In this document: one piece after another, positions 1-64,000 of the stretch
Layout of the letters: each line of letters starts with the position of its first letter
Numbering within the stretch: the first letter of the stretch is position 1
Assembly: GCA_900769705.1 (NCBI GenBank)
Contig: CAAGHP010000016.1
Span: 13,210 to 77,209 of the forward strand
Source of the DNA: Alphaproteobacteria bacterium
GTDB taxonomy: Bacteria; Pseudomonadota; Alphaproteobacteria; RF32; CAG-239
Length of the DNA: 64,000 nucleotides
Direction: 5' to 3'
Notes under the pieces: generated by a model
The model's input: only the letters and a program-made list of their open reading frames with translations
Told to the model about the DNA's origin: nothing
The model's database searches: none
Made by a program: the position numbers and the translations under genes

Positions 1-7
1 TTGTTGC

Positions 8-526
8 TTATTTTTTGAGTTTTGCCAGCACGGCAAACGGATTTTCTTTTTTAGGCCCTTCCAAATCGCAATACAGCGAACCGTCAAAAATTTCTCCGTC
101 AGCTCTCGGATAATCTTCTAAATTCAAAGCAATCTGTTCAATCGCGATATCAGCTAAATTGATGCAGCCGTTTTCAATAATATCCGGCACTTCGTCTTCA
201 ATATTACATTCCAGCTCTTTGATATCATTATAAGTAGCGCGGGTATCAAAATTCAGTTCAAACGGAACTTCATAGTCTTTAATAAAATTATTGAGTGTGA
301 TTACGCTTTTGAGCTCTATTTTGGCAAAAACTTTGCCCCAAACGCGCAGATTGTTGGCGCGGTTGTTGAGCTTTAATAAAATTTCCGCTTTGAATTCATG
401 CACTTTTTCTACTTGCAATACCTGAGTTATATCCTCAAGTTCAGCCGTGTCGGCTTTAATTTCGTATTTATAGTCTGATTGTTTTAAATCCTCAATTTTA
501 ATCGGATATGAAAAATTTTTTTGCAT
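8..526 (-). CDS. YceD/DUF177-like protein (large-subunit rRNA accumulation protein family)
   Basis: 172-aa ORF; acidic, Cys-containing C-terminal half typical of DUF177; size and upstream-of-ribosomal/fatty-acid-cluster style context. Confidence 0.5.
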   Translation of the reverse strand: MQKNFSYPIKIEDLKQSDYKYEIKADTAELEDITQVLQVEKVHEFKAEILLKLNNRANNLRVWGKVFAKIELKSVITLNNFIKDYEVPFELNFDTRATYNDIKELECNIEDEVPDIIENGCINLADIAIEQIALNLEDYPRADGEIFDGSLYCDLEGPKKENPFAVLAKLKK

Positions 527-581
527 TCTGAAATCCTTGTGTTATATATAGCTTAATGTAAAAATATAAGGATAATAAAAT

Positions 582-1037
582 ATGTCAATACGCAAAATGC
601 TTTTTATGTTTGCTCTAATGTTTGTTTCAGCCTGTTCAAATGATTGGTTTTTGGTGCATAACGGCAATATGCCCGTAAACGAAAAAATTGCCGATGTGCA
701 TTTGGGGCAAAGCAAGCAAGATGTAATGAATATTTTGGGAGCTCCGAGTCTGACCACCGGTTTGAGCGATGACCATTGGATTTATATGGCTTCAACCATG
801 AAAAAAGTGGCGTTTTTCCGTCCGGAAGAATTGAATAGAAAGGTATTGGCTATAACCTTTGATGACGGACAAATCAGCAAAATTGAAAAACTGACTTTGG
901 CTGACGGCAACAATCTGAAAATAGATACGGATATTACGGAATCTACCGAGCAGGAACAAGGATTTTTCCGTAAATATTTCGGCGGCGTAGGTTCATATAT
1001 GCCGTTCGGCGGTACAAATTCCGGAAAGGAACTCTGA
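582..1037 (+). CDS. bamE: BamE (SmpA/OmlA)-like outer-membrane lipoprotein
   Basis: 151 aa; signal peptide ending in lipobox-like 'FVSACS'; 'GQSKQDVMNILGAPS' SmpA/OmlA-type motif. Confidence 0.45.
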   Translation: MSIRKMLFMFALMFVSACSNDWFLVHNGNMPVNEKIADVHLGQSKQDVMNILGAPSLTTGLSDDHWIYMASTMKKVAFFRPEELNRKVLAITFDDGQISKIEKLTLADGNNLKIDTDITESTEQEQGFFRKYFGGVGSYMPFGGTNSGKEL

Positions 1038-1038
1038 G

Positions 1039-2325
1039 ATGATTGAAAATTTACCGGTAAAATTAAATCAAATTTTAGCAAATTTCGGGATAAGCGGCGG
1101 TTCTTTCGGACAAATAAGCGACGGTCCGTTGGTTACGGACGTTGAATATAAACTGCCTGAGGGAACGCCTTTCAGCCGCATTCAAAAGTTTGAGCGCGAT
1201 ATCGGACGTGAACTGGGGATAACCGGCGTGCGTATTTCTGAAATTCCTAATTCGGTGTATATTCAAATTGAAGTGCCGCAAGCCGAACCGCAATCAGTGG
1301 CGTTTGGTCCTATTTTATATTCTGCTGAATTTTTGAAAGCCAACTATGCGCTGCCGATTTGTCTTGGTGTGGATATGCGCGGTAATCCGATAATGAAAGA
1401 CTTGTCTAAAATGCCGCATTTGCTGGTGGCCGGTACTACCGGTTCCGGCAAGTCGGTTGGGCTGAATTCTTTTATTGTGTCGTTGATACATAAAAAAACT
1501 CCGCAAGAACTGCAATTTGTTTTGATTGATCCAAAACGTATTGAATTCAGTGTCTATAATAATCAAAAATATATGCTGCGTCCGGTAATTACCGATATGA
1601 ATATTGCCAGCATATGTTTAAGCCAATTAGTCGGAGAAATGAACAATCGCTACACTTTGTTTGAGCAGCAGACAGTTCGTAATATTGCGGAATATAACGC
1701 CAAAGCAAATGTTAAACTGCCATACATTGTTTGCGTGATTGATGAATTTGCTGACCTGATAATGTTTGATAAATCTGTGGAACAGCAGGTGCAGATGCTG
1801 GCGCAAAAATCTCGTGCCGCCGGTATCCATTTGATTATAGCCACCCAACGTCCGTCAGTTGACGTTATCACCGGCAGCTTAAAAGCCAACCTGCCAACCA
1901 GACTTTCTTATAAAGTAGCAAGTCCGGCAGATTCTATAACTATATTGAACACGACCGGTGCAGAAACTCTAATCGGGCGCGGAGATTCGCTGTTTTTGGA
2001 AGAAAACGGCACATTAACACGTATTTTAGGTGCTTTTATTTCGGATTACGATATAGAAAACGCTCTTGCACCATATCGCTGCCAAATGCCAAAGCAAACC
2101 ACAGCCTATGAACTGGAACAGGCCAAATATGCCGAGCAAAAAGAAGAACAGAAAAAAGCTGTTGCAGAGAAAAAGTCAGGTGGATTTTTCGTTTGGATTT
2201 GCGATATGTGGAATCGTTTAGGTGTCCGCAACCAAACCAAAATTATCAAAGCTTTATTTTCGTTTGTTTTCGGTATGCTGGGAGCTAAAACAAGTTCCAG
2301 TACCACCACGCGCCGCCGGCGTTGA
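1039..2325 (+). CDS. FtsK/SpoIIIE-family DNA translocase ATPase, motor domain only (no N-terminal TM, no gamma domain)
   Basis: Walker A 'GTTGSGKSVGLNS'; 'VIDEFADL' Walker B; FtsK beta-domain-like N-terminus; unrelated Ser/Arg-rich tail in place of a gamma domain. Confidence 0.7.
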   Translation: MIENLPVKLNQILANFGISGGSFGQISDGPLVTDVEYKLPEGTPFSRIQKFERDIGRELGITGVRISEIPNSVYIQIEVPQAEPQSVAFGPILYSAEFLKANYALPICLGVDMRGNPIMKDLSKMPHLLVAGTTGSGKSVGLNSFIVSLIHKKTPQELQFVLIDPKRIEFSVYNNQKYMLRPVITDMNIASICLSQLVGEMNNRYTLFEQQTVRNIAEYNAKANVKLPYIVCVIDEFADLIMFDKSVEQQVQMLAQKSRAAGIHLIIATQRPSVDVITGSLKANLPTRLSYKVASPADSITILNTTGAETLIGRGDSLFLEENGTLTRILGAFISDYDIENALAPYRCQMPKQTTAYELEQAKYAEQKEEQKKAVAEKKSGGFFVWICDMWNRLGVRNQTKIIKALFSFVFGMLGAKTSSSTTTRRRR

Positions 2326-2327
2326 TT

Positions 2328-2933
2328 TCAGCAATGTCCGGTAATGTTCACAAAACGCTCCAGAGGAATGTTGGTTTCGCCTAATGCGCGTTGCCATTTT
2401 TCCTCGTCCGGTGTGCGGAACAAAATATCTTTATCTGCCTCAATAACCAACCAATCATTATTGTAAATTTCGGCTTCCAGTTGCCGCGGCTGCCAAAAAG
2501 AATAGCCTAAAGCCACCAGTTTTTCTTTTGGCCCATGACCAAAAGCAATATCCGAAATAATCTCTGAAGTAGAAGACACAGCCAGCCCATCGGCAACCGT
2601 AACTGTGCCGTCACGCATATAATCGGTGGTGTGCAAAACCATACCTCGTACTTGTTCCAGCGGTCCGCCGGTATAAAGGTTGACTTCATTTAATTTTTCA
2701 TAGTTTTTAACCGGCAGCTGAAAAGTCAAATCGGAAAACGTAAATTTATCCATACGTTTATTGATAATTAGTCCCATGGCGCCGTTGTTGCTGTGCGAGC
2801 AAATATAAACAACCGAACGCGAAAAACAGTCGCTGCCGTCCAAACTCGGCATAGCCACCAAAAATTTGCCCGTAAGGGCATATCTGTTGTCAAAACTGCT
2901 TGTAATTTCATCAGTCATCATTATATCTGCCAA
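2328..2933 (-). CDS. YqgE/AlgH family protein (UPF0301)
   Basis: 201 aa; 'GGPLEQ...G' and overall similarity to the YqgE/AlgH family. Confidence 0.5.
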   Translation of the reverse strand: MADIMMTDEITSSFDNRYALTGKFLVAMPSLDGSDCFSRSVVYICSHSNNGAMGLIINKRMDKFTFSDLTFQLPVKNYEKLNEVNLYTGGPLEQVRGMVLHTTDYMRDGTVTVADGLAVSSTSEIISDIAFGHGPKEKLVALGYSFWQPRQLEAEIYNNDWLVIEADKDILFRTPDEEKWQRALGETNIPLERFVNITGHC

Positions 2934-3011
2934 ATATATTATTATTTACATTTTATAAATTTAGTTTATCATAAAATTTGCAAATTTAAACATTTAAATA
3001 AGTCGCACATC

Positions 3012-5720
3012 ATGAAAAAACTATTAACTTATATAATTTTTTTAATTTTTGTTTTCAAGAGCTTTGCCGCTTATTCTGCTGAACCGCAGTTACCTGATGA
3101 CTTTAAAGGGTTGAATATGCGCGAGCGGCTGGCTGAACTTGCTGATGATGAAAGAGCCGAGCTTCCTTTGCTGCAAAGAATTTTGATTATGTATGAAATC
3201 GGAAATTATTTTAATAATAAGTATCCGAATGATGAAGTTTATGATGAAGATTTTGATGAAAAGTTGAAACCTTTTTTCCCAAACGCCGATGAATATCAGC
3301 TGCGTAAATACACAAATTTGCTGCGCACCGGTATAACCGTATATCGGCTGGGGCGTTTTGTGTATAACAAATATGTAACGCAAAAGCTGGTGCCGGCAGC
3401 TTATCGGCAAGTGCATTCCGAAAGTGATTTTGACCATCCAGACGAGGTTAAGTATCAGGAGGCTCCGACCGGAGAATTTATAAAAGTTTATAATTTCAAA
3501 AAATTTTTGACCTATAGCCATAATCCTGAAGAGCGGAAAGCAATTGAAGATTATAAAAAACTTCAGACTTCAAAAGATGATGTTTATGCTCAGTTTGAAT
3601 ATGCTTTGACGCATATCGAATGGAAAAAACTGCTGCTGTACGGGGAAAAATATAAGAATCCTTTGCTTTCGGATTTTGGAGTTGGAGAATTTGAGGAAGG
3701 TTTGGATGTCAGAGTGAGACTGCTGTCTGACGCCACTACTATTAACGGACAGAAAGAGTTTTATGCAGGACTGCAAGTCAATACGGAAAATAATAAGTTT
3801 GTATTGGCCAATAATTTGGCAAGTGATATGCAAAAGCCTCGGATAGATTTGCAAAAATCCAAAAATTTGGAAAGCTATCAGGTTTTGTATCCGGCACCGC
3901 AGAATTCTGTTTCTTTTCCGTTTGCTTACAAATATTTCGGCAATTTTCTCATTCCGATAAAAGTAACGGTAAAAAATCCGGAAGAGCCTCTGCTGCTGAA
4001 TGCTAAAGTAAATATGACGGTATGCGACGGAGCTTTGGCCTGTTTGGAACAAAGTTTTGAGCCGAAACTTATTGTTTTGACCGGAAAGGATTTTTCGTTT
4101 ACCAACGGTTATCAAAATTTCTTTCAGCAAAACATAAATATGCTGCCGAATAACGAATCGGAAAAGCTTAAATTGGAAAAATTTGTGGTTGATAAAGATG
4201 CTGACGGCGAATCTTTGCGGCTGGAATTTGAGTTGAACGGCGATATGGAAAGTTTTAATATTTTTATTGAAGACACAGACGGATATAATTTATTTTCGGT
4301 TCCGTTTATCAGTATTCAGGATAATAAAATTTTTGTCCGTTTTGAGCCTCTGAATAAGCATGCAAAACTGGAAAATACCGAGTATATAATCACAACCGTG
4401 CTGAACGGTTATGAGGCTTACCGTACAACCAGACTGGTGGCGCAAGCAGCATTGTTTGACACCGAAACGGCCTCTTTGAGCTTGGGACTGCTGTTGCTTG
4501 CAGTTTTGGGCGGTTTTATTCTTAATTTTATGCCGTGTGTATTTCCGGTTTTGTCGCTTAAAATCATCAGTTTGAGCCGAGCGCAGTCAATGCAGCAAAA
4601 ACGTCTGAAAAAATCGCTTTTTATAACGGTATGCGGCATTTTCAGTGGATTTACAATTTTGATTGTGCTGTTGCTGGCGGCAAAGTTTGCCGGATATTCT
4701 TTAGGCTGGGGCATGCAATATCAAAATATGACATTTTTAGTTATAATGTCGTTTGCTTTGGCTGGTTTTATGCTGATTTTACCAAGACTGCAAAGTTCAA
4801 GGCTGCAAAATATCAGTGTTTCGCAAGAAAAAAAACTTGGCTTTTTAATAGGTAATCTGATTGTGTTGCTGTCTACGCCGTGTACAGGACCATATCTGGC
4901 GACAGCTGTAGGTTTTGCTCTGGGTGGCAGCTATTCCGATATTATCCAGATAATGTATGCTGTGGCTTTGGGCTTGAGTATTCCGTATCTGCTAGCTTTG
5001 ACGATAAATAATCCGGAAACTTTGCTGCCAAAGCCCGGAAGCTGGCTGAATGTGCTGCAGAGTTGCATGCGCTTGATGCTGTTTTTGACTATTTGCTGGT
5101 TTGCTGTGCTGATTTATAATCAAACTGATTCTAATTGCGTGTTGATTTTGGCTGTATTTTTGCTGATATTTTGCGGAGTATTTGTCTTATATCGCCGTTT
5201 TACGGATTATTTAGATGGAGTTTTTGATGAAAGCGTAACGCTGGAAGTTATTGAGCGTCTGCGCAAAATCAGCCGAATAGCAATTTGCGGCTTATTTGCG
5301 GTTTTGGTTACCATAATGTCGTTTTATGCCGAAAATTCGCATCAGCATAATTTGCTTGAAAATGCCGTAACAAGGCAAACATTTTTAGATAAAAAAATGA
5401 TTGCCGAAAAGCTGGGAGCAGGGCGTTCAGTACTGTTGGAGATTGGAGCTGATTGGTGCTTGACCTGCCATTATAACGGCGTGATGACGCTGACGGATAA
5501 AAATTTAAAAATTTGGAATGAAATCTATAATATGGACTTTGTTAAAGTCGATTGGACCAATTATAATAAAGAGGTTTTGGATTTTATGGCTAAATACGGT
5601 CGCAAAGGATTGCCTTTTTATATTCTGTATACGCCGCTGATGCGCGACGGTCTGGTGTTGCCGGAGATTTTTACAAGCCGAGAGTTGGAAAATATTTTGC
5701 AGACATCGGCGCTGCGATAA
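3012..5720 (+). CDS. DsbD-family thiol:disulfide interchange protein with a long N-terminal periplasmic extension
   Basis: Start reassigned to 'MKKLLTYIIF' (signal peptide). Periplasmic Cys pair 'CDGALAC'; multi-TM core with 'MPCVFPVLSLK' and 'TPCTGP'; C-terminal thioredoxin-like 'WCLTC' CxxC. The track ORF's first 73 aa are a spurious extension. Confidence 0.6.
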   Translation: MKKLLTYIIFLIFVFKSFAAYSAEPQLPDDFKGLNMRERLAELADDERAELPLLQRILIMYEIGNYFNNKYPNDEVYDEDFDEKLKPFFPNADEYQLRKYTNLLRTGITVYRLGRFVYNKYVTQKLVPAAYRQVHSESDFDHPDEVKYQEAPTGEFIKVYNFKKFLTYSHNPEERKAIEDYKKLQTSKDDVYAQFEYALTHIEWKKLLLYGEKYKNPLLSDFGVGEFEEGLDVRVRLLSDATTINGQKEFYAGLQVNTENNKFVLANNLASDMQKPRIDLQKSKNLESYQVLYPAPQNSVSFPFAYKYFGNFLIPIKVTVKNPEEPLLLNAKVNMTVCDGALACLEQSFEPKLIVLTGKDFSFTNGYQNFFQQNINMLPNNESEKLKLEKFVVDKDADGESLRLEFELNGDMESFNIFIEDTDGYNLFSVPFISIQDNKIFVRFEPLNKHAKLENTEYIITTVLNGYEAYRTTRLVAQAALFDTETASLSLGLLLLAVLGGFILNFMPCVFPVLSLKIISLSRAQSMQQKRLKKSLFITVCGIFSGFTILIVLLLAAKFAGYSLGWGMQYQNMTFLVIMSFALAGFMLILPRLQSSRLQNISVSQEKKLGFLIGNLIVLLSTPCTGPYLATAVGFALGGSYSDIIQIMYAVALGLSIPYLLALTINNPETLLPKPGSWLNVLQSCMRLMLFLTICWFAVLIYNQTDSNCVLILAVFLLIFCGVFVLYRRFTDYLDGVFDESVTLEVIERLRKISRIAICGLFAVLVTIMSFYAENSHQHNLLENAVTRQTFLDKKMIAEKLGAGRSVLLEIGADWCLTCHYNGVMTLTDKNLKIWNEIYNMDFVKVDWTNYNKEVLDFMAKYGRKGLPFYILYTPLMRDGLVLPEIFTSRELENILQTSALR

Positions 5721-5737
5721 GGCTCTGATATATAAAT

Positions 5738-6700
5738 TTACATGCGGCTGTTTTGAGCTTTTTGAACAGCAGTTTGACTTTGCTGAAAATCTTTGGCTTG
5801 AGCGTAATAAGTATTATTGCCGCCGAGGTTGGCAAATTCAATAACTCTTTTATCTCCGCCAAACCAAGCGTATTTAGGAGCTTTTGCCGCAGATGGTGCT
5901 GTTTGGCAGTGTTTTTTGAAATTATTTATGGTTTGATTGTCTTTTTTCAAAACCGTATAGTTGCCTTTTGCATCTTTTTTTAAAACATCAGTAACTTTTA
6001 AGCCGCGCTGACCGCCGACGTAGAAAGCGTTTATATCCGCAGGCTGTAGATATCCCATATAAGTATAAAGCTCGGCGGCGCGGCGGATGGCTAAATGATC
6101 AACAAATTTTTCTTTTTTGGTAGAAACTCTTTTCATAAAATATTTTTCAATCGCGGCTTTATCATTTTTGTTAATAGCTTCAGCCAGCGGAGATTTTTTG
6201 CCGTTTACTCCCAGAACACTGGTGCCGCTGTTGTAGCACAGGCTGACTATAGCAGCTGTTTCATTTGGGGATAATTTGCGCGTAATATATTTATCCATAG
6301 CCGGATATACTTCTCTTTCCAGATGAGAAATTACGTAGTTGTAAACTTGATTGTTATTTATGAGACGGTCGTGTTGTGTTACTCTTTCTCCGCTTGGGCG
6401 TTTGGTGTTGCCGATGCCAATAGTCCAAATTCCGACTTGGTCTTTATAAGCTTTGCGGACACAACCTTCATAAAATACCAGCTGCTGCATTATTTGGCTT
6501 TCGGCGGGACGGTATTTGGCATACTTATCGGTATTGACCGTGATTTCTTTTTTATTTGGTTTCGCTGATTTTGCGGCTGCGGCTTGAGCTTGTAAAGAAG
6601 CTGCAGGCGATAAGACAACGGACGAGGCTAACAGCGCTGTAGCAAAATTTCTTTTTCGAACTGAATTTTTGTTTTTGTCATTTTCTAATTCGTCGGTCAT
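5738..6700 (-). CDS. secreted GH24 (phage-type) lysozyme-like muramidase with C-terminal extension
   Basis: N-terminal signal-like 'RKRNFATALLASSVVLSPAASLQAQA'; GH24 core 'EGCVRKAYKDQVGIWTIGIGNT'; ~120-aa Lys-rich C-terminal tail. Confidence 0.5.
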   Translation of the reverse strand: MTDELENDKNKNSVRKRNFATALLASSVVLSPAASLQAQAAAAKSAKPNKKEITVNTDKYAKYRPAESQIMQQLVFYEGCVRKAYKDQVGIWTIGIGNTKRPSGERVTQHDRLINNNQVYNYVISHLEREVYPAMDKYITRKLSPNETAAIVSLCYNSGTSVLGVNGKKSPLAEAINKNDKAAIEKYFMKRVSTKKEKFVDHLAIRRAAELYTYMGYLQPADINAFYVGGQRGLKVTDVLKKDAKGNYTVLKKDNQTINNFKKHCQTAPSAAKAPKYAWFGGDKRVIEFANLGGNNTYYAQAKDFQQSQTAVQKAQNSRM

Positions 6701-6868
6701 TTTATCCTCCGTATGACTTATTTCTTAATTATAGCGTAAAAACAAATGAAGGTCAATCAAATTATACAAAAAACAAAAAATTGAGGCTGTTTTGACAATA
6801 ACATATCTTGACAAGCAAAATACTTATTTATATACCTCTATAAATAAGATGTTATATGGAGAAATAAT

Positions 6869-8425
6869 ATGCTGAAAAAACTTATTTTGTTGTTGGCTGT
6901 TTCCGGTATTGCCGTCGGCAGCTGGTATGGTTGGCAGGAATACAGTGCCAATCGGGAGAGTGTCTTGAAAAGCCATATTGAAAAAGACTTTTCGTTTGAC
7001 AGTGTTGTCCGCAAAGCACGTAAATTGGCCGGCGAACCGTATCAAATGCCGAATACTTCACTGCCGGAAGAATTAAACAATTTAAGCTATGATGAACACC
7101 GCGATATTCGTTTTGTACGTGAAAACGGTCCGTGGTATAATCAAAATCTGCCTTATGAAATTCAATTTTTCCATTTGGGAAATATTTTTCAGATTTCTGT
7201 GCCGATTAACGAGGTTATAGACGGTGTTTCGCAAAGCATTAAATATTCCAGTAAGTTTTTTGACTACGGCAAAAATAATCTGCATACCGAACAGTTTGAA
7301 AATTTAGGCTATGCCGGTTTTAGAATCCACAGCCCGCTCAATACGTCGGCTTATTTTGATGAGCTGGTAACATTTTTGGGCGCCAGTTATTTCCGCGGCT
7401 TGGCAAAAGGGCAAAAGTACGGGCTTTCGGCACGCGGCTTGGCGATTGATACGGCGGAAATGACCGGAGAAGAATTTCCGGTATTCAAAGAATTTTGGGT
7501 GGAAAAACCAAAGCCTAAAGATAAATTTATCAAGCTTTATGCGTTGCTTGACAGTAAGAGCGTAAGCGGCGCCTATAGCTTTAAGATTATTCCGGGGACA
7601 AACACTATCATGGATATTGAAGCCCGCTTATTTGCTCGCGCCGATATTAAAAAAATTGGCATTGCACCGCTGACATCTATGTTTTTGTTTGGCGAAAATA
7701 ATAAGCATGAATTTGACGACTATCGTCCGGAAGTGCATGACAGCGATGGTTTGCTGATTCATAACGGCAATGATGAATGGCTGTGGCGTCCGCTGGATAA
7801 TTCTAAACATCTGCGCATCAGCTCGTTTATGGATAACAATCCAAAAGGCTTCGGTCTGCTGCAGCGCGACCGCGATATTGAAAACTATTTGGACTTTGAG
7901 GCAAATTATCAAGACCGTCCGAGCGCTTGGGTTGAGCCGTTAAACGATTGGGGCAAAGGTTTGGTGCAGCTGGTGGAAATTCCGTCTTTGCAGGAAATTC
8001 ATGATAATATTGTGGCTTATTGGGTGCCGGAACAGATGATAAAAGCCGGCGGAGAATATGATTTTTCGTATCGTCTGATTTGGCTGAATGAAGTTATGAA
8101 AGAGCGTGAGTTGGCCGCTGTTGTGGCAACACGCACCGGAGTCGGAGGCGTTTCAGGCATCAATTTAGGCAATACCGACCGCAAGTTTGTGATAGATTTT
8201 GCAGGTAAAGGTTTGAATGCTGAATTTGCCAAAAATAATATCAAACCGCAGGTTTCAGCAATTAAAGGTAAAATTAACGGCGTCAGCAGCATATACAATC
8301 CTGTTACCAAAGGAATTACCGTTTATGTCGATTATCATCCTGAAGACGGCGATGAAATTCGCGTGCTGCTGACAAAAGATGAAAATCCGATTTCAGAAGT
8401 ATGGAGTTATCAATGGTTAAACTAA
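6869..8425 (+). CDS. opgG: glucans biosynthesis protein G (periplasmic OPG biosynthesis)
   Basis: 518 aa with signal peptide; MdoG-family similarity throughout; sits upstream of opgH. Confidence 0.75.
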   Translation: MLKKLILLLAVSGIAVGSWYGWQEYSANRESVLKSHIEKDFSFDSVVRKARKLAGEPYQMPNTSLPEELNNLSYDEHRDIRFVRENGPWYNQNLPYEIQFFHLGNIFQISVPINEVIDGVSQSIKYSSKFFDYGKNNLHTEQFENLGYAGFRIHSPLNTSAYFDELVTFLGASYFRGLAKGQKYGLSARGLAIDTAEMTGEEFPVFKEFWVEKPKPKDKFIKLYALLDSKSVSGAYSFKIIPGTNTIMDIEARLFARADIKKIGIAPLTSMFLFGENNKHEFDDYRPEVHDSDGLLIHNGNDEWLWRPLDNSKHLRISSFMDNNPKGFGLLQRDRDIENYLDFEANYQDRPSAWVEPLNDWGKGLVQLVEIPSLQEIHDNIVAYWVPEQMIKAGGEYDFSYRLIWLNEVMKERELAAVVATRTGVGGVSGINLGNTDRKFVIDFAGKGLNAEFAKNNIKPQVSAIKGKINGVSSIYNPVTKGITVYVDYHPEDGDEIRVLLTKDENPISEVWSYQWLN

Positions 8426-8832
8426 AAGTTCAGAGCGCTGAAGATATTGTTGCTGCATATCTGACTTGTTTGGGCTTGAAAAAAAGTGATGCTCCGCAAG
8501 TGCTTAGCTTCTATCCGCAGTTGGCAGAATCCGGCAATATTATGGCTGAGCTTGATGATATAATATACCAGAAAGCTAGGAGTATTTATAAGCTGAAAAT
8601 GGCAAAAGTTCAGCTTGTTGCTGTGTATAAAGCAGCATTTGCTGATATCGGAGCTGCTAAAGAATATGGAGCTGAAGCATTGTTGCCGGAATTTGATGAT
8701 AAAAATTTTGCAGCGGCGATGCGGCAGGCTTATATTGAAGCTGCTCCATCGTATAAACTGACAGAAATGCCAACACAGAAAATTGAAACAATTCAGCTGC
8801 ATAAACACAAATCCAAGGGAGAAAAAAAGTGA
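8401..8832 (+). CDS. hypothetical protein between opgG and opgH
   Basis: 143-aa ORF overlapping both neighbours; no recognisable motif; the antisense ORF is larger, so coding status is uncertain. Confidence 0.25.
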   Translation: MELSMVKLKVQSAEDIVAAYLTCLGLKKSDAPQVLSFYPQLAESGNIMAELDDIIYQKARSIYKLKMAKVQLVAVYKAAFADIGAAKEYGAEALLPEFDDKNFAAAMRQAYIEAAPSYKLTEMPTQKIETIQLHKHKSKGEKK

Positions 8833-10856
8833 TGAAAACCCGCCCGATAAGCGCCGCGCAAATCACGTTCAGGCGTGTTTTGATTTTCGGCTTGATGATT
8901 TTAACGACAACGTTTTTGACTTTTAAATGGGCTGTTTCTATGCCGACTGACGCCAATATGTTTGCGCGCGTGGTTATGACTGTGTTGTTCGTGCTGACAA
9001 CCGGTTGGATTGCTTTGTTCTTTTGGGCAAGTATTTTCGGCTTTTTTGAACTGCTCGCCGGTAAGAATATGCCGGGGATTATTTGGCCTGAAAAGAAAAC
9101 GCCGCTTAAAACCAAAACCGCTGTCTTAATGCCGATATATAATGAGGAATGCGATATGGTTTATGCCCGTTTGCTGGCAATTGCCAATAGTTTGGTAAAA
9201 ACAGGGCAGGCGCAGGCTTATGATATGTTTGTGCTGAGCGATACTACAAATCCGAAAATTTGGGTAGAAGAAGAAAACGGCTGGATTAACACCAAAAAAC
9301 TGATGCCGAAAGAGATAAATCTGTATTACCGCCGCCGTCCGCTGAATGTGGCACGCAAAAGCGGCAATATTGCAGATTTCTGCCACAAATGGGGCGCACT
9401 CTATGACTATATGGTGGTGCTGGATGCCGATAGCTTGCTGGAAGGTAAAACCATTGTAGAAATGTCGCGTTTGATGGAAATCAATGTTGATACCGGCATT
9501 ATTCAGGCACCGCCGCAATGCATTAACAGCCATTCGCTGTTTGCCCGCGTGCAGCAATTTGCCGGCAAGGTTTACGGCAATATTGTTTCGGCAGGTTTGT
9601 GCTATTGGCAAGTACATGATAGCAACTATTGGGGACACAACGCCATTATCCGCGTCAAAGCTTTTATGGAATGCTGTGGGTTGCCGATTTTGAAAGGCCC
9701 AAAACCGTTCGGCGGTCATATTTTGAGCCATGATTTTGTGGAAGCAGCACTGATTCGTCGCGGCGGCTGGTATGCTTGGCTGCTGCCGGAATTGGGAGGA
9801 AGCTACGAAGAATGCCCGCCGACAATGATAGATTTTGCCACCCGCGACCGCCGCTGGTGCCAAGGCAATATTCAGCACTTGGAAATTTTGGTATCAAAGC
9901 ATATTCACCCAATCAGCCGCATTCATTTTACTATTGGCATTATGTCTTATCTGTCGTCGCCGCTGTGGTTTATCTTTTTGGTAGCCGGAATTTTAGTAGC
10001 GCTGGGGCATGTTTATTTTCCGCCTGAATATTTTCCTAACGAGCAGTCATTGTTTCCGAATTGGCCGATTTTTGATAAAATGGGAACAATCACGCTGTTT
10101 TTGATTTCTATGTTTATGCTTATTTTTCCTAAGTTTTTAGGTATGATTATTTATCTTAAAAATAACAAGTTCAAAAACATTGGCGGCTTTTTCGGTACCG
10201 TGAAAAGCGTGCTGGCCGAGATTGCTTTTTCAGCTTTGATTGCGCCGGTTATGATGGTTTTCCAAACTAAATTCGTCTGGGAGATTCTGACGGGGCAAGA
10301 TGTGGGCTGGAACACGCAGAGCCGCGATGGTTACACTACATGGAAAGAGGCTTTTGAACGCCATATCGGACACACTATTTTAGGTGTACTGACAACTTAT
10401 GTGGTATATACTCAGTTGCCGGCGCTGTTTTATTGGATGCTGCCGGTAACTTTGGGTTTGATGCTTTCCATTCCGCTTTCGGTGCTGTCTTCATACGAGG
10501 GATTGGGGCGCTTTGCCTTTAGGCATAACTGGTTTGTGATTCCTGAAGAAAAACATGCTCCGGAAATTACCTTAACTGTGCAAAAAGAAGCTCCTGTTTT
10601 GCAAAAACAAAGCAAAAAGCGCGGAGTTTTGGATGTGATAGAAGATAATTATCTGCTGCAAATTCATACGCTGATGCTGGAGGTCAACGGTCCGGCTCCC
10701 GATTTTGGCAAGTCGGTTTTAAATGAAGCGCGTATAAAGCTGGATAATTATTTGCATTACGGTAAGGAACCGGATTTCAGTCGCGAAGAAGAAATTGCCC
10801 TGTTGTACGAACCGGCAATTTTGGAAGAAGCCAGTTTGGAACTGAAATTAAAGTAA
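8829..10856 (+). CDS. opgH: glucans biosynthesis glucosyltransferase H (GT2, membrane)
   Basis: 675 aa; GT2 'DAD' and 'QxxRW'-type 'RDRRWCQGN'; multiple TM segments. Likely ATG at 8832. Confidence 0.8.
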   Translation: MMKTRPISAAQITFRRVLIFGLMILTTTFLTFKWAVSMPTDANMFARVVMTVLFVLTTGWIALFFWASIFGFFELLAGKNMPGIIWPEKKTPLKTKTAVLMPIYNEECDMVYARLLAIANSLVKTGQAQAYDMFVLSDTTNPKIWVEEENGWINTKKLMPKEINLYYRRRPLNVARKSGNIADFCHKWGALYDYMVVLDADSLLEGKTIVEMSRLMEINVDTGIIQAPPQCINSHSLFARVQQFAGKVYGNIVSAGLCYWQVHDSNYWGHNAIIRVKAFMECCGLPILKGPKPFGGHILSHDFVEAALIRRGGWYAWLLPELGGSYEECPPTMIDFATRDRRWCQGNIQHLEILVSKHIHPISRIHFTIGIMSYLSSPLWFIFLVAGILVALGHVYFPPEYFPNEQSLFPNWPIFDKMGTITLFLISMFMLIFPKFLGMIIYLKNNKFKNIGGFFGTVKSVLAEIAFSALIAPVMMVFQTKFVWEILTGQDVGWNTQSRDGYTTWKEAFERHIGHTILGVLTTYVVYTQLPALFYWMLPVTLGLMLSIPLSVLSSYEGLGRFAFRHNWFVIPEEKHAPEITLTVQKEAPVLQKQSKKRGVLDVIEDNYLLQIHTLMLEVNGPAPDFGKSVLNEARIKLDNYLHYGKEPDFSREEEIALLYEPAILEEASLELKLK

Positions 10857-10864
10857 AAAGAAAT

Positions 10865-10892
10865 AAGAGCCGGAGTTTTATTTCCGGCTCTT
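10865..10892. terminator. bidirectional intrinsic terminator hairpin between opgH and the maltokinase-like gene
   Basis: 'aagagccggag-tttta-tttccggctctt' perfect stem flanked by A/T runs on both sides. Confidence 0.55.
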
Positions 10893-10915
10893 ATGTTATA
10901 AAATTTTTACTGATT

Positions 10916-12433
10916 TCAGCGGCTTTTGCCTTTAGTGCGGGCTGCTTTATTTTCAGACTGAAGCATATCGGCCAAGCCGTTAATGGCAATATAGGCCATC
11001 TGCGGACGGTTGTTGACTTCATAGTTTACTTCATACAGATTTTTGCGCAGAACTTCAAGTCCGAGCCAGGCTTCTTTGAGACTGCGGCCGTTTAAGACCA
11101 AGCGTGAAGATTCATCTATCAGTGGTTTAATGGCTTTTTCGGCATAGCTGCGGCGGGATTTTGCACTGATTTCGTCAGAAGCTTCTGCCACAAATTCTTC
11201 TACGGCGGCGTTGCCCAGATATCCTTTAATTGAACGGTACATACCGGCTAAATCGCGGACAGAAACATGCTTTTGCGCACGTTCATCCAGCGGAGCTGCC
11301 GGTTCTCCGGCAAAATCTATAAAACGCAGGTCATTATCTTTTGTCACCATAACCTGTCCCAAGTGAAAGTCTCCGTGAACGCGAACCAAAGTGTCTTGAC
11401 TGTCGGCTGTACCGTTTATCAGTTTTTGCACATAGTCTTTAGAAAGTTTATCCCAATTCTGCAAAAGATGGGAGGCCTTTTCTTTGGTCGGTTCAGGCAG
11501 ATTTTCCAGATTATCGATGATGGCGGCTTTTGTTTTGGCAAACAAAAATTCCAAATGTTTTTGGTAGAGATGCACAAAACGTTTAGTAATAGGCTCCGGA
11601 GTAAAAGCAGGATTATTGTCGGGATGCGATAGACATTCCGACATTTCGGCAGTCTTTTTACCCAAAGTTTTCATCAATTGAATAAAATGCGGATTTTCAT
11701 CCGGCGTCAAATCTTTTTGCATCAAATAGCCGGCAGTCAGGCGCTTTTTCAGATAAGCCTGAGCATAATTCCACAAATCTCCCTGATTTTGCACATATTC
11801 CTGAATAATACCGGAAGAAGCCTGAGTGTTGTTTTCTGGATTATGCAAAACCAAGTAGCCATAGGTTTTCGGCATAACCGAACATTCTTCTCGCATCAAT
11901 TTTTCGTTCATCTCAAATTCGGGATTTTCTTTTTTAGAAAACTGCAGCATGCGTTCCAGTTTGAAAGCAATTTCATTGTCGCCGACAGCCAACGTGGTGT
12001 TGCTTTGCTGAACGTCGAGCGGATGGGAGGCAGAGCTGCGGTGCTGTTTCATAAATTCTGGAGGCACTAAGCTTTTATATTCCAGTTTCCAACCGTTCGG
12101 AAAGGTTACGCTGTTGTTGTTTTGGCGGAAAAATTCATTCATTTTTTGCCAGTAATCCGAGCACTGCAGGGCGTCAATATACGGTTTGCCATCAATCATT
12201 ATCACATCAGATTTATCTTTCTGTGCTTTGGCAACCGGCATCATAAAATAGCGTATAGGATCTTCATTATGTGGCGAAAGTGTAACTTTGCCTATAGTCA
12301 GCATTTTATCGCCTTTGTCAAACGGCAGAGACATAAAACTGAGGTTTTCTATTTTGTTCAGGCGAATTTCTTCTTTAAAATTGCACCAACGCTGACGGAA
12401 AAGGTAATCCGCTGTATTTTTATCCGGTACCAT
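10916..12433 (-). CDS. maltokinase (Mak/Pep2)-like sugar kinase, APH/ELK fold
   Basis: 'VHGDFHLGQVMV...FIDFAGEPAAPLDER' matches the maltokinase catalytic loop/DFE motif. Start reassigned to the ATG at 12433, preceded by RBS 'GGAGAA'. The upstream part of the track ORF is spurious. Confidence 0.55.
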   Translation of the reverse strand: MVPDKNTADYLFRQRWCNFKEEIRLNKIENLSFMSLPFDKGDKMLTIGKVTLSPHNEDPIRYFMMPVAKAQKDKSDVIMIDGKPYIDALQCSDYWQKMNEFFRQNNNSVTFPNGWKLEYKSLVPPEFMKQHRSSASHPLDVQQSNTTLAVGDNEIAFKLERMLQFSKKENPEFEMNEKLMREECSVMPKTYGYLVLHNPENNTQASSGIIQEYVQNQGDLWNYAQAYLKKRLTAGYLMQKDLTPDENPHFIQLMKTLGKKTAEMSECLSHPDNNPAFTPEPITKRFVHLYQKHLEFLFAKTKAAIIDNLENLPEPTKEKASHLLQNWDKLSKDYVQKLINGTADSQDTLVRVHGDFHLGQVMVTKDNDLRFIDFAGEPAAPLDERAQKHVSVRDLAGMYRSIKGYLGNAAVEEFVAEASDEISAKSRRSYAEKAIKPLIDESSRLVLNGRSLKEAWLGLEVLRKNLYEVNYEVNNRPQMAYIAINGLADMLQSENKAARTKGKSR

Positions 12434-12540
12434 ACTGTTCTCCTTTTTTATGGAATGCCGATAATATAGCACATAAAATAGGGGTTGTAAAGTAGCTATT
12501 TTCTTGTTAGGATAACAGCAATTTATAAGGAGAATGAATA

Positions 12541-14685
12541 ATGCAAAAGCTGCAAGAATTGGCCGAACTCGCCGGAATATCGTCATCATACGTGGATAAA
12601 ACCGGAAAAACTCATTACACGACAGACGAAGTCCGCCGCTTTTTTTTGAAAAATATGGGGTATGCCGCCGATACGGAGGAGGAGATAGAAAACTCTTTGC
12701 AGGTTTTGAAAAAACAACGTTTGCTGCCACCGGTTATGTCTTTTTATGAAAATGAAAAAATTGAATTTTATATAAACGGCGAGGGAGAATATGAGCTTTT
12801 GCTGAAAGATGAAGTTCAAAACACTGTGCAAACTCAAAAGGTATTAGGCGGGCAAAAAATCCGACTCGGCGGCTTAAAATTTGGATATTATACAGTGCTG
12901 GTGCAAGCCGGAAATCTGCAATGCGGAAGTTTTCTGATATATGCGCCGCAAAAGTGTTGGCAGCCTGAGTTTTTACAAAAGCATGAACATATTTACGGCA
13001 CGGCGGTAATGCTATATGCTTTGCATTCTGAACACAGCATGGGAATCGGAGACTTCGGCGATTTGACGGAAATTGTAAAGCTGACTGCGCAAAACGGCGG
13101 CGATGTCGTAGGTATAAATCCGCTTGGGGTAATGAGCCCGTTTACGCAGAATGAAGAACGTTTTGCCACAGGCAGACAAAGCGATGTTTCGCCGTACCGC
13201 ACGTTAAGCCGTTTGTTTGTAAATTATATCTATCTGGATTTGCCTGCAGAAGAAGATTTTAAAAATTCCGCTTTGGTGCAGGCGTATATGAATTTGCCTG
13301 AAACCAAAGAAAAACTTGCCAGATTAAAGGCTGGTAATAAAGTGGAATACGCCGCAGTTTTGCTGCTGAAAAAACAAATTTTGGAAATGATGTTTCAGCA
13401 CTTTGAAAGCATTGCTTCGGCCGAGCGAAAGAAAAAGTTTGCGGCATATATTCAGGAAAAAGGTGCTGAATTAGAAAATTTAGCGATATTTGAAACATTG
13501 CTGGAAAAACAAGAGCCGGCAGACTATTGGCGTTTTTGGCCTGAAGCCTATAAAAATGCAAAGTCGCCGGAAATAAATATGTTCAAGCACGAACAGCAGG
13601 CAAAAATCAAATTTTATCAATATTGCCATTGGCTGGCCGATAAACAAATCAAACAGGTGCAGAAATTGGCCGTGACTTTGAAAATGAAACTGGGGCTTTA
13701 TACTGATATGCCGATTGGCGCAGCCTCTAACGGCGCTGAGGTTTGGGAAAATTCGGATGTTTATGTTTTGGATGCCGGTATCGGCGCTCCGGCCGATCCA
13801 ATGCGTCCGCGCGGGCAAAGTTGGGGGTTTACGCCGTATCATCCGCAGCGGTTAGAGGCTCAGCATTATGCGCCGTTTATTAAATTGGTGCAGGAAAATA
13901 TGCAGTATTCGGGCGCTCTCCGTATTGATCACGCCATGGGGCTGCGCCGGTTGTTCTGGGGCTTTTTTACAAAAGATAATCCGGTAGTGCAGGGGGCGTA
14001 TGTCTATTACAATATCAAAGATTTAGTGGCAATTTTGTGCTTGGAAAGCAATCGTCGCCGCTGCTTGGTTATCGGCGAAGATTTAGGCACGGTTCCTGAA
14101 GGTTTCAGAGAATATATGGCTGAGCATAATCTGCTGTCGTATAAGGTATTTTGCCGCCAAAAAGAAAAAAACGGAAGCTTTATTGCACCGGAAAAATATA
14201 TGTATTTATCGCTGGCTCAGCCTTCTACTCACGACCAAGCAACAGCCTGCGGTTTTTGGAAAAACGAGGATATAGAAGTGTTTAACCGCAGCGGACTGTA
14301 TGTAAACCATATGCAATATCTGGATAATTTGGAAGGTCGCCGCAGCGATAGAGAAAATATGCTGAAAGCCTTTGAGCAGCAGCGTCTTATAAGCGTGGAC
14401 GAGCAGCGGCAAATGCAGCAAAGCGCGGTCAGCGGTACTCCGGCGCCGGAACATATTCAGCTACGGATAAATGAATATTGCGCCAGCACCAACAGCGCAG
14501 TGTTTTTGGTGCGTCTGAATGATATATACCGGCAGCAAGCTTTGGATAATGCTCCGGGGACGGTGCAGGAATATCCAAACTGGCGTATAAAAATGAGTGT
14601 TTCAATAGAACAAATAAAACAATCAAAAGAGTTTGCGGAGATGATGAGGCTGATTAAGACTAACCGTCCGCATAAAGGAGAATAA
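12541..14685 (+). CDS. malQ: 4-alpha-glucanotransferase (amylomaltase, GH77)
   Basis: 714 aa; MalQ-type N-terminal domain plus GH77 core; divergent from the maltokinase-like gene. Confidence 0.75.
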   Translation: MQKLQELAELAGISSSYVDKTGKTHYTTDEVRRFFLKNMGYAADTEEEIENSLQVLKKQRLLPPVMSFYENEKIEFYINGEGEYELLLKDEVQNTVQTQKVLGGQKIRLGGLKFGYYTVLVQAGNLQCGSFLIYAPQKCWQPEFLQKHEHIYGTAVMLYALHSEHSMGIGDFGDLTEIVKLTAQNGGDVVGINPLGVMSPFTQNEERFATGRQSDVSPYRTLSRLFVNYIYLDLPAEEDFKNSALVQAYMNLPETKEKLARLKAGNKVEYAAVLLLKKQILEMMFQHFESIASAERKKKFAAYIQEKGAELENLAIFETLLEKQEPADYWRFWPEAYKNAKSPEINMFKHEQQAKIKFYQYCHWLADKQIKQVQKLAVTLKMKLGLYTDMPIGAASNGAEVWENSDVYVLDAGIGAPADPMRPRGQSWGFTPYHPQRLEAQHYAPFIKLVQENMQYSGALRIDHAMGLRRLFWGFFTKDNPVVQGAYVYYNIKDLVAILCLESNRRRCLVIGEDLGTVPEGFREYMAEHNLLSYKVFCRQKEKNGSFIAPEKYMYLSLAQPSTHDQATACGFWKNEDIEVFNRSGLYVNHMQYLDNLEGRRSDRENMLKAFEQQRLISVDEQRQMQQSAVSGTPAPEHIQLRINEYCASTNSAVFLVRLNDIYRQQALDNAPGTVQEYPNWRIKMSVSIEQIKQSKEFAEMMRLIKTNRPHKGE

Positions 14686-14687
14686 AT

Positions 14688-15032
14688 ATGGAAAAGCCTG
14701 AAACAGAATTAGAAGTATTTTCGGCTTTGTCGCTGCTGGAATATGTGCGACTGATGACGGCGGCGCACTATATCAATATGGGGACCGATTCCGGTGCGGC
14801 GCGTTTTGTTATTTCGCCTGAAGATTTTGCCAAAATGGAGGCTGAGCCGCTGCAAACGCCGCTAATTGGGTTATCGTTGAATTATAAATCTGATGAAAAA
14901 ATTTTAGAAGTGACGGCTGATGAAGCTTTTTTGCATTTATATGAAAATAAAATTATGAACGAAGTGGCGCGGGTGTTTGCCATAAACTATAAAAACCGCT
15001 ATGCTTCAAGAATTATGGCTGAAAATGTATGA
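14688..15032 (+). CDS. hypothetical protein
   Basis: 114 aa; good RBS 'AAAGGAGAA' upstream; no recognisable domain. Confidence 0.35.
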   Translation: MEKPETELEVFSALSLLEYVRLMTAAHYINMGTDSGAARFVISPEDFAKMEAEPLQTPLIGLSLNYKSDEKILEVTADEAFLHLYENKIMNEVARVFAINYKNRYASRIMAENV

Positions 15033-15402
15033 AGAACTTTTTGCCGCATTAGCTAAATCAAAATTCCGCAGTCGATTTCATTTGAAAGGCAAAGACTTGG
15101 AATATGCCAAAGAAAAAGGTTGCGGAGTTTTGTGCCGACATGCCGCAGATTTTGTGCGTAAACGCTTAGCGGCTCCTGCAAGTTTGATGAAAAATGACGG
15201 TAAACAAACCCCAATGCACGGACATCCGGTGTTTGTGGCGCAGCACGCTTGTGCCTGCTGCTGCCGACAGTGTCTGTATAAATGGCACCGCATAGAGCCG
15301 AATCATTGGCTGAGCGAGGCTGAACAAGTTTACATCACGGACGTTTTAATGAAGTGGATTGAAAAAGAGCTGGAAAACACAAAACAGCCGCCTTATTGCT
15401 AA
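15001..15402 (+). CDS. DUF4186-like Cys-rich protein
   Basis: 'GKQTPMHGHPVFVAQHACACCCRQCLYKWHRI' resembles the DUF4186 family. True start may be an internal Met (~15025). Confidence 0.4.
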   Translation: MLQELWLKMYEELFAALAKSKFRSRFHLKGKDLEYAKEKGCGVLCRHAADFVRKRLAAPASLMKNDGKQTPMHGHPVFVAQHACACCCRQCLYKWHRIEPNHWLSEAEQVYITDVLMKWIEKELENTKQPPYC

Positions 15403-15420
15403 GACGGCTGTTTAATTTTA

Positions 15421-17265
15421 TTATTCTTCTTTTGAAATTTGTTCATAAAGCTGTTCAAGTGCTGAAAGATGTTCAGCCCCAAGAGTTAAGCCTTTTTGCC
15501 AAAAATCAGATTTTGAAGCGTCTACGCCGAAATGCGCCAAGGCTTCGCGGTAATTTTCCACACCGCCGTTGCGCAGCATTTGCATATATTTTTCCGCAAA
15601 GTTATCAACTGTTCCTTTTTGGTAAATTTCATACAGCGTATTGACTACGCAGCAAGCAAAGCAATAGGAATAGACGTAGAACGGATATTGGAAAAAGTGC
15701 AAAATTCCTGCCCACATTGGTGCTAAATTAGAAATGTCAACGCTTTCACCTAAATAGCCTTTCATTGAGCTTAGCCACAATTTTTCGAGCTTGACGGTAG
15801 AAATTTCTCCATTCAGGCGTTTTGCGGCGGCACAGCTTTCAAAGCAGTGAAAAGCAATCTGTCGATAAGCCGTGGAAATCATATCTTCAAGATGTTCTGC
15901 CAGCAGACAAAAACGCTCTTTAGGCGTTTTAGCCTTTTTCAGCAGCAAATTGAAAACCAGCTGTTCGGCAAAAATAGAAGCGGTTTCAGCTTGAGCGCAG
16001 GCTTTTCTGCGTCCGAGTTCACCTTGCTGTTTGCTGAGATATTCATGCACGGCATGTCCAAGCTCATGCGCCATGGTAATAACGCTGCCGGTAGAACCGG
16101 TAAAGTTCAAAAATACCATCGGCATGGCATCTCCGGCCATTTCCATGCAATAAGCGCCGCTGTCTTTGCCTTTGTAAGGACAGTAGTCTATCAAATCCTC
16201 ATCAAAGAATCGCTGAGCAATACTTGCAAATTCCGGCGAAAAAGCGTTAAACGCTTCCAATACCAAATCCTTGGCTTGTTCAATGGTGTAGGTTTCCTCT
16301 TTTACATCGGCAGAAAACGGATACGGGGCATTTCTATCCCAGTAAGAAATTTGCTGAACACCGAAAGCTTTTGCTTTCAGTGTATAGTAACGCTGCGGAA
16401 CAGTGTTGTTGCTGAGCACGGTGTTGACTAAATTATCCAAATCTTCGTTCTCAATGTTGTTTTCCAGCACTGATGGTTCTTCCGGATAGCTGTAGTTGTG
16501 CCACTGAGTGTCAATCTGTTGGCAGCGCAGCAAAGCGTTATAAATCAAAGCAAAGGTCGGGCGTTTTTTTGCATACTCTTTAGACAGAGCCTTGCCGGCT
16601 TCTTTGCGGAGTTTTGCATCGCCTGAGCTCATCAGCGCTAAAGCGTCGCCTTCGGAAAGCCTCTGGCCTTTGATTTTGAATGTCATCGCCGCACGGGTTT
16701 CATCATAAAGACGAATCCAATACTGATTGACGCTGTTTTCTTCTTCAAACAGCTGCTGAATTTTAGCGTCAACAGTGTGTTTTTTGAAGCGGCGCAGCTG
16801 TTTCAGCCAAACAAAAGTACCGGTCGGCAAAACCGACTTTAACTCGTCGAGATTGATATTTTCTCCGGTTTTGAGCCAGTTTACAAAAAATACCAGCTGC
16901 TTGTCAAATAAACTTATCTGGTCGCAAACGTTTTGATAAAACGTTGAAACAGAATTGTTGTTCAAATTTGTAGAATGCAGCAAATAGGCATAATCGTTGA
17001 CTCGTCCGGCGCCAATCAGCAGTTCGATATAGCGTTTCAGTACTATGTCAATAGCTGCAGCTGACAATGAAGCTAAACGATACTCATAAAAAACTTTAAA
17101 GTCTTTTACTTGATGCATTACTTCAGCCAGAGCCTTTTTTGCTTCGGCCTTTGAAGTGAAAACCACATTTAAATTCCAATTAACATTCATAATGATAAAA
17201 TTTAAAAATAAAACATAAAAAAATTCTTTAAGCATAAAAATATCGTATTTTTTGTCTAAAGTCAA
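15421..17265 (-). CDS. pepF: oligoendopeptidase F (M3 family zinc metallopeptidase)
   Basis: HEXXH zinc motif 'HELGHAVH'; ~600 aa, M3B architecture. Confidence 0.7.
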   Translation of the reverse strand: MTLDKKYDIFMLKEFFYVLFLNFIIMNVNWNLNVVFTSKAEAKKALAEVMHQVKDFKVFYEYRLASLSAAAIDIVLKRYIELLIGAGRVNDYAYLLHSTNLNNNSVSTFYQNVCDQISLFDKQLVFFVNWLKTGENINLDELKSVLPTGTFVWLKQLRRFKKHTVDAKIQQLFEEENSVNQYWIRLYDETRAAMTFKIKGQRLSEGDALALMSSGDAKLRKEAGKALSKEYAKKRPTFALIYNALLRCQQIDTQWHNYSYPEEPSVLENNIENEDLDNLVNTVLSNNTVPQRYYTLKAKAFGVQQISYWDRNAPYPFSADVKEETYTIEQAKDLVLEAFNAFSPEFASIAQRFFDEDLIDYCPYKGKDSGAYCMEMAGDAMPMVFLNFTGSTGSVITMAHELGHAVHEYLSKQQGELGRRKACAQAETASIFAEQLVFNLLLKKAKTPKERFCLLAEHLEDMISTAYRQIAFHCFESCAAAKRLNGEISTVKLEKLWLSSMKGYLGESVDISNLAPMWAGILHFFQYPFYVYSYCFACCVVNTLYEIYQKGTVDNFAEKYMQMLRNGGVENYREALAHFGVDASKSDFWQKGLTLGAEHLSALEQLYEQISKEE

Positions 17266-17317
17266 GCTTTATAAACAAAAAAAATCGCCTTAATTTTTAA
17301 GACGATTTTTTTTACAT

Positions 17318-18052
17318 TTATTTAGCAAAAGATAAAGCATTTTTGATAAAAGCTTCGCATTTTTGCAAATCCAGATGTCCGTTTGAGCCTTTTAATTTGC
17401 CTTCGGCGTCTATATAAATAGCGCGTTTAGACTTAACTACAAACGACAGTTTCTTTAGCTGCTCTGCAACATTATCAGCCGACAAACCGCCTGAATAGCC
17501 TTGCAGGCAATCTTTGAAAACCGGAGCCTGTTGCTGTTGCGGTAAAATACCTTCGCCGTGTGAGCTGTCATACAAGCAGTCAAACTTAATGCTTTTGTTG
17601 TATATTTTTTTTACAAAAACAGCATTGCTATTATTATAAGGCAAAATAATCGGGCGCGGCGCATGGTCAGTCATTGCCTGACAGAAACGACCAAAATCAA
17701 TACGATAATCATTACCTATCAAAAAATTGATTTGCAGGCGATTTACCAGCCAGCCTTTGCGACCGTTGTTAAGACTTAGAAAATAATCCAGCTCAGGAAT
17801 CATTGCCCGACTAGCAAACTGCTGCACCCAATTACCGTTTACATGCAAAGCTATGTTAGGGGTAAGTTTTTGTGCGGCAACTTTTTCTTGCAGAGCCAAA
17901 ATCCAGTCAAAACGAGCAGGATTTTCCGTAACTTTTTTGTCTGATACCTGAATACCTATTTCCATCATAGGGTATTCTTTCGCCAATGCCAACAAATCAT
18001 CAATGTTTGTATGTTCATTGGCGCCTGAACAAGTGATATACTTTAAAACCAT
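17318..18052 (-). CDS. hypothetical protein (possible TIM-barrel; TrpF-like 'GGL..NV' C-terminal motif)
   Basis: 244 aa; 'YSGGLSADNVAEQL' is reminiscent of PRAI-like barrels but the family assignment is not secure. Confidence 0.3.
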   Translation of the reverse strand: MVLKYITCSGANEHTNIDDLLALAKEYPMMEIGIQVSDKKVTENPARFDWILALQEKVAAQKLTPNIALHVNGNWVQQFASRAMIPELDYFLSLNNGRKGWLVNRLQINFLIGNDYRIDFGRFCQAMTDHAPRPIILPYNNSNAVFVKKIYNKSIKFDCLYDSSHGEGILPQQQQAPVFKDCLQGYSGGLSADNVAEQLKKLSFVVKSKRAIYIDAEGKLKGSNGHLDLQKCEAFIKNALSFAK

Positions 18053-18318
18053 AATTATAAAAATTTAAACAAAATTATACAAAATACGATTTTGAATATA
18101 GCTATTTTACGCAATTAGTCAAGTAATATTCCCTATCAGATAGAAATAATTATCCTGAAATCTGTTTTTAAAGCAGATTACATAATAACGGCGGCAATAG
18201 CTCTCAATCATAATAAATTAAGCAAATAACCGGCTTTGTAACTTAGACTAAAGCAAAAATATCTTTACAAAAAATCTTTTTCCGAATACTATCATTTTGA
18301 AAATGCAATAGCATTTTT

Positions 18319-18497
18319 GGGCGTGAGAACCCTTTTAGACCTAGTCGCCAAGCATAAGCGACTTTAAATTGCTATATGCCGATTTCTGCATTGTGCGGAT
18401 GTCGGCTAAATAAGGCTATGAGCTGAATAAGCCGAGCCGTTTAGGTCTATACGGTTTCTCAACATCCGCCCGCTTTTTAACAGCGGGTTTTGTTTTT
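18319..18497 (+). promoter_or_regulatory. conserved structured 5' leader element, copy A, ending in an intrinsic-terminator hairpin directly upstream of the prepilin-like gene
   Basis: 179 nt. Shares the blocks 'tatgccgatttc', 'ggatgtcggctaaataaggcta', 'gctgaataagccgagccgttt' and 'aacatccgcccgct..agcgggttttgttttt' with the copies at 40918-41097 and 52933-53112. The terminator stem is cccgct/agcggg plus a U-run. Confidence 0.45.
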
Positions 18498-18528
18498 ATG
18501 TATAACAAATTAAACGGAGTTAATAAAT

Positions 18529-19185
18529 ATGTATAAAAATTTTGAAACAGGGCGCTCTATGATAGAAATGCTTGGCGTACTGGCAATTGTCGGTGTTCTT
18601 TCGGTCGGGGGAATCGCCGGTTATTCCAAAGCGATGGAACAATGGAAGATAAATAAAATTTTAAATGAATATAGTTATTTGATTTATGGTTTAATGGAGC
18701 ATTTATCCGACTATAAAAAACTAACCACAGCCAACTCAGGAGATGCCTCCAGTATTGGTTTGGGAGAAGCTATTATGGCCGCAGGGATTGTACCGCAGAC
18801 TTGGACTAAGGGAAATAGAGGTCCGCGTCAGCTTTTCGATTCAGATGGCAATACTGTAAATATTTTTTCACGCAGCCAAAGACTGGTCGTTGACTTATAT
18901 ATAGGAACTCAATACATAAATGATGATGGTAAAAGTGTGTCGGCAAATTTCTCTGCAGGATTATGCCGCGAATTGTTTTTAAACTTAGCCAAGCCGATTG
19001 CCGGTACTTTACATTGGGCCAGACTATACCGCAGCAACGAAACATCTCCGGTTTTGTTTTGGGGAAACAACACATGCAACGGAGCCGATAGAAAATGTCT
19101 GAACAGTATAACTTTATCAGAAATTGACGCTGCCTGTAAATTATGTATGAAAGATGACGTCTGTTGCATTGGATTAGAATTTTAA
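18529..19185 (+). CDS. prepilin-like protein (class III signal peptide-like N-terminus, Cys-rich C-terminus), paralog 1
   Basis: Leader 'MYKNFETG' then 'RSMIEMLGVLAIVGVLSVGGIAGYS' (Glu at +5 after Gly); C-terminal 'C..KCL..ITLS.I..C..C...C' motif shared with 3 paralogs. Confidence 0.5.
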   Translation: MYKNFETGRSMIEMLGVLAIVGVLSVGGIAGYSKAMEQWKINKILNEYSYLIYGLMEHLSDYKKLTTANSGDASSIGLGEAIMAAGIVPQTWTKGNRGPRQLFDSDGNTVNIFSRSQRLVVDLYIGTQYINDDGKSVSANFSAGLCRELFLNLAKPIAGTLHWARLYRSNETSPVLFWGNNTCNGADRKCLNSITLSEIDAACKLCMKDDVCCIGLEF

Positions 19186-19274
19186 TAATCCTAAAAAATC
19201 TCTTGACTTAGAGTAAGCTCTAAGTTTTATGCTGAGCACAGAATCGTTACATTATAATTTTTAAGGAGAAAATT

Positions 19275-21020
19275 ATGTTATTGGAAACAATAAACTCACC
19301 TAAAGATATAAAAAAACTTTCACTGACAGAATTACAGCAGTTGGCTCAGGAAATCCGCGAGGGTATTTTGAACCGAGATAGCTTGATTGGCGGTCATGTG
19401 GGACCAAATTTGGGTATTGTGGAAACTATTATCGCTTTGCACTATGTTTTTGATACGCCGAAAGATAAAATTGTTTATGACGTTTCGCACCAATGCTATC
19501 CGCATAAAATGCTGACCGGTCGTTGGAAAGGCTTTTTTGACACTGAAGAAATGCGGAAGATTTCCGGCTACACTAATCCGGCAGAAAGTGAATACGACAG
19601 CTTTATCGTGGGACATACTTCTACTTCTGTCAGCTTAGCAACCGGTTTGGCTAAGGCTCGCGACCTGCGCGGCGAACAACATAAGGTTATCGCTCTTATC
19701 GGCGATGGTTCTCTTTCCGGCGGCGAGGCTTTAGAAGGCTTTAGCAATGCTGCGGTTTTAAACGGTAATATTTTGATTATTGTCAACGATAACGAAATGT
19801 CTATCGCCGAGAATCACGGCGGAATTTATAACAATCTGCGTCTGTTGCGCGAAACCAACGGCGCGGCGGAATGTAATATGTTTAAGGCTTGGGGATTTGA
19901 ATATCGCTACGTTGCCGATGGTAATAATCAAGAAAATATGATTAAGGTTTTGCAAGAACTTAAAGATGTGAAAAAGCCAACGGTTTTACATATTCATACC
20001 CTAAAAGGCAAGGGGTATGCACCGGCAGAAGAAAATAAGGAACGTTGGCATTGGAGTTTGCCGTTTAACCGCAAAACCGGAGAAATTACAGCTGACATAT
20101 CTGGTGAAAATTACAATGATATAACCTACGATTTTTTATATACCCGTCATCAGCAAGATAAAAATATGGTGGTTATTTCCGCCGGCACTCCGGGGGCATA
20201 CGGCTTAAATCCGGAACGCCGCGCTTCATTCGGCGAAAACTATGTTGATGTGGGGATTGCCGAAGAACAGGCCGTGGCAATGGCGTCGGCTTTGGCAAAA
20301 GGCGGCTGCCGTCCGGTGTTTATGGTTTACAGCAGCTTTTTACAGCGCACTTACGACCAGCTGTCGCAGGATTTGGCTTTAAACAACAATCCGGCGGTTA
20401 TTTTGGTGTTCAGCGCCGGTATCAGCGGTATGGACGCCACCCACTTGGGCAGCTTTGATATTCCGCTGGTTGCCAATATACCAAACCTTGTTTATTTGGC
20501 CCCGACCGGCAAAGAAGAATATTTGGCTATGCTGAATTGGGGTTTGAAACAAAATGAACATCCGGTGGTTATTCGTGTGCCGTTAGCTGTGACTAAAGGC
20601 GGAAAAGCCGAAGAAAGTTATGCCGATTTGAACCGCTATCAGCTAGTTAAACAAGGTTCTAAAGTTGCGGTTTTAGCGCTGGGTAGTTTTTTTGAACTTG
20701 GTGAAAACGTGATGGCTGAATTAAAAGAGCAGGGCATTGACGCGACCTTGATTAACCCTCGCTATATTACAGGTGTTGATGAAAAATTGCTCAATGAATT
20801 AGCAAAAAATCATCAGGTTGTTGCAACTTTGGAAAATGGCGAACTGGACGGCGGTTTCGGTCAAAAAATTGCCTCATTTTACGGCGCCAGCAATGTAAAG
20901 GTTTTGAATTTCGGTGCTAAAAAAGAATTTACCGACCGTGTTCCGTATGATGAGCTTATAAAGCGCTATCATTTGACAGCCGAACAAATAACGGCTGATA
21001 TTCTGGCGGTTTTAAAATAA
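19275..21020 (+). CDS. dxs: 1-deoxy-D-xylulose-5-phosphate synthase-like transketolase
   Basis: N-terminus 'LLETINSPKDIKKLS...GGHVGPNLGIVETIIALHYVFDTPKDKIVYDVSHQCYPHKMLTGR' is DXS-specific; TPP-binding 'GDG' motif. At 581 aa it is somewhat shorter than typical DXS. Confidence 0.6.
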   Translation: MLLETINSPKDIKKLSLTELQQLAQEIREGILNRDSLIGGHVGPNLGIVETIIALHYVFDTPKDKIVYDVSHQCYPHKMLTGRWKGFFDTEEMRKISGYTNPAESEYDSFIVGHTSTSVSLATGLAKARDLRGEQHKVIALIGDGSLSGGEALEGFSNAAVLNGNILIIVNDNEMSIAENHGGIYNNLRLLRETNGAAECNMFKAWGFEYRYVADGNNQENMIKVLQELKDVKKPTVLHIHTLKGKGYAPAEENKERWHWSLPFNRKTGEITADISGENYNDITYDFLYTRHQQDKNMVVISAGTPGAYGLNPERRASFGENYVDVGIAEEQAVAMASALAKGGCRPVFMVYSSFLQRTYDQLSQDLALNNNPAVILVFSAGISGMDATHLGSFDIPLVANIPNLVYLAPTGKEEYLAMLNWGLKQNEHPVVIRVPLAVTKGGKAEESYADLNRYQLVKQGSKVAVLALGSFFELGENVMAELKEQGIDATLINPRYITGVDEKLLNELAKNHQVVATLENGELDGGFGQKIASFYGASNVKVLNFGAKKEFTDRVPYDELIKRYHLTAEQITADILAVLK

Positions 21021-21160
21021 TCTTTCATTATTGCGGCAAAAAGGGCTTCTGCTTAAATAAAAGAAGCTCTTTTTTGTTTGGCTGATGTAAAATCCGGCTT
21101 GCAAAGAAAGCTGAAACAACTTATTATACAAAATAATTATGACTATACTAAGGACTGAAA

Positions 21161-22288
21161 ATGAAAAACAAATATAATTATGATGCAAAGTTAGCCAAGC
21201 TGCAGCAGGATTTTTATATCTATTATCAAAAAAATTTACTGCAGGATTTCAAAAAACTGGAACAGGAAAGATATAAATATTTGGCCGGGTTTATTTTGTG
21301 TTGTACAATACTTTTTGCAGTGCATGCTGTTTTGTATTATGTTTTAGGCCGAAGTGACTTTATTGAGTGTATAACATCTAAAGCCGGTTTTTGCGGTGTG
21401 GCTATAGGCGTTTGGCTCTGCACGGTGCCGATTTCAAAATATAAAGGAGCCACTAAGTCTTTGGTGGCTGATAAGATATTGAAATTTTGGACAGATTTTC
21501 ATGAGAATAAAGCGAATATTCTAGCTGGTAATGATATTAAAAATTCCGAATTGTTTGACACATTTAATGATTATGAAAAAGATGATGAATTTGCCGGAAA
21601 ATATAAAGATAACGATGTTTGTATTTCGGAATATAATCTGAATTACAGGCGGCAAAAATCGGATATTACATTGTTTGATGGTATTTTGATATGGATAAGG
21701 CTAAAGAAAAAAGTCAGCTGCAGAACTATTTTGCGGTCTAATAAAGTGATATTGCCCGGCGGACTGACCGGAAATATTTATGTGGTGCTGAATTGTTTTG
21801 TATTGCTTTTTTTGATGGGATTGATGATTTATATGCAGACGATGTTCGGTCGGCCGTTTGAAATAGATGTTGTTACACTGTTTTTTAATTATGCCGTGTT
21901 TGCGGTAATGCCGATATTACTGATTTATATTTTATACCGAATATTTATCAAAACTCAGCTGAAAAGCAGCTTGAAACATAGTATCAATTTGGAAGATATA
22001 GATTTTGAAAAAAAGTGGAAAGTGTATTCGCAAGACCAGATAGAAGCCAGATGTTTACTGAATCCAAAATTTATGGAACAGCTTAAAAATGTGCAAAAAT
22101 ATTTTCATGGTAAAAAAATTGATTGTTCATTTTGGAAAAATAATCTGCTGATTGCCATTCATACCAATGAAGATATGTTTGAAACAACTTCGCTTTTTTC
22201 ATCGGCTTTGAGCTATAAAAATATGCGGAAAGTGGTTACGCAGTTTTACAGCGTTTTTGCTATTATTGAAGAGCTTAATGAAAAATAA
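21161..22288 (+). CDS. hypothetical membrane protein (two TM regions), AT-rich
   Basis: 375 aa; hydrophobic segments at ~40-90 and ~200-250; no catalytic motif recognised. Confidence 0.4.
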   Translation: MKNKYNYDAKLAKLQQDFYIYYQKNLLQDFKKLEQERYKYLAGFILCCTILFAVHAVLYYVLGRSDFIECITSKAGFCGVAIGVWLCTVPISKYKGATKSLVADKILKFWTDFHENKANILAGNDIKNSELFDTFNDYEKDDEFAGKYKDNDVCISEYNLNYRRQKSDITLFDGILIWIRLKKKVSCRTILRSNKVILPGGLTGNIYVVLNCFVLLFLMGLMIYMQTMFGRPFEIDVVTLFFNYAVFAVMPILLIYILYRIFIKTQLKSSLKHSINLEDIDFEKKWKVYSQDQIEARCLLNPKFMEQLKNVQKYFHGKKIDCSFWKNNLLIAIHTNEDMFETTSLFSSALSYKNMRKVVTQFYSVFAIIEELNEK

Positions 22289-22439
22289 ATTAGCATAGCA
22301 ATAAACTAAAAAAGCCTTACTATTAGACAGCGAAGATTTTTAGTATAAGATGCAAGGCTTTATTTACTAAAAACTCTAGGGTATAAGCCAAATATATACA
22401 ACTTTTTTCGCATAAAATTAACAAAAATATTATATAAAT

Positions 22440-23306
22440 TTAGGAAATTTTACTAAATTTTATTTTATAATTTAGTGCTTTTTGCGCCATCCAATTATAA
22501 ATGCGCTGCATGGATATATCTCCGTTGGCAGCAAAGTCTTCTGGGTGCCATTGAATGCATAAAATATTCTTTTCGACGTTTCCCCAAGATTCTGGAATAT
22601 TGTCTTCGGTTCTGGCATAAATCGTCAGTTTACTATCCGAAGCATAAGGCAACATGGATTCCGTATGGCGGGAATTTGTTTCAATTTCTTCTGTCTGCAA
22701 AATGTCATACAGCGGTGATGGATTTTTAATTAAAACTTTGTGCGCGTCTAAAATCTTGGTTTTATGTTCAATATCTGTATTTGTATATTGTTTGGTGTTG
22801 CGGTACATTTTCATACCCAACACGCCGCCAATCATTTGCGCACCGGCACAAATGCCAAGCATTGGCAGATGTTCTTTCAAGGCCTCGGTAATACAATTCA
22901 AATATGCGGCGGCTCGCGGTTCGTATTTTGTCGAGGTGTTTGGAGCGGCGTCGCAATAAAATTGCTCAGGGGATGGAAATCTGCCGCCCGGCAAAATCAA
23001 GCCGTGAATTCCGTTCATTTGCTCGGCGCAAGAGGAGTAGGTTAAAAAACGTATGTTTACGCCGGATTGTAAAATAGCGCGGGCGTAGTTGTAGTCAATA
23101 GTATAGTAATTTTCATCGCGTCCCAGCAAAAAAGCAACAGTCGGTTTGTTATCTTTAGACGCGTCGGCAAGCTGCTCAATATCCTGAGGAGCTAAAGAAA
23201 TAAAAGGAATTATGTTTTGTTTTTCAAATACGTTTATTTTTTCATCGCTGATGCCGTAAGCTTTATATTGCGGCAGATATTCTAAAGTAACAGATTGTGT
23301 GTGCAT
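22440..23306 (-). CDS. class I glutamine amidotransferase-like / peptidase C26 (gamma-glutamyl hydrolase-type)
   Basis: Nucleophile 'GICAGAQM' and 'IQWHPE' His motif of the GATase1/C26 fold. Confidence 0.6.
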   Translation of the reverse strand: MHTQSVTLEYLPQYKAYGISDEKINVFEKQNIIPFISLAPQDIEQLADASKDNKPTVAFLLGRDENYYTIDYNYARAILQSGVNIRFLTYSSCAEQMNGIHGLILPGGRFPSPEQFYCDAAPNTSTKYEPRAAAYLNCITEALKEHLPMLGICAGAQMIGGVLGMKMYRNTKQYTNTDIEHKTKILDAHKVLIKNPSPLYDILQTEEIETNSRHTESMLPYASDSKLTIYARTEDNIPESWGNVEKNILCIQWHPEDFAANGDISMQRIYNWMAQKALNYKIKFSKIS

Positions 23307-23460
23307 TGCTTTTCCTTTTTTTATACTAATGATTTTTACGGAAATAAATTTTTTGTGTCAAGAGTACATGAAATATAAAATTACATTTTTTCAATAGAAA
23401 AAGTGCTGAATATGACATTTTTTAGTAGGAAAAAAGTGTAAATGGCAGGAGAGATAAAGC

Positions 23461-23490
23461 AAAAGCCTCACTTTGCAGTGAGGCTTTTTA
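23461..23490 (-). terminator. intrinsic terminator downstream of the 23496-24266 gene
   Basis: 'aaaagcctcac-tttgca-gtgaggctttt' perfect 10-bp stem with flanking U/A runs. Confidence 0.5.
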
Positions 23491-23495
23491 GGTGT

Positions 23496-24266
23496 CTATT
23501 TAAGTTTATAGACTGTTATCTGACGAACTTTGAAACGCTCAACCAACATACCAGGTTTGGCGTTAGCCCATTTAGGGTCATTATAAATATGTAATCTGAC
23601 TTTCTGACCGCTGGTAAAGGTTACATCAATAATTGAGATTGTAGTTTTGCTTTGTGTTTTGTAATTTCTGATTATTGTTTTGTTAATTTCAGATTGCGTA
23701 TTAGCATAAGACCAATGAGTTACTTGATCTATGCTTGGGTTTAAATTTGCTTCAAATTGTTTTGTAGTCCAATTATCACTTAAATGTACTGAATAATCTT
23801 TATAAGCCGAAACCAATTTAACATTTTTAATTTTCAGAAGCTTTCTGTCTTTTTTATAAACAGGTTGAAGAATTCTGTCATCAGAATAGAGCAGCATACC
23901 TTTTCTATATAATCCTTCTTTATACTTATGAAAAATTGAACTGACTTTTTTTGCTGGGTAAACTTGTTTGTAATCATTATGATAATTAGATATTGTAGTG
24001 ATGATTACTTTTTTCAATTCACTGTCATATATATAATTAGGTTGAGAGTAGCGGAATTCAAGCGAAGTTGTAGCATCTGATTTACAAATAACTCTTGAGG
24101 TGTACCAATCACGCATTGCATAACGCATACCTTTAACAAAGAAAGAGGATTTTTCATATAAGCTTTCTTTAACTTTTATATTATCCAGTCTATAGAACCT
24201 GATTTGAGCCGAAGCGTTAAAGTTAAACACAAAAGTCATCAAGATAACTAAAAATAATCTCATCAT
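23496..24266 (-). CDS. hypothetical secreted protein (signal peptide), AT-rich
   Basis: 256 aa; N-terminal signal peptide 'MMRLFLVILMTFVFNFNASA'; Lys/Tyr-rich; no known domain recognised. Confidence 0.4.
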   Translation of the reverse strand: MMRLFLVILMTFVFNFNASAQIRFYRLDNIKVKESLYEKSSFFVKGMRYAMRDWYTSRVICKSDATTSLEFRYSQPNYIYDSELKKVIITTISNYHNDYKQVYPAKKVSSIFHKYKEGLYRKGMLLYSDDRILQPVYKKDRKLLKIKNVKLVSAYKDYSVHLSDNWTTKQFEANLNPSIDQVTHWSYANTQSEINKTIIRNYKTQSKTTISIIDVTFTSGQKVRLHIYNDPKWANAKPGMLVERFKVRQITVYKLK

Positions 24267-24508
24267 AATAAAACCGGAATGTTTAAAGAGTCTTTGTTTG
24301 ACCGGATACTCTGTATATAATAATAAATAGATAAACGTAATGTAAAATATTTGAAAATTTTTGTCAATATTGTTTTGCTGGATTAAATTTAAAAAACACT
24401 TGAATTTAAAATTTATTTGCGGTATAAAGCTTTTTGTCTGAGTTGTTCGGGCGAATTGGCATGCCTGACAGCTTGTTGTTTAATTCCAGTTTATTGAAAG
24501 GGAATAAA

Positions 24509-24703
24509 ATGCCTAAATTAAAAACTAAAAGAGCCGCTGCTAAACGTTTCAGCGTTACCGGCACCGGCAAATTGAAAAGAAACCATTCGTTCAAGAGACA
24601 CCTTCTCTTCAACAAACCGACAAAGCAAAAAAGACAAGCTCGCGGCTCTATGATTATTGCAGCAGCCAACAAGTTTGTTAAAAAGTTTTTACCGTTTATT
24701 TAG
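24509..24703 (+). CDS. rpmI: 50S ribosomal protein L35
   Basis: '[24 protein letters not shown]' is canonical for L35. Start reassigned to 24509; the track ORF has a spurious 25-aa extension. Confidence 0.8.
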
Positions 24704-24716
24704 GGGAGGATAGGAT

Positions 24717-25076
24717 ATGTCTCGTGTTAAAAGAGGTTTAACGGCTCACGCTCGCCATAAAAAAATTTTGGATATGGCTAAAGGCTATAGAGGTCGTAAT
24801 AAAAATGTATTCAGAGTTGCTGTTGAAAAAGTTGAAAAAGGTTTGCAATATGCTTACCGCGACAGAAAAGCAAAGAAAAGAAGTTTCCGCTCTTTGTGGA
24901 TTCAACGTATCAACGCTGCTACACGTATCCATGATATGACTTATTCTCGATTTATCAGCGGGCTGATTAAAGCCGGTGTTGAACTTGATCGTAAAGTTCT
25001 TGCTGATATCGCTTTGAAGGAGCCCCAAGCATTTGCTAAGTTGGTAGAAACTGCCAAAGCGGCTCTTAAGAAATAA
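24717..25076 (+). CDS. rplT: 50S ribosomal protein L20
   Basis: '[27 protein letters not shown]' is canonical for L20. Confidence 0.9.
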
Positions 25077-25163
25077 AATAGATACAAAGTAAAAAGAATA
25101 AAAAAGAGTTGGCTAAAGGGCAGTCCCGAGGCGGACTCTTTTTTATGTTTTAAAAAACTAAGG

Positions 25164-26282
25164 TTGCAAATAATGGAAAATTTAGAAGAATTAAAAAACG
25201 ATACCCTGACAAAAATCAGGGCGGCCGCAAATTTGAAAGAATTAGATGAAATCCGCGTGGCTGTTTTGGGTAAAAAAGGTAAGCTGACCGAACAAATGAA
25301 AGGCTTGGGTGCTTTGCCGCTGGAAGAAAAAATTGCCGCCGGTAAGGCTTTGAACGTTATCAAAAACGAAATTGACGCCGCGATTACAGAACAAAAATCT
25401 GTGTTGGAAGAAAAAGCCTTGAATGAAAAATTGGCAAGCGAAACCATTGATGTTACTTTGCCGGTTCGTCCCGAAACTCAAGGACGCATTCACCCTGTAT
25501 CAAAAATTTATGAAGAAGTTGTCGCTATTTTTGGCGAAATGGGATTTGATGTGGCAAACGGTCCGGATATTGAAGACCAGTTCCATAACTTTAACGCTTT
25601 GAATATGCCGGCAAACCATCCGGCACGTCAAATGCAGGATACATTCTACCTCAGCAGCAACCCTGAGGAACCGTTTGATATGGACACCGCATACGTTATC
25701 CGTACTCACACATCGGGAATGCAAATCCGCACAATGGAAAAACAGCAGCCGCCAATCCGCATTATTGCTCCGGGGCGTACCTATCGCTCGGACTATGACG
25801 CCACTCACACTCCGATGTTTCATCAAGTTGAGGGCTTGGTGATTGATAAAAACATTACCATGGCACATCTTAAGGGCTGCTTGTATGACTTTATGAAAGC
25901 CTTTTTTGAACTTGATGATTTACCGGTGCGCTATCGTCCGTCATATTTTCCGTTTACCGAACCTTCGGCAGAGATGGACATCGGCTGTCTGAAAACTAAA
26001 AACGAGCTGAAAATAGGCGCGGGGACAGATTGGCTCGAAGTTTTGGGCTGCGGTATGGTTCACCCGAATGTTTTGAAAGCCGGCGGAATTGACCCTAACG
26101 AATATCAGGGTTTTGCTTTTGGCTTGGGAATTGACCGTTTGGCTATGCTGAAATATGGTATTCCTGATTTGCGCACATTCTTTGAATCTGATGTTCGTTG
26201 GCTCAAACACTATGGTTTTACACCGCTCGATTTTTCTTCTATGACCGGCGGTTTAAGCAATAACGGAGGACTTACACGATGA
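25164..26282 (+). CDS. pheS: phenylalanine--tRNA ligase alpha subunit
   Basis: Class II aaRS motifs; 'FPFTEPSAEMDI' and 'GFAFGLGIDRLAML'. Confidence 0.9.
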   Translation: MQIMENLEELKNDTLTKIRAAANLKELDEIRVAVLGKKGKLTEQMKGLGALPLEEKIAAGKALNVIKNEIDAAITEQKSVLEEKALNEKLASETIDVTLPVRPETQGRIHPVSKIYEEVVAIFGEMGFDVANGPDIEDQFHNFNALNMPANHPARQMQDTFYLSSNPEEPFDMDTAYVIRTHTSGMQIRTMEKQQPPIRIIAPGRTYRSDYDATHTPMFHQVEGLVIDKNITMAHLKGCLYDFMKAFFELDDLPVRYRPSYFPFTEPSAEMDIGCLKTKNELKIGAGTDWLEVLGCGMVHPNVLKAGGIDPNEYQGFAFGLGIDRLAMLKYGIPDLRTFFESDVRWLKHYGFTPLDFSSMTGGLSNNGGLTR

Positions 26283-28663
26283 AATTTACTTTATCTTGGC
26301 TCAAAGAACATTTAGACACAACAGCTTCTTTGGAAGAAATCAGCGAAACATTAACCCGTATCGGTTTGGAAGTTGAAGAAGTTTACAATCCGGCCGCTAA
26401 TTTAGACGGTTTTATCACCGCTCGTTTGGATAGCGTGGAAAATCATCCGGATTCTGACCATTTGCACGTTTTGTGCGTGAACGACGGAACCAATAAATAT
26501 CAAGTTGTTTGCGGCGCGCCGAATGTTTTTACCGGTTTAATCGGAATTTTCGCTCCGTCCGGAACATTGATTCCTTTGTTTAATGAACGTTTGAAACCAA
26601 CAAAAATTCGTGGTGTTGAAAGCTGCGGTATGATGTGCGCTTTTGATGAGTTGGGGATTGGTTCGGACCACAATGCCATTATTGAATTGCCGGCGGACAC
26701 GCAGCTTGGCAAACCGGCGGCAGAAGTTTTGGCTATTGACCCGGTGATAGAAGTTTCTATTACTCCTAACCGCGCCGAATGTTTGGGTGTGCGCGGTATT
26801 GCTCGCGATTTGGCGGCGGCCGGATTGGGTAAGTTAAAGCCGCTGAATATTGTTAAAACTCCGGCTAAATTTGCTAATCCGCTAAAAGTTACGGTGGAAT
26901 GTCCGGCGGAATGTCCGACTTATACAGCGCGCTATATTCGCAACGTAAATAATAAAGCCGAAACACCGAAGTGGATGAAAGACCGTTTGGAGGCAATAGG
27001 TTTACACTCTATTTCTCCGCTTGTTGATATTACCAATTACATAAATTATGATTTGGCGCGTCCGTTACACGTTTTTGACGCTGATAAGGTAAGCGGCGAT
27101 ATTGTTGTCCGTATGGCGAAAGACGGCGAAAAATTTACCGCACTGAATGAAAAAGAATATGTTTTGAATGATAAGGCCTTGGCTATTTGTGATGCTGAAG
27201 GTGTGCAATGTCTGGGCGGTATTATGGGCGGTTTGGCTAAAGGCTGCTCGACAGATACGACCAATGTTTTGCTGGAATGCGCTTTGTTTAAGCCGGAATG
27301 CATTGCCTGCACCGGCCGTCATCTGCAAATAGATTCGGATTCCCGCTATCGTTATGAACGCTGGGTTGATCCTAAATCAAATATCAGTGGTTCGGACTAT
27401 GCTACTGCGATGATTTTAAACATTTGCGGCGGCGAGGCGTCGGAATTGACCGTGGTTGGTTCGGAAGAATGCAAGCCGCAAGTGGCTTATTTGCGTCCGG
27501 AGCGCTTGGAAACTTTAATCGGTTTGCCGGTAAGCGCCGAAAAATCTATGGAAATTTTGAACAAACTCGGTTTTGAAACTTCTTTGGAAAACGGCAAAAT
27601 TAAGGCGGTTTCACCAAGTTGGCGCGGCGATATTGAAGGTGAGCATGATTTGGTTGAAGAAGTTGTGCGTATGATTGGTTTGGATGAAATTCCGGCTGTG
27701 TCTTTACCGCATGATAAATTCCCGAAAGAGACTTTGTCGCCGGCACAGCACAATGCCGTGATTGTAAAACATGAGCTGGCTTCGCGCGGTATGTATGAAA
27801 CCGTAACTTGGAGTTTTGCCGACAGCGATTTGGCGCAATATTTCCGCAAAGGACATGAAGCAATTATCTTGGCTAATCCTATTGCCAAAGAGCTGAATGA
27901 AATGCGTCCGTCAATTTTGCCGAATTTGCTGACAGCGGTTAAAAATAATATTGCCCGCGGTTATACCAATGTTTCTTTGTTTGAAGTTGGTCCGGAATTT
28001 TACGGCCGCAATCCGCAAGAGCAAAATATGGCGGCAAGCGGTGTTCGCTGCGGTCAAACGTCTAAAAAAGATTGGACGCACAGCAACCGCGATTATGATG
28101 TTTTTGACGCTAAAGCCGATGCTTTGGCTGTGATTGCCGCGGCTAAAGGGCCGTTTGAAAATCCGCAGATTACTTTGGACGCGCCGTCGTATTATCATCC
28201 GGGGCGCTCAGGAACTTTGCGTTTGGGTAAAAATGTGTTGGCCTACTTTGGTGAGATTCATCCGGCAGTTTTAAAAGCCTTTGACATTAAGACCCGTGTT
28301 GTTGCTTTTGAGGTGATTTTGGATAATATTCCGTTGCCGCGCAACACACAAGGTAAAGCACGCAAAAAACTGGAATTATCGCAATTCCAGCCGGTGGATA
28401 AGGATTTGGCCTTTGTGGTAGACAAGTCGATTAGCGCCGCAGCGATTATTGCAGCCGCTAAAAACGCCGACCGCAATCACATTACCGATGTGCGCGTGTT
28501 TGACGTCTATGAGGGCGAAAATATGCCGGAAGGTAAAAAATCCGTGGCGATTGCTTTGACATTCCAGCCGGTGGAACAAACCTTTACCGATAAAGATATT
28601 GAAAATTTGATGAATAAAGTTATAGCTGAAGTCGGTAAAAAGACCGGCGGCGAATTGAGATAG
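26279..28663 (+). CDS. pheT: phenylalanine--tRNA ligase beta subunit
   Basis: 794 aa; tRNA-binding N-terminal domain; B3/B4, FDX-ACB C-terminal; start overlaps the pheS stop. Confidence 0.9.
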   Translation: MKFTLSWLKEHLDTTASLEEISETLTRIGLEVEEVYNPAANLDGFITARLDSVENHPDSDHLHVLCVNDGTNKYQVVCGAPNVFTGLIGIFAPSGTLIPLFNERLKPTKIRGVESCGMMCAFDELGIGSDHNAIIELPADTQLGKPAAEVLAIDPVIEVSITPNRAECLGVRGIARDLAAAGLGKLKPLNIVKTPAKFANPLKVTVECPAECPTYTARYIRNVNNKAETPKWMKDRLEAIGLHSISPLVDITNYINYDLARPLHVFDADKVSGDIVVRMAKDGEKFTALNEKEYVLNDKALAICDAEGVQCLGGIMGGLAKGCSTDTTNVLLECALFKPECIACTGRHLQIDSDSRYRYERWVDPKSNISGSDYATAMILNICGGEASELTVVGSEECKPQVAYLRPERLETLIGLPVSAEKSMEILNKLGFETSLENGKIKAVSPSWRGDIEGEHDLVEEVVRMIGLDEIPAVSLPHDKFPKETLSPAQHNAVIVKHELASRGMYETVTWSFADSDLAQYFRKGHEAIILANPIAKELNEMRPSILPNLLTAVKNNIARGYTNVSLFEVGPEFYGRNPQEQNMAASGVRCGQTSKKDWTHSNRDYDVFDAKADALAVIAAAKGPFENPQITLDAPSYYHPGRSGTLRLGKNVLAYFGEIHPAVLKAFDIKTRVVAFEVILDNIPLPRNTQGKARKKLELSQFQPVDKDLAFVVDKSISAAAIIAAAKNADRNHITDVRVFDVYEGENMPEGKKSVAIALTFQPVEQTFTDKDIENLMNKVIAEVGKKTGGELR

Positions 28664-28674
28664 GGAGAAAATAA

Positions 28675-30192
28675 ATGGCTTTGAAAAACAGTCGTAAACA
28701 AAATTATCCGGAATGGTATCAAAGTGTGGTTGCCGAAGCCGATATGGCAGAAAACTCTGTTTCTCCGGGGTGTATGGTTATAAAATCCTGGGGCTATGGA
28801 ATTTGGGAACGCATCCAGCATGAAATGGATTATCGTTTTAAGGAAACCGGCCACGAAAACTACTATTTTCCGCTGTTTATTCCGCTTTCTTTCTTTCAAA
28901 AAGAAGCCGACCACGTTGAAGGTTTTGCCAAAGAAATGGCTGTGGTTACGCACTCTCGTTTGGTTAATGAAGACGGCAAGCTGAAACCGGCTTCTGAGTT
29001 GGACGAGCCTTTAATTGTGCGTCCGACCAGTGAAACAATCATCGCCGACTCGTTTTCTAAATGGGTAAAATCTTATCGTGATTTGCCGATTTTGCTAAAC
29101 CAGTGGGCAAACGTTGTGCGTTGGGAAATGCGTCCGCGTTTGTTTTTGCGCACGCGTGAATTTTTGTGGCAAGAGGGACATACCGTACACGCCACGGCTA
29201 AAGAAGCCGAAGCCGAGACAACTAAAATGTTGAATGTGTATAAAGAAGTTTCCGAAGATGTTTTGGCTATGCCTGTGATTGCCGGACGCAAGCCGGAACA
29301 TGAAAAATTTCCGGGGGCGGTAGATACATATTGTATTGAAGCCATGATGCAGGACGGTAAAGCTCTGCAAGCCGGAACTTCTCACTTTTTGGGACAAAAT
29401 TTTGCTAAGTCGGCGGATATTAAATTTGTTAATCAAAACAATGAGCAAGAATATGCTTATACGACTTCTTGGGGCGTTTCTACCCGTTTAATCGGCGGGG
29501 TGATTATGTCGCACGCTGATGATGAGGGAATGGTTGTTCCGCCAAGAATTGCACCGTATCAGATTATCTTTATTCCGTTGATTAAAAAGAATGATGATGC
29601 CGCAAAAATTATGGCGTATATTGAAAACATTCAAGCTCAGCTGAAAAATAAAACCGCGTTTGGCGAAAGACTGCGCACCAAAATTGATTCTCGCGACAAA
29701 TCCAGCGTGGATAAAGTTTGGGAGTGGGTTCGCAAAGGTGCGCCTATGGTTTGCGAAATCGGCGCCCGTGATATTGAAAACGGCGGTTTGATGGTTAAAG
29801 AGCGTATTTTCTTTGGTCAGCCGGAAGGCAAAAAAATTCTGAAAACTGAAGAATTTGCGGCTACTGTCAGCGAGCGTTTGGAATTTTTGCAACATGAAAT
29901 GTTTAAGCGCGCAAAAGAGCGTTTGGAACAAAATATTCGTACCGATATTAAAACTCCGGAAGAATTTGCCGCTTATTTTGCCAACGGCAATGAATGGATT
30001 GAAGATGGTAAACAAGGCAAAGTTGCGTTTGTGCGCGGTAAATGGTGCGCAGACCCGGCAACCGAAGAATTGCTCAAAGCTATGAAAATCACCATTCGCT
30101 GCATTCCGTTTGACCAAAGCGGTACAACAGGCAAATGTCTGCTGACCGGTAAAGATGCGACTTTAGATGTGATTTATGCACGCAGTTATTAG
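28675..30192 (+). CDS. proS: proline--tRNA ligase, eukaryote/archaeal-type (no editing insertion; C-terminal Zn domain ending in Tyr)
   Basis: 505 aa; class II motifs; ends '...IYARSY' with the terminal Tyr characteristic of archaeal/eukaryotic-like ProRS. Confidence 0.85.
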   Translation: MALKNSRKQNYPEWYQSVVAEADMAENSVSPGCMVIKSWGYGIWERIQHEMDYRFKETGHENYYFPLFIPLSFFQKEADHVEGFAKEMAVVTHSRLVNEDGKLKPASELDEPLIVRPTSETIIADSFSKWVKSYRDLPILLNQWANVVRWEMRPRLFLRTREFLWQEGHTVHATAKEAEAETTKMLNVYKEVSEDVLAMPVIAGRKPEHEKFPGAVDTYCIEAMMQDGKALQAGTSHFLGQNFAKSADIKFVNQNNEQEYAYTTSWGVSTRLIGGVIMSHADDEGMVVPPRIAPYQIIFIPLIKKNDDAAKIMAYIENIQAQLKNKTAFGERLRTKIDSRDKSSVDKVWEWVRKGAPMVCEIGARDIENGGLMVKERIFFGQPEGKKILKTEEFAATVSERLEFLQHEMFKRAKERLEQNIRTDIKTPEEFAAYFANGNEWIEDGKQGKVAFVRGKWCADPATEELLKAMKITIRCIPFDQSGTTGKCLLTGKDATLDVIYARSY

Positions 30193-30210
30193 TTTTTAGA
30201 GGGTATAAAA

Positions 30211-30546
30211 ATGTCAAAACAAACTTGTTTTATGATTTTTATTGCGGCTTTGGTGGTGATTATGGCTTCATTTATTTTTGGTTTTGGCGCCGTAACCGCT
30301 CCGGTTTCGGAAACATTCGGCGCAATGAAAGGACTATATTTAGCTATATCCGCCTTGGTAATTTCTTTGCTGCTCTTGAAGCAAAAATATTATTGGCTGC
30401 TGATTTTGGGCTGCGCGGTTGTTGCTGCTGTTTTAATCCAGCTTTTAATTGTCGGCGGTTCGGTTATGAGCATAGCCGTGCTTTATAAAATTGCTGCGTT
30501 TGCGGTGTATGCTTATTTGGTACAGCTTGTCCGCTTTATGATATAG
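30211..30546 (+). CDS. hypothetical small membrane protein
   Basis: 111 aa, almost entirely hydrophobic (3-4 TM). Confidence 0.4.
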   Translation: MSKQTCFMIFIAALVVIMASFIFGFGAVTAPVSETFGAMKGLYLAISALVISLLLLKQKYYWLLILGCAVVAAVLIQLLIVGGSVMSIAVLYKIAAFAVYAYLVQLVRFMI

Positions 30547-30860
30547 AGAAACTCGTCTAATGGCTTTCTGCTGGTAAGATTTTTTCTTATGTACTGGTTT
30601 GTACACTGCGAAAAAATCTTACTTTGCATTAAGCTCATTATCCGAGTTTCTGAGAGCTATGTGAATTTTGCGCTCGTGTACTAGTTTGTACACAGCGCAA
30701 AAAAGTTAATGTGTATTAGCCTCATTATTCGGCATTTTAAACTCGTCTAGCAGCGCATCTGGCGCCAAAACTACGAAAGAGAGAAAATTTACGTACATCA
30801 ATGTACGCTGGAATTTTCTCTCTTTTTGTATAAAGAAAAGCGTAAAGTTTAAAAACTTTA
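30547..30860. repeat. composite REP/MITE-like intergenic repeat block (locus 1)
   Basis: Starts right after a stop codon with 'gaaactcgtcta'. Contains the hairpin units 'gtactggtttgtacac...atccgagtttctgagag' and 'gcgctcgtgtactagtttgtacacagcgc', both also present at 38497-38840. Ends with two terminator-like hairpins. Confidence 0.55.
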
Positions 30861-30881
30861 CGCTTTCAGAAATTAGAATTG

Positions 30882-31259
30882 TTAAGCGGTCAAAATCTTG
30901 AGGCAGTCAAACATAACACGAATATGATGTTTTGTGCCGGAGGAAATTACGCTCATAAAGCCTTTAGTACACAGCTCGTCATAATCCTTGAAATCTTCAG
31001 ATTTGACCAGATTTTGCAGTTTGCGTTGTACCAAAATCATTGCCATCTTATCGTGGTAATGACCTTTTACTACTTGTTCCAATGCCAAAATAATGGAACC
31101 GGAAATTTCATACAAACCAAACAAAATACCTTGAATATCCTCTGCACCAAACTGCCAGCCTTCACGGATATCGTTAGCCCAGCCGGAGCGATAAATTTTC
31201 AAATCAGAAATCTGCTGTAAAACATCGCTGCTTAAAACATCTAATTTAGCCATAATCAA
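30882..31259 (-). CDS. hypothetical protein
   Basis: 125-aa ORF with a plausible terminator downstream ('gcgtaaagtt-taaaa-actttacgc'); no domain recognised. Confidence 0.4.
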   Translation of the reverse strand: MIMAKLDVLSSDVLQQISDLKIYRSGWANDIREGWQFGAEDIQGILFGLYEISGSIILALEQVVKGHYHDKMAMILVQRKLQNLVKSEDFKDYDELCTKGFMSVISSGTKHHIRVMFDCLKILTA

Positions 31260-31611
31260 TCTGGGTTTGTTTAAAGAGGGGGTGCCCTATTACACGTCCC
31301 GTTCCCTCTGAAAAGTTAATAATATTAAAAATAATTTCAAATATAACTATTTTATAGCTTATTTATAGACAAAAGTCAAGGAGAGTTTTTGAAATATTTT
31401 GGCAAAACTTAGCCCTTTACTTTTTTCAAGATGTTTGTTAGTTTAGCAAACAGATGGGCAATAGTCTGTCTGGGGTGTGGTAGCCTCTTCAGTATACGTC
31501 TGCAGTATCAGACGATAAATAATACCTTCTGGCTAAAGGGCTGGAAGGTAGCAGAATGTGCTATAAGCTAATATGCTACACTATTTTATACTGAATAGCT
31601 TACCAACTTCC

Positions 31612-31636
31612 AGCTGTCTCGCCGACAGCTTTTTTG
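31612..31636 (+). terminator. terminator-like hairpin + T-run ~30 nt upstream of the start codon of prepilin-like paralog 2
   Basis: 'gctgtc-tcgcc-gacagc' followed by 'ttttttg'. Confidence 0.4.
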
Positions 31637-31665
31637 TTGTAATTCCAAAATGATAGGAAGTTGTT

Positions 31666-32466
31666 ATGATATTAAAAAATTTGAAAAATTGTTTGGTCTT
31701 TCGTCTGTTCTCTTTCATTCTCAACTTCATGCTTGCGTGCGAGCATAGCGAACTACTGCAAACATTTAGGAATGTAATGTCAATATTATTGAAGCGGATG
31801 TACAATCCTGTATCCTCTGCGAATGAGCTGACGCTCAAAGCAAAGGATGATAAAAATAGGGTGTTGCAAATTGGTCGTTCAATGATAGAAATGCTCGGCG
31901 TGCTGGCTATCATCGCTGTACTGAGTGTCGGCGGAATAGCAGGATATTCAAAAGCCATGGAAATGTATAAAATCAATAAAACATTGGAGCATTATAACTA
32001 TTTAGTTTTGGGAATGCTTGACTACGTTAGAGAAACTAAAAATTTGGCAGAACAAACAAATACAGGTATGACAATGATTGCCGAAGCAGCTGGGCTTATT
32101 CCGGCAACATGGCAAAAGGAAAACAACTTTAATCTAAGAGATGACATGGAAAACATTGTGCAGATTTTTGCTAACAAAACACATCTTTCTATTGATTATA
32201 TTTTCCAAAATTCTGAAAAACACTCAATAACAGATAAATTATGCAATAATTTGTTCAATAACACATTAAAACCGTTAAGCAACAGTATTCAGGTTATTTA
32301 TGTTACAATAGCCAATAAGATAAATTTTGCTATTTATTATGGTAATACAACCTGTGATGCAGCCAAATCAAAAAAATGTCTCAGAGATGTAGAATTAAGC
32401 GATATAAGAGATTCCTGTAACTTTTGTGCCGAGCAAAAATTTTGTTCTATAGCTGTAAAGTTTTAA
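31666..32466 (+). CDS. prepilin-like protein, paralog 2, with ~70-aa N-terminal extension before the 'GRSMIEML' hydrophobic segment
   Basis: 'MILKNLKN...ACEHSEL...RMYNPVSSANELTLKAKDDKNRVLQIG|RSMIEMLGVLAIIAVLSVGGIAGYS'; C-terminal Cys motif 'C..KCL...LS.I...C..C....C'. Confidence 0.5.
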   Translation: MILKNLKNCLVFRLFSFILNFMLACEHSELLQTFRNVMSILLKRMYNPVSSANELTLKAKDDKNRVLQIGRSMIEMLGVLAIIAVLSVGGIAGYSKAMEMYKINKTLEHYNYLVLGMLDYVRETKNLAEQTNTGMTMIAEAAGLIPATWQKENNFNLRDDMENIVQIFANKTHLSIDYIFQNSEKHSITDKLCNNLFNNTLKPLSNSIQVIYVTIANKINFAIYYGNTTCDAAKSKKCLRDVELSDIRDSCNFCAEQKFCSIAVKF

Positions 32467-32631
32467 CTTAAATTCGGCAACTCTAAATTTTTAAGCGTCG
32501 GCTCAAAATAGAAATATTACATTTTGCTATGATATTAAATCATATTTTTGTTGACTTTTTGTCAAAAAAAGCGGATAACATAAATATATTTAAATTATGA
32601 TTTCTATTATTAACTCTTAAATTTTCAGCTT

Positions 32632-32871
32632 ATGTTAATTGATATTATTTTTTGGCTGGTTGCTGTTTTTTGTTTGTGTGCAGGCGTTTATTGCTTGGTC
32701 GTGTACAAGGACAAAGTTCCTCCGGTTATCAAGATTGTCTTTTGGGCTATATTGATGCTTTTAGCCATGGGGGCGGCAGTTTGGTTTTTGGCTTTATACC
32801 ATACTTTGTTCTATCCTTTGGATGTTGACGTTCATGCACCGATAATGATTTACGGCGTTTACTTTCAATAA
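32632..32871 (+). CDS. hypothetical small membrane protein
   Basis: 79 aa with two hydrophobic helices; weak support. Confidence 0.3.
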   Translation: MLIDIIFWLVAVFCLCAGVYCLVVYKDKVPPVIKIVFWAILMLLAMGAAVWFLALYHTLFYPLDVDVHAPIMIYGVYFQ

Positions 32872-32938
32872 AAACATCAGCTTTGGAAAGCTAATATAAA
32901 AAAACAGCGTTATCACTAAAGATAGCGCTGTTTTTTTG

Positions 32939-34036
32939 TTATTTTGCGGTTATAAAACTATCTATGCCCAGCTGTTGATGAAAAAGTAAAGCTATGCCGA
33001 TAATGGCCGCAAAGCATAAAAATATAACCAATATGTTGGCAAAAGCAGAGGTCCTTTGCGGTAAATTAGGCGTTATACCCTCGTCGCAAGCGTAGTTGAT
33101 GTATATGCGGCAAGCAGAAATAATGTATAGCGGACGAAACAAAATCATTATAATAAGCAGCGCCAAAATTAGTGGAAATCCGGCGTAAAAATACCATGAA
33201 TAGATATCGTATTCGTCCGGCATTTTATCCATATAGCAAAAGAAAAGAACTGTACCGGTATAGCAGCCGATACCAATTATCCAACAAACAAAAGAGTAGC
33301 CAAGGCGCAATTTAATCAGCGGTAAAAAGCGTTTTTTGAGCAAAAACAAAGAATCTTTACAGGCATCTTTAAAGCTGCGTCCGTAGAGAAGCGCAGGAAT
33401 AAAACCAAGGCTAATCATTTTCCAGAGTTGATAGAGTAGTTCCCTTTCATATTTTACAGCGCGTGATGTGTGGTCGTTTTTCTTCGGCAGTCTTTCTAAG
33501 ATGCGTTTAACCGTCCACCAGCCGTCTATCCAAGAAAAAATCCAAAGCGTGCCGGCGCGGCTAAACGCGGCTTTCATACAATCTGTAAAAGTGGACTCTT
33601 TGTTTTGAAAGCGCAAAAGACAAGATGCATTCATACATGCTGTTAAAATTCCAAGCGGAAAAGCGGCTAGCCCCACACAGGCCAGCGACCAGACTAATAA
33701 AATTATGTTTGCGGCTGTGTTTTCTGTGTCATTTTTCCATATTTCTTCGGGTATCCAAGACAAACCTTGTGTCCAAATAAAATAAACCAAAGCAATAGTA
33801 GCCCATTGTAAAAGCGCAAATACAATATTTTCTTTTTCGGTAAAAATAAAGCGCAGAGAAGCGGCGATGCTGGTAAAAAAGCTGCCGATAGAACCAAAAT
33901 ATCCCGGATTTTCGCTAAAATCAGTTTCTTTATAGGCTTTCGTTTTTAGTCTGTCAAACTCAGATTTCATGGTAAATAATGACATAATTTTTCTCCTTTT
34001 TATTTTGATTGTAGCGGAATAAAAGCAAGTCTGCAA
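32939..34036 (-). CDS. hypothetical polytopic membrane protein
   Basis: 365 aa with >=8 predicted TM segments; likely start at the internal Met 'MSLFTMKSEF'; no motif recognised. Confidence 0.45.
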   Translation of the reverse strand: MQTCFYSATIKIKRRKIMSLFTMKSEFDRLKTKAYKETDFSENPGYFGSIGSFFTSIAASLRFIFTEKENIVFALLQWATIALVYFIWTQGLSWIPEEIWKNDTENTAANIILLVWSLACVGLAAFPLGILTACMNASCLLRFQNKESTFTDCMKAAFSRAGTLWIFSWIDGWWTVKRILERLPKKNDHTSRAVKYERELLYQLWKMISLGFIPALLYGRSFKDACKDSLFLLKKRFLPLIKLRLGYSFVCWIIGIGCYTGTVLFFCYMDKMPDEYDIYSWYFYAGFPLILALLIIMILFRPLYIISACRIYINYACDEGITPNLPQRTSAFANILVIFLCFAAIIGIALLFHQQLGIDSFITAK

Positions 34037-34092
34037 TAAAAAAGCAGCATTATCCTTATAGATAATGCTGCGAAATGCTGCTGTATTTCTGC

Positions 34093-34992
34093 TTATTTAG
34101 AATTTTGCTTTTGTTTCATCGCATACAACGCAAAAGAGCTGCTTTCTTGTCCTTCAATGTATACTGAATTTTTTACTAAAGGCTTGTCTTCCATGGTAGC
34201 CACAGTTTTTTCCGGTTCATAAGGCTTTGCAAATTGATTGTCTGTTATCTTTGCACCTATGCTTTCAACAGCTTTACTCAAAGGATTTTGAATATTGAAA
34301 CCGGCTTTTGAATTGTTGATGCGATCAATAGTCTTTTGAGTTTCCTGAACAGTCTTTTTTATCTCGGCCTGAGTTTTCAGAACGCTTTTCAAATCCATTT
34401 CTTTTTTCATTAAAGCTTGGTCGGCGTTTTGTTCGGATGCTTGGCACAATGCGCTGATGGCCTGACGAGAAGTTTTTATGCTTGCATCGCCGATATATTG
34501 AGCAAAATTGCTTGGTTCATTAACAGCCATAGTTAAAAGCTCCAGAGCTTTTTCTCCGAATTTTTCTATCAGCTGGCCGGTTATTTCTTCGGAATTAACG
34601 GTTTTGCCGGCACCGTTTACTTTATTCATATAATTGAGAATTCTGACCATCTTATCATGCTGAACATCTTGAGGTCGAGCCGCTGCCTGTTCTGCTTTTT
34701 TCTCAACATTTGCTTTGGCATTTTTCCAGCCGTTTTTCAAACCTTCGTTTATTTCTTCTTTTCTTTTGGCAACGGCATCAACTGCTGCTTTGCCATAGTT
34801 TGTGTTGAGAGGTTTATCTTTAGGAGCCATTACGTATATTTCAGGATGTGCTTCATTGGAAGTTTGTTTTTGCGGAGCAGCTTTTTTCTGAGCCTCTTTT
34901 TCCGCATGAGCCTTGCCCCAAGGAGTCATTGTTTGAATATTGGATTTATTGTCTTCCGGTGCCTTAATGTATGAGCCATTGTTGTCAGTCAT
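34093..34992 (-). CDS. hypothetical Lys/Glu/Ala-rich protein (possible secreted/effector-like)
   Basis: 299 aa; low-complexity charged helical composition; AT-rich gene; no signal peptide. Confidence 0.4.
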   Translation of the reverse strand: MTDNNGSYIKAPEDNKSNIQTMTPWGKAHAEKEAQKKAAPQKQTSNEAHPEIYVMAPKDKPLNTNYGKAAVDAVAKRKEEINEGLKNGWKNAKANVEKKAEQAAARPQDVQHDKMVRILNYMNKVNGAGKTVNSEEITGQLIEKFGEKALELLTMAVNEPSNFAQYIGDASIKTSRQAISALCQASEQNADQALMKKEMDLKSVLKTQAEIKKTVQETQKTIDRINNSKAGFNIQNPLSKAVESIGAKITDNQFAKPYEPEKTVATMEDKPLVKNSVYIEGQESSSFALYAMKQKQNSK

Positions 34993-35159
34993 AATTTTTC
35001 TCCTAATAAGATATGTTATTTTGTCTAAGCATAGCAGCTAATTATATATAAGACAAGCAAAATCGGCAAAAGACTGCTTTTGTCATATTTCTGTAACAAT
35101 TTTGCAATATTATTACATTAAACAGCTGAGTTATAAAAATGTTGTTTTGCCAGAACTTT

Positions 35160-36521
35160 TTAGCGTCGGTTTTCGGATTTTAACTTTTTCAGCTGCAGCA
35201 AGGCTGAAGCATGCTGCTGTTTTTGAGCATTGTCGGCGTTATTATAGTGGCTGAAGCCAGACAATTTGCCGTTATACAGCTGCATAGCCATCTTTTTAGC
35301 GCCTGCGCCTTTATTGCCTACCGCTAAAATATCTTTAACGAGCTTCTTTTGAGCTTTGTCAGAAAGCTTTTGCTTAGCGCTGAAAGCTTGGTTTAGAGAT
35401 GAGCTTAAGCCGTATTGGTCGTACATTACTTTAGCATAAGCGGCTTTTTCTACGCTGATGTTCTGTGGAAGGCTGAAGTTTCCGGCGGCAATTTGCTTTT
35501 CAATTTTTTGATACAGCAGGTCGCGTTTAGCTTTAGAAGTCAAAAGTTCTATGGTGTTGTCATAGTAATTTTTCCAGATTTTTTCGGCAGAAGACGGCTT
35601 ATGTGCCGAGGTTTGGTCTTGCCGCTGAGCCGGAGCAGCAAACTCAGCCGTTTTAGCTTCGGCTTTTTTAGGTGTATATTGTTTTATAGTAATGGTGTTT
35701 TGCTTGGCTACCGGAGTTTTATTTGCGGTTTTAAGCCCTAAAAAGCCGATAAGCCCGATACCGGCAATAACTGCAGCGGCTTTAAGATTGTTTTTGGCTG
35801 CGGAAAACTTTTTCTTTAATCTGGAAAAAATAGAAACTTTTTCCGCTTTGGCAGCAGGCTGGGTTGAAACAGCTTGCGGCTGTGCTTTTGTTTGCACATG
35901 TGCCTGCGGTCTGATAATGCTTAGAGCCTGCCGGTCAAGCTTTTGAATAGCATTATAAATTTCTGAATCTTCGTAAAGATGTCCGCCGACCGTATTAAAA
36001 TATTCTTTGGTTAAGGCAATGTCTTTGTTTGGCACAACCGTTAAATTGCGAAGAATATTTGCAGCATAAACTTCAGCGGCGCGGCTCATGCTATCAAGCT
36101 CTATCAAGGCATCAGCATCCGAAGTATTTTTCTTTAATTTGCAGTAAGTTTTGCATTTTTTCCGCAATTCTTTCTCTGTCAGCGCTGTATATTCGTCTTT
36201 TGCTCCGAAAATTTTCTGCCAAAGAGTCTTTCGGCTTTCATTGATATAAGATGTAACGTCAAATTTTGCCTGTTTTTGCAGTTTAGCCAGATACTCCGGT
36301 TTGTGATAACCTCCGAAAGCGTTGATATATATGGCAAAAGGTCTTTTCAGCTCGCTGCTGAGAATCAGTCGGTTGTTTTTGAAATCAGATAAAATAGTTA
36401 AAGCTTTTTGTTCCAGTATTTCTCGTCTATTATATTTCTTTTCGGAAAAATCGCCTCTAAATGTTTTTTGATAGTTTTTTACATCGCGCAAAAGTTCTTT
36501 GGCTGTAAGTTCTGTGTTCAT
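35160..36521 (-). CDS. hypothetical protein with central TM helix and Pro/Gln/Ala-rich linker
   Basis: 453 aa; single TM 'AAVIAGIGLIGFLGL'; no catalytic motif. Confidence 0.4.
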   Translation of the reverse strand: MNTELTAKELLRDVKNYQKTFRGDFSEKKYNRREILEQKALTILSDFKNNRLILSSELKRPFAIYINAFGGYHKPEYLAKLQKQAKFDVTSYINESRKTLWQKIFGAKDEYTALTEKELRKKCKTYCKLKKNTSDADALIELDSMSRAAEVYAANILRNLTVVPNKDIALTKEYFNTVGGHLYEDSEIYNAIQKLDRQALSIIRPQAHVQTKAQPQAVSTQPAAKAEKVSIFSRLKKKFSAAKNNLKAAAVIAGIGLIGFLGLKTANKTPVAKQNTITIKQYTPKKAEAKTAEFAAPAQRQDQTSAHKPSSAEKIWKNYYDNTIELLTSKAKRDLLYQKIEKQIAAGNFSLPQNISVEKAAYAKVMYDQYGLSSSLNQAFSAKQKLSDKAQKKLVKDILAVGNKGAGAKKMAMQLYNGKLSGFSHYNNADNAQKQQHASALLQLKKLKSENRR

Positions 36522-36606
36522 TTTTTTTCACTCTTTTTTTAATTTTTTACCGATTCTTAATTCTTGGTTAGAATATGCCAAAATCATCTTTTTGTCAATA
36601 ATTTTA

Positions 36607-36627
36607 TACAAAAAAACGTCCCCAAAG
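36607..36627 (-). terminator. intrinsic terminator after the DUF2312 gene
   Basis: 'acgtccc-caaa-gggacgt' with A7 on the plus strand (= U-run on the minus strand). Confidence 0.5.
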
Positions 36628-36655
36628 GGACGTTGCGCTAAAAAAGTCCGGAATA

Positions 36656-36916
36656 TTAAATATCCAAAGCTTTGCGGTAGGTGTCCACCACCAATTCCTG
36701 TTCGTCGCGGTCAGCAGCGTTCATTTTGCGCAGTTTCAATACGGTACGCATTGCTTTTACATCAAAGCCTGCGGATTTTGCTTCGGCAAAAATATCACGG
36801 ATATCGCTCTGAATGCCTTTCTTTTCTTCTTCCAAACGCTCAATTCTTTCAATCAGCGAGCGCAAACGGTCAACAGCTACGCCGCCGACTTCTGCTGTTA
36901 CATTTTCTTCTGCCAT
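36656..36916 (-). CDS. DUF2312/UPF0335 family protein
   Basis: 'LIERIERLEEEKKGIQSDIRDIFAEAKSAGFDVKAMRTVLKLRK' is the conserved core of this largely alphaproteobacterial family. Start reassigned to 'MAEENV', preceded by RBS 'AAGGAGAAA'. Confidence 0.65.
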   Translation of the reverse strand: MAEENVTAEVGGVAVDRLRSLIERIERLEEEKKGIQSDIRDIFAEAKSAGFDVKAMRTVLKLRKMNAADRDEQELVVDTYRKALDI

Positions 36917-37074
36917 TGTTTTTCTCCTTAAAAAATTTGTCTGTAGTGTTTGTAGCAAACAAAAATTATTTTGACAAGTGGAATTTTTATCTAAAAATTA
37001 TCTTTAAACTAACAAGTTTTTAACCTATATGTGTGTATAGTTATTGTAAAGTTTAACATTATGAGGAAAAAATA

Positions 37075-38496
37075 ATGCCTATTGATACACATACAAAAAT
37101 TCTAGCCACCGTAGGACCGGCAACCGCTTCGGAAGAAATGCTGGAAAAGCTGGTGCTGTCCGGCGTTGATGCTTTTCGTTTTAATTTTAGCCATGGTACG
37201 CATGAAGAGCATGCCGAACGCTATCAAATCGTGCGCAAATTGGCCGAAAAATATAAGCGCCACTTAACAGTAATTGCAGATATGCAAGGCCCTAAACTGC
37301 GTGTCGGCACTTTCAAAACCGATAAAGTCCTTCTCAAAAACGGCAGCACTTTTGTTTTGGATATGGATGAAAAGCCCGGTGATGAAACTCGTGTTATGTT
37401 GCCGCATAAAGAAATTTTTGAGGCGGTTAAAACCGGTGATATGCTGCTGCTGAACGACGGTAATATTGAACTTAAAGTCATTAAAAAAGACGGCTACAGA
37501 ATGGAAACCAAAGTTGTGGTTGGCGGTTATTTGTCAGCGCATAAAGGCGTAAACCTGCCAAATGTTAAACTGCCGATTTCCGCTATTACCGAAAAAGACA
37601 AGGTAGATTTGCAGTTTGCACTTTCTTTGGGTGTGGACTGGATTTGCCTTTCATTTGTGCAAAGCGTGGAAGATGTGCGTAATGCCCGCAAGCTTATAGG
37701 CGATAAAGCTTGGATAATTTCTAAATTGGAAAAGCCAAGCGCTATTACCGAATTGGATGATATTATTAAAGAATCTGACGGTATTATGGTAGCCCGCGGT
37801 GATTTGGGCGTGGAATGCCCGATTCAGACTGTGCCTGTGCTGCAGAAGCGTATTGTTAAAACTTGCCGTAAATATGCTCGTCCGGTGATTGTAGCCACTC
37901 AGATGCTGGAATCTATGATTAACAATCCGACTCCGACAAGAGCTGAAGTTTCTGACGTAGCAACCGCGGTTTATGACGGAGCCGATGCCGTTATGCTTTC
38001 GGCCGAAACCGCAACCGGCAGCTATCCGGCAGAAACTGTTTCAATGATGCACCATATTATCATGCAGGTTGAAAACGACCGTTCTTATTATTCATTTATT
38101 CAGCGTGACAAAGACTTGTCCGGTTGTGAAGATATGGCAGATGCCATTACTTATGCTGCCAGCGAAATGTCTGATGTTTTGCCGAATGTGGCTGCTGTTG
38201 TGACTTATACGGCTTCAGGTTTTACCACATTGTCTATGGCGCGCGAGCGTCCTGATTTGCCGATTTTAGCCGTTACCATGTCTTTGGAAGTTGCCCGCCG
38301 TATGGGTATTGTCTGGGGTGTAAAGAGTGTGGTAAATCATGAAGTTTTCCAAAATTTTGACCGTATGGAGCAAACGGCTGTTGAGGTTGCTCAAGAAAGC
38401 AAGCTTGGTAAAAAAGGCGATTATCTGATTATCACTGCCGGATATCCGATTGGACAGAGGGGGATGACTAATTTGATTCACACCGTCCAAATATAA
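37075..38496 (+). CDS. pyk: pyruvate kinase
   Basis: 473 aa; 'MVARGDLGVE' and 'IVATQMLESM' PK signature regions; RBS 'GAGGAAAA'. Confidence 0.9.
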   Translation: MPIDTHTKILATVGPATASEEMLEKLVLSGVDAFRFNFSHGTHEEHAERYQIVRKLAEKYKRHLTVIADMQGPKLRVGTFKTDKVLLKNGSTFVLDMDEKPGDETRVMLPHKEIFEAVKTGDMLLLNDGNIELKVIKKDGYRMETKVVVGGYLSAHKGVNLPNVKLPISAITEKDKVDLQFALSLGVDWICLSFVQSVEDVRNARKLIGDKAWIISKLEKPSAITELDDIIKESDGIMVARGDLGVECPIQTVPVLQKRIVKTCRKYARPVIVATQMLESMINNPTPTRAEVSDVATAVYDGADAVMLSAETATGSYPAETVSMMHHIIMQVENDRSYYSFIQRDKDLSGCEDMADAITYAASEMSDVLPNVAAVVTYTASGFTTLSMARERPDLPILAVTMSLEVARRMGIVWGVKSVVNHEVFQNFDRMEQTAVEVAQESKLGKKGDYLIITAGYPIGQRGMTNLIHTVQI

Positions 38497-38840
38497 TGAA
38501 ACTCGTCTAGCTGGTATCTGCTAGGGATTTTTGCGCTCGTGTACTAATCTGTACACGTCGCTTAAAAATTCCGTCGCATCTACGCACGCTATCCGAGTTT
38601 CTGAGAGTTTGTGCCGGTTGCAGCAATAAGCAGCCGGTATTTTTGTACGTTAAAATTTTCTCTCTTCTGGTTTTAACGCTATCTACACTACTATTTGCAA
38701 TTTTTGAGTTAGTGTATTTTGTGCTTATGTACTGGTTTGTACACTGCGAAAAAATCTTATTTTGCATTAAGCTCATTATCCGAATTTTTGCGAGTGAGAA
38801 CCGGTTGTTAGAAAATAGCAGCCGGTATTTTTGATAGGCT
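38497..38840. repeat. composite REP/MITE-like intergenic repeat block (locus 2)
   Basis: Begins at the first base after the pyk stop with 'gaaactcgtctag'. Shares the 'gcgctcgtgtacta..ctgtacac' and 'gtactggtttgtacactgcgaaaaaatctta.tttgcattaagctcattatccga' units with 30547-30860. Contains two copies of a 'ccggttg..cagccggtattttt' terminator-like hairpin. Confidence 0.55.
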
Positions 38841-38904
38841 AAAATTTCCTTTGCTTGGGATAGATTTTATTTATCTGCTTACTAAATAGTAGATAAAAAT
38901 ATAT

Positions 38905-39324
38905 CTATAGTGTATAAAATTTTTTTTCGGCAGGAGAAAATGTTATTGAAGAACGGATTGAAGATTTTACTTTTGTCTGAATAGCTTCAGGCAGAGTGCC
39001 GATTATTTTAAATTTTCCATTATTATACAACTCTTTAATTTGTTGCTTTTCAATTTTTTGCATACCGCCTTTACCGCAATGAATGCAGCAATCTTTAGTT
39101 AATTCTTCAGGCCAATCTTTTGTTGATAACTCTACTACTGAGGTCGTATCATATCTTGCGCGCAGTTTTACTTTTTCTACTTTTGAAGTAATGTATAAAT
39201 ATTCCATTGTTTCGGCGTTTACTATTATAATTAAGCGATGCTCTTTATCGCTGCCTATGGGTAAGGGCGCCTTGTAAACTTTCCATCTGTCCAATGGAAT
39301 CATCTTAAATGGCAAATCAATCAA
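38905..39324 (-). CDS. hypothetical protein; candidate toxin partner (PanT-like) of the upstream Panacea-domain protein
   Basis: 139 aa; start overlaps the stop of the Panacea-domain gene by 8 nt (operonic); no known toxin fold recognised; contains 'DCCIHCGKGG'. Confidence 0.4.
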   Translation of the reverse strand: MIDLPFKMIPLDRWKVYKAPLPIGSDKEHRLIIIVNAETMEYLYITSKVEKVKLRARYDTTSVVELSTKDWPEELTKDCCIHCGKGGMQKIEKQQIKELYNNGKFKIIGTLPEAIQTKVKSSIRSSITFSPAEKKFYTL

Positions 39325-39919
39325 TTTTATCTCTTAACGCATTTAAAAAATCTTCGTCCATGGTAAATACATCGTCATGCAAGCCTTTTGTTTTAGATTT
39401 TTCTAAAGTATCAGGGTTTAGTAAAAAGTCTTTTTCATCCATTAAAAAACGATTGCCATCAACACCCAATTTTTTCTCAAATTTTTTCCATTCAGGGTAA
39501 TCATGTGAAATATCACTCAAATCAAATTGACTGAACTTTCCAAAATTTGAAATAGAAAAATCTAAAGCTTCTTTAAAACTTTCTGAAAGTTCATCATCAC
39601 TTTGTGGTTTAATATAAACTGAATATTTATTAAGATTTTCAACGTCTTTTAATAAATTTGCGTCCGAAACTGCTGCACACTCAGGCAACCGGTGTTCCAT
39701 TATATCTTTAGCAGCTGAAGCAATTGGTCCCTTTTTTATGGCATAATAAGAATCATCAGAAGCTAAGCATCCATAATGACGCATATGATAACGATCTGCA
39801 AAGAATAAAATTTTTAAAAAATACATAACAGTTTGCTTGCTGTTGTTTGCAGCAGGAGCATGGTTTTGAATATAAAAAAGCGCTTGCAATATTTTGCGCA
39901 TAGAAATTGTATAAGACAT
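39317..39919 (-). CDS. Panacea (DUF4065) domain protein, putative antitoxin (SocA/PanA-like)
   Basis: 'KQTVMYFLKILFFADRYHMRHYGCLASDDSYYAIKKGPI' matches the DUF4065 core ('KLqKLlYfaq...AwkyGPV'). Confidence 0.55.
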   Translation of the reverse strand: MSYTISMRKILQALFYIQNHAPAANNSKQTVMYFLKILFFADRYHMRHYGCLASDDSYYAIKKGPIASAAKDIMEHRLPECAAVSDANLLKDVENLNKYSVYIKPQSDDELSESFKEALDFSISNFGKFSQFDLSDISHDYPEWKKFEKKLGVDGNRFLMDEKDFLLNPDTLEKSKTKGLHDDVFTMDEDFLNALRDKID

Positions 39920-40012
39920 TTTAATTCCTTTTCTTTACTAATTATATATTATTTTTATATAAAAATCAATATGTTTTATATCAGCTTGTTTAGTATTTAG
40001 TCATTTATATCA

Positions 40013-40891
40013 TTATTCCATTTCAACTGTAACTGAGCAGCTTTCGGTTGCGCCTGTACATTTTTTGCAAACTTCATTGATTTGCTGAGGGGTAATGCTT
40101 GTTAAACACTGTTTATTAGAACTCTTGCAATATTTGTCGCCGTACCAATAATTTGCGGAGTCATTATTACCTTTGCCGGAGCGCCATACACCGGTAAAGG
40201 TAATAAAGCTGTGCAAGGGCGCAAAAACATTAGCCATGATTTCTTCACAGAATTTAGCAGAAAATGCCGGAGTTGTGGCAGCTCCGTCTGCGTCATAGTT
40301 TGCACCGCCTATTCCTATGCTGAATACGACTCTGTTCCAGCGGGAAAATAAAGAGCTGTGGTTGCCGTAAGCATCTAAAAAAGATGTGTTGTGATATGCG
40401 GCGGCGTTTTGGTCTATAGTCCAATTATCAGGGACTAATCCTAAGGCTTGTATGGTGTCAGCTATGCCGTATACATCGCCTCTGGAATTTAGTTTTTTAA
40501 AGTCTGAAAGATGTTCTACTAACCCCTGAACAAGCAGGTTATATTCTCCGATTGCCTTGGTTAGTTTAAATTTTTCCATGGCTTTGGAATATCCGGCAAT
40601 ACCGCCGACACTCAGCACAGCGATTATTGACAGAACGCCCAGCATCTCAATCATGGAACGGCCAAGTTGCAACACACTCCTATTGTCATCCTTGGCTTTG
40701 AGCGTCAGCTCATTCGCCGAGGATCCAGGATGGTACATCCGATTCAATGGTATTGCCTTTATATTCCTGGATTCTCGCGATAGTTCGCTATGCTCACACG
40801 CAAGAATGACGTTGCGAGAGAAGGCGAAAAAACGAGAGATATTACTATTTCCTTCTGTAAATTTATCGTTGCTTTTCAAATTCTTATACAT
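40013..40891 (-). CDS. prepilin-like protein, paralog 3, with long N-terminal extension
   Basis: Start reassigned to 'MYKNLKSND', with RBS 'GGAG' 9 nt upstream, the same context as paralogs 1 and 4. '...RMYHPGSSANELTLKAKDDNRSVLQLG|RSMIEMLGVLSIIAVLSVGGIAGYS'; C-terminal Cys motif. Confidence 0.5.
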   Translation of the reverse strand: MYKNLKSNDKFTEGNSNISRFFAFSRNVILACEHSELSRESRNIKAIPLNRMYHPGSSANELTLKAKDDNRSVLQLGRSMIEMLGVLSIIAVLSVGGIAGYSKAMEKFKLTKAIGEYNLLVQGLVEHLSDFKKLNSRGDVYGIADTIQALGLVPDNWTIDQNAAAYHNTSFLDAYGNHSSLFSRWNRVVFSIGIGGANYDADGAATTPAFSAKFCEEIMANVFAPLHSFITFTGVWRSGKGNNDSANYWYGDKYCKSSNKQCLTSITPQQINEVCKKCTGATESCSVTVEME

Positions 40892-40917
40892 ATTTTCTAA
40901 CTCCGAAATTGTTACAT

Positions 40918-41097
40918 AAAAACAAAACCCGCTGTACAAAAGCGGGCGGATGTTAGTAAACCGTATATATGCAAACGGCTCGGCTTATTCAGCCATATAG
41001 CCTTATTTAGCCGACATCCGTCCAACGGAAATCGGCATAAAAAATTTAAGTCGTTTATGCTCAAGCGACCGCATATATAAAGGGTTACTACGCCCTG
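40918..41097 (-). promoter_or_regulatory. conserved structured 5' leader element, copy B, with terminator hairpin, upstream of prepilin-like paralog 3
   Basis: Reverse complement aligns block-for-block with 18319-18497 and 52933-53112. Terminator 'cccgct-tttgtac-agcggg' plus 'ttttgttttt'. Confidence 0.45.
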
Positions 41098-41197
41098 AAA
41101 GCACTATTGCACTTTCACATTTTAATTTAGCTGAGACGTATTGAAAAGTAAAGCTAAAAAAACACCCCTGATAAAAAATCAGAGGCGTTTTTTTTGA

Positions 41198-42136
41198 TTA
41201 GTCATCCAAAAACGGATGTATCATAACCGTGCGGTAGTTGTGCATAAATTCACTTTTAACCGCTTCTGCCCTAAATCTCGGAGCCATTTGCTTGAAATAG
41301 AGATTCTTCTCGCGAAACAGCTCAACGCATTTGTTTAGGTTGATTTTCTGATTGCGGCTTTTAGCCAGCCAATCCAGAGTTTTCAAAAACAGTTCAACCG
41401 GTTTCATCAGGCTCAAATTCTGTGGAATTTGCTGAATTATATAGTCCAGAGGTTTGCCGGTGGTATCCATATCCTCAATGATTTTGTTCAAATCATGCAC
41501 AATATTACCAATCAGGCGTGTTGCTTGGATATATACCACGTCATTTTTAGAATCCGGCTCCAGCTTATCGACTAACAAGTCATGCGCATATTCAGTCAAA
41601 TCACAACCGATGTCATCATTCATCTGTTGTCCGAAAAGGTAATTTGCATTGTCCTTTTTGCGGGCTTCATCCAAATCGGCTATAGCCGGTTGGACGGAAT
41701 CTGGATCAATCGCCAAGCAAACCGGAAGCATCAACAGCAGCTTGTTACGGTAAAAATGTATCAGCGTTGCAAACGCATTTAGTGGTTTGTCCGGCTTTGT
41801 CAAAGCGGCGCAGTCCCAATCAATATACATTTGCACCAGCTGCTGCACTTTGCTTTGCGGGTAGTCAACGTGGTGAGACTGATGTCTGCGGTGAATGCGT
41901 TGTATCTGCTTTTCATTAAGCCAAGGCACAGCGTATAAAAGCAGTTTGTCGCAATCGTGCAGCCAACCGGAAAGAGAATAGCGTCCGGTTAAATAGTGTT
42001 CGCGTTCCAAAAAGGCAAGCTTATGCTCAAGTGTATAAGCTTCATCCGGAATTCGCCAAAAACTGTTCGGCTGCCATTTGGCACTGATTTTACCTAAAAC
42101 CTGTTTACTGAAATCATTTAAAAAATGTATAGCCAT
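41198..42136 (-). CDS. hypothetical protein, possible HD-domain phosphohydrolase
   Basis: 312 aa; 'GWLHDCDK' followed by 'HRRHQSHHVD' suggests an H..HD..H..H..D metal-binding pattern; weak. Confidence 0.35.
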   Translation of the reverse strand: MAIHFLNDFSKQVLGKISAKWQPNSFWRIPDEAYTLEHKLAFLEREHYLTGRYSLSGWLHDCDKLLLYAVPWLNEKQIQRIHRRHQSHHVDYPQSKVQQLVQMYIDWDCAALTKPDKPLNAFATLIHFYRNKLLLMLPVCLAIDPDSVQPAIADLDEARKKDNANYLFGQQMNDDIGCDLTEYAHDLLVDKLEPDSKNDVVYIQATRLIGNIVHDLNKIIEDMDTTGKPLDYIIQQIPQNLSLMKPVELFLKTLDWLAKSRNQKINLNKCVELFREKNLYFKQMAPRFRAEAVKSEFMHNYRTVMIHPFLDD

Positions 42137-42271
42137 AAATATAAAAAATTAAAAATTTATAATTGTGTTTAGTATACAGTTTCTAAAAAGAAAGTCAAGC
42201 ATTTTGTCTAAAAATAGCCCGATATAAATAAAGACCGTATTTCTACGGCCTTTAACAAAATTGTGATATTT

Positions 42272-42739
42272 TTATTCCATATTTCCCAGCAGGCGGTTTT
42301 TAACTACATCTCCGACTTTTATATTGTTGGCTTTAACTTGTCCGGCATTGACTTCCAACACGGCGCGCGGACGTTTCGGCGGATAAATTCCGTCTGTTGA
42401 ATAAGGCTTTGCATTTTCATAAATGTAAAAAATTCTACCTGTGGCATCAATAAATATCATGTCCAGCGGAATAAGGGTGTCTTTCATCCACATAGCAACG
42501 TCTATATCTTGCGGAACAATGTTTACATCCATAATCAAACCTGAATCTTCTGCCAACGAGCTGCGTCCCATTAAGCCTTGATAAAGCAGTTCTTTTGTGT
42601 CGGCAACTTCAACGTTGTATTCGTATTGCGCATTTTCAGACTGAATAATCAATTTTTCGGTTTTGTTATCATCTTTTTTAGAGCAGGCAGCAGCCAAAAT
42701 CAAAGCTGATAACGCAAAAACTTTTAATAACTTATACAT
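42272..42739 (-). CDS. DUF192 family protein (signal peptide/lipoprotein)
   Basis: 155 aa; lipobox 'LAAACS'; 'MWMKDTLIPLDMIFID' is the DUF192 (COG1430) core. Confidence 0.5.
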   Translation of the reverse strand: MYKLLKVFALSALILAAACSKKDDNKTEKLIIQSENAQYEYNVEVADTKELLYQGLMGRSSLAEDSGLIMDVNIVPQDIDVAMWMKDTLIPLDMIFIDATGRIFYIYENAKPYSTDGIYPPKRPRAVLEVNAGQVKANNIKVGDVVKNRLLGNME

Positions 42740-42904
42740 AATTTCTCCTTATTCAGTATTAACACTGAAAAACAGTATAGCAAATTTTTTACCAAATTCA
42801 ATACTAAAAAAGCAGAATATATTTGTTATAAAATAGATTTTAAGGCTTGTCACGCTCAAGTATTTTTAGTAAAATGCAGCAAAATTAACAAAATACGGAG
42901 ATGC

Positions 42905-43396
42905 ATGATGAAAGCGCTTGGTTTATTGGTATGTGCAAGTTTAATGTCGGGCGGATGCACCGATTTGCTTAACGGTAGGCCGTGCAGGTATCAGCTCAAA
43001 GAAACTGTTTCGCTTATGCATATTCAAAAAACGCCGAAAACGAAAAAATTGGCTCAGGTTATTTATTTTGCTGACGGAAGTGCTAATTTGACCAAAGCCG
43101 AAAAGTATAGTTTAAGGTTGATTGCGCAAAAAGCCCGACAAATGAATGTCGATATAACGGTTATGGGGCATTCTTCAAGCCGCACTAAGCCTGTTTCGGT
43201 GGTGGAACATACAATGATTAACCTGAATATTTCCAATCTACGTGCTGTCAATGTTATAAATGTTTTAGCCGAAGACGGTGTGCCTTTGCACAAAATGCGC
43301 TATGAGGCGCTTTCGGACAGCAGTCCGGCCGAGTCTGAAGTAAATGCCAAAGCCGAAGCCTTAAACCGCCGTGTTGAAATTTTTTATGTATATTAA
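42905..43396 (+). CDS. OmpA-family (OmpA/MotB C-terminal domain) lipoprotein
   Basis: Lipobox 'LMSGGC'; C-terminal 'NRRVEIFYV' peptidoglycan-binding OmpA-like signature. Confidence 0.5.
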   Translation: MMKALGLLVCASLMSGGCTDLLNGRPCRYQLKETVSLMHIQKTPKTKKLAQVIYFADGSANLTKAEKYSLRLIAQKARQMNVDITVMGHSSSRTKPVSVVEHTMINLNISNLRAVNVINVLAEDGVPLHKMRYEALSDSSPAESEVNAKAEALNRRVEIFYVY

Positions 43397-43411
43397 GGTT
43401 TTGGGCGGCAA

Positions 43412-45172
43412 ATGGAAGATAAAAAAATATCTTTAGGCGGAAATATTTGGAAATTGGCAGCTGTGGACGACGGTTTGGCCGATAGAATGGCTTTGGCCTA
43501 TAACCTGCCTAACTTTTTGGCTCGTTTATTGTGTGTGCGGGAAGTGGCTTTTAATGAGGTGAATAATTTTATTAACCCCAAGGTGCAGAATCTGATGCCG
43601 GATCCGTATGTGCTTAAAGATATGAAAAAAGCGGCCGAACGTGTGGCGCAGGCAATACTGAATAATGAAAAAATCGCGATTATCGGCGATTATGATGTGG
43701 ACGGCGCGACGTCAACTTCGGAACTGACCAGATTTTTTAGAGCCGTCGGAATAAAACCGCAAATCCATATTCCAAGCCGTGAAGAAGGGTATGGACCGAG
43801 CGATTTGGCCTTCAACGAATTTAAAGAAACCGAAACAAAACTGGTTATTACCATAGATTGCGGCACAACCGCTTTTGATGTTTTGAACAGAGCTGCGGAA
43901 AACGGGTTTGAAATAATAGTTATCGACCACCACGAAGCAGAAGCAAAATTGCCGGCAGTTTTTGCAGTGATAAATCCCAAAAGATTAGATGAAGACAATC
44001 AATATCCGTATTTGGCTTATATGTCGGCAGTGGGCGTAGGTTTTATGTTTTTGGTTGCCCTAAATCGCGTGCTGCGCAATAAAGGATTTTATCAAAACCG
44101 TCAAACACCGGATTTGATGAGTTTATTGGATTTGGTGGCATTGGGAACGGTGTGCGACGTTGTGCCTTTACTTGGATTAAATCGGGCTTATGTGCGGCAA
44201 GGGCTGAAAGTGATGGCTCAACAGCACAATATGGGATTGAAAAGCCTACTGAAAGTTTCGGGCGTAGATAGTGCGCCGAGTGCGTATCATCTAGGGTTTG
44301 TCTTGGGACCGCGTATCAATGCCTGCGGGCGGGTAGGCGATGCATCTTTGGGCAGCCGTCTGCTTTGCACCGAAAATGAAACGGAAGCGCAAATGCTGTC
44401 AGAAAAGTTTAATGCATTTAATGCTGAGCGCAAAGATATAGAAAATTATGTGCTGCTGCAAGCCATAGAACAGGTTGAGGGAAAAGTTCAGGAATATCCC
44501 ATCGCTTTTGCCTGCGGCGATGACTGGCATCAGGGAGTAATCGGCATTGTAGCCGGAAAATTGAAAGAACGCTATAATGTTCCGGCGTTTGTGATGTCGA
44601 TTGAACCGGATGAAGTTAAAGGCTCGGCGCGTTCAATTGAAGGCATAGATTTGGGCGCATTGATTATTGCCGCTAAGGAAAAAGGCGTAATAACCGGCGG
44701 TGGCGGGCATATTATGGCGGCTGGTTTTTCGCTGAAAACAGAACAGATACCGGAATTTAAAAAATTTGTCGGAGAATATGTGGAAAAGCAATTAGGCAAA
44801 GAAAAAATCATTCCGGAAATAAAAATAGATTTGGCTTTGTCTTTGCAGGGTGTAACCGAAGAATTTGCCGATGGTTTGGCTAAGCTGGAACCTTATGGCG
44901 CCGGAAATCCGGAACCGGTTATTTTGCTGAAAAACGTAAATATCGGCAGAGCGCGTTTAGTAGGCAGCGGTCATGTCAGCTGTTTTTTAGGCTCGCCGTA
45001 CGGAGGAAGTCTTAAAGCTATTGCATTCAGAGCGGCAGATAATGAAATCGGCAGTGCAATGCTGAACGGCAACGGCGAACTGTTTGATGTGGTCGGACAG
45101 ATAAAAACTGATGTTTGGCAAGGACGCAAAACAATTCAGATGATTATTAACGATATAAAAAGAGTTGGATAA
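43412..45172 (+). CDS. recJ: single-stranded-DNA-specific exonuclease RecJ
   Basis: DHH motifs 'IIGDYDVDGATS', 'ITIDCGT', 'VIDHHE'; DHHA1 'GGGHIMAAG'. Confidence 0.85.
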   Translation: MEDKKISLGGNIWKLAAVDDGLADRMALAYNLPNFLARLLCVREVAFNEVNNFINPKVQNLMPDPYVLKDMKKAAERVAQAILNNEKIAIIGDYDVDGATSTSELTRFFRAVGIKPQIHIPSREEGYGPSDLAFNEFKETETKLVITIDCGTTAFDVLNRAAENGFEIIVIDHHEAEAKLPAVFAVINPKRLDEDNQYPYLAYMSAVGVGFMFLVALNRVLRNKGFYQNRQTPDLMSLLDLVALGTVCDVVPLLGLNRAYVRQGLKVMAQQHNMGLKSLLKVSGVDSAPSAYHLGFVLGPRINACGRVGDASLGSRLLCTENETEAQMLSEKFNAFNAERKDIENYVLLQAIEQVEGKVQEYPIAFACGDDWHQGVIGIVAGKLKERYNVPAFVMSIEPDEVKGSARSIEGIDLGALIIAAKEKGVITGGGGHIMAAGFSLKTEQIPEFKKFVGEYVEKQLGKEKIIPEIKIDLALSLQGVTEEFADGLAKLEPYGAGNPEPVILLKNVNIGRARLVGSGHVSCFLGSPYGGSLKAIAFRAADNEIGSAMLNGNGELFDVVGQIKTDVWQGRKTIQMIINDIKRVG

Positions 45173-45837
45173 TGAAAGAGGAAAAAATTGAAGAAGCCTC
45201 ACGCAAAGTGAGCAGTAAAATAAAAAGCTATTTTTTTACAGGCATTGTGGTAACGGCGCCGGTAGCAATTACGGTATATATGTCATATCATCTTTTGATA
45301 TGGATTAACGATGTTACCAGCCGTTTGGTTCCAAAACAGTGGACAATCGGCGATTTTGTGCCGTATGCAGTGCCGGGGGCAGGGTTGGTGTTGCTGATAG
45401 TGGCGATGATTATTATCGGTATGCTTACAACCGGCTATGTCGGAAAGTTTTTTGTGCGTTTATGGGAAGCTTTGGTTCGTAAAATGCCGATTGTATCCAG
45501 CATTTATTCGCTGATGAAACAGATTTTTGAAACATTTTTATCGCAGAAAACCCGTTCATTCAGCGAAGTGGTTTTGGTGGAATATCCGCGCAAAGGACTG
45601 TGGACAATCGCTTTTGTAAGCAAAGACGAAACCGGAGGCGAGGTTGATACCAAAATCAAAAACAAAACAATCAGTATTTTTGTACCGACTACACCGAACC
45701 CGACTTCCGGCTTTTTGATTTTTGTACCGGAAAATGATGTGGTTAAGTTGGATATGAGTGTTGAAGAAGGTATAAAATATGTTATATCGTGCGGTATAGT
45801 CGCACCGACAGAATTAGAAGATAGGATAAAAGAATAA
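45172..45837 (+). CDS. DUF502 family membrane protein
   Basis: 221 aa; two N-terminal TM helices; 'PTTPNPTSGFLIFVPE' DUF502 signature. Confidence 0.5.
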   Translation: MKEEKIEEASRKVSSKIKSYFFTGIVVTAPVAITVYMSYHLLIWINDVTSRLVPKQWTIGDFVPYAVPGAGLVLLIVAMIIIGMLTTGYVGKFFVRLWEALVRKMPIVSSIYSLMKQIFETFLSQKTRSFSEVVLVEYPRKGLWTIAFVSKDETGGEVDTKIKNKTISIFVPTTPNPTSGFLIFVPENDVVKLDMSVEEGIKYVISCGIVAPTELEDRIKE

Positions 45838-46382
45838 TGAAAAAAACAGGACTACTGCTTGCTTTGCTGCTTTTGAGCGTTAAACCTGCCGCAGCTGGGA
45901 CTTTGGCTGAATGGGGAAAATTTTTGGCAGAAGATATAAAAGATATCAGATGTCAGCATAATTATGATGTTTATTTGCCATTTTATGCTTGGCACAACCG
46001 TTTAGCGTACGATCAAGAGCATATTGATAAATATAATGAAAACGCCTGGGGTTTTGGTTTGGGCATTTCACATACCAATGACGAGCACACTTGGTCTGGT
46101 TTATATGCTATGGGCTTTAAGGATTCCAATTCTTATTTGGAAACATATTTCGGCTATGCCCGACAATGGAATTGGACCGCGGGAGATGAAAATCAATGGA
46201 GCGCCGGAATCGGCTACACTTTGGGTTTAACCCAACGCCACGAGTATGCTTATATTCCTGTGCCGCTGCCTCTGCCTTTGTTTGGTGTCGGCTATCGCAA
46301 TGTTAATCTGCAGGCAGCGTATGTGCCGGGGATTAAAAATGACGGCAACGTTTTGTTTGTGTTCACTCGTTTTAGTTTTTAG
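45837..46382 (+). CDS. pagP: lipid A palmitoyltransferase PagP (outer-membrane beta-barrel)
   Basis: Close match to PagP. 'WHNRLAYDQEHIDKYNENAWGFGLG...GLYAMGFKDS...YIPVPLPLPLFGVGY...GNVLFVFTRFSF' parallels E. coli PagP '[26 protein letters not shown]...GLYAMAFKDS...YIPLPVLLPLASVGY...GNVYFAWMRFQF'. Confidence 0.7.
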   Translation: MKKTGLLLALLLLSVKPAAAGTLAEWGKFLAEDIKDIRCQHNYDVYLPFYAWHNRLAYDQEHIDKYNENAWGFGLGISHTNDEHTWSGLYAMGFKDSNSYLETYFGYARQWNWTAGDENQWSAGIGYTLGLTQRHEYAYIPVPLPLPLFGVGYRNVNLQAAYVPGIKNDGNVLFVFTRFSF

Positions 46383-46403
46383 TTTGTTGTAAGGAGCAAA
46401 ATT

Positions 46404-47249
46404 ATGGAACAGAAAGTTATAAAAGTCGGTAAGGTTGAAATCGGCAATAAACTGCCTCTGGCAATTATTGCCGGCCCGTGTCAAATCGAAAGTCGCCAGC
46501 ATGCAATTTTTATTGCCGGTAAAATGGTGGAAATTGCTGAAAAACTCGGTGTTCCATATATTTTTAAGGCTTCTTTCGATAAAGCCAATCGTACTTCAAT
46601 TAACAGTGCGCGCGGTGTTGGATTGGAAGAAGGCATGCGTACTTTTGAAGAAATCCGCAAATTATATCCTGATTTGCCGCTTTTGACCGATATTCATGAA
46701 CGCGAGCAATGTTCGATTGTCGCTCAATATGTAGATATGCTGCAAATTCCGGCGTTTTTATGCCGCCAGACTGATTTGGTGGTGGCTGCGGCAAAAACCG
46801 GTAAAGTGGTTAATATTAAAAAAGGTCAATTTTTGGCACCGTGGGATGTAAAAAACATTGTAAAAAAAGTTGAAGATTCCGGCAACTTTAATATTTGCGT
46901 GACCGAGCGCGGCACCAGTTTCGGCTATAACACTTTGGTAACAGATATGCGTGCATTTCCGCAAATTGCCAAAGATTGCGGATATCCGCTTATTTTTGAC
47001 GCTACTCATTCGGTTCAGCAGCCGGGAGGTCTTGGCGGCTGTACCGGAGGTCAGCGTGAGTTTGCTCCGGTTTTGGCGCGTGCGGCGGTGGCAGTGGGTG
47101 TAGCTGCCGTATTTATTGAAACGCATGAAAATCCGGAAAAGGCTTTGTCTGACGGGCCAAACTCTATTTATCTGTCGGATATGGAAAGAGTTATCAGCGA
47201 GTTGATGGCGTTTGATAAGGTTAATAAATCTATAATTCATGAGTATTAA
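46404..47249 (+). CDS. kdsA: 3-deoxy-8-phosphooctulonate (KDO8P) synthase
   Basis: 281 aa; DAHP/KDO8P synthase fold motifs 'KASFDKANRTS', 'DATHSVQ'. Confidence 0.85.
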   Translation: MEQKVIKVGKVEIGNKLPLAIIAGPCQIESRQHAIFIAGKMVEIAEKLGVPYIFKASFDKANRTSINSARGVGLEEGMRTFEEIRKLYPDLPLLTDIHEREQCSIVAQYVDMLQIPAFLCRQTDLVVAAAKTGKVVNIKKGQFLAPWDVKNIVKKVEDSGNFNICVTERGTSFGYNTLVTDMRAFPQIAKDCGYPLIFDATHSVQQPGGLGGCTGGQREFAPVLARAAVAVGVAAVFIETHENPEKALSDGPNSIYLSDMERVISELMAFDKVNKSIIHEY

Positions 47250-47255
47250 GCTAAA

Positions 47256-47990
47256 ATGCAGTTCAGCGGCGAAGGATATATTATAAAGCTGAAAAATCAC
47301 GGTGAAAAGTCGATGATTGCTACTTTAGTATGTCCTGAACACGGCAAAATTGTCGGCTTTATTAACGGAGCGCACAGCAAACGCGGCTTGGGTATTTATC
47401 AGCTTGGCAACTATATTTCTTTTAATGCTTATGCGCGGGTTGAAGAAAATATGCTAAGTCTGAAAGGCGTGGAACTGATGGAAGCGCATACGGCGGATTT
47501 TATGCTGGATACCGATAAAATCGGCGCGCTTTCTTCGCTTTGCCGGCTGTTGGATGTCTGTGTAGCCGAAAATGATAATTTAGGCAGTTTTTACAAAGTG
47601 ATAAAAGATTTTTTTCAGCATATTCATGAGGATAATTGGCTGGTATATTATTCATTTTTTGAATATTATCTGCTGGATTTTTTAGGTGTTGGGCTGGATG
47701 TGAGCGAATGCGCTGTAACCGGCAAAACCAATGATTTATCATACATATCTCCAAAAACAGGATGCGCCGTGTGCACAAAAGTCGGAGAGCCTTATAAGGA
47801 CAAGCTCTATGCTTATCCGCACTATATTGTAGATAAAAACTACCGTCCGCAGCGTGCCGAAGTGGCAGATTTACTGGCAATGACCGGAGGATTTTTGACA
47901 AAAAATTTTTTAGCCGGACATAACTTGCAATTACCGGAAAAACGTGCTAATTTGCTGAACAGTGTTAAAAAATATCAGATGAAAATGTAG
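47256..47990 (+). CDS. recO: DNA repair protein RecO
   Basis: 244 aa; OB-fold N-terminus plus Cys4 zinc motif 'C..TG.......C..C' in the RecO arrangement. Confidence 0.65.
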   Translation: MQFSGEGYIIKLKNHGEKSMIATLVCPEHGKIVGFINGAHSKRGLGIYQLGNYISFNAYARVEENMLSLKGVELMEAHTADFMLDTDKIGALSSLCRLLDVCVAENDNLGSFYKVIKDFFQHIHEDNWLVYYSFFEYYLLDFLGVGLDVSECAVTGKTNDLSYISPKTGCAVCTKVGEPYKDKLYAYPHYIVDKNYRPQRAEVADLLAMTGGFLTKNFLAGHNLQLPEKRANLLNSVKKYQMKM

Positions 47991-47997
47991 GTGAAAA

Positions 47998-50217
47998 ATG
48001 GTTGAAGAAAATGCCAAAATAAAAGATGTGCAATTGGGCGAGGAACTTAGCAAACGCTATTTGTCGTATGCCATGTCAACCATTGTTTCGCGTTCGTTGC
48101 CTGATGTGCGCGATGGTTTGAAGCCTGTGCATCGCCGTTTGATGTATGCAATGAGGCAACTGCACTTAGACCCGAAAAACGGCTTTAAGAAATGCGCACG
48201 TGTAGTCGGCGACGTTATCGGTAAATATCACCCGCACGGCGATACGGCGGTTTACGGCGCAATGGTGCGTTTGGCGCAGGATTTCTCGGTGCGCTATCCG
48301 TTGGTCGACGGGCAGGGCAATTTTGGCAATATTGATGGCGACGGCGCAGCGGCTATGCGTTATACCGAAGCTCGTTTGACAGAGTTTGCCATGGATTTGA
48401 TGGACGGTTTAAACGATGATGCCGTCGATTTTATGGATACGTATGACGGCGAAGACAGCGAACCGGTTGTGATGCCGGCGATGGTACCAAACTTGCTGTG
48501 CAACGGTTCTATGGGTATTGCTGTGGGTATGGCAACCAACATCCCTCCGCATAATTTGAGTGAAATAAGCGATGCTTTGCTGTATCTTATAGAAAATCCT
48601 GATTGTGACGATGAACCGTTGGTGCGCCGTTTAAAAGGCCCTGACTTTCCGACCGGAGGAGTGATTGTTGATTCGTTTGACACTATTTTGAATAATTATA
48701 AACAAGGCAAGGGAAGTTTTCGTATCCGCGCCAAGTGGACAACCGAAGATTTGGGGCACGGACAGTATCAAATTGTAGTAACAGAGATTCCGTATCAGGT
48801 AATTAAGTCCAAATTGATTGAAAAAATTGCTGAACTGCTGCTAAATAAAAAACTGCCTTTTTTAAGCGATGTGCGCGATGAATCGGCGCAAGACGTGCGT
48901 ATTGTGCTGGAACCTAAAAACCGCACGGTTGACGCCGCTATGCTGATGGAGCAATTATTCCGCCAAACCGATTTGGAAGCTAAATTCAATATGAATATGA
49001 ACGTGTTGGATTTAGACTGTGTGCCGAGAGTTATGAGCATCAAAGAAGTACTGCATGATTATTTGGTGCACCGCAATGATGTTTTGCTGCGTAAAATTAA
49101 GTTCCGTTTGAGTAAAATCAATGCGCGTTTGGAAATTTTGGAAGGCTATTTGACCGCTTATTTGAATTTGGATGAAATTATCCGTATAATTCGTGAAGAA
49201 GACGAGCCGAAAAAAGTGATGATGGCAGAATTTAAGCTGACAGATAATCAAGCTGAAGCTATTTTGAATATGAAACTGCGTAACTTGCGCAAGCTTGATG
49301 AAGAACAGATTAACGCCGAACATTCGGATTTGCTGGAAGAAAAGGCCAAATTGGAAATTTTGCATGACGATGAATCGCAGCGCTGGAAGGCTATTGCCGA
49401 AGAAATTAAAAAGACTAAAGAAAAATACAGTAAAAAAACGGCTCTGGGCCGCCGTCGCACCGAATTTGCCGAAGCTCCGGCGGATATAGATGTTCCGGTG
49501 GAAGCACTGATAGAAAAAGAGCCGATTACGGTTATTTTGTCGCAAAAAGGCTGGATACGCTGCATTAAAGGACATGTGGATTTGAATGACGACTTTAAGT
49601 TCAAAGACGATGATGCTTTGCTGTATGCTATACATGCTCAGACTACCGATAAAATTGTGTTGCTGGATAATAAGGGTAAATTCTTTAATGTCGCAGCAAA
49701 AGATATTCCTAGCGGTCGCGGTTTCGGACAGCCGGTGCGTCTGATGATAGATTTAGCCAATAATGATGAAGTTATTTCTATGTTTGTTTATGAGCAGGGA
49801 GTAAATTATTTGATTGCTTCTGATAAGGGGTACGGATTTATTGTGGACGAAAATCATCTGTTGGCACAAACCCGCAGCGGACGTAAAATTATGAACGTGG
49901 CTGACGGCGAAAATATGAAATTCTGCTTGCCAATGACCGGCGATTATGTGGCTGTAGTTGGTGAAAACCGCCGCTTATTGGTGTTTAAGGCCGAAGAAAT
50001 TCCGACTATGGCGCGCGGTCATGGCGTATTGCTGCAAAAGTTTAAGGACGGCAATATTTCCGATATTCAAATTTTCAAAGGCGAAGACGGCTTCAGTTAT
50101 AACCGCGCCGGCGGAATTAGTACTGAAAAAGAGCTTATCGGCTGGCTGGGGCATCGGGCACAAATCGGTAAAGTTGTGCCTTTCGGCTTCCCTAAGAGCA
50201 ATAAATTTCTAAAATAA
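47998..50217 (+). CDS. parC: DNA topoisomerase IV subunit A
   Basis: Type IIA topoisomerase A-subunit '[11 protein letters not shown]' active-site Tyr region; 739 aa (ParC length rather than GyrA). Confidence 0.75.
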
Positions 50218-50220
50218 TCA

Positions 50221-50257
50221 AAAAAAAATCTGCGTTGATTCGCAGATTTTTTTTTAC
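50221..50257. terminator. bidirectional intrinsic terminator after parC
   Basis: 'aaaaaaaatctgcg-ttgatt-cgcagattttttttt'. Confidence 0.6.
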
Positions 50258-50340
50258 GCTAATTTAAACTTGACAAAAACAATCAATCTCGCTACTTTAT
50301 AAAATATAATTTATATTATTAACTTTTATATTTTTGTTTT

Positions 50341-50799
50341 ATGGGACAGTTATCTAAATTTGCGACGCCTATGCCTTTGGTATATGCTCATGGCGACAAT
50401 CTTTCGATTGTTTCGGAATTGGATTTGTCAAATAAGGACAGTCTGATTGGTATTAAACTGGACAGATTTACATTGTCTTTAACGCAGGATTTGGTTTCTT
50501 GGTATAACGCCTATTGGCTGATTGAGCAGAATTGTTTGCTGCACAAAACTCCGCGTTTGCCTGATGAAACAGACTGCTACAATATGATGCGCGATGTCGA
50601 TAGAATCAATGCTACATTGCAAATTTTGAAAGAGCAGGGTATTCGTGCTGATTTGCTGGATGTGGAAGGTATTTATTGGCTGCGTACAGAGTATTCGCGT
50701 GTTAAGTCATTTGCTTATATGATGAAAGAGCGTCTGAAGACACTGCGTGAAAAGTTTGATGATAATTCTTGCTGGGCCAGAATGATTTGGTATAACTAA
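50341..50799 (+). CDS. hypothetical protein, member 1 of a tandem paralog triplet
   Basis: 152 aa; shares an 'MPL(V/L)(Y/F)' segment and acidic/aromatic block with the next two ORFs (weak). Confidence 0.35.
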   Translation: MGQLSKFATPMPLVYAHGDNLSIVSELDLSNKDSLIGIKLDRFTLSLTQDLVSWYNAYWLIEQNCLLHKTPRLPDETDCYNMMRDVDRINATLQILKEQGIRADLLDVEGIYWLRTEYSRVKSFAYMMKERLKTLREKFDDNSCWARMIWYN

Positions 50800-50805
50800 A
50801 TTTTT

Positions 50806-51336
50806 ATGTCTATGAGTTCAAAAAATTCTAAGTTTTTCGTTATGGCAGCTTCTTTGTATAAACAGCTTTCTAAGCCGGAATTTTTTAAGCTGGATTTTGA
50901 AAAGCTGCAGGGAGCGCTGCTTCATTATGAAGCCTTAAAATTGACAAAGGCACTGATTCAAAACAGAAAAATGCCTTTGCTGTTTCCGTCAAACAATGCG
51001 GCGGAGGTGCTGAAATTTATGGCTGAACATTCGTATGGAACTGGTAATGATTTTTGTCATTGCTACTGTTCGCAGGACGAATTATGGAAAATGGTGCAGG
51101 CAGAAGATGACTACAACTGGTTTAAGGCCGCCGTTTCTGCCGATAAAGCTGATGATGTTTTAGGAAAATGGGCGGGGCTTATTACCGACTATGTTGCATC
51201 TCGCGGCAATTTTCCTAAGTCGCGCAAAAACATGTATGTGGCTGTGCTGACTTTAGATATTGAAGCTTTTGGAATGGTCTGCTCGTCAGCTTTCTTTTGC
51301 TGCTCATTTTTGAAAACTATGAAATTGCATGAATAA
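50806..51336 (+). CDS. hypothetical protein, member 2 of a tandem paralog triplet
   Basis: 176 aa; 'MPLLFPSNNAAEVL' and 'DELWKMVQAEDDYNWFKAAV...GKWAGLITDYV' align with 'GIMFPDKNVAALF' and 'AFLKMISSDEDYVHFKSLV...EKWCRMIRNTV' of the next ORF. Confidence 0.4.
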   Translation: MSMSSKNSKFFVMAASLYKQLSKPEFFKLDFEKLQGALLHYEALKLTKALIQNRKMPLLFPSNNAAEVLKFMAEHSYGTGNDFCHCYCSQDELWKMVQAEDDYNWFKAAVSADKADDVLGKWAGLITDYVASRGNFPKSRKNMYVAVLTLDIEAFGMVCSSAFFCCSFLKTMKLHE

Positions 51337-51345
51337 GATTAAAAA

Positions 51346-51378
51346 AACTTCCGATATTTAGTATCGGAAGTTTTTTTG
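51346..51378 (+). terminator. intrinsic terminator (hairpin identical to the one at 52041-52073)
   Basis: 'aacttccgatat-ttag-tatcggaagtt' plus 'tttttttg'. Confidence 0.55.
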
Positions 51379-51390
51379 TTAAATCAGAAT

Positions 51391-51419
51391 TTGACAAAAA
51401 TAAAAAAATAGGTTATACA
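51391..51419 (+). promoter_or_regulatory. sigma70-like promoter for the 51455 gene
   Basis: 'ttgaca' (-35), 17-nt spacer, 'tataca' (-10). Confidence 0.4.
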
Positions 51420-51454
51420 TTAACCATAATATTTATTATTTATTTTATTTTTTT

Positions 51455-52027
51455 ATGACAGATATTAAAAATTTTGTAAAAACTGTCAAAGAGTTTAATT
51501 CTCAGTTGACAGCAAAGATATTTACCGGCTTTGATTATGACTTTATTAACAAAGTTATAGTGTATTATTTTATACACAATAATGCCGGTATTATGTTTCC
51601 TGATAAAAACGTTGCAGCGTTGTTTGATAATCAACTGGCAGATAGCGGTTTTAGATCTTTTAAGGTAGATAAAGATGCTTTTTTGAAAATGATATCATCC
51701 GATGAGGATTATGTTCATTTCAAATCTTTAGTTTTGCCTAAGAACGGCGATATACTTCTTGAAAAATGGTGCCGCATGATTCGCAACACTGTTGACCGCA
51801 ATGTTAAATCAACGATGTCAACAAAGCTCGGACGCCATTCTATACCAGAAAAAACTATTGAGGTGATGATGGCTAAAGGTTTGTATAAAACGACAGAAGA
51901 AGCTAGAGCCGGCTATATTGAATCTCAAAAGCTGACAAAGTTTATTATGGGAACTTTTATATTTATGAGGGCAAGCTCTTATGTTTTTAGCTTTTTCAAA
52001 GAACAAGCCGAAAAGAAAAATGCTTGA
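51455..52027 (+). CDS. hypothetical protein, member 3 of a tandem paralog triplet
   Basis: 190 aa; paralogous to 50806-51336 (see above). Confidence 0.4.
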   Translation: MTDIKNFVKTVKEFNSQLTAKIFTGFDYDFINKVIVYYFIHNNAGIMFPDKNVAALFDNQLADSGFRSFKVDKDAFLKMISSDEDYVHFKSLVLPKNGDILLEKWCRMIRNTVDRNVKSTMSTKLGRHSIPEKTIEVMMAKGLYKTTEEARAGYIESQKLTKFIMGTFIFMRASSYVFSFFKEQAEKKNA

Positions 52028-52040
52028 AACTGCAACAAAA

Positions 52041-52073
52041 AACTTCCGATATTTTGTATCGGAAGTTTTTTTG
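52041..52073 (+). terminator. intrinsic terminator (same hairpin sequence as 51346-51378)
   Basis: 'aacttccgatat-tttg-tatcggaagtt' plus 'tttttttg'. Confidence 0.55.
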
Positions 52074-52246
52074 TCTTCAGAAAAAACACGTTGTTAACTG
52101 TTTCCTGATGAACTTCTTCCTTAAAGGGGGATTTCCTCTTTCTGGGGTACAGTTCATAAAATGCGTTGGTCTCTTTTTTATATCTTCAGTATTGATAAAT
52201 AATTTCAAAACATTCACATCTCTTACCTTGTATTTACTTGCGCAAA

Positions 52247-52903
52247 CTACAGGATAATCGTCAAGGCGCATCTTTTTGTTTTATCACAAGAGGAACACAT
52301 TGATTTCATTTTAGATAAAGTCATTGTGTTCAAACACGGACGACCGGTACTGCAAAAAGTGTCACCGTAGTAATACCCATTGCCGCCGGGCATTAAAATT
52401 CCTCTTATGGTATAATGAAGTGGCACCGCGATTTTATCCAAAACTTCAAAACATAAATTTCCGTTAAAGTTAGCTGCGATTTTTTCACCTTTGTCATTTT
52501 CCGTCAACCCGCCGAATATAAAGTCAATAATAATCCCCGATTCCTCTGGACTGGCATATCCGTACGCATTGCTGTACTCTCTGTAAAACGTACCAATAAA
52601 ATTTCCATAATTATCCTGTATATATTGAGATGAAATTTTTTGCCAAGTGTTGGGTATTAAATTTAAAGAAATCAACATATCAGACAAAAAAACTTGACCT
52701 TTTAGCTGCTCTTGCAAATTTTGTCTGTATTCCAACAGCCCGAAAATTAAATTATTATAATCGGTTATCAGTTTATTTATCTTGTACTTTTCCATAGCTT
52801 TTGAATATCCGGCGATACCACCTACACTAAGTACTGCGATAATCGCCAGAACGCCCAACATCTCAATCATACTGCGCCCGTTTTCTATAAATTTTTTGTA
52901 CAT
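52247..52903 (-). CDS. prepilin-like protein, paralog 4
   Basis: 'MYKKFIENG|RSMIEMLGVLAIIAVLSVGGIAGYSKAMEKYKINK'; C-terminal 'CSTGRPCLNTMTLSKMKSMCSSCDKTKRC'. Confidence 0.5.
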   Translation of the reverse strand: MYKKFIENGRSMIEMLGVLAIIAVLSVGGIAGYSKAMEKYKINKLITDYNNLIFGLLEYRQNLQEQLKGQVFLSDMLISLNLIPNTWQKISSQYIQDNYGNFIGTFYREYSNAYGYASPEESGIIIDFIFGGLTENDKGEKIAANFNGNLCFEVLDKIAVPLHYTIRGILMPGGNGYYYGDTFCSTGRPCLNTMTLSKMKSMCSSCDKTKRCALTIIL

Positions 52904-52932
52904 ATTTCTAACTCCGTTTATTTTGTTACACT

Positions 52933-53112
52933 AAAAACAAAACCCGCTGTTTTAAGCGGGCGGATGTTAGCAAACCGTATCAGTATAAACGGCTCGGCTT
53001 ATTCAGCGCTTAGCCTTATTTAGCCGACATCCGTCCAACGGAAATCGGCATAACAAATTTTAAGTCGTTTATGCAAAAACGACTATACTGATAAAGGGTT
53101 GCTACACCCTAA
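52933..53112 (-). promoter_or_regulatory. conserved structured 5' leader element, copy C, with terminator hairpin, upstream of prepilin-like paralog 4
   Basis: Aligns with copies A and B. Terminator 'cccgct-taaaac-agcggg' plus 'ttttgttttt'. Internal hairpin 'agtcgttt-ttgcat-aaacgact'. Confidence 0.45.
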
Positions 53113-53271
53113 AAGCATTATCGTGCTTTCAGCAATCAGTTTAACTAAACAAACAAAAAATGTAAAGCTTAAAATTGTAATGCTCTATAAAACATCCACG
53201 CCGTTATTTTTCTATTTTAAACGGTATTAACTTTTATCAGAAAAGGTAACAAAGCAATTTTATATCGCCGG

Positions 53272-53712
53272 TTACTCAAAATTTTCAACGCTGCGGTGAT
53301 GTGTTTCAAAATCTTTTACCACAATCGTGGTTACATCGGCCTTTGAATATTTTTGAAAAATCAAACCGTGCCCAAGACATTGCCCAACGTTGATATTAAA
53401 TTCCGTTCCGCAGTCATTAAGATAGTCTGCCTGTGAAATCGGGTCGCAGGACGGCCCTTTTAGCTTTGGCGAAATTGTTTCGCCTTCCAAACCACTGTCG
53501 CGGCAGCTCATTGAATATACTTCAAATCCGGCTTGCTCTAAAATTTCTTTAAGGTGGGATGCATATTTCTGCATAAAAAAGCAATTAGCAATGCCAAGTT
53601 TGTGATATCCGCTAAGCTTTGCAAAATCAATCAGTTCTTTTAGGCGCGATTTATTACAGGCGAGGGCTGAAATATTCATTCTTTTAATATCGTCGTCCGT
53701 GTATTCTGTCAT
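53272..53712 (-). CDS. hypothetical Cys-rich protein
   Basis: 146 aa with Cys at 'ACNKS', 'ANCFF', 'SCRDSG', 'SCDP', 'DCGTE', 'QCLGHG'; possible metal-binding; family not recognised. Confidence 0.35.
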   Translation of the reverse strand: MTEYTDDDIKRMNISALACNKSRLKELIDFAKLSGYHKLGIANCFFMQKYASHLKEILEQAGFEVYSMSCRDSGLEGETISPKLKGPSCDPISQADYLNDCGTEFNINVGQCLGHGLIFQKYSKADVTTIVVKDFETHHRSVENFE

Positions 53713-53746
53713 ATAAATCTCCTTGTGACTGATTGATTTAGAAGGT

Positions 53747-55831
53747 TTACTGGTCTAGGAATGAACGCAGGCGCTTAGAACGGCTAGGGTGTTTCAGCTT
53801 GCGCAAAGCTTTGGCCTCAATCTGGCGGATGCGTTCACGCGTAACGTTAAATTGCTTACCGACTTCTTCCAAGGTGTGATCGGTGTTCATGCCGATACCG
53901 AAACGCATACGCAAAACACGCTCTTCTCTTGGTGTTAAAGAAGACAGGATTTTAGTGCAGGTTTCTTTCAGATTGGAATGAATAGCCACATCCAAAGGCT
54001 GTAAAGCGCTTTCATCGGCAATAAAATCGCCAAGCGAAGAATCTTCTTCATCGCCGACCGGAGCCTCCAGGCTAACCGGCTCTTTGGCAATTTTCATCAC
54101 CTTGCGGATTTTATCCAAAGGCATAGACAAACGTTTAGCCAATTCTTCAGGTACCGGCTCGCGTCCCATTTCCGAAAGCATCTGACGTGAAGTCCGCACA
54201 AGTTTGTTGATTGTTTCTATCATGTGAACCGGAATACGAATTGTACGGGCTTGGTCGGCAATAGAGCGTGTGATAGCTTGTCTAATCCACCATGTTGCAT
54301 AAGTAGAAAACTTGTAGCCGCGGCGATATTCAAATTTATCTACGGCTTTCATCAAACCGATGTTGCCTTCTTGAATCAAATCTAAGAACTGCATACCGCG
54401 GTTTGTGTATTTTTTAGCAATAGAAATAACCAAGCGCAGGTTGGCTTCAATCATTTCTTTTTTAGCACGTTCGGCCTCTCGTTCGCCTTTTTTGATGGTA
54501 TCAACCATTTTGCGGTATTCGCTTATCGGCAGACCGCATTCCTGAGCCATTTGTGCCACATTACTGCGGATTTCAATTATTTCATCTTTATATTTTGAAA
54601 TAAACGCTGCCCAATGCTTATCTTTTTTGAGCGAAATTTTTTCGAGCCAATTCGGATCCAATTCTGATTTTTGATAAGCGTCCAAAAAGTCTTCGCGTTT
54701 GATTTTGCAGGCGAGGGCATAGCGCAAAAGCTTGCCTTCCTGTCCCATCAGACGTTTGTTCATTTCATTAAGCTGTTCCACCAGCTGTTCAACTTTATTG
54801 CTGTTCAGGTGAATTGAACTCATTAGTTCTACCAGCTCTTTTTTGAGTTTAAGATATTTTTTCTCGGTTGCCGGAATAATTTTGCGTCCGGCCAAAATTG
54901 TTGCCATACGCTGGCTTTGTACTTTTTTTAAATCATCATAATAGCTGGCTATTTTGTTCAAAGTTTCCAAAACAGGCTCCAACAGCATGCTTTCCATGGC
55001 AGAAACAGAGGTGGAAACGTGTCCGACACCTTCGCCGTCTTCTTCCTCGCTGCTTTCGCTGTTTTCATCTTCATCATCAAGACTTTCCATACCGTCGTCG
55101 GCATCTTCCATGTCATCGGTAACATCGCTGTCAAGCTCAATGTCAGTATCTAAATCATCATCAATTTCATCCAGATTTTTTTCATTGAGTTCTTTGGTAA
55201 CTTTTTCCAAGTCGTCAACTCCGGTGTTTTCCGGCTCATCGTCATAGACCATGGCTTCGGTGTCATCACCGTACATAACTTCCAAATCAACAATATCGCG
55301 CAGCTGCATTGTTCCGGCAACCAGCTCGTCGCGCCAATCAGAAATGGCCTTAATAGTCATCGGACTTTCGCAAAGTCCGCCTATCATTACGGTTTTGCCG
55401 GCTTCAATACGTTTGGAAATAGCAATTTCGCCTTCGCGGGAAAGCAGCTCGACCAGCCCCATTTCTTTCAAATACATGCGAACCGGATCATCAGAATGAC
55501 CGACATCTTTGGTGTCAATATTTCCGACATCGGTATCGTTGTCATCTTCATTTTCATAATCATATTCGTTAGAGTCTTCCTCTTCACTTTCATCAACATC
55601 CGAATCGGATATAATGTTGATGCCCATATCAGAAATAGAAGACATAATATCTTCGAGTTTGTCTGAAGACTGTTTATCCGGCGGAAGGACTTTATTAAGC
55701 TCTTCCATTGTGATATACCCAAGATTTTTACCTTTGGCGAGAAGGTGTCTGAAGGCTGTACTCATAGCTTCGGTATTAACGGAGTCTGCGCCATCGTTTT
55801 CGTACAAGTCTTGATTTTCTTTATCTGACAT
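53747..55831 (-). CDS. rpoD: RNA polymerase sigma factor RpoD (sigma-70) with long acidic non-conserved region
   Basis: Regions 2-4 present, including '[57 protein letters not shown]'; Asp/Glu-rich insertion. Confidence 0.9.
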
Positions 55832-56037
55832 AACGTTCCTTAAAAAAATCGATTTTTATCCTTAACGGACAACATAAATTGCTAGCGACTAATTTTTAGT
55901 TAATTTTATTTAATTTGTCAATATGTGCTTTTCAATATTCGTCAATTTTTTAATAAATTTAATTTAGCTTGCATTTATAAAATGATGTTTTATGCTTTGA
56001 GCAATAATCAAACAGAGAAATTTTAAAGATAATTACA

Positions 56038-57201
56038 ATGAAGCAAGATAAGCAACCATATTTTAAAAGTATAGTTATAGGTGCCGGAGCCTCCGGTTTG
56101 ATGTGTGCGGCGCACATCGCAGATGATGGCAGTGTACTGATATTGGAAAAGCAGTCACAAATTGCCGCTAAGGTTAAAATTTCCGGCGGCGGCAGATGTA
56201 ATTTTACGAATCTCGGCGTGGCTTCGGCTAATTATCTTTGTGCTAACAAACATTTTGTAAAATCGGCGTTGGCGCGTTTTACGCCTCAGAATATTGTAAA
56301 AATTATGCAGCAAAATCATTTAAAGTTTGAAGAACGGCAAAATGGGCAGCTGTTTGCATTTAGCGCCGCCGATGTTGCCGGAATGCTGTGGAAAAGGTGT
56401 GCGGAAAAAAAGGTAAAACTTCAAACAAATTGCGAGATAAACAAAGTTAGCAGAGTAAATGATATTTTTAGAATTGAAACAAATTGCGGCGTTTTTATCT
56501 GTGAAAATTTGATTGTGGCCAGCGGCGGCGTTTCGTATCCTAAAATCGGGGCTACGGATTTGGGATATAAAATAGCCGGCCAATTCGGACATAAAATTAT
56601 AAATCCGCATCCGGCGCTGGTTGGATTGGTTGCACCGGCCGTCATACGTTCTTTCTTTTCGGAATTGGCGGGTATTTCCGTGTCGGTAATTATAACGGTG
56701 GATAAGAAAAAAATCTGCGGCGATTTGTTATTTACGCATTTGGGAATCTCCGGGCCGGCTGTGCTGAATGCTTCTCTTTATTGGCAAAACGGACAAAAGC
56801 TCTATATCGATTTTTTGAACGGTCATAGCTTTGAAAAATTAGCGGAACAGCAATCTAAAAAGAGCGTAAGTCAAATTTTGAGTACGGTTCTGCCTGCAAA
56901 ATTTGCAAAAAGGCTGGTTGTCGGATTGGACTGTAATATTGAAAATTTAAGCAACAAAAACAAACAGATATTGAATGATAGACTGAACAATTATGCCTTT
57001 ACTCCGCAAAAAACAATGGGGCTTGACCGTGCCGAAGTTACGGCTGGCGGCGTTGATGTTAGCCAAATTTCTTCTCAAACCATGGAAAGCAAGCTGTGTC
57101 CACATTTATTTTTTATCGGCGAAGTTTTGGACGTGACCGGCGAACTTGGTGGTTTTAATCTGCATTGGGCGTGGGCGTCGGCAAATGCTGTAAAAATATA
57201 A
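56038..57201 (+). CDS. HI0933/BaiN-family NAD(P)/FAD-dependent flavoprotein
   Basis: N-terminal Rossmann 'IVIGAGASGLMCA'; 'ISGGGRCNFTN' is typical of the HI0933 family. Confidence 0.65.
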   Translation: MKQDKQPYFKSIVIGAGASGLMCAAHIADDGSVLILEKQSQIAAKVKISGGGRCNFTNLGVASANYLCANKHFVKSALARFTPQNIVKIMQQNHLKFEERQNGQLFAFSAADVAGMLWKRCAEKKVKLQTNCEINKVSRVNDIFRIETNCGVFICENLIVASGGVSYPKIGATDLGYKIAGQFGHKIINPHPALVGLVAPAVIRSFFSELAGISVSVIITVDKKKICGDLLFTHLGISGPAVLNASLYWQNGQKLYIDFLNGHSFEKLAEQQSKKSVSQILSTVLPAKFAKRLVVGLDCNIENLSNKNKQILNDRLNNYAFTPQKTMGLDRAEVTAGGVDVSQISSQTMESKLCPHLFFIGEVLDVTGELGGFNLHWAWASANAVKI

Positions 57202-57227
57202 GCCTTGAAAAAATTCAAGGCTTTTTG
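57201..57227. terminator. bidirectional terminator between the flavoprotein gene and tRNA-Ala
   Basis: 'agccttgaa-aaaa-ttcaaggct' plus 'ttttg'. Confidence 0.5.
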
Positions 57228-57229
57228 AT

Positions 57230-57305
<76 letters not shown>

Positions 57306-57429
57306 GACAAAACAGAGAATGTCAACAAAACGTTACTTTAATAACATAAAGTTTTTTTATTGTCAAATTTATTTTTGAAAAATTTTGCAAAAGAGATAAA
57401 AGATAAGAACGCTGCAGCTATTTAAGGTA

Positions 57430-58092
57430 TTAGATGGTTTCAATCAGGTTTTTCATATCGGACAGTCTATCTTCGGGATATTCAATATTTTTGTCATCAT
57501 CTTTTAAGTGATTTACATAATTATAAAGTGTTTTGCGGTTACAATTTAAAAGTCCGGCAATTTGGGCGATTGGTATATTTTCATCCATCATCTGTATAAT
57601 TTTGTCAACATGCTCATCCAGCCTTTTTTTGTTGTTTTTGTGTCCTGAGGGGCGTCCCAGCGGCCGACCTTCGTTGCGGACACGGTTTAAAGCTTCTTTG
57701 GTGCGCTGAGAAATTAAATTGCGTTCAATCTCTGCCGAGAGGCCGAAGGCAAAAGCTAAAACTTTGCTTTGAATATCGGCGCCGAGCCGGTAATTGTCTT
57801 TGATTGTCCAGACCTGAGCTTCTTTATTCAGGCAATAGTGTAAAATACTCATTACTTGCAGCAAATTTCGGCCCAAGCGCGACAATTCTGTGGCAATCAA
57901 AATATCATTCTGTTTCAGGTTTTCGAGCAAAAAGCCGAGCTTGCGTTTTTCTAAAGATTCAGTGGCGCTGATTGTTTCCATAATCCAGCGATTAACTTTC
58001 ATTTTTTCTCTTTTGCAAAACTGTTCAATCTCAAATTTTTGGTTTTTAGTTGTTTGTTTGTCCGTGCTGACACGGATATAACCGTATATCAT
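57430..58092 (-). CDS. serine recombinase (resolvase/invertase family)
   Basis: N-terminal 'MIYGYIRVSTDKQ' with catalytic Ser; ~220 aa; C-terminal HTH; AT-rich gene. Confidence 0.8.
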   Translation of the reverse strand: MIYGYIRVSTDKQTTKNQKFEIEQFCKREKMKVNRWIMETISATESLEKRKLGFLLENLKQNDILIATELSRLGRNLLQVMSILHYCLNKEAQVWTIKDNYRLGADIQSKVLAFAFGLSAEIERNLISQRTKEALNRVRNEGRPLGRPSGHKNNKKRLDEHVDKIIQMMDENIPIAQIAGLLNCNRKTLYNYVNHLKDDDKNIEYPEDRLSDMKNLIETI

Positions 58093-58754
58093 TTTTTCTC
58101 CTTTAATTGTGATATAAAGCTATATTTTGAATGAATAATCAAAAACTTGCTACTAAATAAATTTTTGAAAAGCCGTTTATTTCATGTTAAAGTTTTAATC
58201 TGAATAATAATTTAATACATTCGTTACAGAAATACCCCGATTTATCGGGAGTTGAATGCAAAGGTGTCGTTAGACACCGTTCCACGCCAACGAGCGTGGT
58301 CAAACCGTAGGTTTGTATCAATAATAGAACCACCAGTTTACCGGGGGATATCTATTAACAAAAACCTTATTTTCGTGGATTTTGTTAATTTAAATTTACA
58401 AAAACGCAAAAAATGAAAAACGCAAAAAATGAAAAATTGTAAATTCTAATTTACAAAAATTTATGAGGTGGTCTTAAAATGATAGTGGTATGATTTTGCA
58501 ATGTTTTATATGTCGATTGTCATCGTTTCCCTGTGTTTTGAGCACGAAAATAGAGTTTTTATGATAAATGATGTACAAAACAGTACCACTGCGTTGTATG
58601 ACGAAAAAATGCAAGGGAATTGATATTGGTATATTTTAGCATACGGTGGTTTTAAAAATAATAGTTTCATTTTTGCAACTATTATCTTGATTCTGTTAAA
58701 TATTTGTTTAAGACTTCCTTTCGATTTAATCGGTTTTGAGGGCGAAATCATAAT

Positions 58755-61700
58755 TTATATGAACTGGTCGTAAATTTTCAAGGCTAACTTATTTATACAT
58801 TTTTCAATGAATGTTATATCCTTACCTTGCTTCACTTTCTTGTGTGCTTGTTTTGATAAATTTGCTAATCTTCTGTGGAACTTATTTTTCTTATCATATT
58901 TATCCAATTTAATCGGCAAATCTGTTTTATAAGAACGTGTATCTGAAGATCCTTTTATATAAGATGTAACAATTTCAGAATTCAGTATAGCACATATATA
59001 ATGAGCTTCATCTTCCTCAATAAAATTATTATTTAAATCTTGAGAAATAGAACAAGCATGATCCAATAAAATAGGAGTTGTTTTACCAATAATTGTATTA
59101 ATCGTAGAGACAACACAGGCCAGCCATTTAGTATTATTTCTAAATACAACTCTATATGGAGCAAAGGAATAGTCACCTACACGTGTTAAACTATAAAATT
59201 CTCCCTTATTCCCTTGCACCTTAGTGTTATAAGATGTCTTATTAAAATGCGATTTGTTAGCTTCATAATAAGATAGTAAAAGAGGACTTTCTTTTTGCAA
59301 AACATTTTTAACTATAGGTATTTTTCGGTTTTCTTTTTTATAAGGAAAAGGTGCAAAAAATTGTAAATCTTTTAAACCAAATTTAATGATATCAGGGCCT
59401 TCAATAACAGGATGAATATATTTTCTTTCTAATAGAGTAGTAATTTTGGCTATTTTCTTCTCACTTTTAGAATTTTGATAATTTTCTACAAGGATATTAT
59501 TTCCACGTATATCTTTTATCTCAAACAATAGTAATTCTTTCGGATATAATCCCAAACCAACTCTTCCTTTATAATGACATTCTCCTGGTATATTTTTTAA
59601 GATTTCAATTTCTTTCTTTTCTTCAGTGAAAGTGAAATTATTAAATATCTTAGTATTTTGAAAACAATATAAATTTTCTTCATTTAAACGAGATAATGCT
59701 TCCGAATAGCTTAAATTATATGTGTCTTTATTAATAGTCATTTTATTTTTTAATTTCATCTTTACTGCAATCGTTTCGGATAAATACTCATTAGTCTTTT
59801 TTAAATAATAGCTCATAAATTTCTCGGAAACAGGGTCAAAAGGCTTTCCAGCCAAACTCCAATCAAATAATTTATCAAACTTTAAAGGCACACCATCTGT
59901 TTGGCATAGATTTCTGAAACCGGTATAAGACTGTTGGAATAGCATAGATTTTGGCATTAAAAATGCAAGTGTTCCTTTTTCTTTAAGCCAATTATTTGCA
60001 ACAACGTTTGTTATTAACGCACAAATATTTAAATTGATACCACCTGTGAAATTATCACCTGAAAACAAATGTTTATCAATACATATCTTCTTTAAAGTTT
60101 CTTTATATTTCTCAGGGAGATATTTCCAATCAACCCAAGGTGGATTACCCACAATAAAATCAAATCTATCAAATGTAGCAATTTTTAAGAAACCAATAAT
60201 AATTCTTACCCAAATTCTATCCCAATTTTGTTTTTCAAGCCAAATGAGTGCATCTGAAAACTGAGATAAATGTTCTAAAACTAAATTTTTTCTCTCTTTT
60301 GAAGGTAGTAAGTCTGTTAATATATTTACTAGAGCACCTTTATCTTGATTGATTACAGCATTTTCTATGCCCACAATCTTATTAATTATATTTTTGTCTT
60401 TTTTTATTAAACTGACAGGTAAGATAAAATTTAAATCACCTTTATTTGTGTATATTGTATATTTTACCAATTCTATATTTTCTTCTATTATTATTTGTGG
60501 AATAAAGGCACTATCTCCTAAGTAGACAGGAATTTCTATTTTTTGTGTAAAGTCAGTATTAATGAAAGGTGCAATGGCAATAAAATAATTTACACGACAT
60601 GTTAGAATTGCTAAGGGATTTACGTCAACAGCTTTTACACGTCTTAAAATATCATCAAGAGTAACGTTATTTTCATTTTGTAATATATTATCTATCATTT
60701 GCAATACAAATGTTCCTGATCCTGCACATGGATCTAAACCTGACCATCCATTAGGTTTATCTGCGTGTTCAATAACATGTCTAGCCAACCAAGATGGAGT
60801 ATAGTATTCTCCCAGAGAATGCCTTACTTCAGAAGGTATTATTGACTGGTATAAATCGATAAATAAATCATGGACATTGTTCGTAGCAAAAAGATATTCA
60901 TTTGAACTATATTCAGTAAGTTTATAAATGACATCTAATACAGCTTTAAATATATCGTTATTCCAAGCATCTTCATAAACATACCAAGAAAAAAAGTCAC
61001 CTTCTAATAAATTATTCAGACCAATTTGCTTAAATATTTCTCCATTTTCTATGTAATTCAATCTAACTCTTAAACCCTCAGATTCTAAGGATAGTAAATC
61101 TTGAATCTTTAATGAAGATGTGCCGAAGAATATTTCTGCTACTTTATAATAAGCAATTAATTTTATTATAATAGTGTATGCAGTATGTAATGCAAATAAA
61201 CCTCTTTGTGGATCAATAACACTCCCACAAGAAAAACATCCTTGTATGGCTTTATTCCTTGCTTTGATTGGTTTCATATTGTTTGTATCGTTACTATTTG
61301 CTAACTTAAATAAGTGTTCCCATTCTGTATACAACATAAAAGTTCTTTCAGAAGGCTTTTCCAAACATTTATATAAAGCATTGAGTAAATTTTGTGTAAC
61401 ATTAGATGTGGATTCAATAGCAAAATCCTGTAATAAATTTTGAGAAGATAATTCTCTCTTATCGATTGAAATGATAAGGCATATAATTTTCTTTAGTACA
61501 TTTTTATCAATATCAAATATAGGACTTTCTATAAATTTATCATTTTCTTTATTAACAAATATACATTTACGACCATCTATTAAAATTCCGACATATTTAG
61601 ATTCTTCTTGTTTTTCTTTTTCAGCAGCTAAAGTAATGTATTTTTTTGTTTGTATAAGATAATTATCAAGATTATCAAGAATATCTTTTTTATATTCAAA

Positions 61701-61985
61701 AATAATATTGTTGAATTTACTGTCAATTCGTCTGTTGAAATATTTTCCCGATAAACTTTTTTCTTTTAGTGACAGCTCACGTATTGGAGAATATTGTATT
61801 CCATAGTATGATAACGCTGTTTTAAGGCAATCCTCAATTTTACAAGCAATTGTTTCTTCAGAATTAGCTTGAGCTGTTTCATTTCTTAAATTTGTAGAAA
61901 TACACTCTAGTAATTTGGAATAATCCTTCGAATTTAAAAGGGCTTTATTTATTTTTGTTTTGATATCTTGATAAATGTTTGGCAT
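58755..61985 (-). CDS. single-chain type IIG (MmeI-like) restriction-modification enzyme: N-terminal PD-ExK nuclease + gamma-class N6-adenine methyltransferase + C-terminal target-recognition region
   Basis: 1076 aa. N-terminal 'RRIDSKFNNIIFEYKK' (D..ExK). MTase motif I 'LDPCAGSGTF'; motif IV 'FIVGNPPWVDW'. ~440-aa C-terminal region. Confidence 0.7.
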   Translation of the reverse strand: MPNIYQDIKTKINKALLNSKDYSKLLECISTNLRNETAQANSEETIACKIEDCLKTALSYYGIQYSPIRELSLKEKSLSGKYFNRRIDSKFNNIIFEYKKDILDNLDNYLIQTKKYITLAAEKEKQEESKYVGILIDGRKCIFVNKENDKFIESPIFDIDKNVLKKIICLIISIDKRELSSQNLLQDFAIESTSNVTQNLLNALYKCLEKPSERTFMLYTEWEHLFKLANSNDTNNMKPIKARNKAIQGCFSCGSVIDPQRGLFALHTAYTIIIKLIAYYKVAEIFFGTSSLKIQDLLSLESEGLRVRLNYIENGEIFKQIGLNNLLEGDFFSWYVYEDAWNNDIFKAVLDVIYKLTEYSSNEYLFATNNVHDLFIDLYQSIIPSEVRHSLGEYYTPSWLARHVIEHADKPNGWSGLDPCAGSGTFVLQMIDNILQNENNVTLDDILRRVKAVDVNPLAILTCRVNYFIAIAPFINTDFTQKIEIPVYLGDSAFIPQIIIEENIELVKYTIYTNKGDLNFILPVSLIKKDKNIINKIVGIENAVINQDKGALVNILTDLLPSKERKNLVLEHLSQFSDALIWLEKQNWDRIWVRIIIGFLKIATFDRFDFIVGNPPWVDWKYLPEKYKETLKKICIDKHLFSGDNFTGGINLNICALITNVVANNWLKEKGTLAFLMPKSMLFQQSYTGFRNLCQTDGVPLKFDKLFDWSLAGKPFDPVSEKFMSYYLKKTNEYLSETIAVKMKLKNKMTINKDTYNLSYSEALSRLNEENLYCFQNTKIFNNFTFTEEKKEIEILKNIPGECHYKGRVGLGLYPKELLLFEIKDIRGNNILVENYQNSKSEKKIAKITTLLERKYIHPVIEGPDIIKFGLKDLQFFAPFPYKKENRKIPIVKNVLQKESPLLLSYYEANKSHFNKTSYNTKVQGNKGEFYSLTRVGDYSFAPYRVVFRNNTKWLACVVSTINTIIGKTTPILLDHACSISQDLNNNFIEEDEAHYICAILNSEIVTSYIKGSSDTRSYKTDLPIKLDKYDKKNKFHRRLANLSKQAHKKVKQGKDITFIEKCINKLALKIYDQFI

Positions 61986-62168
61986 AAATACAATCCATAT
62001 AATAAAACTAACTACTAAAATGATATTATAAAATAGTTAAAATATGACAAATTTTTTTGTTTTTTTAAATCTTCGAAGAATCTCTGCATAATTATTATAT
62101 TTTTGTTAGTTCTTAGATTTTATTGTAATACTGTATAGATAACAAAAAACAGCTACATAGGTGACTAT

Positions 62169-63893
62169 ATGAGAATTAATAGATTAACAATCCAGAATTA
62201 TCGGTCTTTTGCTGATGAAGTTGCAATAGAGTTTCCAAACATTGCTAAACCAATAGCTATAATCGGGCATAATAATGCTGGAAAGTCAAACCTGATAGAT
62301 GCTTTACTGATGGTTATGGGAAAAAAGAGCGTATATGGTAATAATTTTTCTAAAAACGATTTTTTCAATCATAATATTAACGAGGATATAATAATAAGTG
62401 CCAAAATTACGGATGATGATTGCCTAATACAAGCCGATGCATTTAATAAGACACAGACCATAGATAGTATTAAATTAATTATAAGTTGTGAGGACGGTTT
62501 TTGCGATAGCAATCATATTTTGTGTGATAATAATGGTAAACAAATAAGATTATCTCAATCTATACCACAATCAAAGAAAAATGATTATTCTGATGAAGAA
62601 AAAAAGGCTTTCAAAGAACGCAGAACAGATGGACTTTTATATTTTACGAAAATCAAAAATAAGATACCGCTATATTTTATTGATCCAACAAATATTCAAG
62701 ATGAATTATCTCCAAAAAAGAACAGTATACTTGCTGATGTGATGAAAAAAGTTAAAGTAAGTTTTGAAAAAGATAGATTTCCTAAAGATTTTCCTAAAGA
62801 AACATGGCAAGGAAAAACGAGAAAAGACATATTTAACAACTATCTAAAATTTGTTGAAAATAATGTGCTTAAAACAAAAGAGTTAGATGAGTTGGTTGAG
62901 TGTATAACAGAAGAGATAATGTCTCAACTTGGATTAGATTCAGATAACTTTGATTTAAGTCTAAGTATTCCTGATATAGATGTTTTCTATAAAAATTTAG
63001 ACTTTTTGCTAAAAGATAATGACGACCCTCAAAAACCGAAGTTACCAATATGTAATTATGGTCGAGGATTTTCATTGCTGTTTATTGTTGCATTATTAAA
63101 AATATTGTCAAAGTCAAAGGATGGTGGAAAAATATTTGTTATCGAAGAACCAGAAACATTTTTACACGAGCATTATCAAGAATATTTCTATCAAGTGTTA
63201 TGTGAGTTAGCGAAAAATAATCAAGTAATATACACCACTCATTCAAAAAAGTTTATTGATTTATTTAATCCTAAAACAATAATTAAGCTTGATAATCAAG
63301 GATATAAACATACAGAAGTTATTCAAAATAAAGACGAATTTATAACATATCCGAATGACTATGCAAAATATATTACTTCCATAGAACCTAATTTGGGTAA
63401 TCTTATTTTTTCAGATAAAGTGCTTATAGTAGAAGGTTCTCATGATATTTTAGCTTATAAAATGGCATTTAGTGATGTTAATTTTGGGTTAAATAATATA
63501 TCAATAGTAGCCGCTTTTGGTAAAGATGGAATAGTGAATCTTATTAATTTATGTAAGTTGTATAAAATTGATTATTTTGCTGTGCATGATTGGGATATTG
63601 AAAGAGAAGATATTGATGTTTCTATTGAGTCAGATAGTAGTTCCGATTATGCAGCATTAACTAAAGAAGAAAAGGCTCAATATACCAAAAATCATAAGTT
63701 ATTGACTGTTGCAGGTACTAATAAAATACATCAAAATAAAAAACGTTTAGAAGAAGTCCTTGGTATTCCTCAAGCAGATAAAGGGTGTGAAGCAATTTAT
63801 GAAAAACTAAAAGATTTATCCAGAGAAGAAATACAAAAACAATATCCTAAGCTGATTGATGACAACTTATTAAATTTTTTGGAGTTTAAATAA
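62169..63893 (+). CDS. OLD-family ATP-dependent nuclease (ABC-type ATPase + C-terminal Toprim)
   Basis: Walker A 'GHNNAGKSNLIDAL'; Walker B 'IFVIEEPETFLHE'; H-loop 'IYTTHS'; Toprim 'VLIVEGSHDILAY' and 'AVHDWDIE' (DxD). Confidence 0.7.
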   Translation: MRINRLTIQNYRSFADEVAIEFPNIAKPIAIIGHNNAGKSNLIDALLMVMGKKSVYGNNFSKNDFFNHNINEDIIISAKITDDDCLIQADAFNKTQTIDSIKLIISCEDGFCDSNHILCDNNGKQIRLSQSIPQSKKNDYSDEEKKAFKERRTDGLLYFTKIKNKIPLYFIDPTNIQDELSPKKNSILADVMKKVKVSFEKDRFPKDFPKETWQGKTRKDIFNNYLKFVENNVLKTKELDELVECITEEIMSQLGLDSDNFDLSLSIPDIDVFYKNLDFLLKDNDDPQKPKLPICNYGRGFSLLFIVALLKILSKSKDGGKIFVIEEPETFLHEHYQEYFYQVLCELAKNNQVIYTTHSKKFIDLFNPKTIIKLDNQGYKHTEVIQNKDEFITYPNDYAKYITSIEPNLGNLIFSDKVLIVEGSHDILAYKMAFSDVNFGLNNISIVAAFGKDGIVNLINLCKLYKIDYFAVHDWDIEREDIDVSIESDSSSDYAALTKEEKAQYTKNHKLLTVAGTNKIHQNKKRLEEVLGIPQADKGCEAIYEKLKDLSREEIQKQYPKLIDDNLLNFLEFK

Positions 63894-64000
63894 CTATCTT
63901 TTCTTCTATCCCAGCCTTGATAAATTTATGGGTTTTGTTTTTGTACGGTGAGAAACGGCAGATACCGCCGTGAGGGGTAGTGGTTTTCTTTCCGCAAAAT

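Follow-up and report, generated by a model that had tools for sequence, protein, structure and literature searches.

A promoter-linked leader RNA upstream of surface-protein genes in gut Alphaproteobacteria: a candidate transcription attenuator with two alternative folds

In the 64,000-nucleotide stretch of alphaproteobacterial DNA analysed here (the window), three genes for pilin-like proteins are preceded by nearly the same non-coding segment. These three copies are ~85% identical (mean column identity in a three-copy alignment), whereas the proteins encoded downstream share only 36–40% identity, and the window contains exactly three occurrences of a 21-nt core, GGATGTCGGCTAAATAAGGCT, vs. 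zero expected. The locus raises the question of what this segment is and whether it acts on the gene that follows it. The original prediction described it as a structured leader that ends in an intrinsic terminator, i.e., a candidate attenuator or riboswitch of prepilin-like genes. Our analysis indicates that the leader is a new RNA family of a mechanistic kind that is already known, and makes it somewhat probable that it is a cis-acting transcription attenuator with two mutually exclusive folds.

Four copies between promoter and start codon

All three copies were found at the coordinates first given for them. However, the RNA starts ~23 nt further upstream than had been proposed (near 18296), with a 5′ hairpin that follows a conserved promoter, so that the leader RNA is ~205 nt long. 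Copy A, of type 1, spans 18296–18498 on the forward strand (its 5′ end is approximate and its 3′ end is the terminator U-tract) and is matched by the covariance model at 18295–18503 with 183.8 bits; its fold has a z-score of −5.68. Copy B (40917–41152, reverse strand; 186.1 bits) comprises a promoter at ~41152–41124 and a leader RNA at ~41120–40917, and copy C (52932–53166, reverse strand; 194.3 bits) comprises a promoter at ~53166–53138 and a leader RNA at ~53134–52932. The fold stability of copies A, B and C is far above that of shuffled sequences (z −4.6 to −7.4). A fourth, divergent copy at 31448–31646 (+), ahead of a fourth pilin-like gene, had been overlooked. This copy D, of type 2, occupies 31416–31646 together with its promoter, its RNA running from 31448 to ~31640 (166.3 bits).

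The four downstream genes encode pilin-like proteins of 218 aa (gene A, 18529–19185, +, with a translation that begins MYKNFETG and continues RSMIEMLGVLAIVGVLSVGGIAGY...), 292 aa (gene B, 40013–40891, −), 218 aa (gene C, 52247–52903, −) and 266 aa (gene D, 31666–32466, +), with the same in-frame N-terminal insertion in B and D. The gene A protein has 7469 homologues; a Pfam search with the pilin-like proteins gave no match, and a literature search for this family or for the leader RNA in gut Alphaproteobacteria brought up no publication of relevance.

The promoter of copy A (18264–18292, +) reads TTTACA-17 nt-TACTAT and was identified by a promoter scan and by its conservation upstream of homologues; in copy D, the corresponding boxes are TTTACT (31416–31421) and TAGTTT (31439–31444). 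The consensus, CTTTAC[AT]-N17-TAAAAT-like, lies immediately 5′ of the RNA, and the same −35/−10 pair is kept at the same distance upstream of nearly all 49 homologues. The scan found no second promoter-like site on the same strand between the leader promoter and the ATG.

At the other end, the presence of an intrinsic terminator just upstream of each start codon was borne out. In copy A, it spans 18468–18498 (+) and reads GCCCGCU-UUUUAAC-AGCGGGU followed by UUUGUUUUU; a terminator scan called GCCCGCT-loop-AGCGGGT, followed by TTTGTTTTT, at 18468–18488. The stem has 7 bp, including five G–C pairs, with the U-run TTTGTTTTT directly after it, and is paired in 99% and 95% of cells in two homologue sets (described below), with compensatory changes. 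The gap from U-tract to ATG is 31 nt in copy A, 26 nt in B and 29 nt in C, and all 49 pilin-linked copies have a ribosome-binding site and start codon within ~30 nt downstream. Each copy is probably a self-contained expression module in which a promoter is followed by a ~205-nt leader, an intrinsic terminator, a ribosome-binding site and the gene.

The proposed link to prepilin genes stood in part. All four copies in the window precede pilin-like genes, and protein-centred searches had suggested a pilin-specific element. An RNA-centred scan of metagenomes overturned this specificity: most copies found in this way precede autotransporters, lipoproteins or outer-membrane proteins, and some precede methylases or glycosyltransferases. 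What stays constant is the position of the leader, ~25–35 nt ahead of the start codon. The copies found include one that is chimeric (L006/L007) and some in tandem (L091, L193).

One alternative is that the segment acts at the level of DNA, as a MITE, a mobile promoter cassette, an invertible segment or a recombination site. Its multiple copies are dispersed among housekeeping genes (in the window, those for Dxs, RpoD, PheST, ProRS and pyruvate kinase), they also stand before unrelated genes, and the chimeric and tandem copies would fit such an origin. However, orientation and position are fixed relative to the start codon in 49/49 pilin-linked copies and in nearly all RNA-centred ones, the homology begins at the −35 box with neither terminal inverted repeats nor target duplications, and none of ~130 matches has an inverted internal segment. 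Viral contigs gave four pattern matches, of which the model confirmed none, which argues against a phage origin. The earlier statement that the segment is neither a 3′ UTR nor a MITE is thus upheld by its fixed same-strand position before start codons, its own promoter and its lack of terminal repeats.

Helices and predicted pseudoknots supported by covariation

A single covariance model was used to align two separate homologue sets, ~106 distinct sequences in total: 48 pilin-linked sequences (set 1) and 58 distinct sequences from the RNA-centred metagenome search, which were unused in model building (set 2). The helices r2:r3, P6 and S1 were absent from the model that produced the alignments, and the main alignment (A6) excludes the chimeric copy L006/L007, whose P2 and P1 helices are broken. 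Across these homologues, ten helices are supported, with 95–97% of cells able to pair vs. 33–42% when the partner strands are slid. In set 1, 97.1% of cells are paired (34–42% slid), 44/57 pairs have changed on both sides, and the covariation score is 0.649 vs. 0.247 for shuffled alignments. The respective values for set 2 are 95.0% (33–41% slid), 39/57, and 0.395 vs. 0.132. None of 500 shuffles reached the observed score in either set. The compensatory change first suspected from three copies proves abundant among the ~106 homologues.

The four helices that had been read from the three copies all survive this larger comparison: UCGGCU/AGCCGA corresponds to P5a, AGUCG../..CGACU to P3, the ccgatttc hairpin to the inner part of P4, and GGAUGU/ACAUCC to r2:r3. 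However, two fully covarying long-range helices (P1 and P2), together with two predicted pseudoknots, had been missed, and it is these long-range helices that show the strongest covariation in the leader.

The RNA opens with a 5′-terminal hairpin, H0 (18299–18318, +), of the form GAAAAUGC-AAUA-GCAUUUUU, paired in 98% and 92.5% of cells, with 7/8 and 8/8 pairs changed on both sides in the two sets. It is followed by hairpin S1 (18319–18332, +; GGG/CCC), which has 4 bp in 92/98 sequences and occurs in the versions AGGG:CCCU, GGGG:CCUC, GAGG:CCUC and CGGG:CCCG. The S1 loop (P1a, UGAGAA, 18324–18329) is complementary to UUCUCA at 18456–18461 (P1b), and this helix, P1, is paired in 100% and 98.5% of cells with three to four pair types per position. 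The linker from S1a to P1a is 2 nt in 88/98 sequences and that from P1a to S1b is 0 nt in 95/98; S1 and P1 together form a predicted H-type pseudoknot.

The second long-range helix, P2, joins the 5′ strand P2a (18336–18344, +; 95% paired) to P2b (18441–18449), which lies within the P6 loop. Its sequence varies from copy to copy (TAGACCTA/TAGGTCTA in A, ATATATGC/GCATATAT in B and ATCAGTAT/ATACTGAT in C); all 7 scored pairs have changed on both sides, with four to six pair types each. Nine sequences with a P2 of 12–15 bp have longer U-rich linkers; the relation of linker length to P2 length was considered as proof that P2 and P6 coexist, and was set aside as the overall correlation was non-significant as measured. 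Hairpin P3 (18343–18363, +; AGUCGC...GCGACU) is paired in 96% and 98% of cells.

The long-range helices also bear on the DNA-level explanation. P1 and P2 are inverted repeats, as such an element might carry, and could flank an invertible segment; however, they vary between copies and yet stay complementary, and they tolerate G–U pairs, which is a signature of RNA. With the positional evidence given above, the DNA-level explanation is largely refuted, and we regard it as highly improbable.

The 3′ half of the leader is organized, in the RNAalifold consensus, as a three-way-junction domain with high pairing (18395–18469, +) built from r2:r3, P5a, P5b and P6. The closing helix r2:r3 joins 18395–18402 to 18462–18469 and is paired in 100% and 99.7% of cells; P5a joins 18402–18407 to 18430–18435 (98.9% and 98.4%), and P6 joins 18436–18440 to 18451–18455 (96.9% and 99.6%). 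Several unpaired nucleotides are conserved as well, i.e., an invariant AAC before r3, a GGA.G core and a symmetric AAUA/AAUA internal loop in P5.

Two mutually exclusive folds and the proposed switch

One further hairpin, P4 (18378–18406, +), is incompatible with the three-way junction because the two share strand r2-b. In P4, an upstream decoy strand a-r1 (GCCGAUUUCUGCA) pairs with r2-b (UGCGGAUGUCGGC), in 86% of cells vs. 24–52% for slid partners. Strand b can thus pair with either a or c, and r2 with either r1 or r3. P4 is present in every sequence, in three different versions, and the competing partner strands co-vary across them: written as decoy / r2-b / c + r3, type 1 reads GCCGAYUUCYG / CGGAUGUCGGC / AGCCGA + ACAUCCG, type 2 reads UACCUUCUGGC / GCUGGAAGGUAGC / UGCUAC + CUUCCAGC, and type 3 reads CUAUCUUUCUGC / GCAGGAAGGUAG / CUAC + CUUCCUGC. 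The decoy differs from c + r3 only by changes from Watson–Crick to G–U pairs or by a single U–U mismatch. Variation in the 5′ strand of P4 is restricted to C↔U exchanges opposite G, and within type 1 the covariation of P4 is no better than that of shuffles; the case for the putative P4 rests on conserved complementarity and on its three between-type versions.

The two folds are predicted to be nearly isoenergetic, with a mean difference of −2.1 kcal/mol. When the growing transcript was folded by a pseudoknot-free method, P4 formed immediately (97%), persisted (84%) and was the minimum-free-energy structure, and the terminator formed in all cases, whereas r2:r3, P5a, P6 and S1 never appeared. 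Since these four helices covary well, they must form part of a second state. We read P4 as a putative anti-antiterminator.

The proposed mechanism runs as follows. In fold I, the nascent r2-b would first be captured by the upstream decoy a-r1 to give P4; strands c and r3 would be left free, the full terminator would form, and a stable RNA of ~200 nt would be released with the gene off. Off would be the default state of a leader with this anti-antiterminator/antiterminator/terminator anatomy. In fold II, r2-b would instead pair with c (P5a) and with r3 (r2:r3), closing the three-way junction with P6, and the domain would be braced by the two H-type pseudoknots, one between the S1 loop and the junction strand (P1) and the other between the 5′ strand and the P6 loop (P2). 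Because r3 takes up 1–4 nt of the terminator's 5′ arm, fold II should weaken or block termination and permit read-through into the gene. A small signalling ligand, a protein or another RNA could select fold II.

The extent of this overlap differs between types. Of the 7–8 terminator-stem nt, r2:r3 shares 3–4 in every copy of types 2 and 3 (in copy D, GGCUGGAAG:CUUCCAGCU takes 4/7 nt of the 5′ arm), and in type 1 it shares 1–3 nt. In copy A, the first 2 nt of the terminator are common to r3; for the majority of type 1 copies, B and C among them, the overlap is only 1 nt (a G–U pair), so that it is not evident how the terminator would be directly disrupted in these. The attenuator reading is supported as to anatomy (a structured same-strand leader with its own promoter, a terminator, compensatory change and alternative pairings), and it is from this anatomy that we infer conditional termination with read-through, the direction of the switch and the existence of an effector.

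A leader with no switching at all, i.e., a constitutive structured 5′ UTR that serves mRNA stability or processing and in which P4 is a transient folding intermediate, could account for the low covariation of P4 within type 1, and 5′ hairpins and compact folds do protect transcripts. However, such a leader would hardly place a strong terminator between the structure and the gene, nor would it be expected to conserve the decoy in three co-varying versions, each tuned slightly weaker than its competitors. We therefore consider a constitutive 5′ UTR quite improbable.

Relation to known RNA families and regulatory systems

At the gathering threshold, an Rfam search of the whole window returned a tRNA alone, and thus no family for the leader; at E up to 10, searches with copy A, copy D and metagenomic copies returned only sRNA-Xcc1 and noise such as PyrR, and no riboswitch family (Rfam 15). 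The predicted novelty accordingly stands with regard to families at threshold, and is qualified by a consistent sub-threshold likeness of the core to sRNA-Xcc1.

The attenuator with two folds that we favour has mechanistic precedents in leaders with a terminator, an antiterminator and an anti-antiterminator, such as the PyrR-controlled pyr leaders and the trp-type attenuator. Their four-strand logic recurs here (1:2 corresponds to P4, 2:3 to r2:r3 plus P5a, and 3:4 to the terminator), as do co-varying strands and a first-formed fold that permits termination. However, the antiterminator of our leader is a predicted doubly pseudoknotted three-way junction and no simple hairpin, and the PyrR model (RF00515) scores 20.7 bits (threshold 54, E = 0.87). 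Leader-peptide attenuation of the trp type was also considered and rejected: no leader peptide is conserved, an AUG/GUG at strand a lacks a Shine–Dalgarno sequence and does not occur in type 2, loops of differing length disrupt the reading frame from copy to copy, and small open reading frames over the leader region lie on the opposite strand only. Likewise, an antiterminator between a 5′ GGGCG and the CGCCC of the terminator arm, possible in type 1, was dropped because types 2 and 3 offer no equivalent pairing.

A sharper form of the attenuator explanation, rather than its opposite, is that the leader is a small-molecule riboswitch whose pseudoknotted three-way junction is an aptamer, e.g., for a cyclic dinucleotide, switching on a surface-protein regulon. 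The elaborate compact fold with conserved unpaired nucleotides, the proposed ON-switch architecture with a terminator, and the many copies ahead of diverse envelope genes would all suit it, and the leader has the conserved, structured and covarying domain expected of riboswitches. Transcriptional ON riboswitches set a structured domain with a closing helix against a terminator, as the leader may do, and c-di-GMP riboswitches, which lie upstream of pilus or adhesin genes, have a similar gene distribution, with many copies per genome before envelope and adhesion genes. However, our leader carries an extra decoy hairpin and matches no riboswitch in Rfam 15 in sequence or structure, even at E up to 10; the surface-protein genes downstream give no metabolic clue to a ligand, and the three-way pairing constraints alone explain much of the sequence conservation. 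We consider a riboswitch possible, though less likely than not.

Specialised antitermination factors, such as RfaH (via ops), UpxY and LoaP, are recruited by leader elements of surface-structure operons, and these leaders share with ours a position ahead of genes for pili, surface proteins and polysaccharide enzymes, with terminators to overcome. By inspection, however, our leader has no ops-like motif (a partial GGTAGC is present in type 2 only), and the partial resemblances to an ops-like motif or to CsrA-type GGA sites are not conserved across types.

The closest known RNA is sRNA-Xcc1 (RF02221), which scores 27.3 bits for copy A and 29.3–40.2 bits for 16/16 tested metagenomic copies (curated threshold 53; best E among these 0.0013), and which does not match the type 2 copy D. 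Over its full length, the 87-position model fits the r2...r3 domain, and its alignment is in register with r2:r3, P5 and P6. The two RNAs share a closing helix, a hairpin that resembles P5 and has internal loops rich in AAUA, a GCCGU...ACGGU hairpin, a junction strand rich in U, and a closing strand followed by U's, and sRNA-Xcc1 also can be multi-copy. We note several differences. First, sRNA-Xcc1 is an 88-nt transcript, detected by Northern blot and described as a stand-alone trans-acting sRNA, with its 5′ end at the closing helix; the 95-nt 5′ domain of the leader (H0, S1/P1a, P2a, P3 and the decoy) is therefore missing from it, whereas the leader has a conserved promoter ~100 nt upstream of r2 and a 5′ domain that pairs with the junction domain via P1 and P2. 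Second, sRNA-Xcc1 has no separate terminator hairpin. Third, it resides in integron cassettes, islands and phages of Gammaproteobacteria, whereas the leader is chromosomal, in gut Alphaproteobacteria, ahead of surface-protein genes.

This likeness invites the explanation that the leader RNA is itself mainly a stand-alone trans-acting sRNA with a constitutive terminator, the downstream gene being expressed by incidental read-through. Stable sRNAs typically show the anatomy seen here, with a promoter of their own, a hairpin at the 5′ end and a strong terminator that has a long U-tract, and the default predicted fold terminates. However, no other promoter-like site was found for the downstream genes, which stand at a fixed spacing of ~25–35 nt; the decoy strand, the alternative pairings and the terminator overlap would have no role in a simple sRNA; and dozens of near-identical, gene-tied paralogous sRNA genes per genome would be unusual. 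Moreover, sRNA-Xcc1 itself lies co-oriented and directly upstream of protein genes (symE or ORF6N). Thus, we consider a stand-alone sRNA unlikely.

If the attenuator mechanism holds, one RNA design would govern much of the surface repertoire of uncultured and poorly known human-gut bacteria, including dozens of pilin-like paralogues per genome as well as autotransporters, lipoproteins and outer-membrane proteins; in pathogens, surface genes of this sort belong to those that are variably expressed. More tentatively than the riboswitch reading itself, one may propose a new riboswitch class or factor-sensing RNA switch, in which a doubly pseudoknotted three-way junction senses a signalling molecule and of which sRNA-Xcc1 is a minimal relative. 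Such a class would imply the gene-by-gene activation of a large surface-protein repertoire in these Alphaproteobacteria, with a proposed regulon of pilin-like proteins, autotransporters, Opa-like outer-membrane proteins, lipoproteins, glycosyltransferases and DNA methylases. The leader is a compact (~200 nt), strongly covarying target with an explicit two-state model that is testable in vitro, and it is a candidate orphan riboswitch. It may also offer a functional reading for sRNA-Xcc1, which integrons and phages carry upstream of toxin genes.

Leader copies in the window and their homologues

The original prediction placed three copies of a structured leader, A (18319-18497, +), B (40918-41097, -) and C (52933-53112, -), upstream of prepilin-like genes, and the window sequence confirmed all three exactly, with three occurrences of a 21-nt leader core against zero expected. 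The copies share 85% identity over approximately 280 aligned columns, and their folds score z = -5.7 (A), -4.6 (B) and -7.4 (C) relative to shuffled sequences. As had been noted, each copy ends in a rho-independent terminator, i.e., GCCCGCU-loop-AGCGGGU followed by UUUGUUUUU in all three, which a terminator scan places at 18468-18488 in copy A, and each stops shortly before the start codon, with a gap of 26-31 nt and a GGAG preceding the start codon. The downstream proteins are only 36-40% identical to one another, and neutral positions, e.g., the promoter spacer, are fully randomised between copies, indicating that the leader identity of approximately 85% reflects selection rather than recent duplication.

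The similarity starts further upstream than the boundary initially assigned, at a sigma-70-type promoter, which a promoter scan located in copy A at 18264-18292 (+) as TTTACA-17-TACTAT and which has the consensus CTTTAC[AT]-N17-TAAAAT over the homologues. The 5'-terminal hairpin, H0, begins a few bases after the end of the -10 box, suggesting a leader RNA of approximately 205 nt (approximately 18296-18498). A tblastn search with the three proteins yielded a fourth pilin-like gene, D (31666-32466, +), and the covariance model detected a divergent leader upstream of it, copy D (31448-31646, +; 166 bits). Thus, the three predicted copies are real, but the count was incomplete; the model found no leader beyond these four in the 64-kb window. 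The remaining window is ordinary chromosome, encoding FtsK, MdoG, PheST, ProRS, pyruvate kinase, RecJ, a ParC/GyrA-like protein, RpoD and Dxs.

The pilin-like protein has 7469 relatives, the few named ones all from uncultured 'Alphaproteobacteria bacterium' MAGs. Scanning species genomes by way of this protein gave 80 loci from a handful of gut MAGs, single MAGs supplying many pilin-like loci each (one more than 20), and iterated nhmmer on these loci gave 56 leaders, 49 of them unique and full-length. In every one of the 49, a ribosome-binding site and a member of the pilin-like gene family come next, and the leaders sort into three sequence versions, types 1-3 (copies A, B and C are type 1, copy D type 2); the covariance model also picks up more distant relatives, types 4 and 5. 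A second, RNA-centred set, obtained by scanning metagenome contigs with an RNA pattern, contains 81 model matches, 58 of them distinct; it was unused in model building, though certain pilin-linked members closely resemble sequences of the first set. Distant leader classes scoring 23-50 bits also precede pilin-like genes (L061:4695-4972, L087:1469-1746, L066:10294-10460 (-) and L049:1674-1856 (-)); despite large insertions, they appear to retain a pseudoknot (S1/P1, described below; S1 is GAUG:CAUC in L049), the r2/r3 pair and the terminator. The leader superfamily is wider than the 106 sequences analysed.

No Rfam 15 family matched the leader at threshold, in keeping with its proposal as a novel RNA. 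Under permissive settings the only consistent match was sRNA-Xcc1 (RF02221), an 88-nt Xanthomonas RNA that occurs in integron cassettes as well as in islands and phages, with a symE or ORF6N gene immediately downstream. All 87 positions of its model align to the r2...r3 junction domain, scoring 27.3 bits for copy A and 29-40 bits for metagenomic copies (16/16; best E-value 0.0013) against a threshold of 53 bits, whereas copy D gave no match even at permissive settings. The junction core is probably a distant relative of sRNA-Xcc1; it is not a member of that family, since its score is below threshold and neither its transcript boundaries nor its genomic context agree.

A predicted doubly pseudoknotted structure supported by covariation

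The structure model, drawn from RNAalifold and a per-sequence helix search, comprises the 5' hairpin H0; the 4-bp hairpin S1; P1, in which the S1 loop pairs with a strand lying immediately 5' to an invariant AAC; P2 (7-15 bp), wholly variable in sequence, whose 3' strand is the P6 loop; the hairpin P3; the hairpin P5a + P5b, with a symmetric AAUA/AAUA internal loop; the hairpin P6; the helix r2:r3, which closes the P5/P6 three-way junction; and, as the 3'-most element, the terminator. Two H-type pseudoknots are modelled, one combining S1 and P1, the other P2 and P6. The predicted S1/P1 geometry is that of a textbook pseudoknot: S1 has 4 bp in 92 of 98 sequences (variants AGGG:CCCU, GGGG:CCUC, GAGG:CCUC and CGGG:CCCG), and the linkers are 2 nt from S1a to P1a (88/98) and 0 nt from P1a to S1b (95/98).

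The covariance model used for aligning was built on the nested helices only (H0, P1, P2, P3, P5 and the terminator). Among 48 strong genome-locus matches, 97.1% of cells are paired, compared with 34-42% when partners are slid by 1-3 columns, and both sides have changed in 44 of 57 pairs. The helices outside the covariance model are likewise paired in this set (r2:r3 100%, P6 96.9%, S1 88%); S1 falls short because sequences whose P1a is 7 nt long are out of register by one column. The RNA-centred set (n = 58) behaves similarly, with 95.0% of cells paired (33-41% slid) and both sides changed in 39 of 57 pairs. The compensatory changes first noticed between copies hold up in both sets, with covariation scores of 0.649 (0.247 shuffled) and 0.395 (0.132 shuffled), respectively, neither of which was reached by any of 500 shuffles. 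A real, previously uncatalogued structured leader RNA is strongly supported. An origin as a DNA element, i.e., a MITE (which the original prediction had already argued against) or an invertible segment, is contradicted by the constant orientation and position of the leader, by inverted repeats whose sequences diverge while their complementarity, G-U pairs included, is kept, and by the absence of the leader from viral contigs.

In the P5 internal loop, the two strands (18408-18413 and 18425-18429 in the window, for example) are almost identical in sequence: type 1 has (G/A)AAUAA facing GAAUAA, and type 2 has AAAUAU facing UAAUAU. In antiparallel alignment they give two central A-U pairs with flanking A-A and G-A mismatches. 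This pseudo-symmetric loop is the most conserved unpaired feature and a possible binding site.

A chimeric leader was found at L006:2767-2977 and, with identical sequence, in L007. Its 5' half resembles that of L008 (P2a ACGAAAAC) and the 3' half matches copy A exactly (P2b UAGGUCUA), which prevents pairing in both P2 and P1. As it appears in two independent assemblies, it probably arose by genuine recombination between paralogous leaders, and it may be inactive; it was omitted from the alignment.

Mutually exclusive folds and a proposed attenuation mechanism

Two strands have alternative, mutually exclusive partners: b (UCGGCU) pairs with c (AGCCGA), giving P5a, or with upstream a (GCCGA), and r2 (CGGAUG) pairs with r3 (CAUCCG) or with upstream r1. 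The upstream choices form P4, a hairpin of approximately 11 bp between a-r1 and r2-b, and all alternative partners co-vary between types 1-3. The a-r1 strand is a decoy, i.e., it duplicates c+r3 except that G-U or a U-U mismatch replaces a few Watson-Crick pairs; in type 1 its sole variation is C<->U opposite G. P4 is 86% paired (24-52% slid), with covariation within type 1 no better than in shuffles. The predicted energies of the two folds over the segment a...r3 are almost equal (mean difference -2.1 kcal/mol).

When growing transcripts were folded without pseudoknots, P4 formed once transcribed (97%) and persisted (84%), the domain was closed by P1 and P2, and the terminator formed in every case. 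The helices r2:r3, P5a, P6 and S1, which are among those best supported by comparison, were never seen in these folds and must therefore belong to a second, functional state. The strand r3 abuts the terminator and partly enters its stem, sharing 3-4 of its 7-8 nt in all type 2 and type 3 leaders, copy D included, but 1-3 nt in type 1 (copy A shares 2, copies B and C 1 each). The strands r1, r2, r3/terminator 5' arm and terminator 3' arm change in concert in types 2 and 3, as in the classic 1-2-3-4 arrangement of an attenuator.

We infer conditional termination, with the module off by default: P4, acting as an anti-antiterminator, would trap r2-b, the terminator would form and a stable RNA of approximately 200 nt would be released. 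Stabilisation of the pseudoknotted junction fold would instead let r2:r3 hold the base of the terminator 5' arm, so that RNA polymerase reads into the gene. The small overlap in type 1 is the weakest link of this mechanism. The presumed effector could be a small signalling ligand, as the elaborate fold and the regulon of surface proteins hint; it could equally be a protein or an RNA. That the leader acts purely in trans as an sRNA is unlikely, since neither the decoy strand nor the constant placement ahead of start codons nor the absence of another promoter-like site would then be explained, and a static stabilising 5' UTR, which explains neither the terminator nor the tuned decoy, is very unlikely. 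The leader is best placed with attenuators and riboswitches; its putative sensor domain is unusual in carrying two pseudoknots, and its proposed regulon covers a wide range of surface proteins. Its logic resembles that of PyrR- or trp-type terminator/antiterminator/anti-antiterminator leaders; however, it lacks the leader peptide of the trp type, and the PyrR model does not match it (20.7 bits, threshold 54).

Downstream genes and further elements

Across 66 distinct RNA-centred loci with enough sequence (30 to 56% G+C), most downstream genes are not pilins: 29 encode signal-peptide proteins, mainly autotransporters (PF03797), 13 lipobox lipoproteins, one carrying a PEGA domain, and 8-9 pilin-like proteins, while the remainder include an Opa/OMP beta-barrel protein, two EcoRI-type adenine methylases, a DXD glycosyltransferase and an integrase-like gene. 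The proposed link to prepilin-like genes holds in the window as one case of a wider association. Homologues of the PEGA lipoprotein again come from named Alphaproteobacteria MAGs, and, together with the mixed downstream genes, this identifies the leader as a general module of cell-envelope genes in a group of gut Alphaproteobacteria. Tandem leaders occur at L091:483-948 (-) and L193:141-606 (+), where the terminator of the first leader is followed by no gene but directly by another promoter, a further leader and then a lipoprotein gene.

Some pilin-like paralogues do not have this leader (L052, L065, L071, L075 and L082, approximately 150-250 nt upstream of the GRSMIEML codons; also L039 and L045). 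They start ATGAAAAATAAGCT...AAAGGT, after which the N-terminal coding region contains a (CT)7-9 repeat, a candidate site of phase variation by strand slippage. Further paralogues (L010, L021, L026, L027, L038, L053, L062 and L064) have a third, unrelated conserved leader in the 300 nt upstream of locus position 5001 or equivalent, containing ...GTGTGTAAAAATAACGGTCGTTTTTTTTACAC..AGGAGGAATAAGATGTTTAAG; within this, GTGTAAAAA.../...TTTTTTTACAC makes a terminator-like hairpin immediately ahead of the ribosome-binding site. The pilin-like family seems to use several interchangeable terminator-containing leader modules.

Genes D and B share, at 31700-31860 (+) and 40686-40860 (-), respectively, an in-frame insertion of approximately 190 nt (approximately 65 aa) between the start codon and the G|RSMIEML prepilin-type site (...LACEHSEL...SSANELTLKAKDD.NRVLQ). 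Its DNA is 82% identical, whereas the rest of the two proteins is only approximately 39% identical, and it may represent either another conserved nucleotide element or a mobile sequence inserted in frame. N-terminal extensions of this sort are carried by many database homologues (230-380 aa) and are built of short palindromic cassettes, reminiscent of the in-frame palindromic elements of Rickettsia. Elsewhere in the window, a tRNA gene (57233-57305, -; 65 bits) is adjoined by genes for an Eco57I-like N6-methylase/restriction fusion (58755-61985, -; 1076 aa) and an OLD-family AAA/TOPRIM nuclease-like protein (62169-63893, +; 574 aa), which may together form a small defence island.

Follow-up and report, generated by a model that had tools for sequence, protein, structure and literature searches.

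Prepilin-like proteins of an uncultured gut alphaproteobacterium: a dispersed gene family preceded by a structured leader RNA

The pilE/pilS genes of Neisseria and the sap genes of Campylobacter fetus encode extensive sets of surface-protein variants, and the 5' ends of the genes are conserved. Head-to-head gene pairs, long inverted repeats and inverton-like repeats are features that these systems have in common with relatives of the genes described here. In Rickettsia, palindromic elements occur as in-frame selfish insertions in protein-coding genes. The bacteria of the present study are common in the gut communities of humans and animals but uncultured, and to our knowledge their surfaces are almost uncharacterised.

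Type IVb pilins of the PilS/Bundlin type (PilS of Salmonella Typhi and R64, BfpA of EPEC; PF08805 and PF05307) have several traits in common with the proteins encoded here: a class III signal in which position −1 is Gly, +5 is Glu and +1 is not Phe, a long N-terminal helix and an alpha/beta head with C-terminal cysteines. In the IncI thin pili (R64, TP114 shufflon), variants of PilV are produced by site-specific DNA rearrangement within one gene (PMC9045228). A conserved pilin N-terminal part combined with many alternative C-terminal parts, probably for binding specificity in the gut, is common to PilV and the present family. In Clostridioides difficile, c-di-GMP riboswitches are located 5' of pilA1 and of adhesin genes (PMC6200980), and there a structured 5' leader ending in an intrinsic terminator governs a type IV pilin gene and further surface-protein genes as one regulon, the arrangement proposed here.

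The window, a stretch of 64 kb analysed over its full length, carries four paralogous genes with the following associated features:

18263..18498, forward strand: promoter-like site (−35 CTTTAC at 18263-18268, −10 TACTAT at 18287-18292) and type A leader RNA of paralog 1; RNA from about 18299 to 18498, terminator hairpin 18468-18488
18529..19185, forward strand: paralog 1, 218 aa, Cys-rich head; leader peptide MYKNFETG (8 aa), then GRSMIEML
31415..31640, forward strand: promoter-like site and type B leader RNA of paralog 2; RNA from about 31451 to 31640, terminator hairpin 31612-31630
31666..32466, forward strand: paralog 2, 266 aa, Cys-rich head; putative cleavage-site Gly is residue 70
31687..31872, forward strand: insertion module in the leader-peptide coding region of paralog 2, in frame and stop-free
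38505..38594, reverse strand: orphan module copy of the '..ATGFLSDVYK..' type, intergenic, with no family gene following
40013..40891, reverse strand: paralog 3, 292 aa; putative cleavage-site Gly is residue 77
40664..40873, reverse strand: insertion module in the leader-peptide coding region of paralog 3, in frame and stop-free
40917..41153, reverse strand: promoter-like site and type A leader RNA of paralog 3; RNA from about 41117 to 40917, terminator hairpin 40947-40927
52247..52903, reverse strand: paralog 4, 218 aa; leader peptide MYKKFIENG (9 aa)
52932..53167, reverse strand: promoter-like site (TTTACA-17-TAAACT) and type A leader RNA of paralog 4; RNA from about 53131 to 52932, terminator hairpin 52961-52942

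The four open reading frames reported by the first-pass annotation were present at these positions with the translations it had described, and a six-frame motif scan of the window located the N-terminal motif exactly four times. All four paralogs are intact, each complete with its own promoter-like site, leader RNA, Shine-Dalgarno sequence and start codon; that of paralog 3 is the ATG at 40891, downstream of the leader RNA and a Shine-Dalgarno sequence. Common to the proteins are GRSMIEMLGVLAI(I/V)(A/G)VLSVGGIAGYSKAME and six conserved cysteines. Their alignment contains 49 invariant columns, which include G-R-S-M-I-E-M-L-G-V-L, the VLSVGGIAGYSKAME block and the six Cys. The conserved C-terminal spacing of cysteines claimed earlier was recovered as C-x5-7-C(L)-x12-C-x2-C-x5-6-C in all four. 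The extra length of paralogs 2 and 3 is due solely to an in-frame insertion of about 190-210 nt, which separates the shared start (M-x-K-N) from the Gly of GRSMIEML.

The N-terminus carries the class III signal pattern, with Gly at −1, Glu at +5 and a hydrophobic block, positions that are invariant or at least 90% conserved among the four paralogs and in a set of 51 sequences. The prepilin-like character attributed to it at first reading, with its invariant Glu and hydrophobic helix, was thus borne out. The residue at +1 is Arg, which is unusual; we know of no report of it among characterised type IV pilins. Conservation starts abruptly at G-R-S, and no other part of the protein is as strongly conserved as the N-terminus. 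Over 36 codons of this block, the paralogs show pairwise DNA identities of 73-80%, close to the value of about 80% given before, with around 25 differences per pair, 16-20 of them at third codon positions. Counted by codon, 13-20 differences per pair are synonymous and 1-7 non-synonymous, and the synonymous excess of the mature block is 8.5:1. Over the whole mature region, nucleotide identity is just 56-60%. By this pattern of substitution, the N-terminal block is under strong purifying selection and the heads are divergent; the earlier view of old paralogs under purifying selection agrees with the synonymous excess.

Profile searches that had been proposed as a check were run, and all four proteins remained below the curated cut-offs. 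PF07963 (N_methyl) gave 12.4-14.3 bits (cut-off 21.2) for three of the four and no match for paralog 3; TIGR02532 gave 11.3-12.6 bits (cut-off 16.3) for three, with no match for paralog 2. None of the four window proteins matched PF08805 (PilS) or PF05307 (Bundlin) at the gathering threshold, and the NCBIfam equivalogs of type II secretion pseudopilins (GspG-K, PpdD-like) reached at best 11-18 bits against cut-offs of 138-160, over the N-terminus only. The same 35-residue N-terminus is found on proteins from related metagenome-assembled genomes (MAGs) that do pass the Pfam PilS and Bundlin thresholds. One of these, at related locus L045:5087-5767, scored 45.1 bits for PilS (cut-off 22) and 41 bits for Bundlin (cut-off 22.3), and some members of its family bear the NCBI name 'type 4 pilus major pilin'. 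The N-terminus of this family is identical, GRSMIEMLGVLAIIGVLSVGGIAGYSKAM, and its C-terminus reads C-x-C-x5-C.

Profile-profile alignment with hhalign links the window-type family to the PilS/Bundlin-type family (A3 against A7: 99.9%, E 3.1e-31, 202 columns), a score that comes largely from the shared helix. After removal of the first 29 residues, that is, the leader peptide and the N-terminal half of the helix, A5 against A7 still gave 96.7% (E 3.5e-10, 173 columns), again largely from the helix; this alignment takes in the C-terminal Cys motif, with low confidence in its middle part. Aligned with a single PilS-like sequence, the family matched over just the C-terminal 35 residues, at a probability of 4.5%. 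The earlier statement that the Cys-rich domain is not that of classical type IVb pilins probably does not hold: the two families align over about 200 columns including the Cys motif, with scores that are largely helix-borne.

Structure prediction, also suggested at first reading, was performed on paralog 4. The AlphaFold2 model of the full-length protein contains a predicted helix from residue 13 to 58 followed by strands (pLDDT 86, pTM 0.79), and a model of the head alone is alpha/beta (pLDDT 93, pTM 0.88). The long N-terminal helix running into an alpha/beta head is therefore present in the prediction, while a Foldseek search of the predicted head against solved structures, pilins included, gave no match. 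From PilS/Bundlin pilins the window proteins differ in the pattern of their six Cys, in the Arg at +1 and in the length of the leader peptide, either 8-9 or 70-77 aa, and they occur in dozens of dispersed copies that are not clustered with machinery. A search of the 64-kb window for a prepilin peptidase, assembly ATPase, platform protein and secretin found none, as had been stated before. Prepilin peptidase, platform protein and secretin were likewise absent from the related loci (1.26 to about 1.8 Mb), where the sole machinery match was a PilT-like T2SSE ATPase of 317 aa (113 bits, cut-off 319), below threshold for every NCBIfam model.

Each copy in the window is preceded by a conserved promoter-like site and, behind it, a pseudoknotted leader RNA of about 200 nt. 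In total, 51 copies of this leader were collected from the related loci and the window. Their RNAalifold consensus has 43 pairs, 28 of which show compensatory changes. Paired cells amount to 96.3%, against 75.8% in shuffles (0/500) and 29-46% in slid controls, and the covariation score reaches 0.638, compared with 0.26 for shuffles and no more than 0.107 for slid controls. The pseudoknot is supported (0/5000), and the pseudoknot as well as the X:Y and Y:Z pairings form better with their own partners than in cross-pairings. The minimum free energy z-scores of the paralog 3 and paralog 2 leaders are −4.9 and −4.5. All four leaders end in intrinsic terminator hairpins; the closing helix abuts the terminator, 25-40 nt 5' of the start codon. 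Segment Y could pair alternatively with the upstream segment X or with Z, which overlaps the 5' arm of the terminator; the X:Y hairpin has a GNRA cap in most type B leaders. The leader RNAs, with their terminators before all four genes, had not been recorded in the first-pass annotation.

With Rfam 15, the only match in the window at gathering threshold was a tRNA, and the best match of the leader was sRNA-Xcc1 (30.4 bits, gathering 53). The leader differs in fold from the c-di-GMP riboswitches, matches neither the c-di-GMP nor any other Rfam family in sequence or structure, and occurs dozens of times per genome. Judged by its covariation, it is a previously undescribed, well-supported structured RNA. 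It is a candidate transcription attenuator or riboswitch-like switch. Since the same terminator-ending leader stands before each gene, the bacterium probably switches a large surface-protein repertoire on and off together.

The insertions in two of the leader peptides, likewise missing from the earlier account, have properties of their own. The last 144 nt (48 codons) of the paralog 3 module are 83% identical to the paralog 2 module, and the copy at 38505-38594 is the sole orphan in the window. All nine insertions collected preserve the gene frame, in which they contain 0 stops, as opposed to 0-16 in the other frames. In 77 leaderless members, stops within the last 60 codons numbered 44 when read in the gene frame, compared with 296 and 348 for the other two frames. 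Differences between modules are evenly spread over the codon positions (1179, 881 and 1296) and comprise 1887 non-synonymous and 679 synonymous codon differences, hence no amino-acid constraint. As in Rickettsia palindromic elements, also from an alphaproteobacterial host, short repeated modules are kept only in frame and stop-free, free of constraint on the amino acids. Unlike those elements, they are not dispersed over many unrelated genes or intergenic sites: 692 of 738 places where the module matches (94%) adjoin the start of a family gene, so that they are nearly confined to the leader-peptide site of one family, and they are mosaic, not copies of one consensus element. The modules would represent a rare example of selection on reading frame alone. 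Indirectly, this suggests that the leader peptide segment is dispensable in the mature protein.

By homology, the four window genes are members of a very large family of uncultured gut Alphaproteobacteria. At least 578 family loci were found in reference genomes, with about 45 copies in one MAG. The family similarity is far beyond chance: 6981 relatives were found in the database at E≤1e-3, and the head domain by itself forms 834 clusters at 50% identity. The Cys-rich head is present in 141 of the 145 complete members from related loci. This scale, with dozens of copies per genome, had gone unmentioned at first reading. Different from PilV, the variants are encoded by numerous individual full-length genes, and every one of these has a regulatory leader of its own. 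In some relatives, at about 25 related loci, inverton-like repeats replace the leader, and head-to-head gene pairs share inverted repeats of 285 nt. No inverton-like element is present in the window, and at the related loci no orientation polymorphism was seen, all 20 informative cases having the same orientation.

We consider it fairly probable that the four genes encode massively expanded, lineage-specific type IVb-like prepilins gated by a leader RNA, a candidate riboswitch or attenuator. The pre-protein would insert into the inner membrane, where a prepilin peptidase would cut after the Gly and remove the leader peptide; this removal would account for the tolerance of leader peptides that range from 8 to more than 100 residues and are built from unconstrained in-frame insertions. 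Such tolerance, like the abrupt onset of conservation at G-R-S, is indirect evidence for cleavage after the Gly. The mature subunit, starting with Arg, would then be incorporated into a type IV filament with the shared helix as its basis, and the interchangeable disulfide-rich heads may act as alternative adhesive or antigenic surfaces. The leader RNA would gate the pilin repertoire jointly with a set of lipoprotein genes, in response to a ligand or factor. Going further, we propose tentatively that the leader is a new riboswitch class or factor-dependent attenuator by which one signal gates pilin variants and lipoproteins, that the cleaved leader peptide is a 'safe harbour' for in-frame junk insertions, and that some relatives use inverton-like repeats instead.

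An explanation without a filament, which we think unlikely, is that the class III signal serves for export or anchoring only, the products being anchored or released disulfide-rich periplasmic or surface proteins, as in the substrate-binding proteins of the archaeal 'bindosome' or the cargo or pseudopilins of a type II secretion-like system. Of about 150 family genes, not one is linked to assembly machinery, the head lacks a structural match to pilins, the N_methyl models stay sub-threshold, and dozens of copies per genome are unusual for pilins. Lipoprotein genes in metagenomes are preceded by the same leader, so that the regulon could be one of surface proteins instead of a pilus. The identity of the 35-residue N-terminus to that of PilS/Bundlin-type 'major pilins' from the same lineage argues against it, however, as do the hhalign alignments over the whole protein, largely scored on the shared helix, and the N-terminus being the most conserved part, as expected for packing in a filament core.

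Instead of a regulatory leader, the upstream element might be a multicopy gene for an independent small RNA, or else a mobile promoter cassette, that lies in front of these genes by chance; this appears distinctly improbable. It has its own promoter-like site and terminator, bears a weak sub-threshold resemblance to the integron-associated sRNA-Xcc1, and occurs 5' of unrelated genes, among them those of lipoproteins and a few restriction-modification-like ORFs, as well as without a following ORF in four cases. It always points, however, to an adjacent start codon 25-40 nt away, which leaves no room for another promoter; it runs into an in-frame family ORF in 35 of 35 short-leader and nine of nine insertion cases; and the alternative Y:Z pairing overlaps the terminator. 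Very improbable is a system of mostly silent cassettes as in Neisseria pilE/pilS, where gene conversion would copy variable middles into one expressed locus and the conserved modules at the N- and C-termini would serve as homology arms. Conserved ends around a variable middle, the many dispersed copies and the 285-nt inverted repeats of head-to-head pairs would fit this, but unlike pilE/pilS and sap, all four window copies are complete and separately promoted, intact copies account for 141 of the 145 from related loci, and the level of identity in the conserved blocks, with synonymous changes, points to coding selection on each copy and no recent conversion; nor was orientation polymorphism seen.

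About 45 pilin-like variants per genome of some 2 Mb, a size that we assume, would rank among the largest pilin expansions known, and a repertoire of this size suggests that hosts, phages or neighbouring cells exert strong pressure. The leader RNA offers a clear genetic read-out, termination before surface-protein genes, and therefore the signal for surface display should be directly testable in vitro without culturing. If the tentative proposal of one signal acting through a new switch is true, these bacteria would display a previously unseen organisation of surface variation, that of many complete genes gated by RNA.

The four open reading frames of the first-pass annotation (18529-19185 and 31666-32466 on the forward strand, 40013-40891 and 52247-52903 on the reverse strand; named here by their start positions) were found with the translations described there, and a six-frame scan of the window gave exactly four copies of their shared N-terminal motif. 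The alignment of the four has 49 invariant columns, including GRSMIEMLGVL, the block VLSVGGIAGYSKAME, P and W in the head and six cysteines, and the conserved C-terminal cysteine spacing that had been described is C-x5-7-C-x12-C-x2-C-x5-6-C in all four. An N-terminal nucleotide identity of about 80% had been estimated, with mostly synonymous differences; 73-80% was measured over 36 codons. Per pair of paralogs, 16-20 of about 25 differences in this block were at third codon positions, with 13-20 synonymous and 1-7 non-synonymous codon differences, and identity over the whole mature regions was only 56-60%. Because of these counts, the interpretation as old paralogs under purifying selection, not recent conversion, was judged correct. 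The window has a G+C content of 39% and carries the housekeeping genes dxs, pheT, proS, recJ, parC/gyrA-like, rpoD, pyk and mdoG, so the paralogs are dispersed through core chromosome.

The closest relatives of the paralogs are metagenomic, a few of them labelled ‘MAG: Alphaproteobacteria bacterium’ and annotated as hypothetical proteins or ‘type II secretion system protein’. At least 578 stretches encoding relatives were present in the species-representative genome collection. The best 80 of these come nearly all from MAGs of uncultured gut Alphaproteobacteria, many from Hadza or Nepal samples, with taxonomy mislabelled in a few bins. The N-terminal motif occurred 147 times in 1.26 Mb of fetched DNA of related loci, 47 times in a single assembly (CAKQRZ01) across 20 loci, with at most two double counts through locus overlap. 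With a profile lacking the first 29 precursor residues, 834 clusters (50% identity) were matched in a set of 1.84 billion proteins; nearly all of the matches listed start some 28 residues in, or behind a longer N-terminal extension. A phage origin of the family was rejected, with no relatives among viral contigs. The literature search on the family motif or the lineage returned nothing.

Profile searches with PF07963 (N_methyl) and TIGR02532, on which the prepilin assignment was to be checked, gave matches of the window paralogs below threshold only. No other Pfam or NCBIfam family matched them, and the PDB sequence profile search gave only weak N-terminal matches (fimbrial protein, geopilin) and spurious gp41 coiled-coil matches. 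The Cys-rich head was present in 141 of 145 complete proteins bearing the family N-terminus in the related loci outside the window (L-numbers), and the other four carry different heads. PilS/Bundlin-type genes with the family N-terminus include:

L045:5087-5767, PilS/Bundlin-type ‘major pilin’ gene with a GRSMIEML... N-terminus, next to secY-adk
L082:10001-10657 and 10680-11393, tandem pair of PilS/Bundlin-type ‘major pilin’ genes with a GRSMIEML... N-terminus, in a region with lptD, surA and lptF/lptG

The L045 protein, one of the four without a Cys-rich head, scored above threshold with both Pfam PilS (45.1 bits against 22) and Bundlin (41 bits against 22.3). A second large family, from the same kind of MAGs, consists of its homologues; they have PilS/Bundlin Pfam domains, and several are named ‘type 4 pilus major pilin’ by NCBI. 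They start with ...GRSMIEMLGVLAIIGVLSVGGIAGYSKAMNKFK and end with ...C-x-C-x5-C-x-I-x-(W/K)-Y, and are thus identical to the window proteins at the N-terminus and similar at the C-terminus. Profile-profile comparison linked the Cys-rich and the PilS-like families with 99.9% probability (E 3.1e-31, 202 columns), and without the first 29 residues with 96.7% (E 3.5e-10, 173 columns). The shared helix contributes much of this score, and confidence is low in the middle of the alignment. In a comparison with a single PilS-like sequence, only the last 35 residues aligned. The prepilin-like assignment was supported and sharpened by the N-terminus shared with proteins that pass the PilS and Bundlin cut-offs and by the profile-profile link. 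In our reading of these alignments, the Cys-rich proteins would form a branch of lineage-specific type IVb-like pilins that has diverged strongly, with a Cys-rich head of unrecognised fold that is novel as far as structural similarity can be detected.

As the first-pass annotation had stated, no pilus or type II secretion gene was found in the window. With E. coli HofB, HofC, PpdD and GspD/E/F/G/K/L/M/O as tblastn queries, the window and the related loci from genomes (78) and metagenomes (76) gave a single machinery match:

L059:18280-19233, reverse strand, PilT/PilU-like T2SSE-family ATPase of 317 aa, also present in L133

This ATPase is closest to PilT/PilU but does not reach any NCBIfam cut-off. 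Its gene is some 800 nt away from a family gene and adjoins that of an FxLYD-domain protein. Look-ups of genomic context for family and PilS-like proteins gave housekeeping neighbours only. Tandem pairing of PilS/Bundlin-type genes was also seen in L083 and L085. In a further locus, the gene of a 702-aa protein without Pfam or NCBIfam match (L072:14210-16318), a candidate partner of the pilin system, follows a ComM/Mg-chelatase-like gene and immediately precedes two pilin-like genes of the non-Cys-rich kind.

Upstream of each of the four paralogs lies a conserved non-coding region of about 270 nt, which was absent from the first-pass annotation. It contains a promoter-like site, whose −35 box CTTTAC is invariant and whose −10 box is TAnnnT, a leader of about 200 nt and, in all four copies by terminator scan, a G+C-rich hairpin followed by a U-tract. 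The Shine-Dalgarno sequence and ATG lie 25-40 nt past this terminator. With nhmmer, 51 leader copies were collected from the window and the related loci. Two sequence types were distinguished, type A upstream of paralogs 18529, 40891 (leader at 41117-40917) and 52903 and type B upstream of 31666 (leader at 31451-31640).

RNAalifold predicted 43 pairs for 36 distinct leader copies, 28 of them with compensatory changes. Paired cells amounted to 96.3%, against 75.8% in column shuffles (0/500) and 29-46% with slid partners, and the covariation score was 0.638, against 0.26 for shuffles and at most 0.107 for slid controls. In the predicted fold, the loop of a 5′ hairpin is conserved as GCAAUAG, a bipartite stem contains conserved internal loops, and the terminator abuts a long-range closing helix. 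This helix has a hypervariable inner part in which complementarity is nevertheless always retained; GC, CG, AU and UA all occur at single positions. Segments X and Y form a further hairpin, capped in most type B copies by a GNRA tetraloop. The loop of an internal hairpin is predicted to pair with the downstream linker in a pseudoknot, with a duplex energy of −3.35 for own and −1.98±0.24 for cross combinations (0/5000). Single-sequence folds were unusually stable (z-scores −4.9 and −4.5). No Rfam family matched the leader in searches at the gathering threshold and at E≤10; the best match, sub-threshold with 30.4 bits (E 0.003) where the gathering score is 53, was to the integron-associated sRNA-Xcc1. 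This match covers part of a type A leader (window 40936-41023, reverse strand), and an outer stem around two hairpins is common to both.

Since there is no space for a promoter between terminator and ATG, transcription of the genes must pass the terminator. From this arrangement we infer that the leader may act as an attenuator or riboswitch-like switch. Features that bear on its mode of action and its targets are:

41038-41003, reverse strand, and the equivalent site in other type A leaders, 11-codon ORF MPISVGRMSAK, overlapping the X:Y hairpin
L087, L090, L095, L100, L102, L104, L108, L126, L140 and other metagenome loci, type A leader before lipobox lipoprotein genes and a few restriction-modification-like or unassigned ORFs

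Attenuation of the trp type would require a leader peptide, for which the type A ORF was the candidate. It lacks a Shine-Dalgarno sequence and, in the alignment, has no counterpart in type B leaders; a regulatory role as leader peptide is therefore improbable, and this mechanism was rejected. An antiterminator formed by a 5′ GGGCG with the terminator arm was also discarded: the pairing is unconserved in type B, and no covariation between upstream sequence and the terminator arms was seen within either type. Exact matches to the type A core numbered 76 in metagenome contigs. Downstream were a gene of the pilin-like family in 39, a lipobox lipoprotein in 21-23, another ORF in 5-7 and nothing in four; in five the downstream sequence was too short to assess. 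The lipoproteins belong to several families, e.g. MKKLFLILTIGVFAGFLSSC... and MKRVIMLLISVLYISGC.... The leader is thus not specific to the pilin-like family, and it is absent upstream of the PilS-like ‘major pilin’ genes. It therefore appears to mark a wider surface-protein regulon.

In paralogs 31666 and 40891 the usual start M-x-K-N... is kept and about 190-210 nt are inserted before the Gly of GRSMIEML, which makes for leaders of 70-77 aa. Among leader-bearing genes, 35 encode short leader peptides and nine carry insertions of about 60-300 nt (87-318 nt from ATG to the codon of the cleavage-site Gly). All nine are in frame and hold no stops in the gene frame, against 0-16 in the other frames. 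In most members that lack the RNA leader, a stretch of 50-200 codons ahead of the Gly is free of stops and assembled from a few recurrent, mosaic modules; over the last 60 codons before the Gly, 77 such genes have 44 stops in frame with the gene, against 296 and 348 in the two other frames. Differences between modules are evenly distributed among the codon positions (1179, 881 and 1296), and non-synonymous codon differences (1887) outnumber synonymous ones (679). For the adjacent mature block the counts by codon position were 26133, 16179 and 119153, with a synonymous excess of 8.5:1. The window's own pair (31666 against 40891) differs at 7, 8 and 10 sites by codon position. By these counts, the modules evolve without amino-acid constraint.

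That the insertions are untranslated 5′ UTR RNA is contradicted by the depletion of stops in the gene frame only and by the nine of nine in frame, and a role as functional pro-peptides is unsupported, with no amino-acid constraint. Generic genome-wide MITEs were likewise rejected, as the modules are nearly confined to the leader-peptide site: 692 of 738 match places (94%) adjoin family genes. One orphan copy was found in the window:

38505-38594, reverse strand, intergenic orphan leader-peptide module

It is adjoined by a direct repeat pair AAAATACCGGCTGC...CTCGGATA... (window 38600-38850), and similar direct repeats lie downstream of family genes at L009:10650-10840. Under a reading of the modules as translated in-frame inserts, the ATG that follows the RNA leader would be the translation start, and the mature protein would not need the stretch ahead of the Gly, so that in-frame ‘junk’ could be tolerated there. 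Such tolerance is compatible with cleavage of the leader by a prepilin peptidase and, equally well, with an uncleaved signal anchor that keeps it as a cytoplasmic tail. Selection on the leader-peptide insertions acts on the reading frame only.

A different upstream element was found in about 25 related loci, a segment of about 134 nt enclosed by two perfect inverted repeats of 21 nt (TGTGTAAAAAAAACGACCGTT and its complement). It is placed immediately ahead of the Shine-Dalgarno sequence and start codon of family genes whose products begin MFKGIEFF.... No such inverton-like element is present in the window. Examples, with a larger repeat at one of these loci, are:

L009:9337-9512, L002:9635-9810 and L012:9728-9903, inverted-repeat element of about 134 nt
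L009:8969-9253 and 9831-10115, 285-nt inverted repeat of head-to-head family genes, 86% complementary

The small element looks like a candidate invertible promoter; its orientation was the same in 20 of 20 informative copies in the assemblies. At least in L009, it sits between divergent family genes sharing the 285-nt repeat, which spans the N-terminal coding block and an upstream module. Many loci have head-to-head pairs of this kind, through which the copies could undergo inversion.

Immediately downstream of paralog 3 (40891), a SocA/Panacea-domain antitoxin-like gene (39317-39919, reverse strand) overlaps a 139-aa ORF without assigned function (38905-39324), and the two (38905-39919, reverse strand) may be a toxin-antitoxin pair. 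Further along the window were found:

57230-57305, tRNA-Ala
58755-61985, reverse strand, Eco57I/N6_Mtase-type restriction-modification fusion of 1076 aa
62169-63893, forward strand, AAA_15 and OLD-like TOPRIM nuclease

The region 58755-63893, near the tRNA-Ala, is likely a defence island.

The four paralogs belong to a huge and uncharacterised pilin-like family, related to the type IVb pilins, from uncultured gut Alphaproteobacteria. The most novel element is regulatory, the covariation-supported, pseudoknotted leader with its terminator, absent from Rfam, that precedes each paralog and lipoprotein genes as well.

Follow-up and report, generated by a model that had tools for sequence, protein, structure and literature searches.

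Analysis of a translationally coupled Panacea-domain gene and a MazF/PemK-like partner: a probable type II PanA-PanT toxin-antitoxin operon

Pairing of a Panacea-domain antitoxin with a MazF-like toxin has already been shown experimentally in other bacteria. The validated pairs come from Pseudomonas moraviensis (cluster T6) and Bifidobacterium ruminantium, the toxin class of clusters T5 and T6 was assigned by HHpred, and PanA is known to neutralize translation-inhibiting MazF-like PanTs (Kurata et al. 2022, PMC8832971). The PanA-PanT complexes are stable, and neutralization requires neither ClpXP nor Lon (PMC8832971). Some MazF-like PanTs were nontoxic in Escherichia coli, and others were toxic but were not neutralized by their own PanA (Kurata et al., SI table, PMC8832971). 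CptN and AbiQ are RNase toxins with a Kid-like fold, and their active sites contain a Ser/Thr pair (PMC4627078).

Here, a pair of genes, termed panA and panT, was analyzed within a 64,000-nucleotide stretch of alphaproteobacterial DNA (the window). The locus resembles described PanAT systems with a MazF-like PanT in that the Panacea antitoxin candidate has no N-terminal domain and is encoded first in the operon, and in that the two genes overlap or nearly abut. As in clusters T5 and T6, the toxin candidate lacks a CDD/Pfam match but is EndoA/PemK/MazF-like by profile or structure. The arrangement is also reminiscent of MazEF and PemIK (Kis-Kid), which share a basic toxin, an acidic antitoxin, an antitoxin gene in first position and coupled genes. 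Unlike those systems, however, the antitoxin candidate is a Panacea protein and not an AbrB-type or swapped-hairpin MazE/PemI.

Organization of the locus and the Panacea protein

Both open reading frames of the original prediction were recovered on the minus strand with unchanged coordinates. The principal features are as follows.

39317-39919, minus strand: panA; 200 aa, ATG start, TGA stop, AAGGA Shine-Dalgarno sequence 7 nt upstream
38905-39324, minus strand: panT; 139 aa, TTG start, pI 9.3, divergent MazF/PemK-fold toxin candidate
39317-39324, minus strand: overlap of the panA stop and panT start; 8 nt, translational coupling
39941-39969, minus strand: sigma-70-like promoter candidate; TTGATT and TATAAT separated by 17 nt, ending 22 nt before the panA start codon

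In the sequence AAA ATT GAT TGA, the panA stop occupies 39317-39319 and the panT TTG occupies 39322-39324. This confirms the 8-nt stop/start overlap and the coupled toxin-antitoxin layout that had been proposed, and the spacing is well inside the limit of ≤100 nt by which PanAT loci were recognized previously (Kurata et al. 2022). Comparison with homologues backs the TTG start of panT, since the residues IDLPF, which precede the first internal ATG, align with a conserved N-terminal xLPF motif in homologues that begin with ATG. At two related loci (L004 and L015), the partner has no alternative ATG start at all. The promoter candidate was obtained by a consensus scan (10 of 12 matches) and represents a consensus match alone.

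The assignment of the 200-residue protein to the Panacea (DUF4065) family stood up to a profile search. PanA scored 66.8 bits against Pfam SocA_Panacea PF13274 (gathering score 25.7, E 4e-18), with the match spanning residues 35-145 and positions 2-113 of the 113 in the profile, and it matched phrog_1281 of PHROGs with an E value of 7e-19. PF13274 was detected in 115/115 PanA homologues. The string MYFLKILFFADRYH...YYAIKKGPI, quoted in the original prediction, is present in the protein. Two segments of PanA can be distinguished.

39485-39817, minus strand: Panacea domain proper (Pfam envelope); PanA residues 35-145, with FFADRYH, GPI and SHDYPEWK
39320-39484, minus strand: PanA C-terminal extension; residues 146-200, pI 4.8, candidate toxin-neutralizing segment

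The FFADRYH, GPV/GPI and YPEW columns are invariant or near-invariant in a 34-sequence alignment of the PanA subfamily (alignment A6). Within the GPV signature, residues G64, P65 and V66 are near-invariant across the subfamily, and the window protein reads G64-P65-I66, a conservative V-to-I exchange; this motif was reported to be critical for neutralization (Kurata et al. 2022, PMC8832971). The C-terminal extension has conserved DFF-NP and DPF..D..FL...KE.F motifs in the same alignment. Other PanAs possess neutralizing C-terminal extensions (PMC10440598), and we infer that residues 146-200 are the candidate neutralizing segment here. The computed pI of the whole PanA protein is 5.4, making it acidic, against the pI of 9.3 for the basic PanT.

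Predicted fold and putative active site of PanT

The 139-residue partner had been described as a protein of unknown fold belonging to no known toxin family. PanT gave no significant match in Pfam, NCBIfam, PADLOC or PHROGs. The window protein did not score against Pfam PemK_toxin/MazF PF02452, and just 1/45 members of the PanT family matched this model, with an E value of 0.004 that is below threshold. No MazF chain was found when the PanT family profile was searched against PDB sequences; a CEP44 match in that search was weak (E 0.0017) and was set aside as probably spurious. A word-indexed homologue search with PanT returned a single protein, 99% identical, and only 4 proteins when repeated with the family alignment. 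Among 1.8 billion proteins, the family amounted to 53 cluster representatives at E ≤ 1e-3. In contrast to T5 and T6, which were compared by their published description, the family has almost all of its known members in metagenomes and MAGs.

Structure prediction gave a different view of the protein. An AlphaFold2 model from the single PanT sequence was unusable (pLDDT 40), and the run that included 51 homologues was therefore used instead (pLDDT 91, pTM 0.83). The model contains the SH3-like barrel and C-terminal helix that characterize the MazF/PemK/Kid/CcdB superfamily at the level of fold. The best Foldseek match in BFVD was a phage “PemK-like protein” (E 1.2e-4, prob 1.0, TM 0.56/0.64), and the top two matches in the PDB were CptN (prob 0.97) followed by AbiQ, although TM-scores against the best structural matches were only 0.47-0.56. 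In comparison with MazF/PemK, the model has a helix inserted at approximately residues 93-105 and one additional helix at the C terminus.

Profile-profile comparison pointed in the same direction. Alignment of the PanT family with the MazF/EndoA profile by hhalign gave a probability of 90.8% (P 1.2e-6) over 101 columns and MazF positions 6-115 of 118, whereas reversed and column-shuffled controls gave at most 0.6%. Because of the confident model (pLDDT 91) and this profile-profile match, PanT is placed in the MazF/PemK (Kid/CcdB/ToxN-like) toxin superfamily as a predicted, very divergent member. PanT would thus share its fold class with the toxins of MazEF and PemIK, with the profile alignment extending across the entire MazF domain, and the description of the partner as a novel fold gives way to that of a divergent, unannotated MazF-like PanT family.

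The same alignment locates two pairs of codons at positions equivalent to MazF active-site residues.

39235-39240, minus strand: codons His29-Arg30 of PanT; aligned by hhalign with His28-Arg29 of E. coli MazF
39184-39189, minus strand: codons Thr46-Ser47 of PanT; Thr46 aligned by hhalign with the catalytic Thr of MazF

The catalytic Thr in question is Thr52 in E. coli MazF and Thr48 in the Bacillus subtilis protein. Arg29 is the catalytic arginine of E. coli MazF. The catalytic Thr and, in the window copy, the His-Arg pair are therefore in register with MazEF-type toxins. Across the PanT family, Thr46 and Ser47 each occur in 42/45 members and His29 in 44/45, but Arg30 is found in only 20/45, and the invariant residues of the family (His29, Asp59, Cys83 and Ser126) differ from the MazF set. 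Given that the Arg position is variable and that the family has invariants of its own, the chemistry or target of PanT could differ from that of MazF.

Linkage, distribution and genomic context of the pair

Related loci (n = 21) were collected either through the partner, with a 4-sequence alignment as the query (13 loci), or through PanA (8 loci). A panA gene was located directly upstream of the partner gene in 13/13 and 8/8 cases, respectively, which bears out the linkage to Panacea genes expected for a toxin-antitoxin pair and goes beyond chance adjacency. The genes overlap by 8-32 nt in 19 of the 21 loci; at the other two (L135 and L136), the partner begins 3-4 nt past panA. At -8 to -32 nt, these overlaps exceed the spacings of -4 to +6 given for the T6 entries examined.

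The pair was found in Alphaproteobacteria, Endomicrobia, Fibrobacterota, Chitinispirillales, Saccharibacteria and phage contigs, and its neighboring genes differ from one lineage to the next. Cluster T6 likewise occurs in Endomicrobia and in termite-gut spirochetes, such that the habitats overlap. A tblastn search with PanT against GenBank phages and PLSDB plasmids produced no match. PanA relatives with as little as 34% identity retain a member of the partner family, and the pair is kept as a coupled unit down to ∼21-25% partner identity. Identities of PanA and PanT co-vary over 17 loci (Spearman 0.91), and the two genes are inherited as a unit. At a Sinorhizobium PanA-like locus, similarity of the partner to PanT was collinear but non-significant (P 0.015).

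In the window, the pair lies between genes for pyruvate kinase and a pilin-like protein, in a block of distinct composition.

38844-40654, no strand: low-GC block of 1.8 kb; mature part of the pilin-like gene, panA and panT
38800-38848, plus strand: terminator-like hairpin and T-run, copy 2; right-hand edge of the putative cassette
38611-38660: terminator-like hairpin and T-run, copy 1; after pyruvate kinase

The GC content is 0.29-0.33 within the block and 0.40-0.46 in the flanks. As judged by blastn and tblastx, the block is common to loci L001, L005 and L006 with 93-95% nucleotide identity, whereas the flanks are unrelated, and this low-GC segment appears to be a mobile or recombining cassette. 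Homology to L005 runs across the second hairpin to 38766. The REP-like repeats mentioned in the original prediction proved to be just two copies of a 39-nt element, comprising a terminator-like hairpin and T-run, at 38622-38660 and 38810-38848.

Proposed module and competing explanations

The locus probably represents a type II PanA-PanT toxin-antitoxin operon with an RNase toxin. A single promoter upstream of 39919 would drive panA and the translationally coupled panT. PanT, as a basic SH3-barrel protein, would most likely be a toxic, metal-independent and sequence-specific endoribonuclease, cleaving single-stranded RNA and halting translation, with a putative active site formed by the conserved Thr46-Ser47 (equivalent to MazF Thr52), His29 and, in the window copy, Arg30 (His28-Arg29 in MazF). 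The acidic PanA would bind PanT directly and block it, probably through acidic and aromatic residues in the segment 146-200, and the Panacea core would then serve as a scaffold or sensor. Loss or displacement of PanA, whether by proteolysis, through cassette loss or in response to a phage cue, would leave PanT free. The module would be carried by the mobile low-GC block of 1.8 kb and, among relatives, by temperate phage genomes; it may stabilize its carrier, exclude other phages, or both.

A possible, if somewhat unlikely, alternative is that the primary role of the pair is abortive infection or superinfection exclusion, with the Panacea domain sensing a phage cue and freeing or activating the toxin with no need for antitoxin turnover. 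This explanation overlaps that of a type II module, from which it departs chiefly in trigger and purpose. Several related pairs do reside as accessory genes within phages or prophages: at L015-L017 they lie between anti-repressor and terminase genes (with terminase and portal genes on the far side at L015), at L134 there are CI repressors and an integrase nearby, at L133 an S24 repressor and RhuM, and at L002 the pair adjoins a phage lysozyme; Fic is also encoded beside the pair at L133/L134. In addition, the antitoxin domain of CapRel, a fused toxSAS toxin-antitoxin protein, has the same fold as PAD1, a domain associated with Panacea (PMC10440598), and a phage capsid protein is reported to activate CapRel directly (PMC9712102). 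Against a primary defense role, PADLOC had no match for PanA or PanT, and the window pair sits outside any defense island.

With respect to the activity of PanT, it is unlikely that the protein combines a MazF/CcdB-type barrel with an activity other than that of an RNase, acting for instance as a DNA gyrase poison like CcdB or as an enzyme built on His29, Asp59 and Cys83. CcdB has the MazF fold (HHpred lists, Kurata et al. dataset), and canonical MazF, Kid and CcdB structures were all missing from the top 50 Foldseek PDB matches of PanT. The poor conservation of the MazF Arg position and the distinct invariants described above would also fit such a protein. However, MazF/EndoA is the family matched by profile and its catalytic Thr falls on the near-invariant Thr46, the nearest PDB neighbors CptN and AbiQ are RNases with Ser/Thr-pair active sites, and PanT is strongly basic, like RNA binders.

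It appears quite unlikely that the genes fall outside the toxin-antitoxin class, either as a conserved phage-derived pair with another function or, in the present genome, as a decaying remnant with an inactive toxin. Compared with its closest relatives, panT has a dN/dS of 0.5-0.94, estimated from only 14-15 substitutions, which allows for relaxed constraint in the window lineage, and the window PanT has unusual Pro20 and Arg124 residues where relatives have Leu and Cys. Several predicted PanTs have also been nontoxic in E. coli (Kurata et al.). By contrast, the window panT open reading frame is intact and keeps every near-invariant residue of the family, the coupled pair is retained across phyla in spite of the deep partner divergence, and PanA is under purifying selection (panA dN/dS of 0.14-0.19 against close relatives).

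A SocAB-like type VI system, in which PanA would be a proteolytic adaptor delivering PanT to ClpXP, is highly improbable. The founding member of the Panacea family is SocA of Caulobacter, an alphaproteobacterium like the present host (as indicated by a GapR neighbor and related MAGs), and SocAB shares with this locus a Panacea antitoxin, an antitoxin gene in first position and overlapping genes, with SocB-cluster loci also showing large overlaps (-29 and -35 nt). Identity with SocAB was nevertheless dropped on the basis of the antitoxin, given that PanA had no match at E ≤ 1 to the SocA equivalog model, NCBIfam NF047745 SocA_antitoxin, which was present in the library and was matched weakly by a Sinorhizobium PanA. 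Furthermore, the MazF-like fold predicted for PanT points to RNA and not to the sliding clamp, and the ClpXP- and Lon-independent neutralization within stable complexes (Kurata et al., PMC8832971) is at odds with an adaptor.

Finally, a type III system with PanT as a ToxN/AbiQ/CptN-type toxin, a repetitive RNA as the true antitoxin and PanA as an accessory was rejected as extremely improbable: although CptN and AbiQ are the best solved-structure neighbors, type III toxins of this kind use a Ser/Thr pair behind the corresponding strand, and the Thr-Ser motif that follows strand 3 of PanT is similar to Thr52-Ser53 of ToxN (in a non-significant alignment), PanT is shorter than these proteins (139 aa versus 155-190 aa), hhalign against ToxN/AbiQ gave 0.1% (4 PDB sequences) and 0.6% (24 sequences) in contrast to the value for MazF, panA takes the upstream position in all loci, and the reading is largely refuted because no antitoxin-like tandem repeats occur in the upstream region or elsewhere near the genes, where Tandem Repeats Finder detected only a trivial 7-nt array (39989-40007).

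Returning to the type II PanA-PanT operon, the proposal of a novel PanA/PanT pair is upheld insofar as the genes form a conserved, coupled two-gene module, but not with regard to a novel toxin fold, since the partner is MazF-like and such pairings have been validated. A more specific proposal, which we regard as tentative and rather doubtful, is that the PanT family is a separate, undescribed branch of the MazF superfamily apart from T5/T6, with its own catalytic set (His29, Thr46-Ser47, Asp59 and Cys83) and therefore a chemistry or target unlike that of MazF, and that it is locked to one PanA subclade with a DPF...FL tail across at least four phyla and temperate phages.

Neither the fidelity of the subclade nor the His/Asp/Cys set would change the general picture, given that the combination of Panacea with a MazF-like RNase is already established experimentally. 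For specialists in toxin-antitoxin systems, the points of interest are a PanA subclade that appears not to have swapped partner over very deep divergence, in contrast to the “hyperpromiscuous” norm for Panacea, and a PanT that retains the MazF Thr but swaps the Arg signature for an invariant His/Asp/Cys set. More broadly, a fold and a likely activity can be assigned to a small protein family without a name in any annotation library, and the list of MazF-like toxins that may be neutralized by Panacea proteins would extend to gut and termite-gut Alphaproteobacteria, Endomicrobia, Fibrobacterota, Saccharibacteria and their phages.

Organization of the panA-panT gene pair

The original prediction described two ORFs of 200 and 139 amino acids sharing an 8-nt overlap, and this description is accurate; both ORFs lie on the minus strand.

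39317..39919, minus: panA, 200-aa ORF, ATG start
38905..39324, minus: panT, 139-aa ORF, TTG start
39969-39941, 5' of panA (minus): promoter-like sequence, TTGATT-17-TATAAT

The panA stop codon and the panT TTG both fall within AAA-ATT-GAT-TGA, giving the 8-nt overlap, and an AAGGA Shine-Dalgarno sequence is present 5' of panA. Initiation of panT at TTG is supported by comparison: the residues gained from it, IDLPF, correspond in alignment to the conserved xLPF at the N terminus of homologues, which start at an ATG 16-31 nt within panA, and two loci offer no alternative ATG for the partner. A 19-nt imperfect inverted repeat (39860-39878 / 39952-39970, 79% complementary) flanks the promoter-like -35 element and the panA start and could be an operator or a chance occurrence.

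The assignment of the 200-aa protein to the Panacea family was upheld by profile search. PanA matched Pfam SocA_Panacea (PF13274) over the whole profile with 66.8 bits (gathering score 25.7), and also matched phrog_1281 of PHROGs. An N-terminal DNA-binding domain is absent. The Panacea core spans residues 35-145. Beyond it lies an acidic tail of 55 residues (pI 4.8) in which the motifs DFF-NP and DPF..D..FL...KE.F are conserved. The GPV signature is kept across the PanA subfamily and reads GPI in the window protein.

Linkage of panA and panT across genomes

PanA relatives at 94, 58 and 55% identity are each followed directly 3' by a 137-139-aa partner, at 93, 53 and 47% identity, respectively. 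When genomes and viral contigs were searched with partner-only patterns, a PanA gene was located directly upstream of, and overlapping, the partner at every locus found (13/13); the partner is thus linked to Panacea genes in other genomes. Members of the partner family also accompany more distant PanA relatives, of 34-47% identity, in Saccharibacteria and other lineages; these partners score 173, 99, 27 and 19 bits against the family HMM. At the loci with the two weakest scores (L135 and L136), the partner starts 3-4 nt past panA with no overlap. The identities of PanA and PanT to the window copies co-vary across 17 loci (Spearman 0.91), a value that is descriptive only because these loci are not phylogenetically independent.

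A further locus was observed on pM103a of Sinorhizobium sp. M103 (record 432773-433192 and downstream), where an unannotated PanA-like gene with a weak match to the SocA equivalog model (21.8 bits) overlaps a ~122-aa ORF. Similarity of this ORF to the PanT family is collinear but non-significant (hhalign P 0.015), and the ORF may belong, as a remoter member, to the same superfamily as PanT.

The GC content of panA and panT (0.29-0.33) forms a trough relative to the flanks (0.40-0.46). On one side of the pair is a pyruvate kinase gene, beyond which lies GapR; on the other is a pilin-like gene. GapR and the nearby DUF192 gene suggest that the host is an alphaproteobacterium.

18514-19185, plus: pilin-like paralogue
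31657-32466, plus: pilin-like paralogue
35160-36521, minus: 453-aa ORF, Lys/Ala-rich, one hydrophobic segment, no Pfam match
36656-36958: GapR gene
38611-38660, plus: GC-rich terminator-like hairpin and T-run, copy 1, downstream of pyruvate kinase
38800-38848, plus: GC-rich terminator-like hairpin and T-run, copy 2, at the cassette edge, within L005 homology
38844-40654: 1.8-kb shared block (panA, panT and the mature region of the pilin-like gene), 93-95% nucleotide identity
40013-40984, minus: pilin-like paralogue adjoining panA, no Pfam match for 40013-40939
41198-42136, minus: 312-aa ORF, no Pfam match
42272-42739: DUF192 gene
52247-52930, minus: pilin-like paralogue

The shared block is matched in L001 and in L006, an alphaproteobacterial MAG, both with flanks unrelated to the window; a third locus, L005, covers most of it, from 40011 (inside the last codon of the pilin-like gene), where the L005 contig starts, to 38766. 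Given the unrelated flanks, sequence comparison indicates that the cassette is mobile or recombining. The left breakpoint relative to L001 and L006 coincides exactly with the conserved N-terminal segment of the pilin, so recombination at this conserved 5' sequence may carry the variable pilin body along with panA and panT. The pair could be hitch-hiking on the pilin cassette or stabilizing it. The four pilin-like paralogues share the near-identical N terminus 'GRSMIEMLGVLAIIAVLSVGGIAGYSKAME' (a prepilin-type signal, then a hydrophobic helix) and diverge beyond it. Repeats previously taken as REP-like correspond instead to the two hairpins; these have an exact 16-nt core in common, are 74% identical across 39 nt and look like intrinsic terminators.

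More distantly related pairs occur in mobile or phage surroundings: inside a phage genome, between anti-repressor and terminase/portal genes (L015), beside a phage lysozyme gene (L002), and near CI or S24 repressors, RhuM, Fic and integrase (L133 and L134). Directly 3' of the L133 pair, at 3716-5272, a cluster of toxin-antitoxin-like modules adjoins the S24 repressor and RhuM; it contains a DUF4160/DUF2442 pair, an HTH gene, and another Panacea gene, shorter than the first, with a 124-aa ORF behind it that includes a hydrophobic stretch.

MazF likeness of PanT

PanT gave no significant match in Pfam, NCBIfam, PADLOC or PHROGs. In a full HMMER search of 1.84 billion cluster representatives, 53 relatives reached E<=1e-3, and 31 reached E<=1e-10. 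The family is small but real, nearly all metagenomic, and its members are unnamed.

AlphaFold2 modeled PanT alone with a pLDDT of 40; with 51 family sequences, the model was confident (pLDDT 91.1, pTM 0.83). The model contains three N-terminal strands, a short helix, more strands and C-terminal helices. Its sole Foldseek match below 1e-3 in BFVD was a gut phage "PemK-like protein" (E 1.2e-4, prob 1.0, TM 0.56/0.64, rmsd 3.9). The first PDB match was CptN (4rmo, prob 0.97, E 0.04) and the second AbiQ (4glk), with canonical MazF, Kid and CcdB chains absent among the best 50. Profile comparison with hhalign, using a MazF/EndoA alignment of 24 viral-contig homologues and the E. coli and B. subtilis proteins, gave a probability of 90.8% (P 1.2e-6, 101 columns, MazF 6-115 of 118) and 89.7% in a second, independent run. 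Reversed and 12 column-shuffled control profiles reached at most 0.6% and a score of at most 15, versus 42.5 for the real profile. One family member reached Pfam PemK_toxin at E 0.004, below threshold, and the family falls outside Pfam family-level membership. The original interpretation is supported in part: the reading of a PanAT pair stands, whereas its description of the partner as a toxin of unknown fold, matching no recognized toxin family, gives way to a MazF-like assignment.

Type III toxins such as CptN and AbiQ would be neutralized by RNA. No tandem repeats able to encode such an antitoxin were found at the locus, and hhalign comparison of the PanT family with ToxN/AbiQ profiles yielded only 0.1-0.6% probability; given both results, a type III system is disfavored. 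A type VI SocAB system is likewise disfavored, since PanA did not match the SocA equivalog model.

MazF catalysis involves His28, Arg29 and Thr52 of the E. coli enzyme; the B. subtilis counterpart of Thr52 is Thr48. The hhalign alignment pairs PanT His29-Arg30 with E. coli His28-Arg29, and Thr46 with the catalytic Thr of both enzymes.

Conservation of PanT residues among 45 family members
His29: 44/45
Arg30: 20/45
Thr46: 42/45
Ser47: 42/45
Asp59: 43/45
Cys83: 45/45
Ser126: 41/45

PanT is MazF-like in fold class and in its Thr, yet the family has its own residue signature; the non-conserved Arg position and the His, Asp and Cys invariants leave room for other chemistry or another target. Relative to the closest relatives (L001, L005 and L006), dN/dS was 0.5-0.94 for panT (only 14-15 substitutions) and 0.14-0.19 for panA. 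These values, together with Pro20 and Arg124 of the window PanT (Leu and Cys in relatives), may mean that the toxin of this lineage is under relaxed constraint.

Relation to known PanAT systems

PanAT systems were defined by Kurata et al. 2022, with PemK among the CDD-recognized partners and clusters T5 and T6 EndoA/PemK/MazF-like by HHpred only (PMC8832971). Inhibition of translation and its neutralization by PanA have been validated for the PanTs of P. moraviensis (T6) and B. ruminantium, in complexes that form independently of ClpXP and Lon; some MazF-like PanTs assayed in E. coli were non-toxic, or toxic without PanA rescue (PMC8832971). A Panacea protein with a MazF-like toxin is a known kind of combination, whether or not the present family coincides with T5 or T6. 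Members of T6 are also known from Endomicrobia and from spirochaetes of the termite gut (PMC8832971), a habitat overlap with the present family. Novelty would amount at most to one more MazF-like PanT family that lacks annotation.

Two neutralization modes were reported by Ernits et al. 2023: standalone Panacea can neutralize a toxin directly, whereas in other PanAs an added segment does so, for example the two C-terminal helices of Corynebacterium doosanense PanA, and the core may then act as a sensor (PMC10440598). On the best-supported reading, the locus is probably a type II PanAT operon in which a divergent MazF-type endoribonuclease, PanT, would be neutralized through direct binding by PanA. 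By analogy, the conserved PanA tail might block the RNA-binding groove of the basic PanT (pI 9.3). Such a module would stabilize its mobile carrier, serve phage exclusion, or both. The analysis itself establishes which domain PanA carries, to which fold class PanT belongs, that the genes are coupled, and that they are strictly linked and diverge together, whereas toxicity, RNase chemistry, mode of neutralization and biological role are inferred. Any novelty of the PanT family would lie in its unusual set of conserved residues and its unusually stable pairing with PanA.
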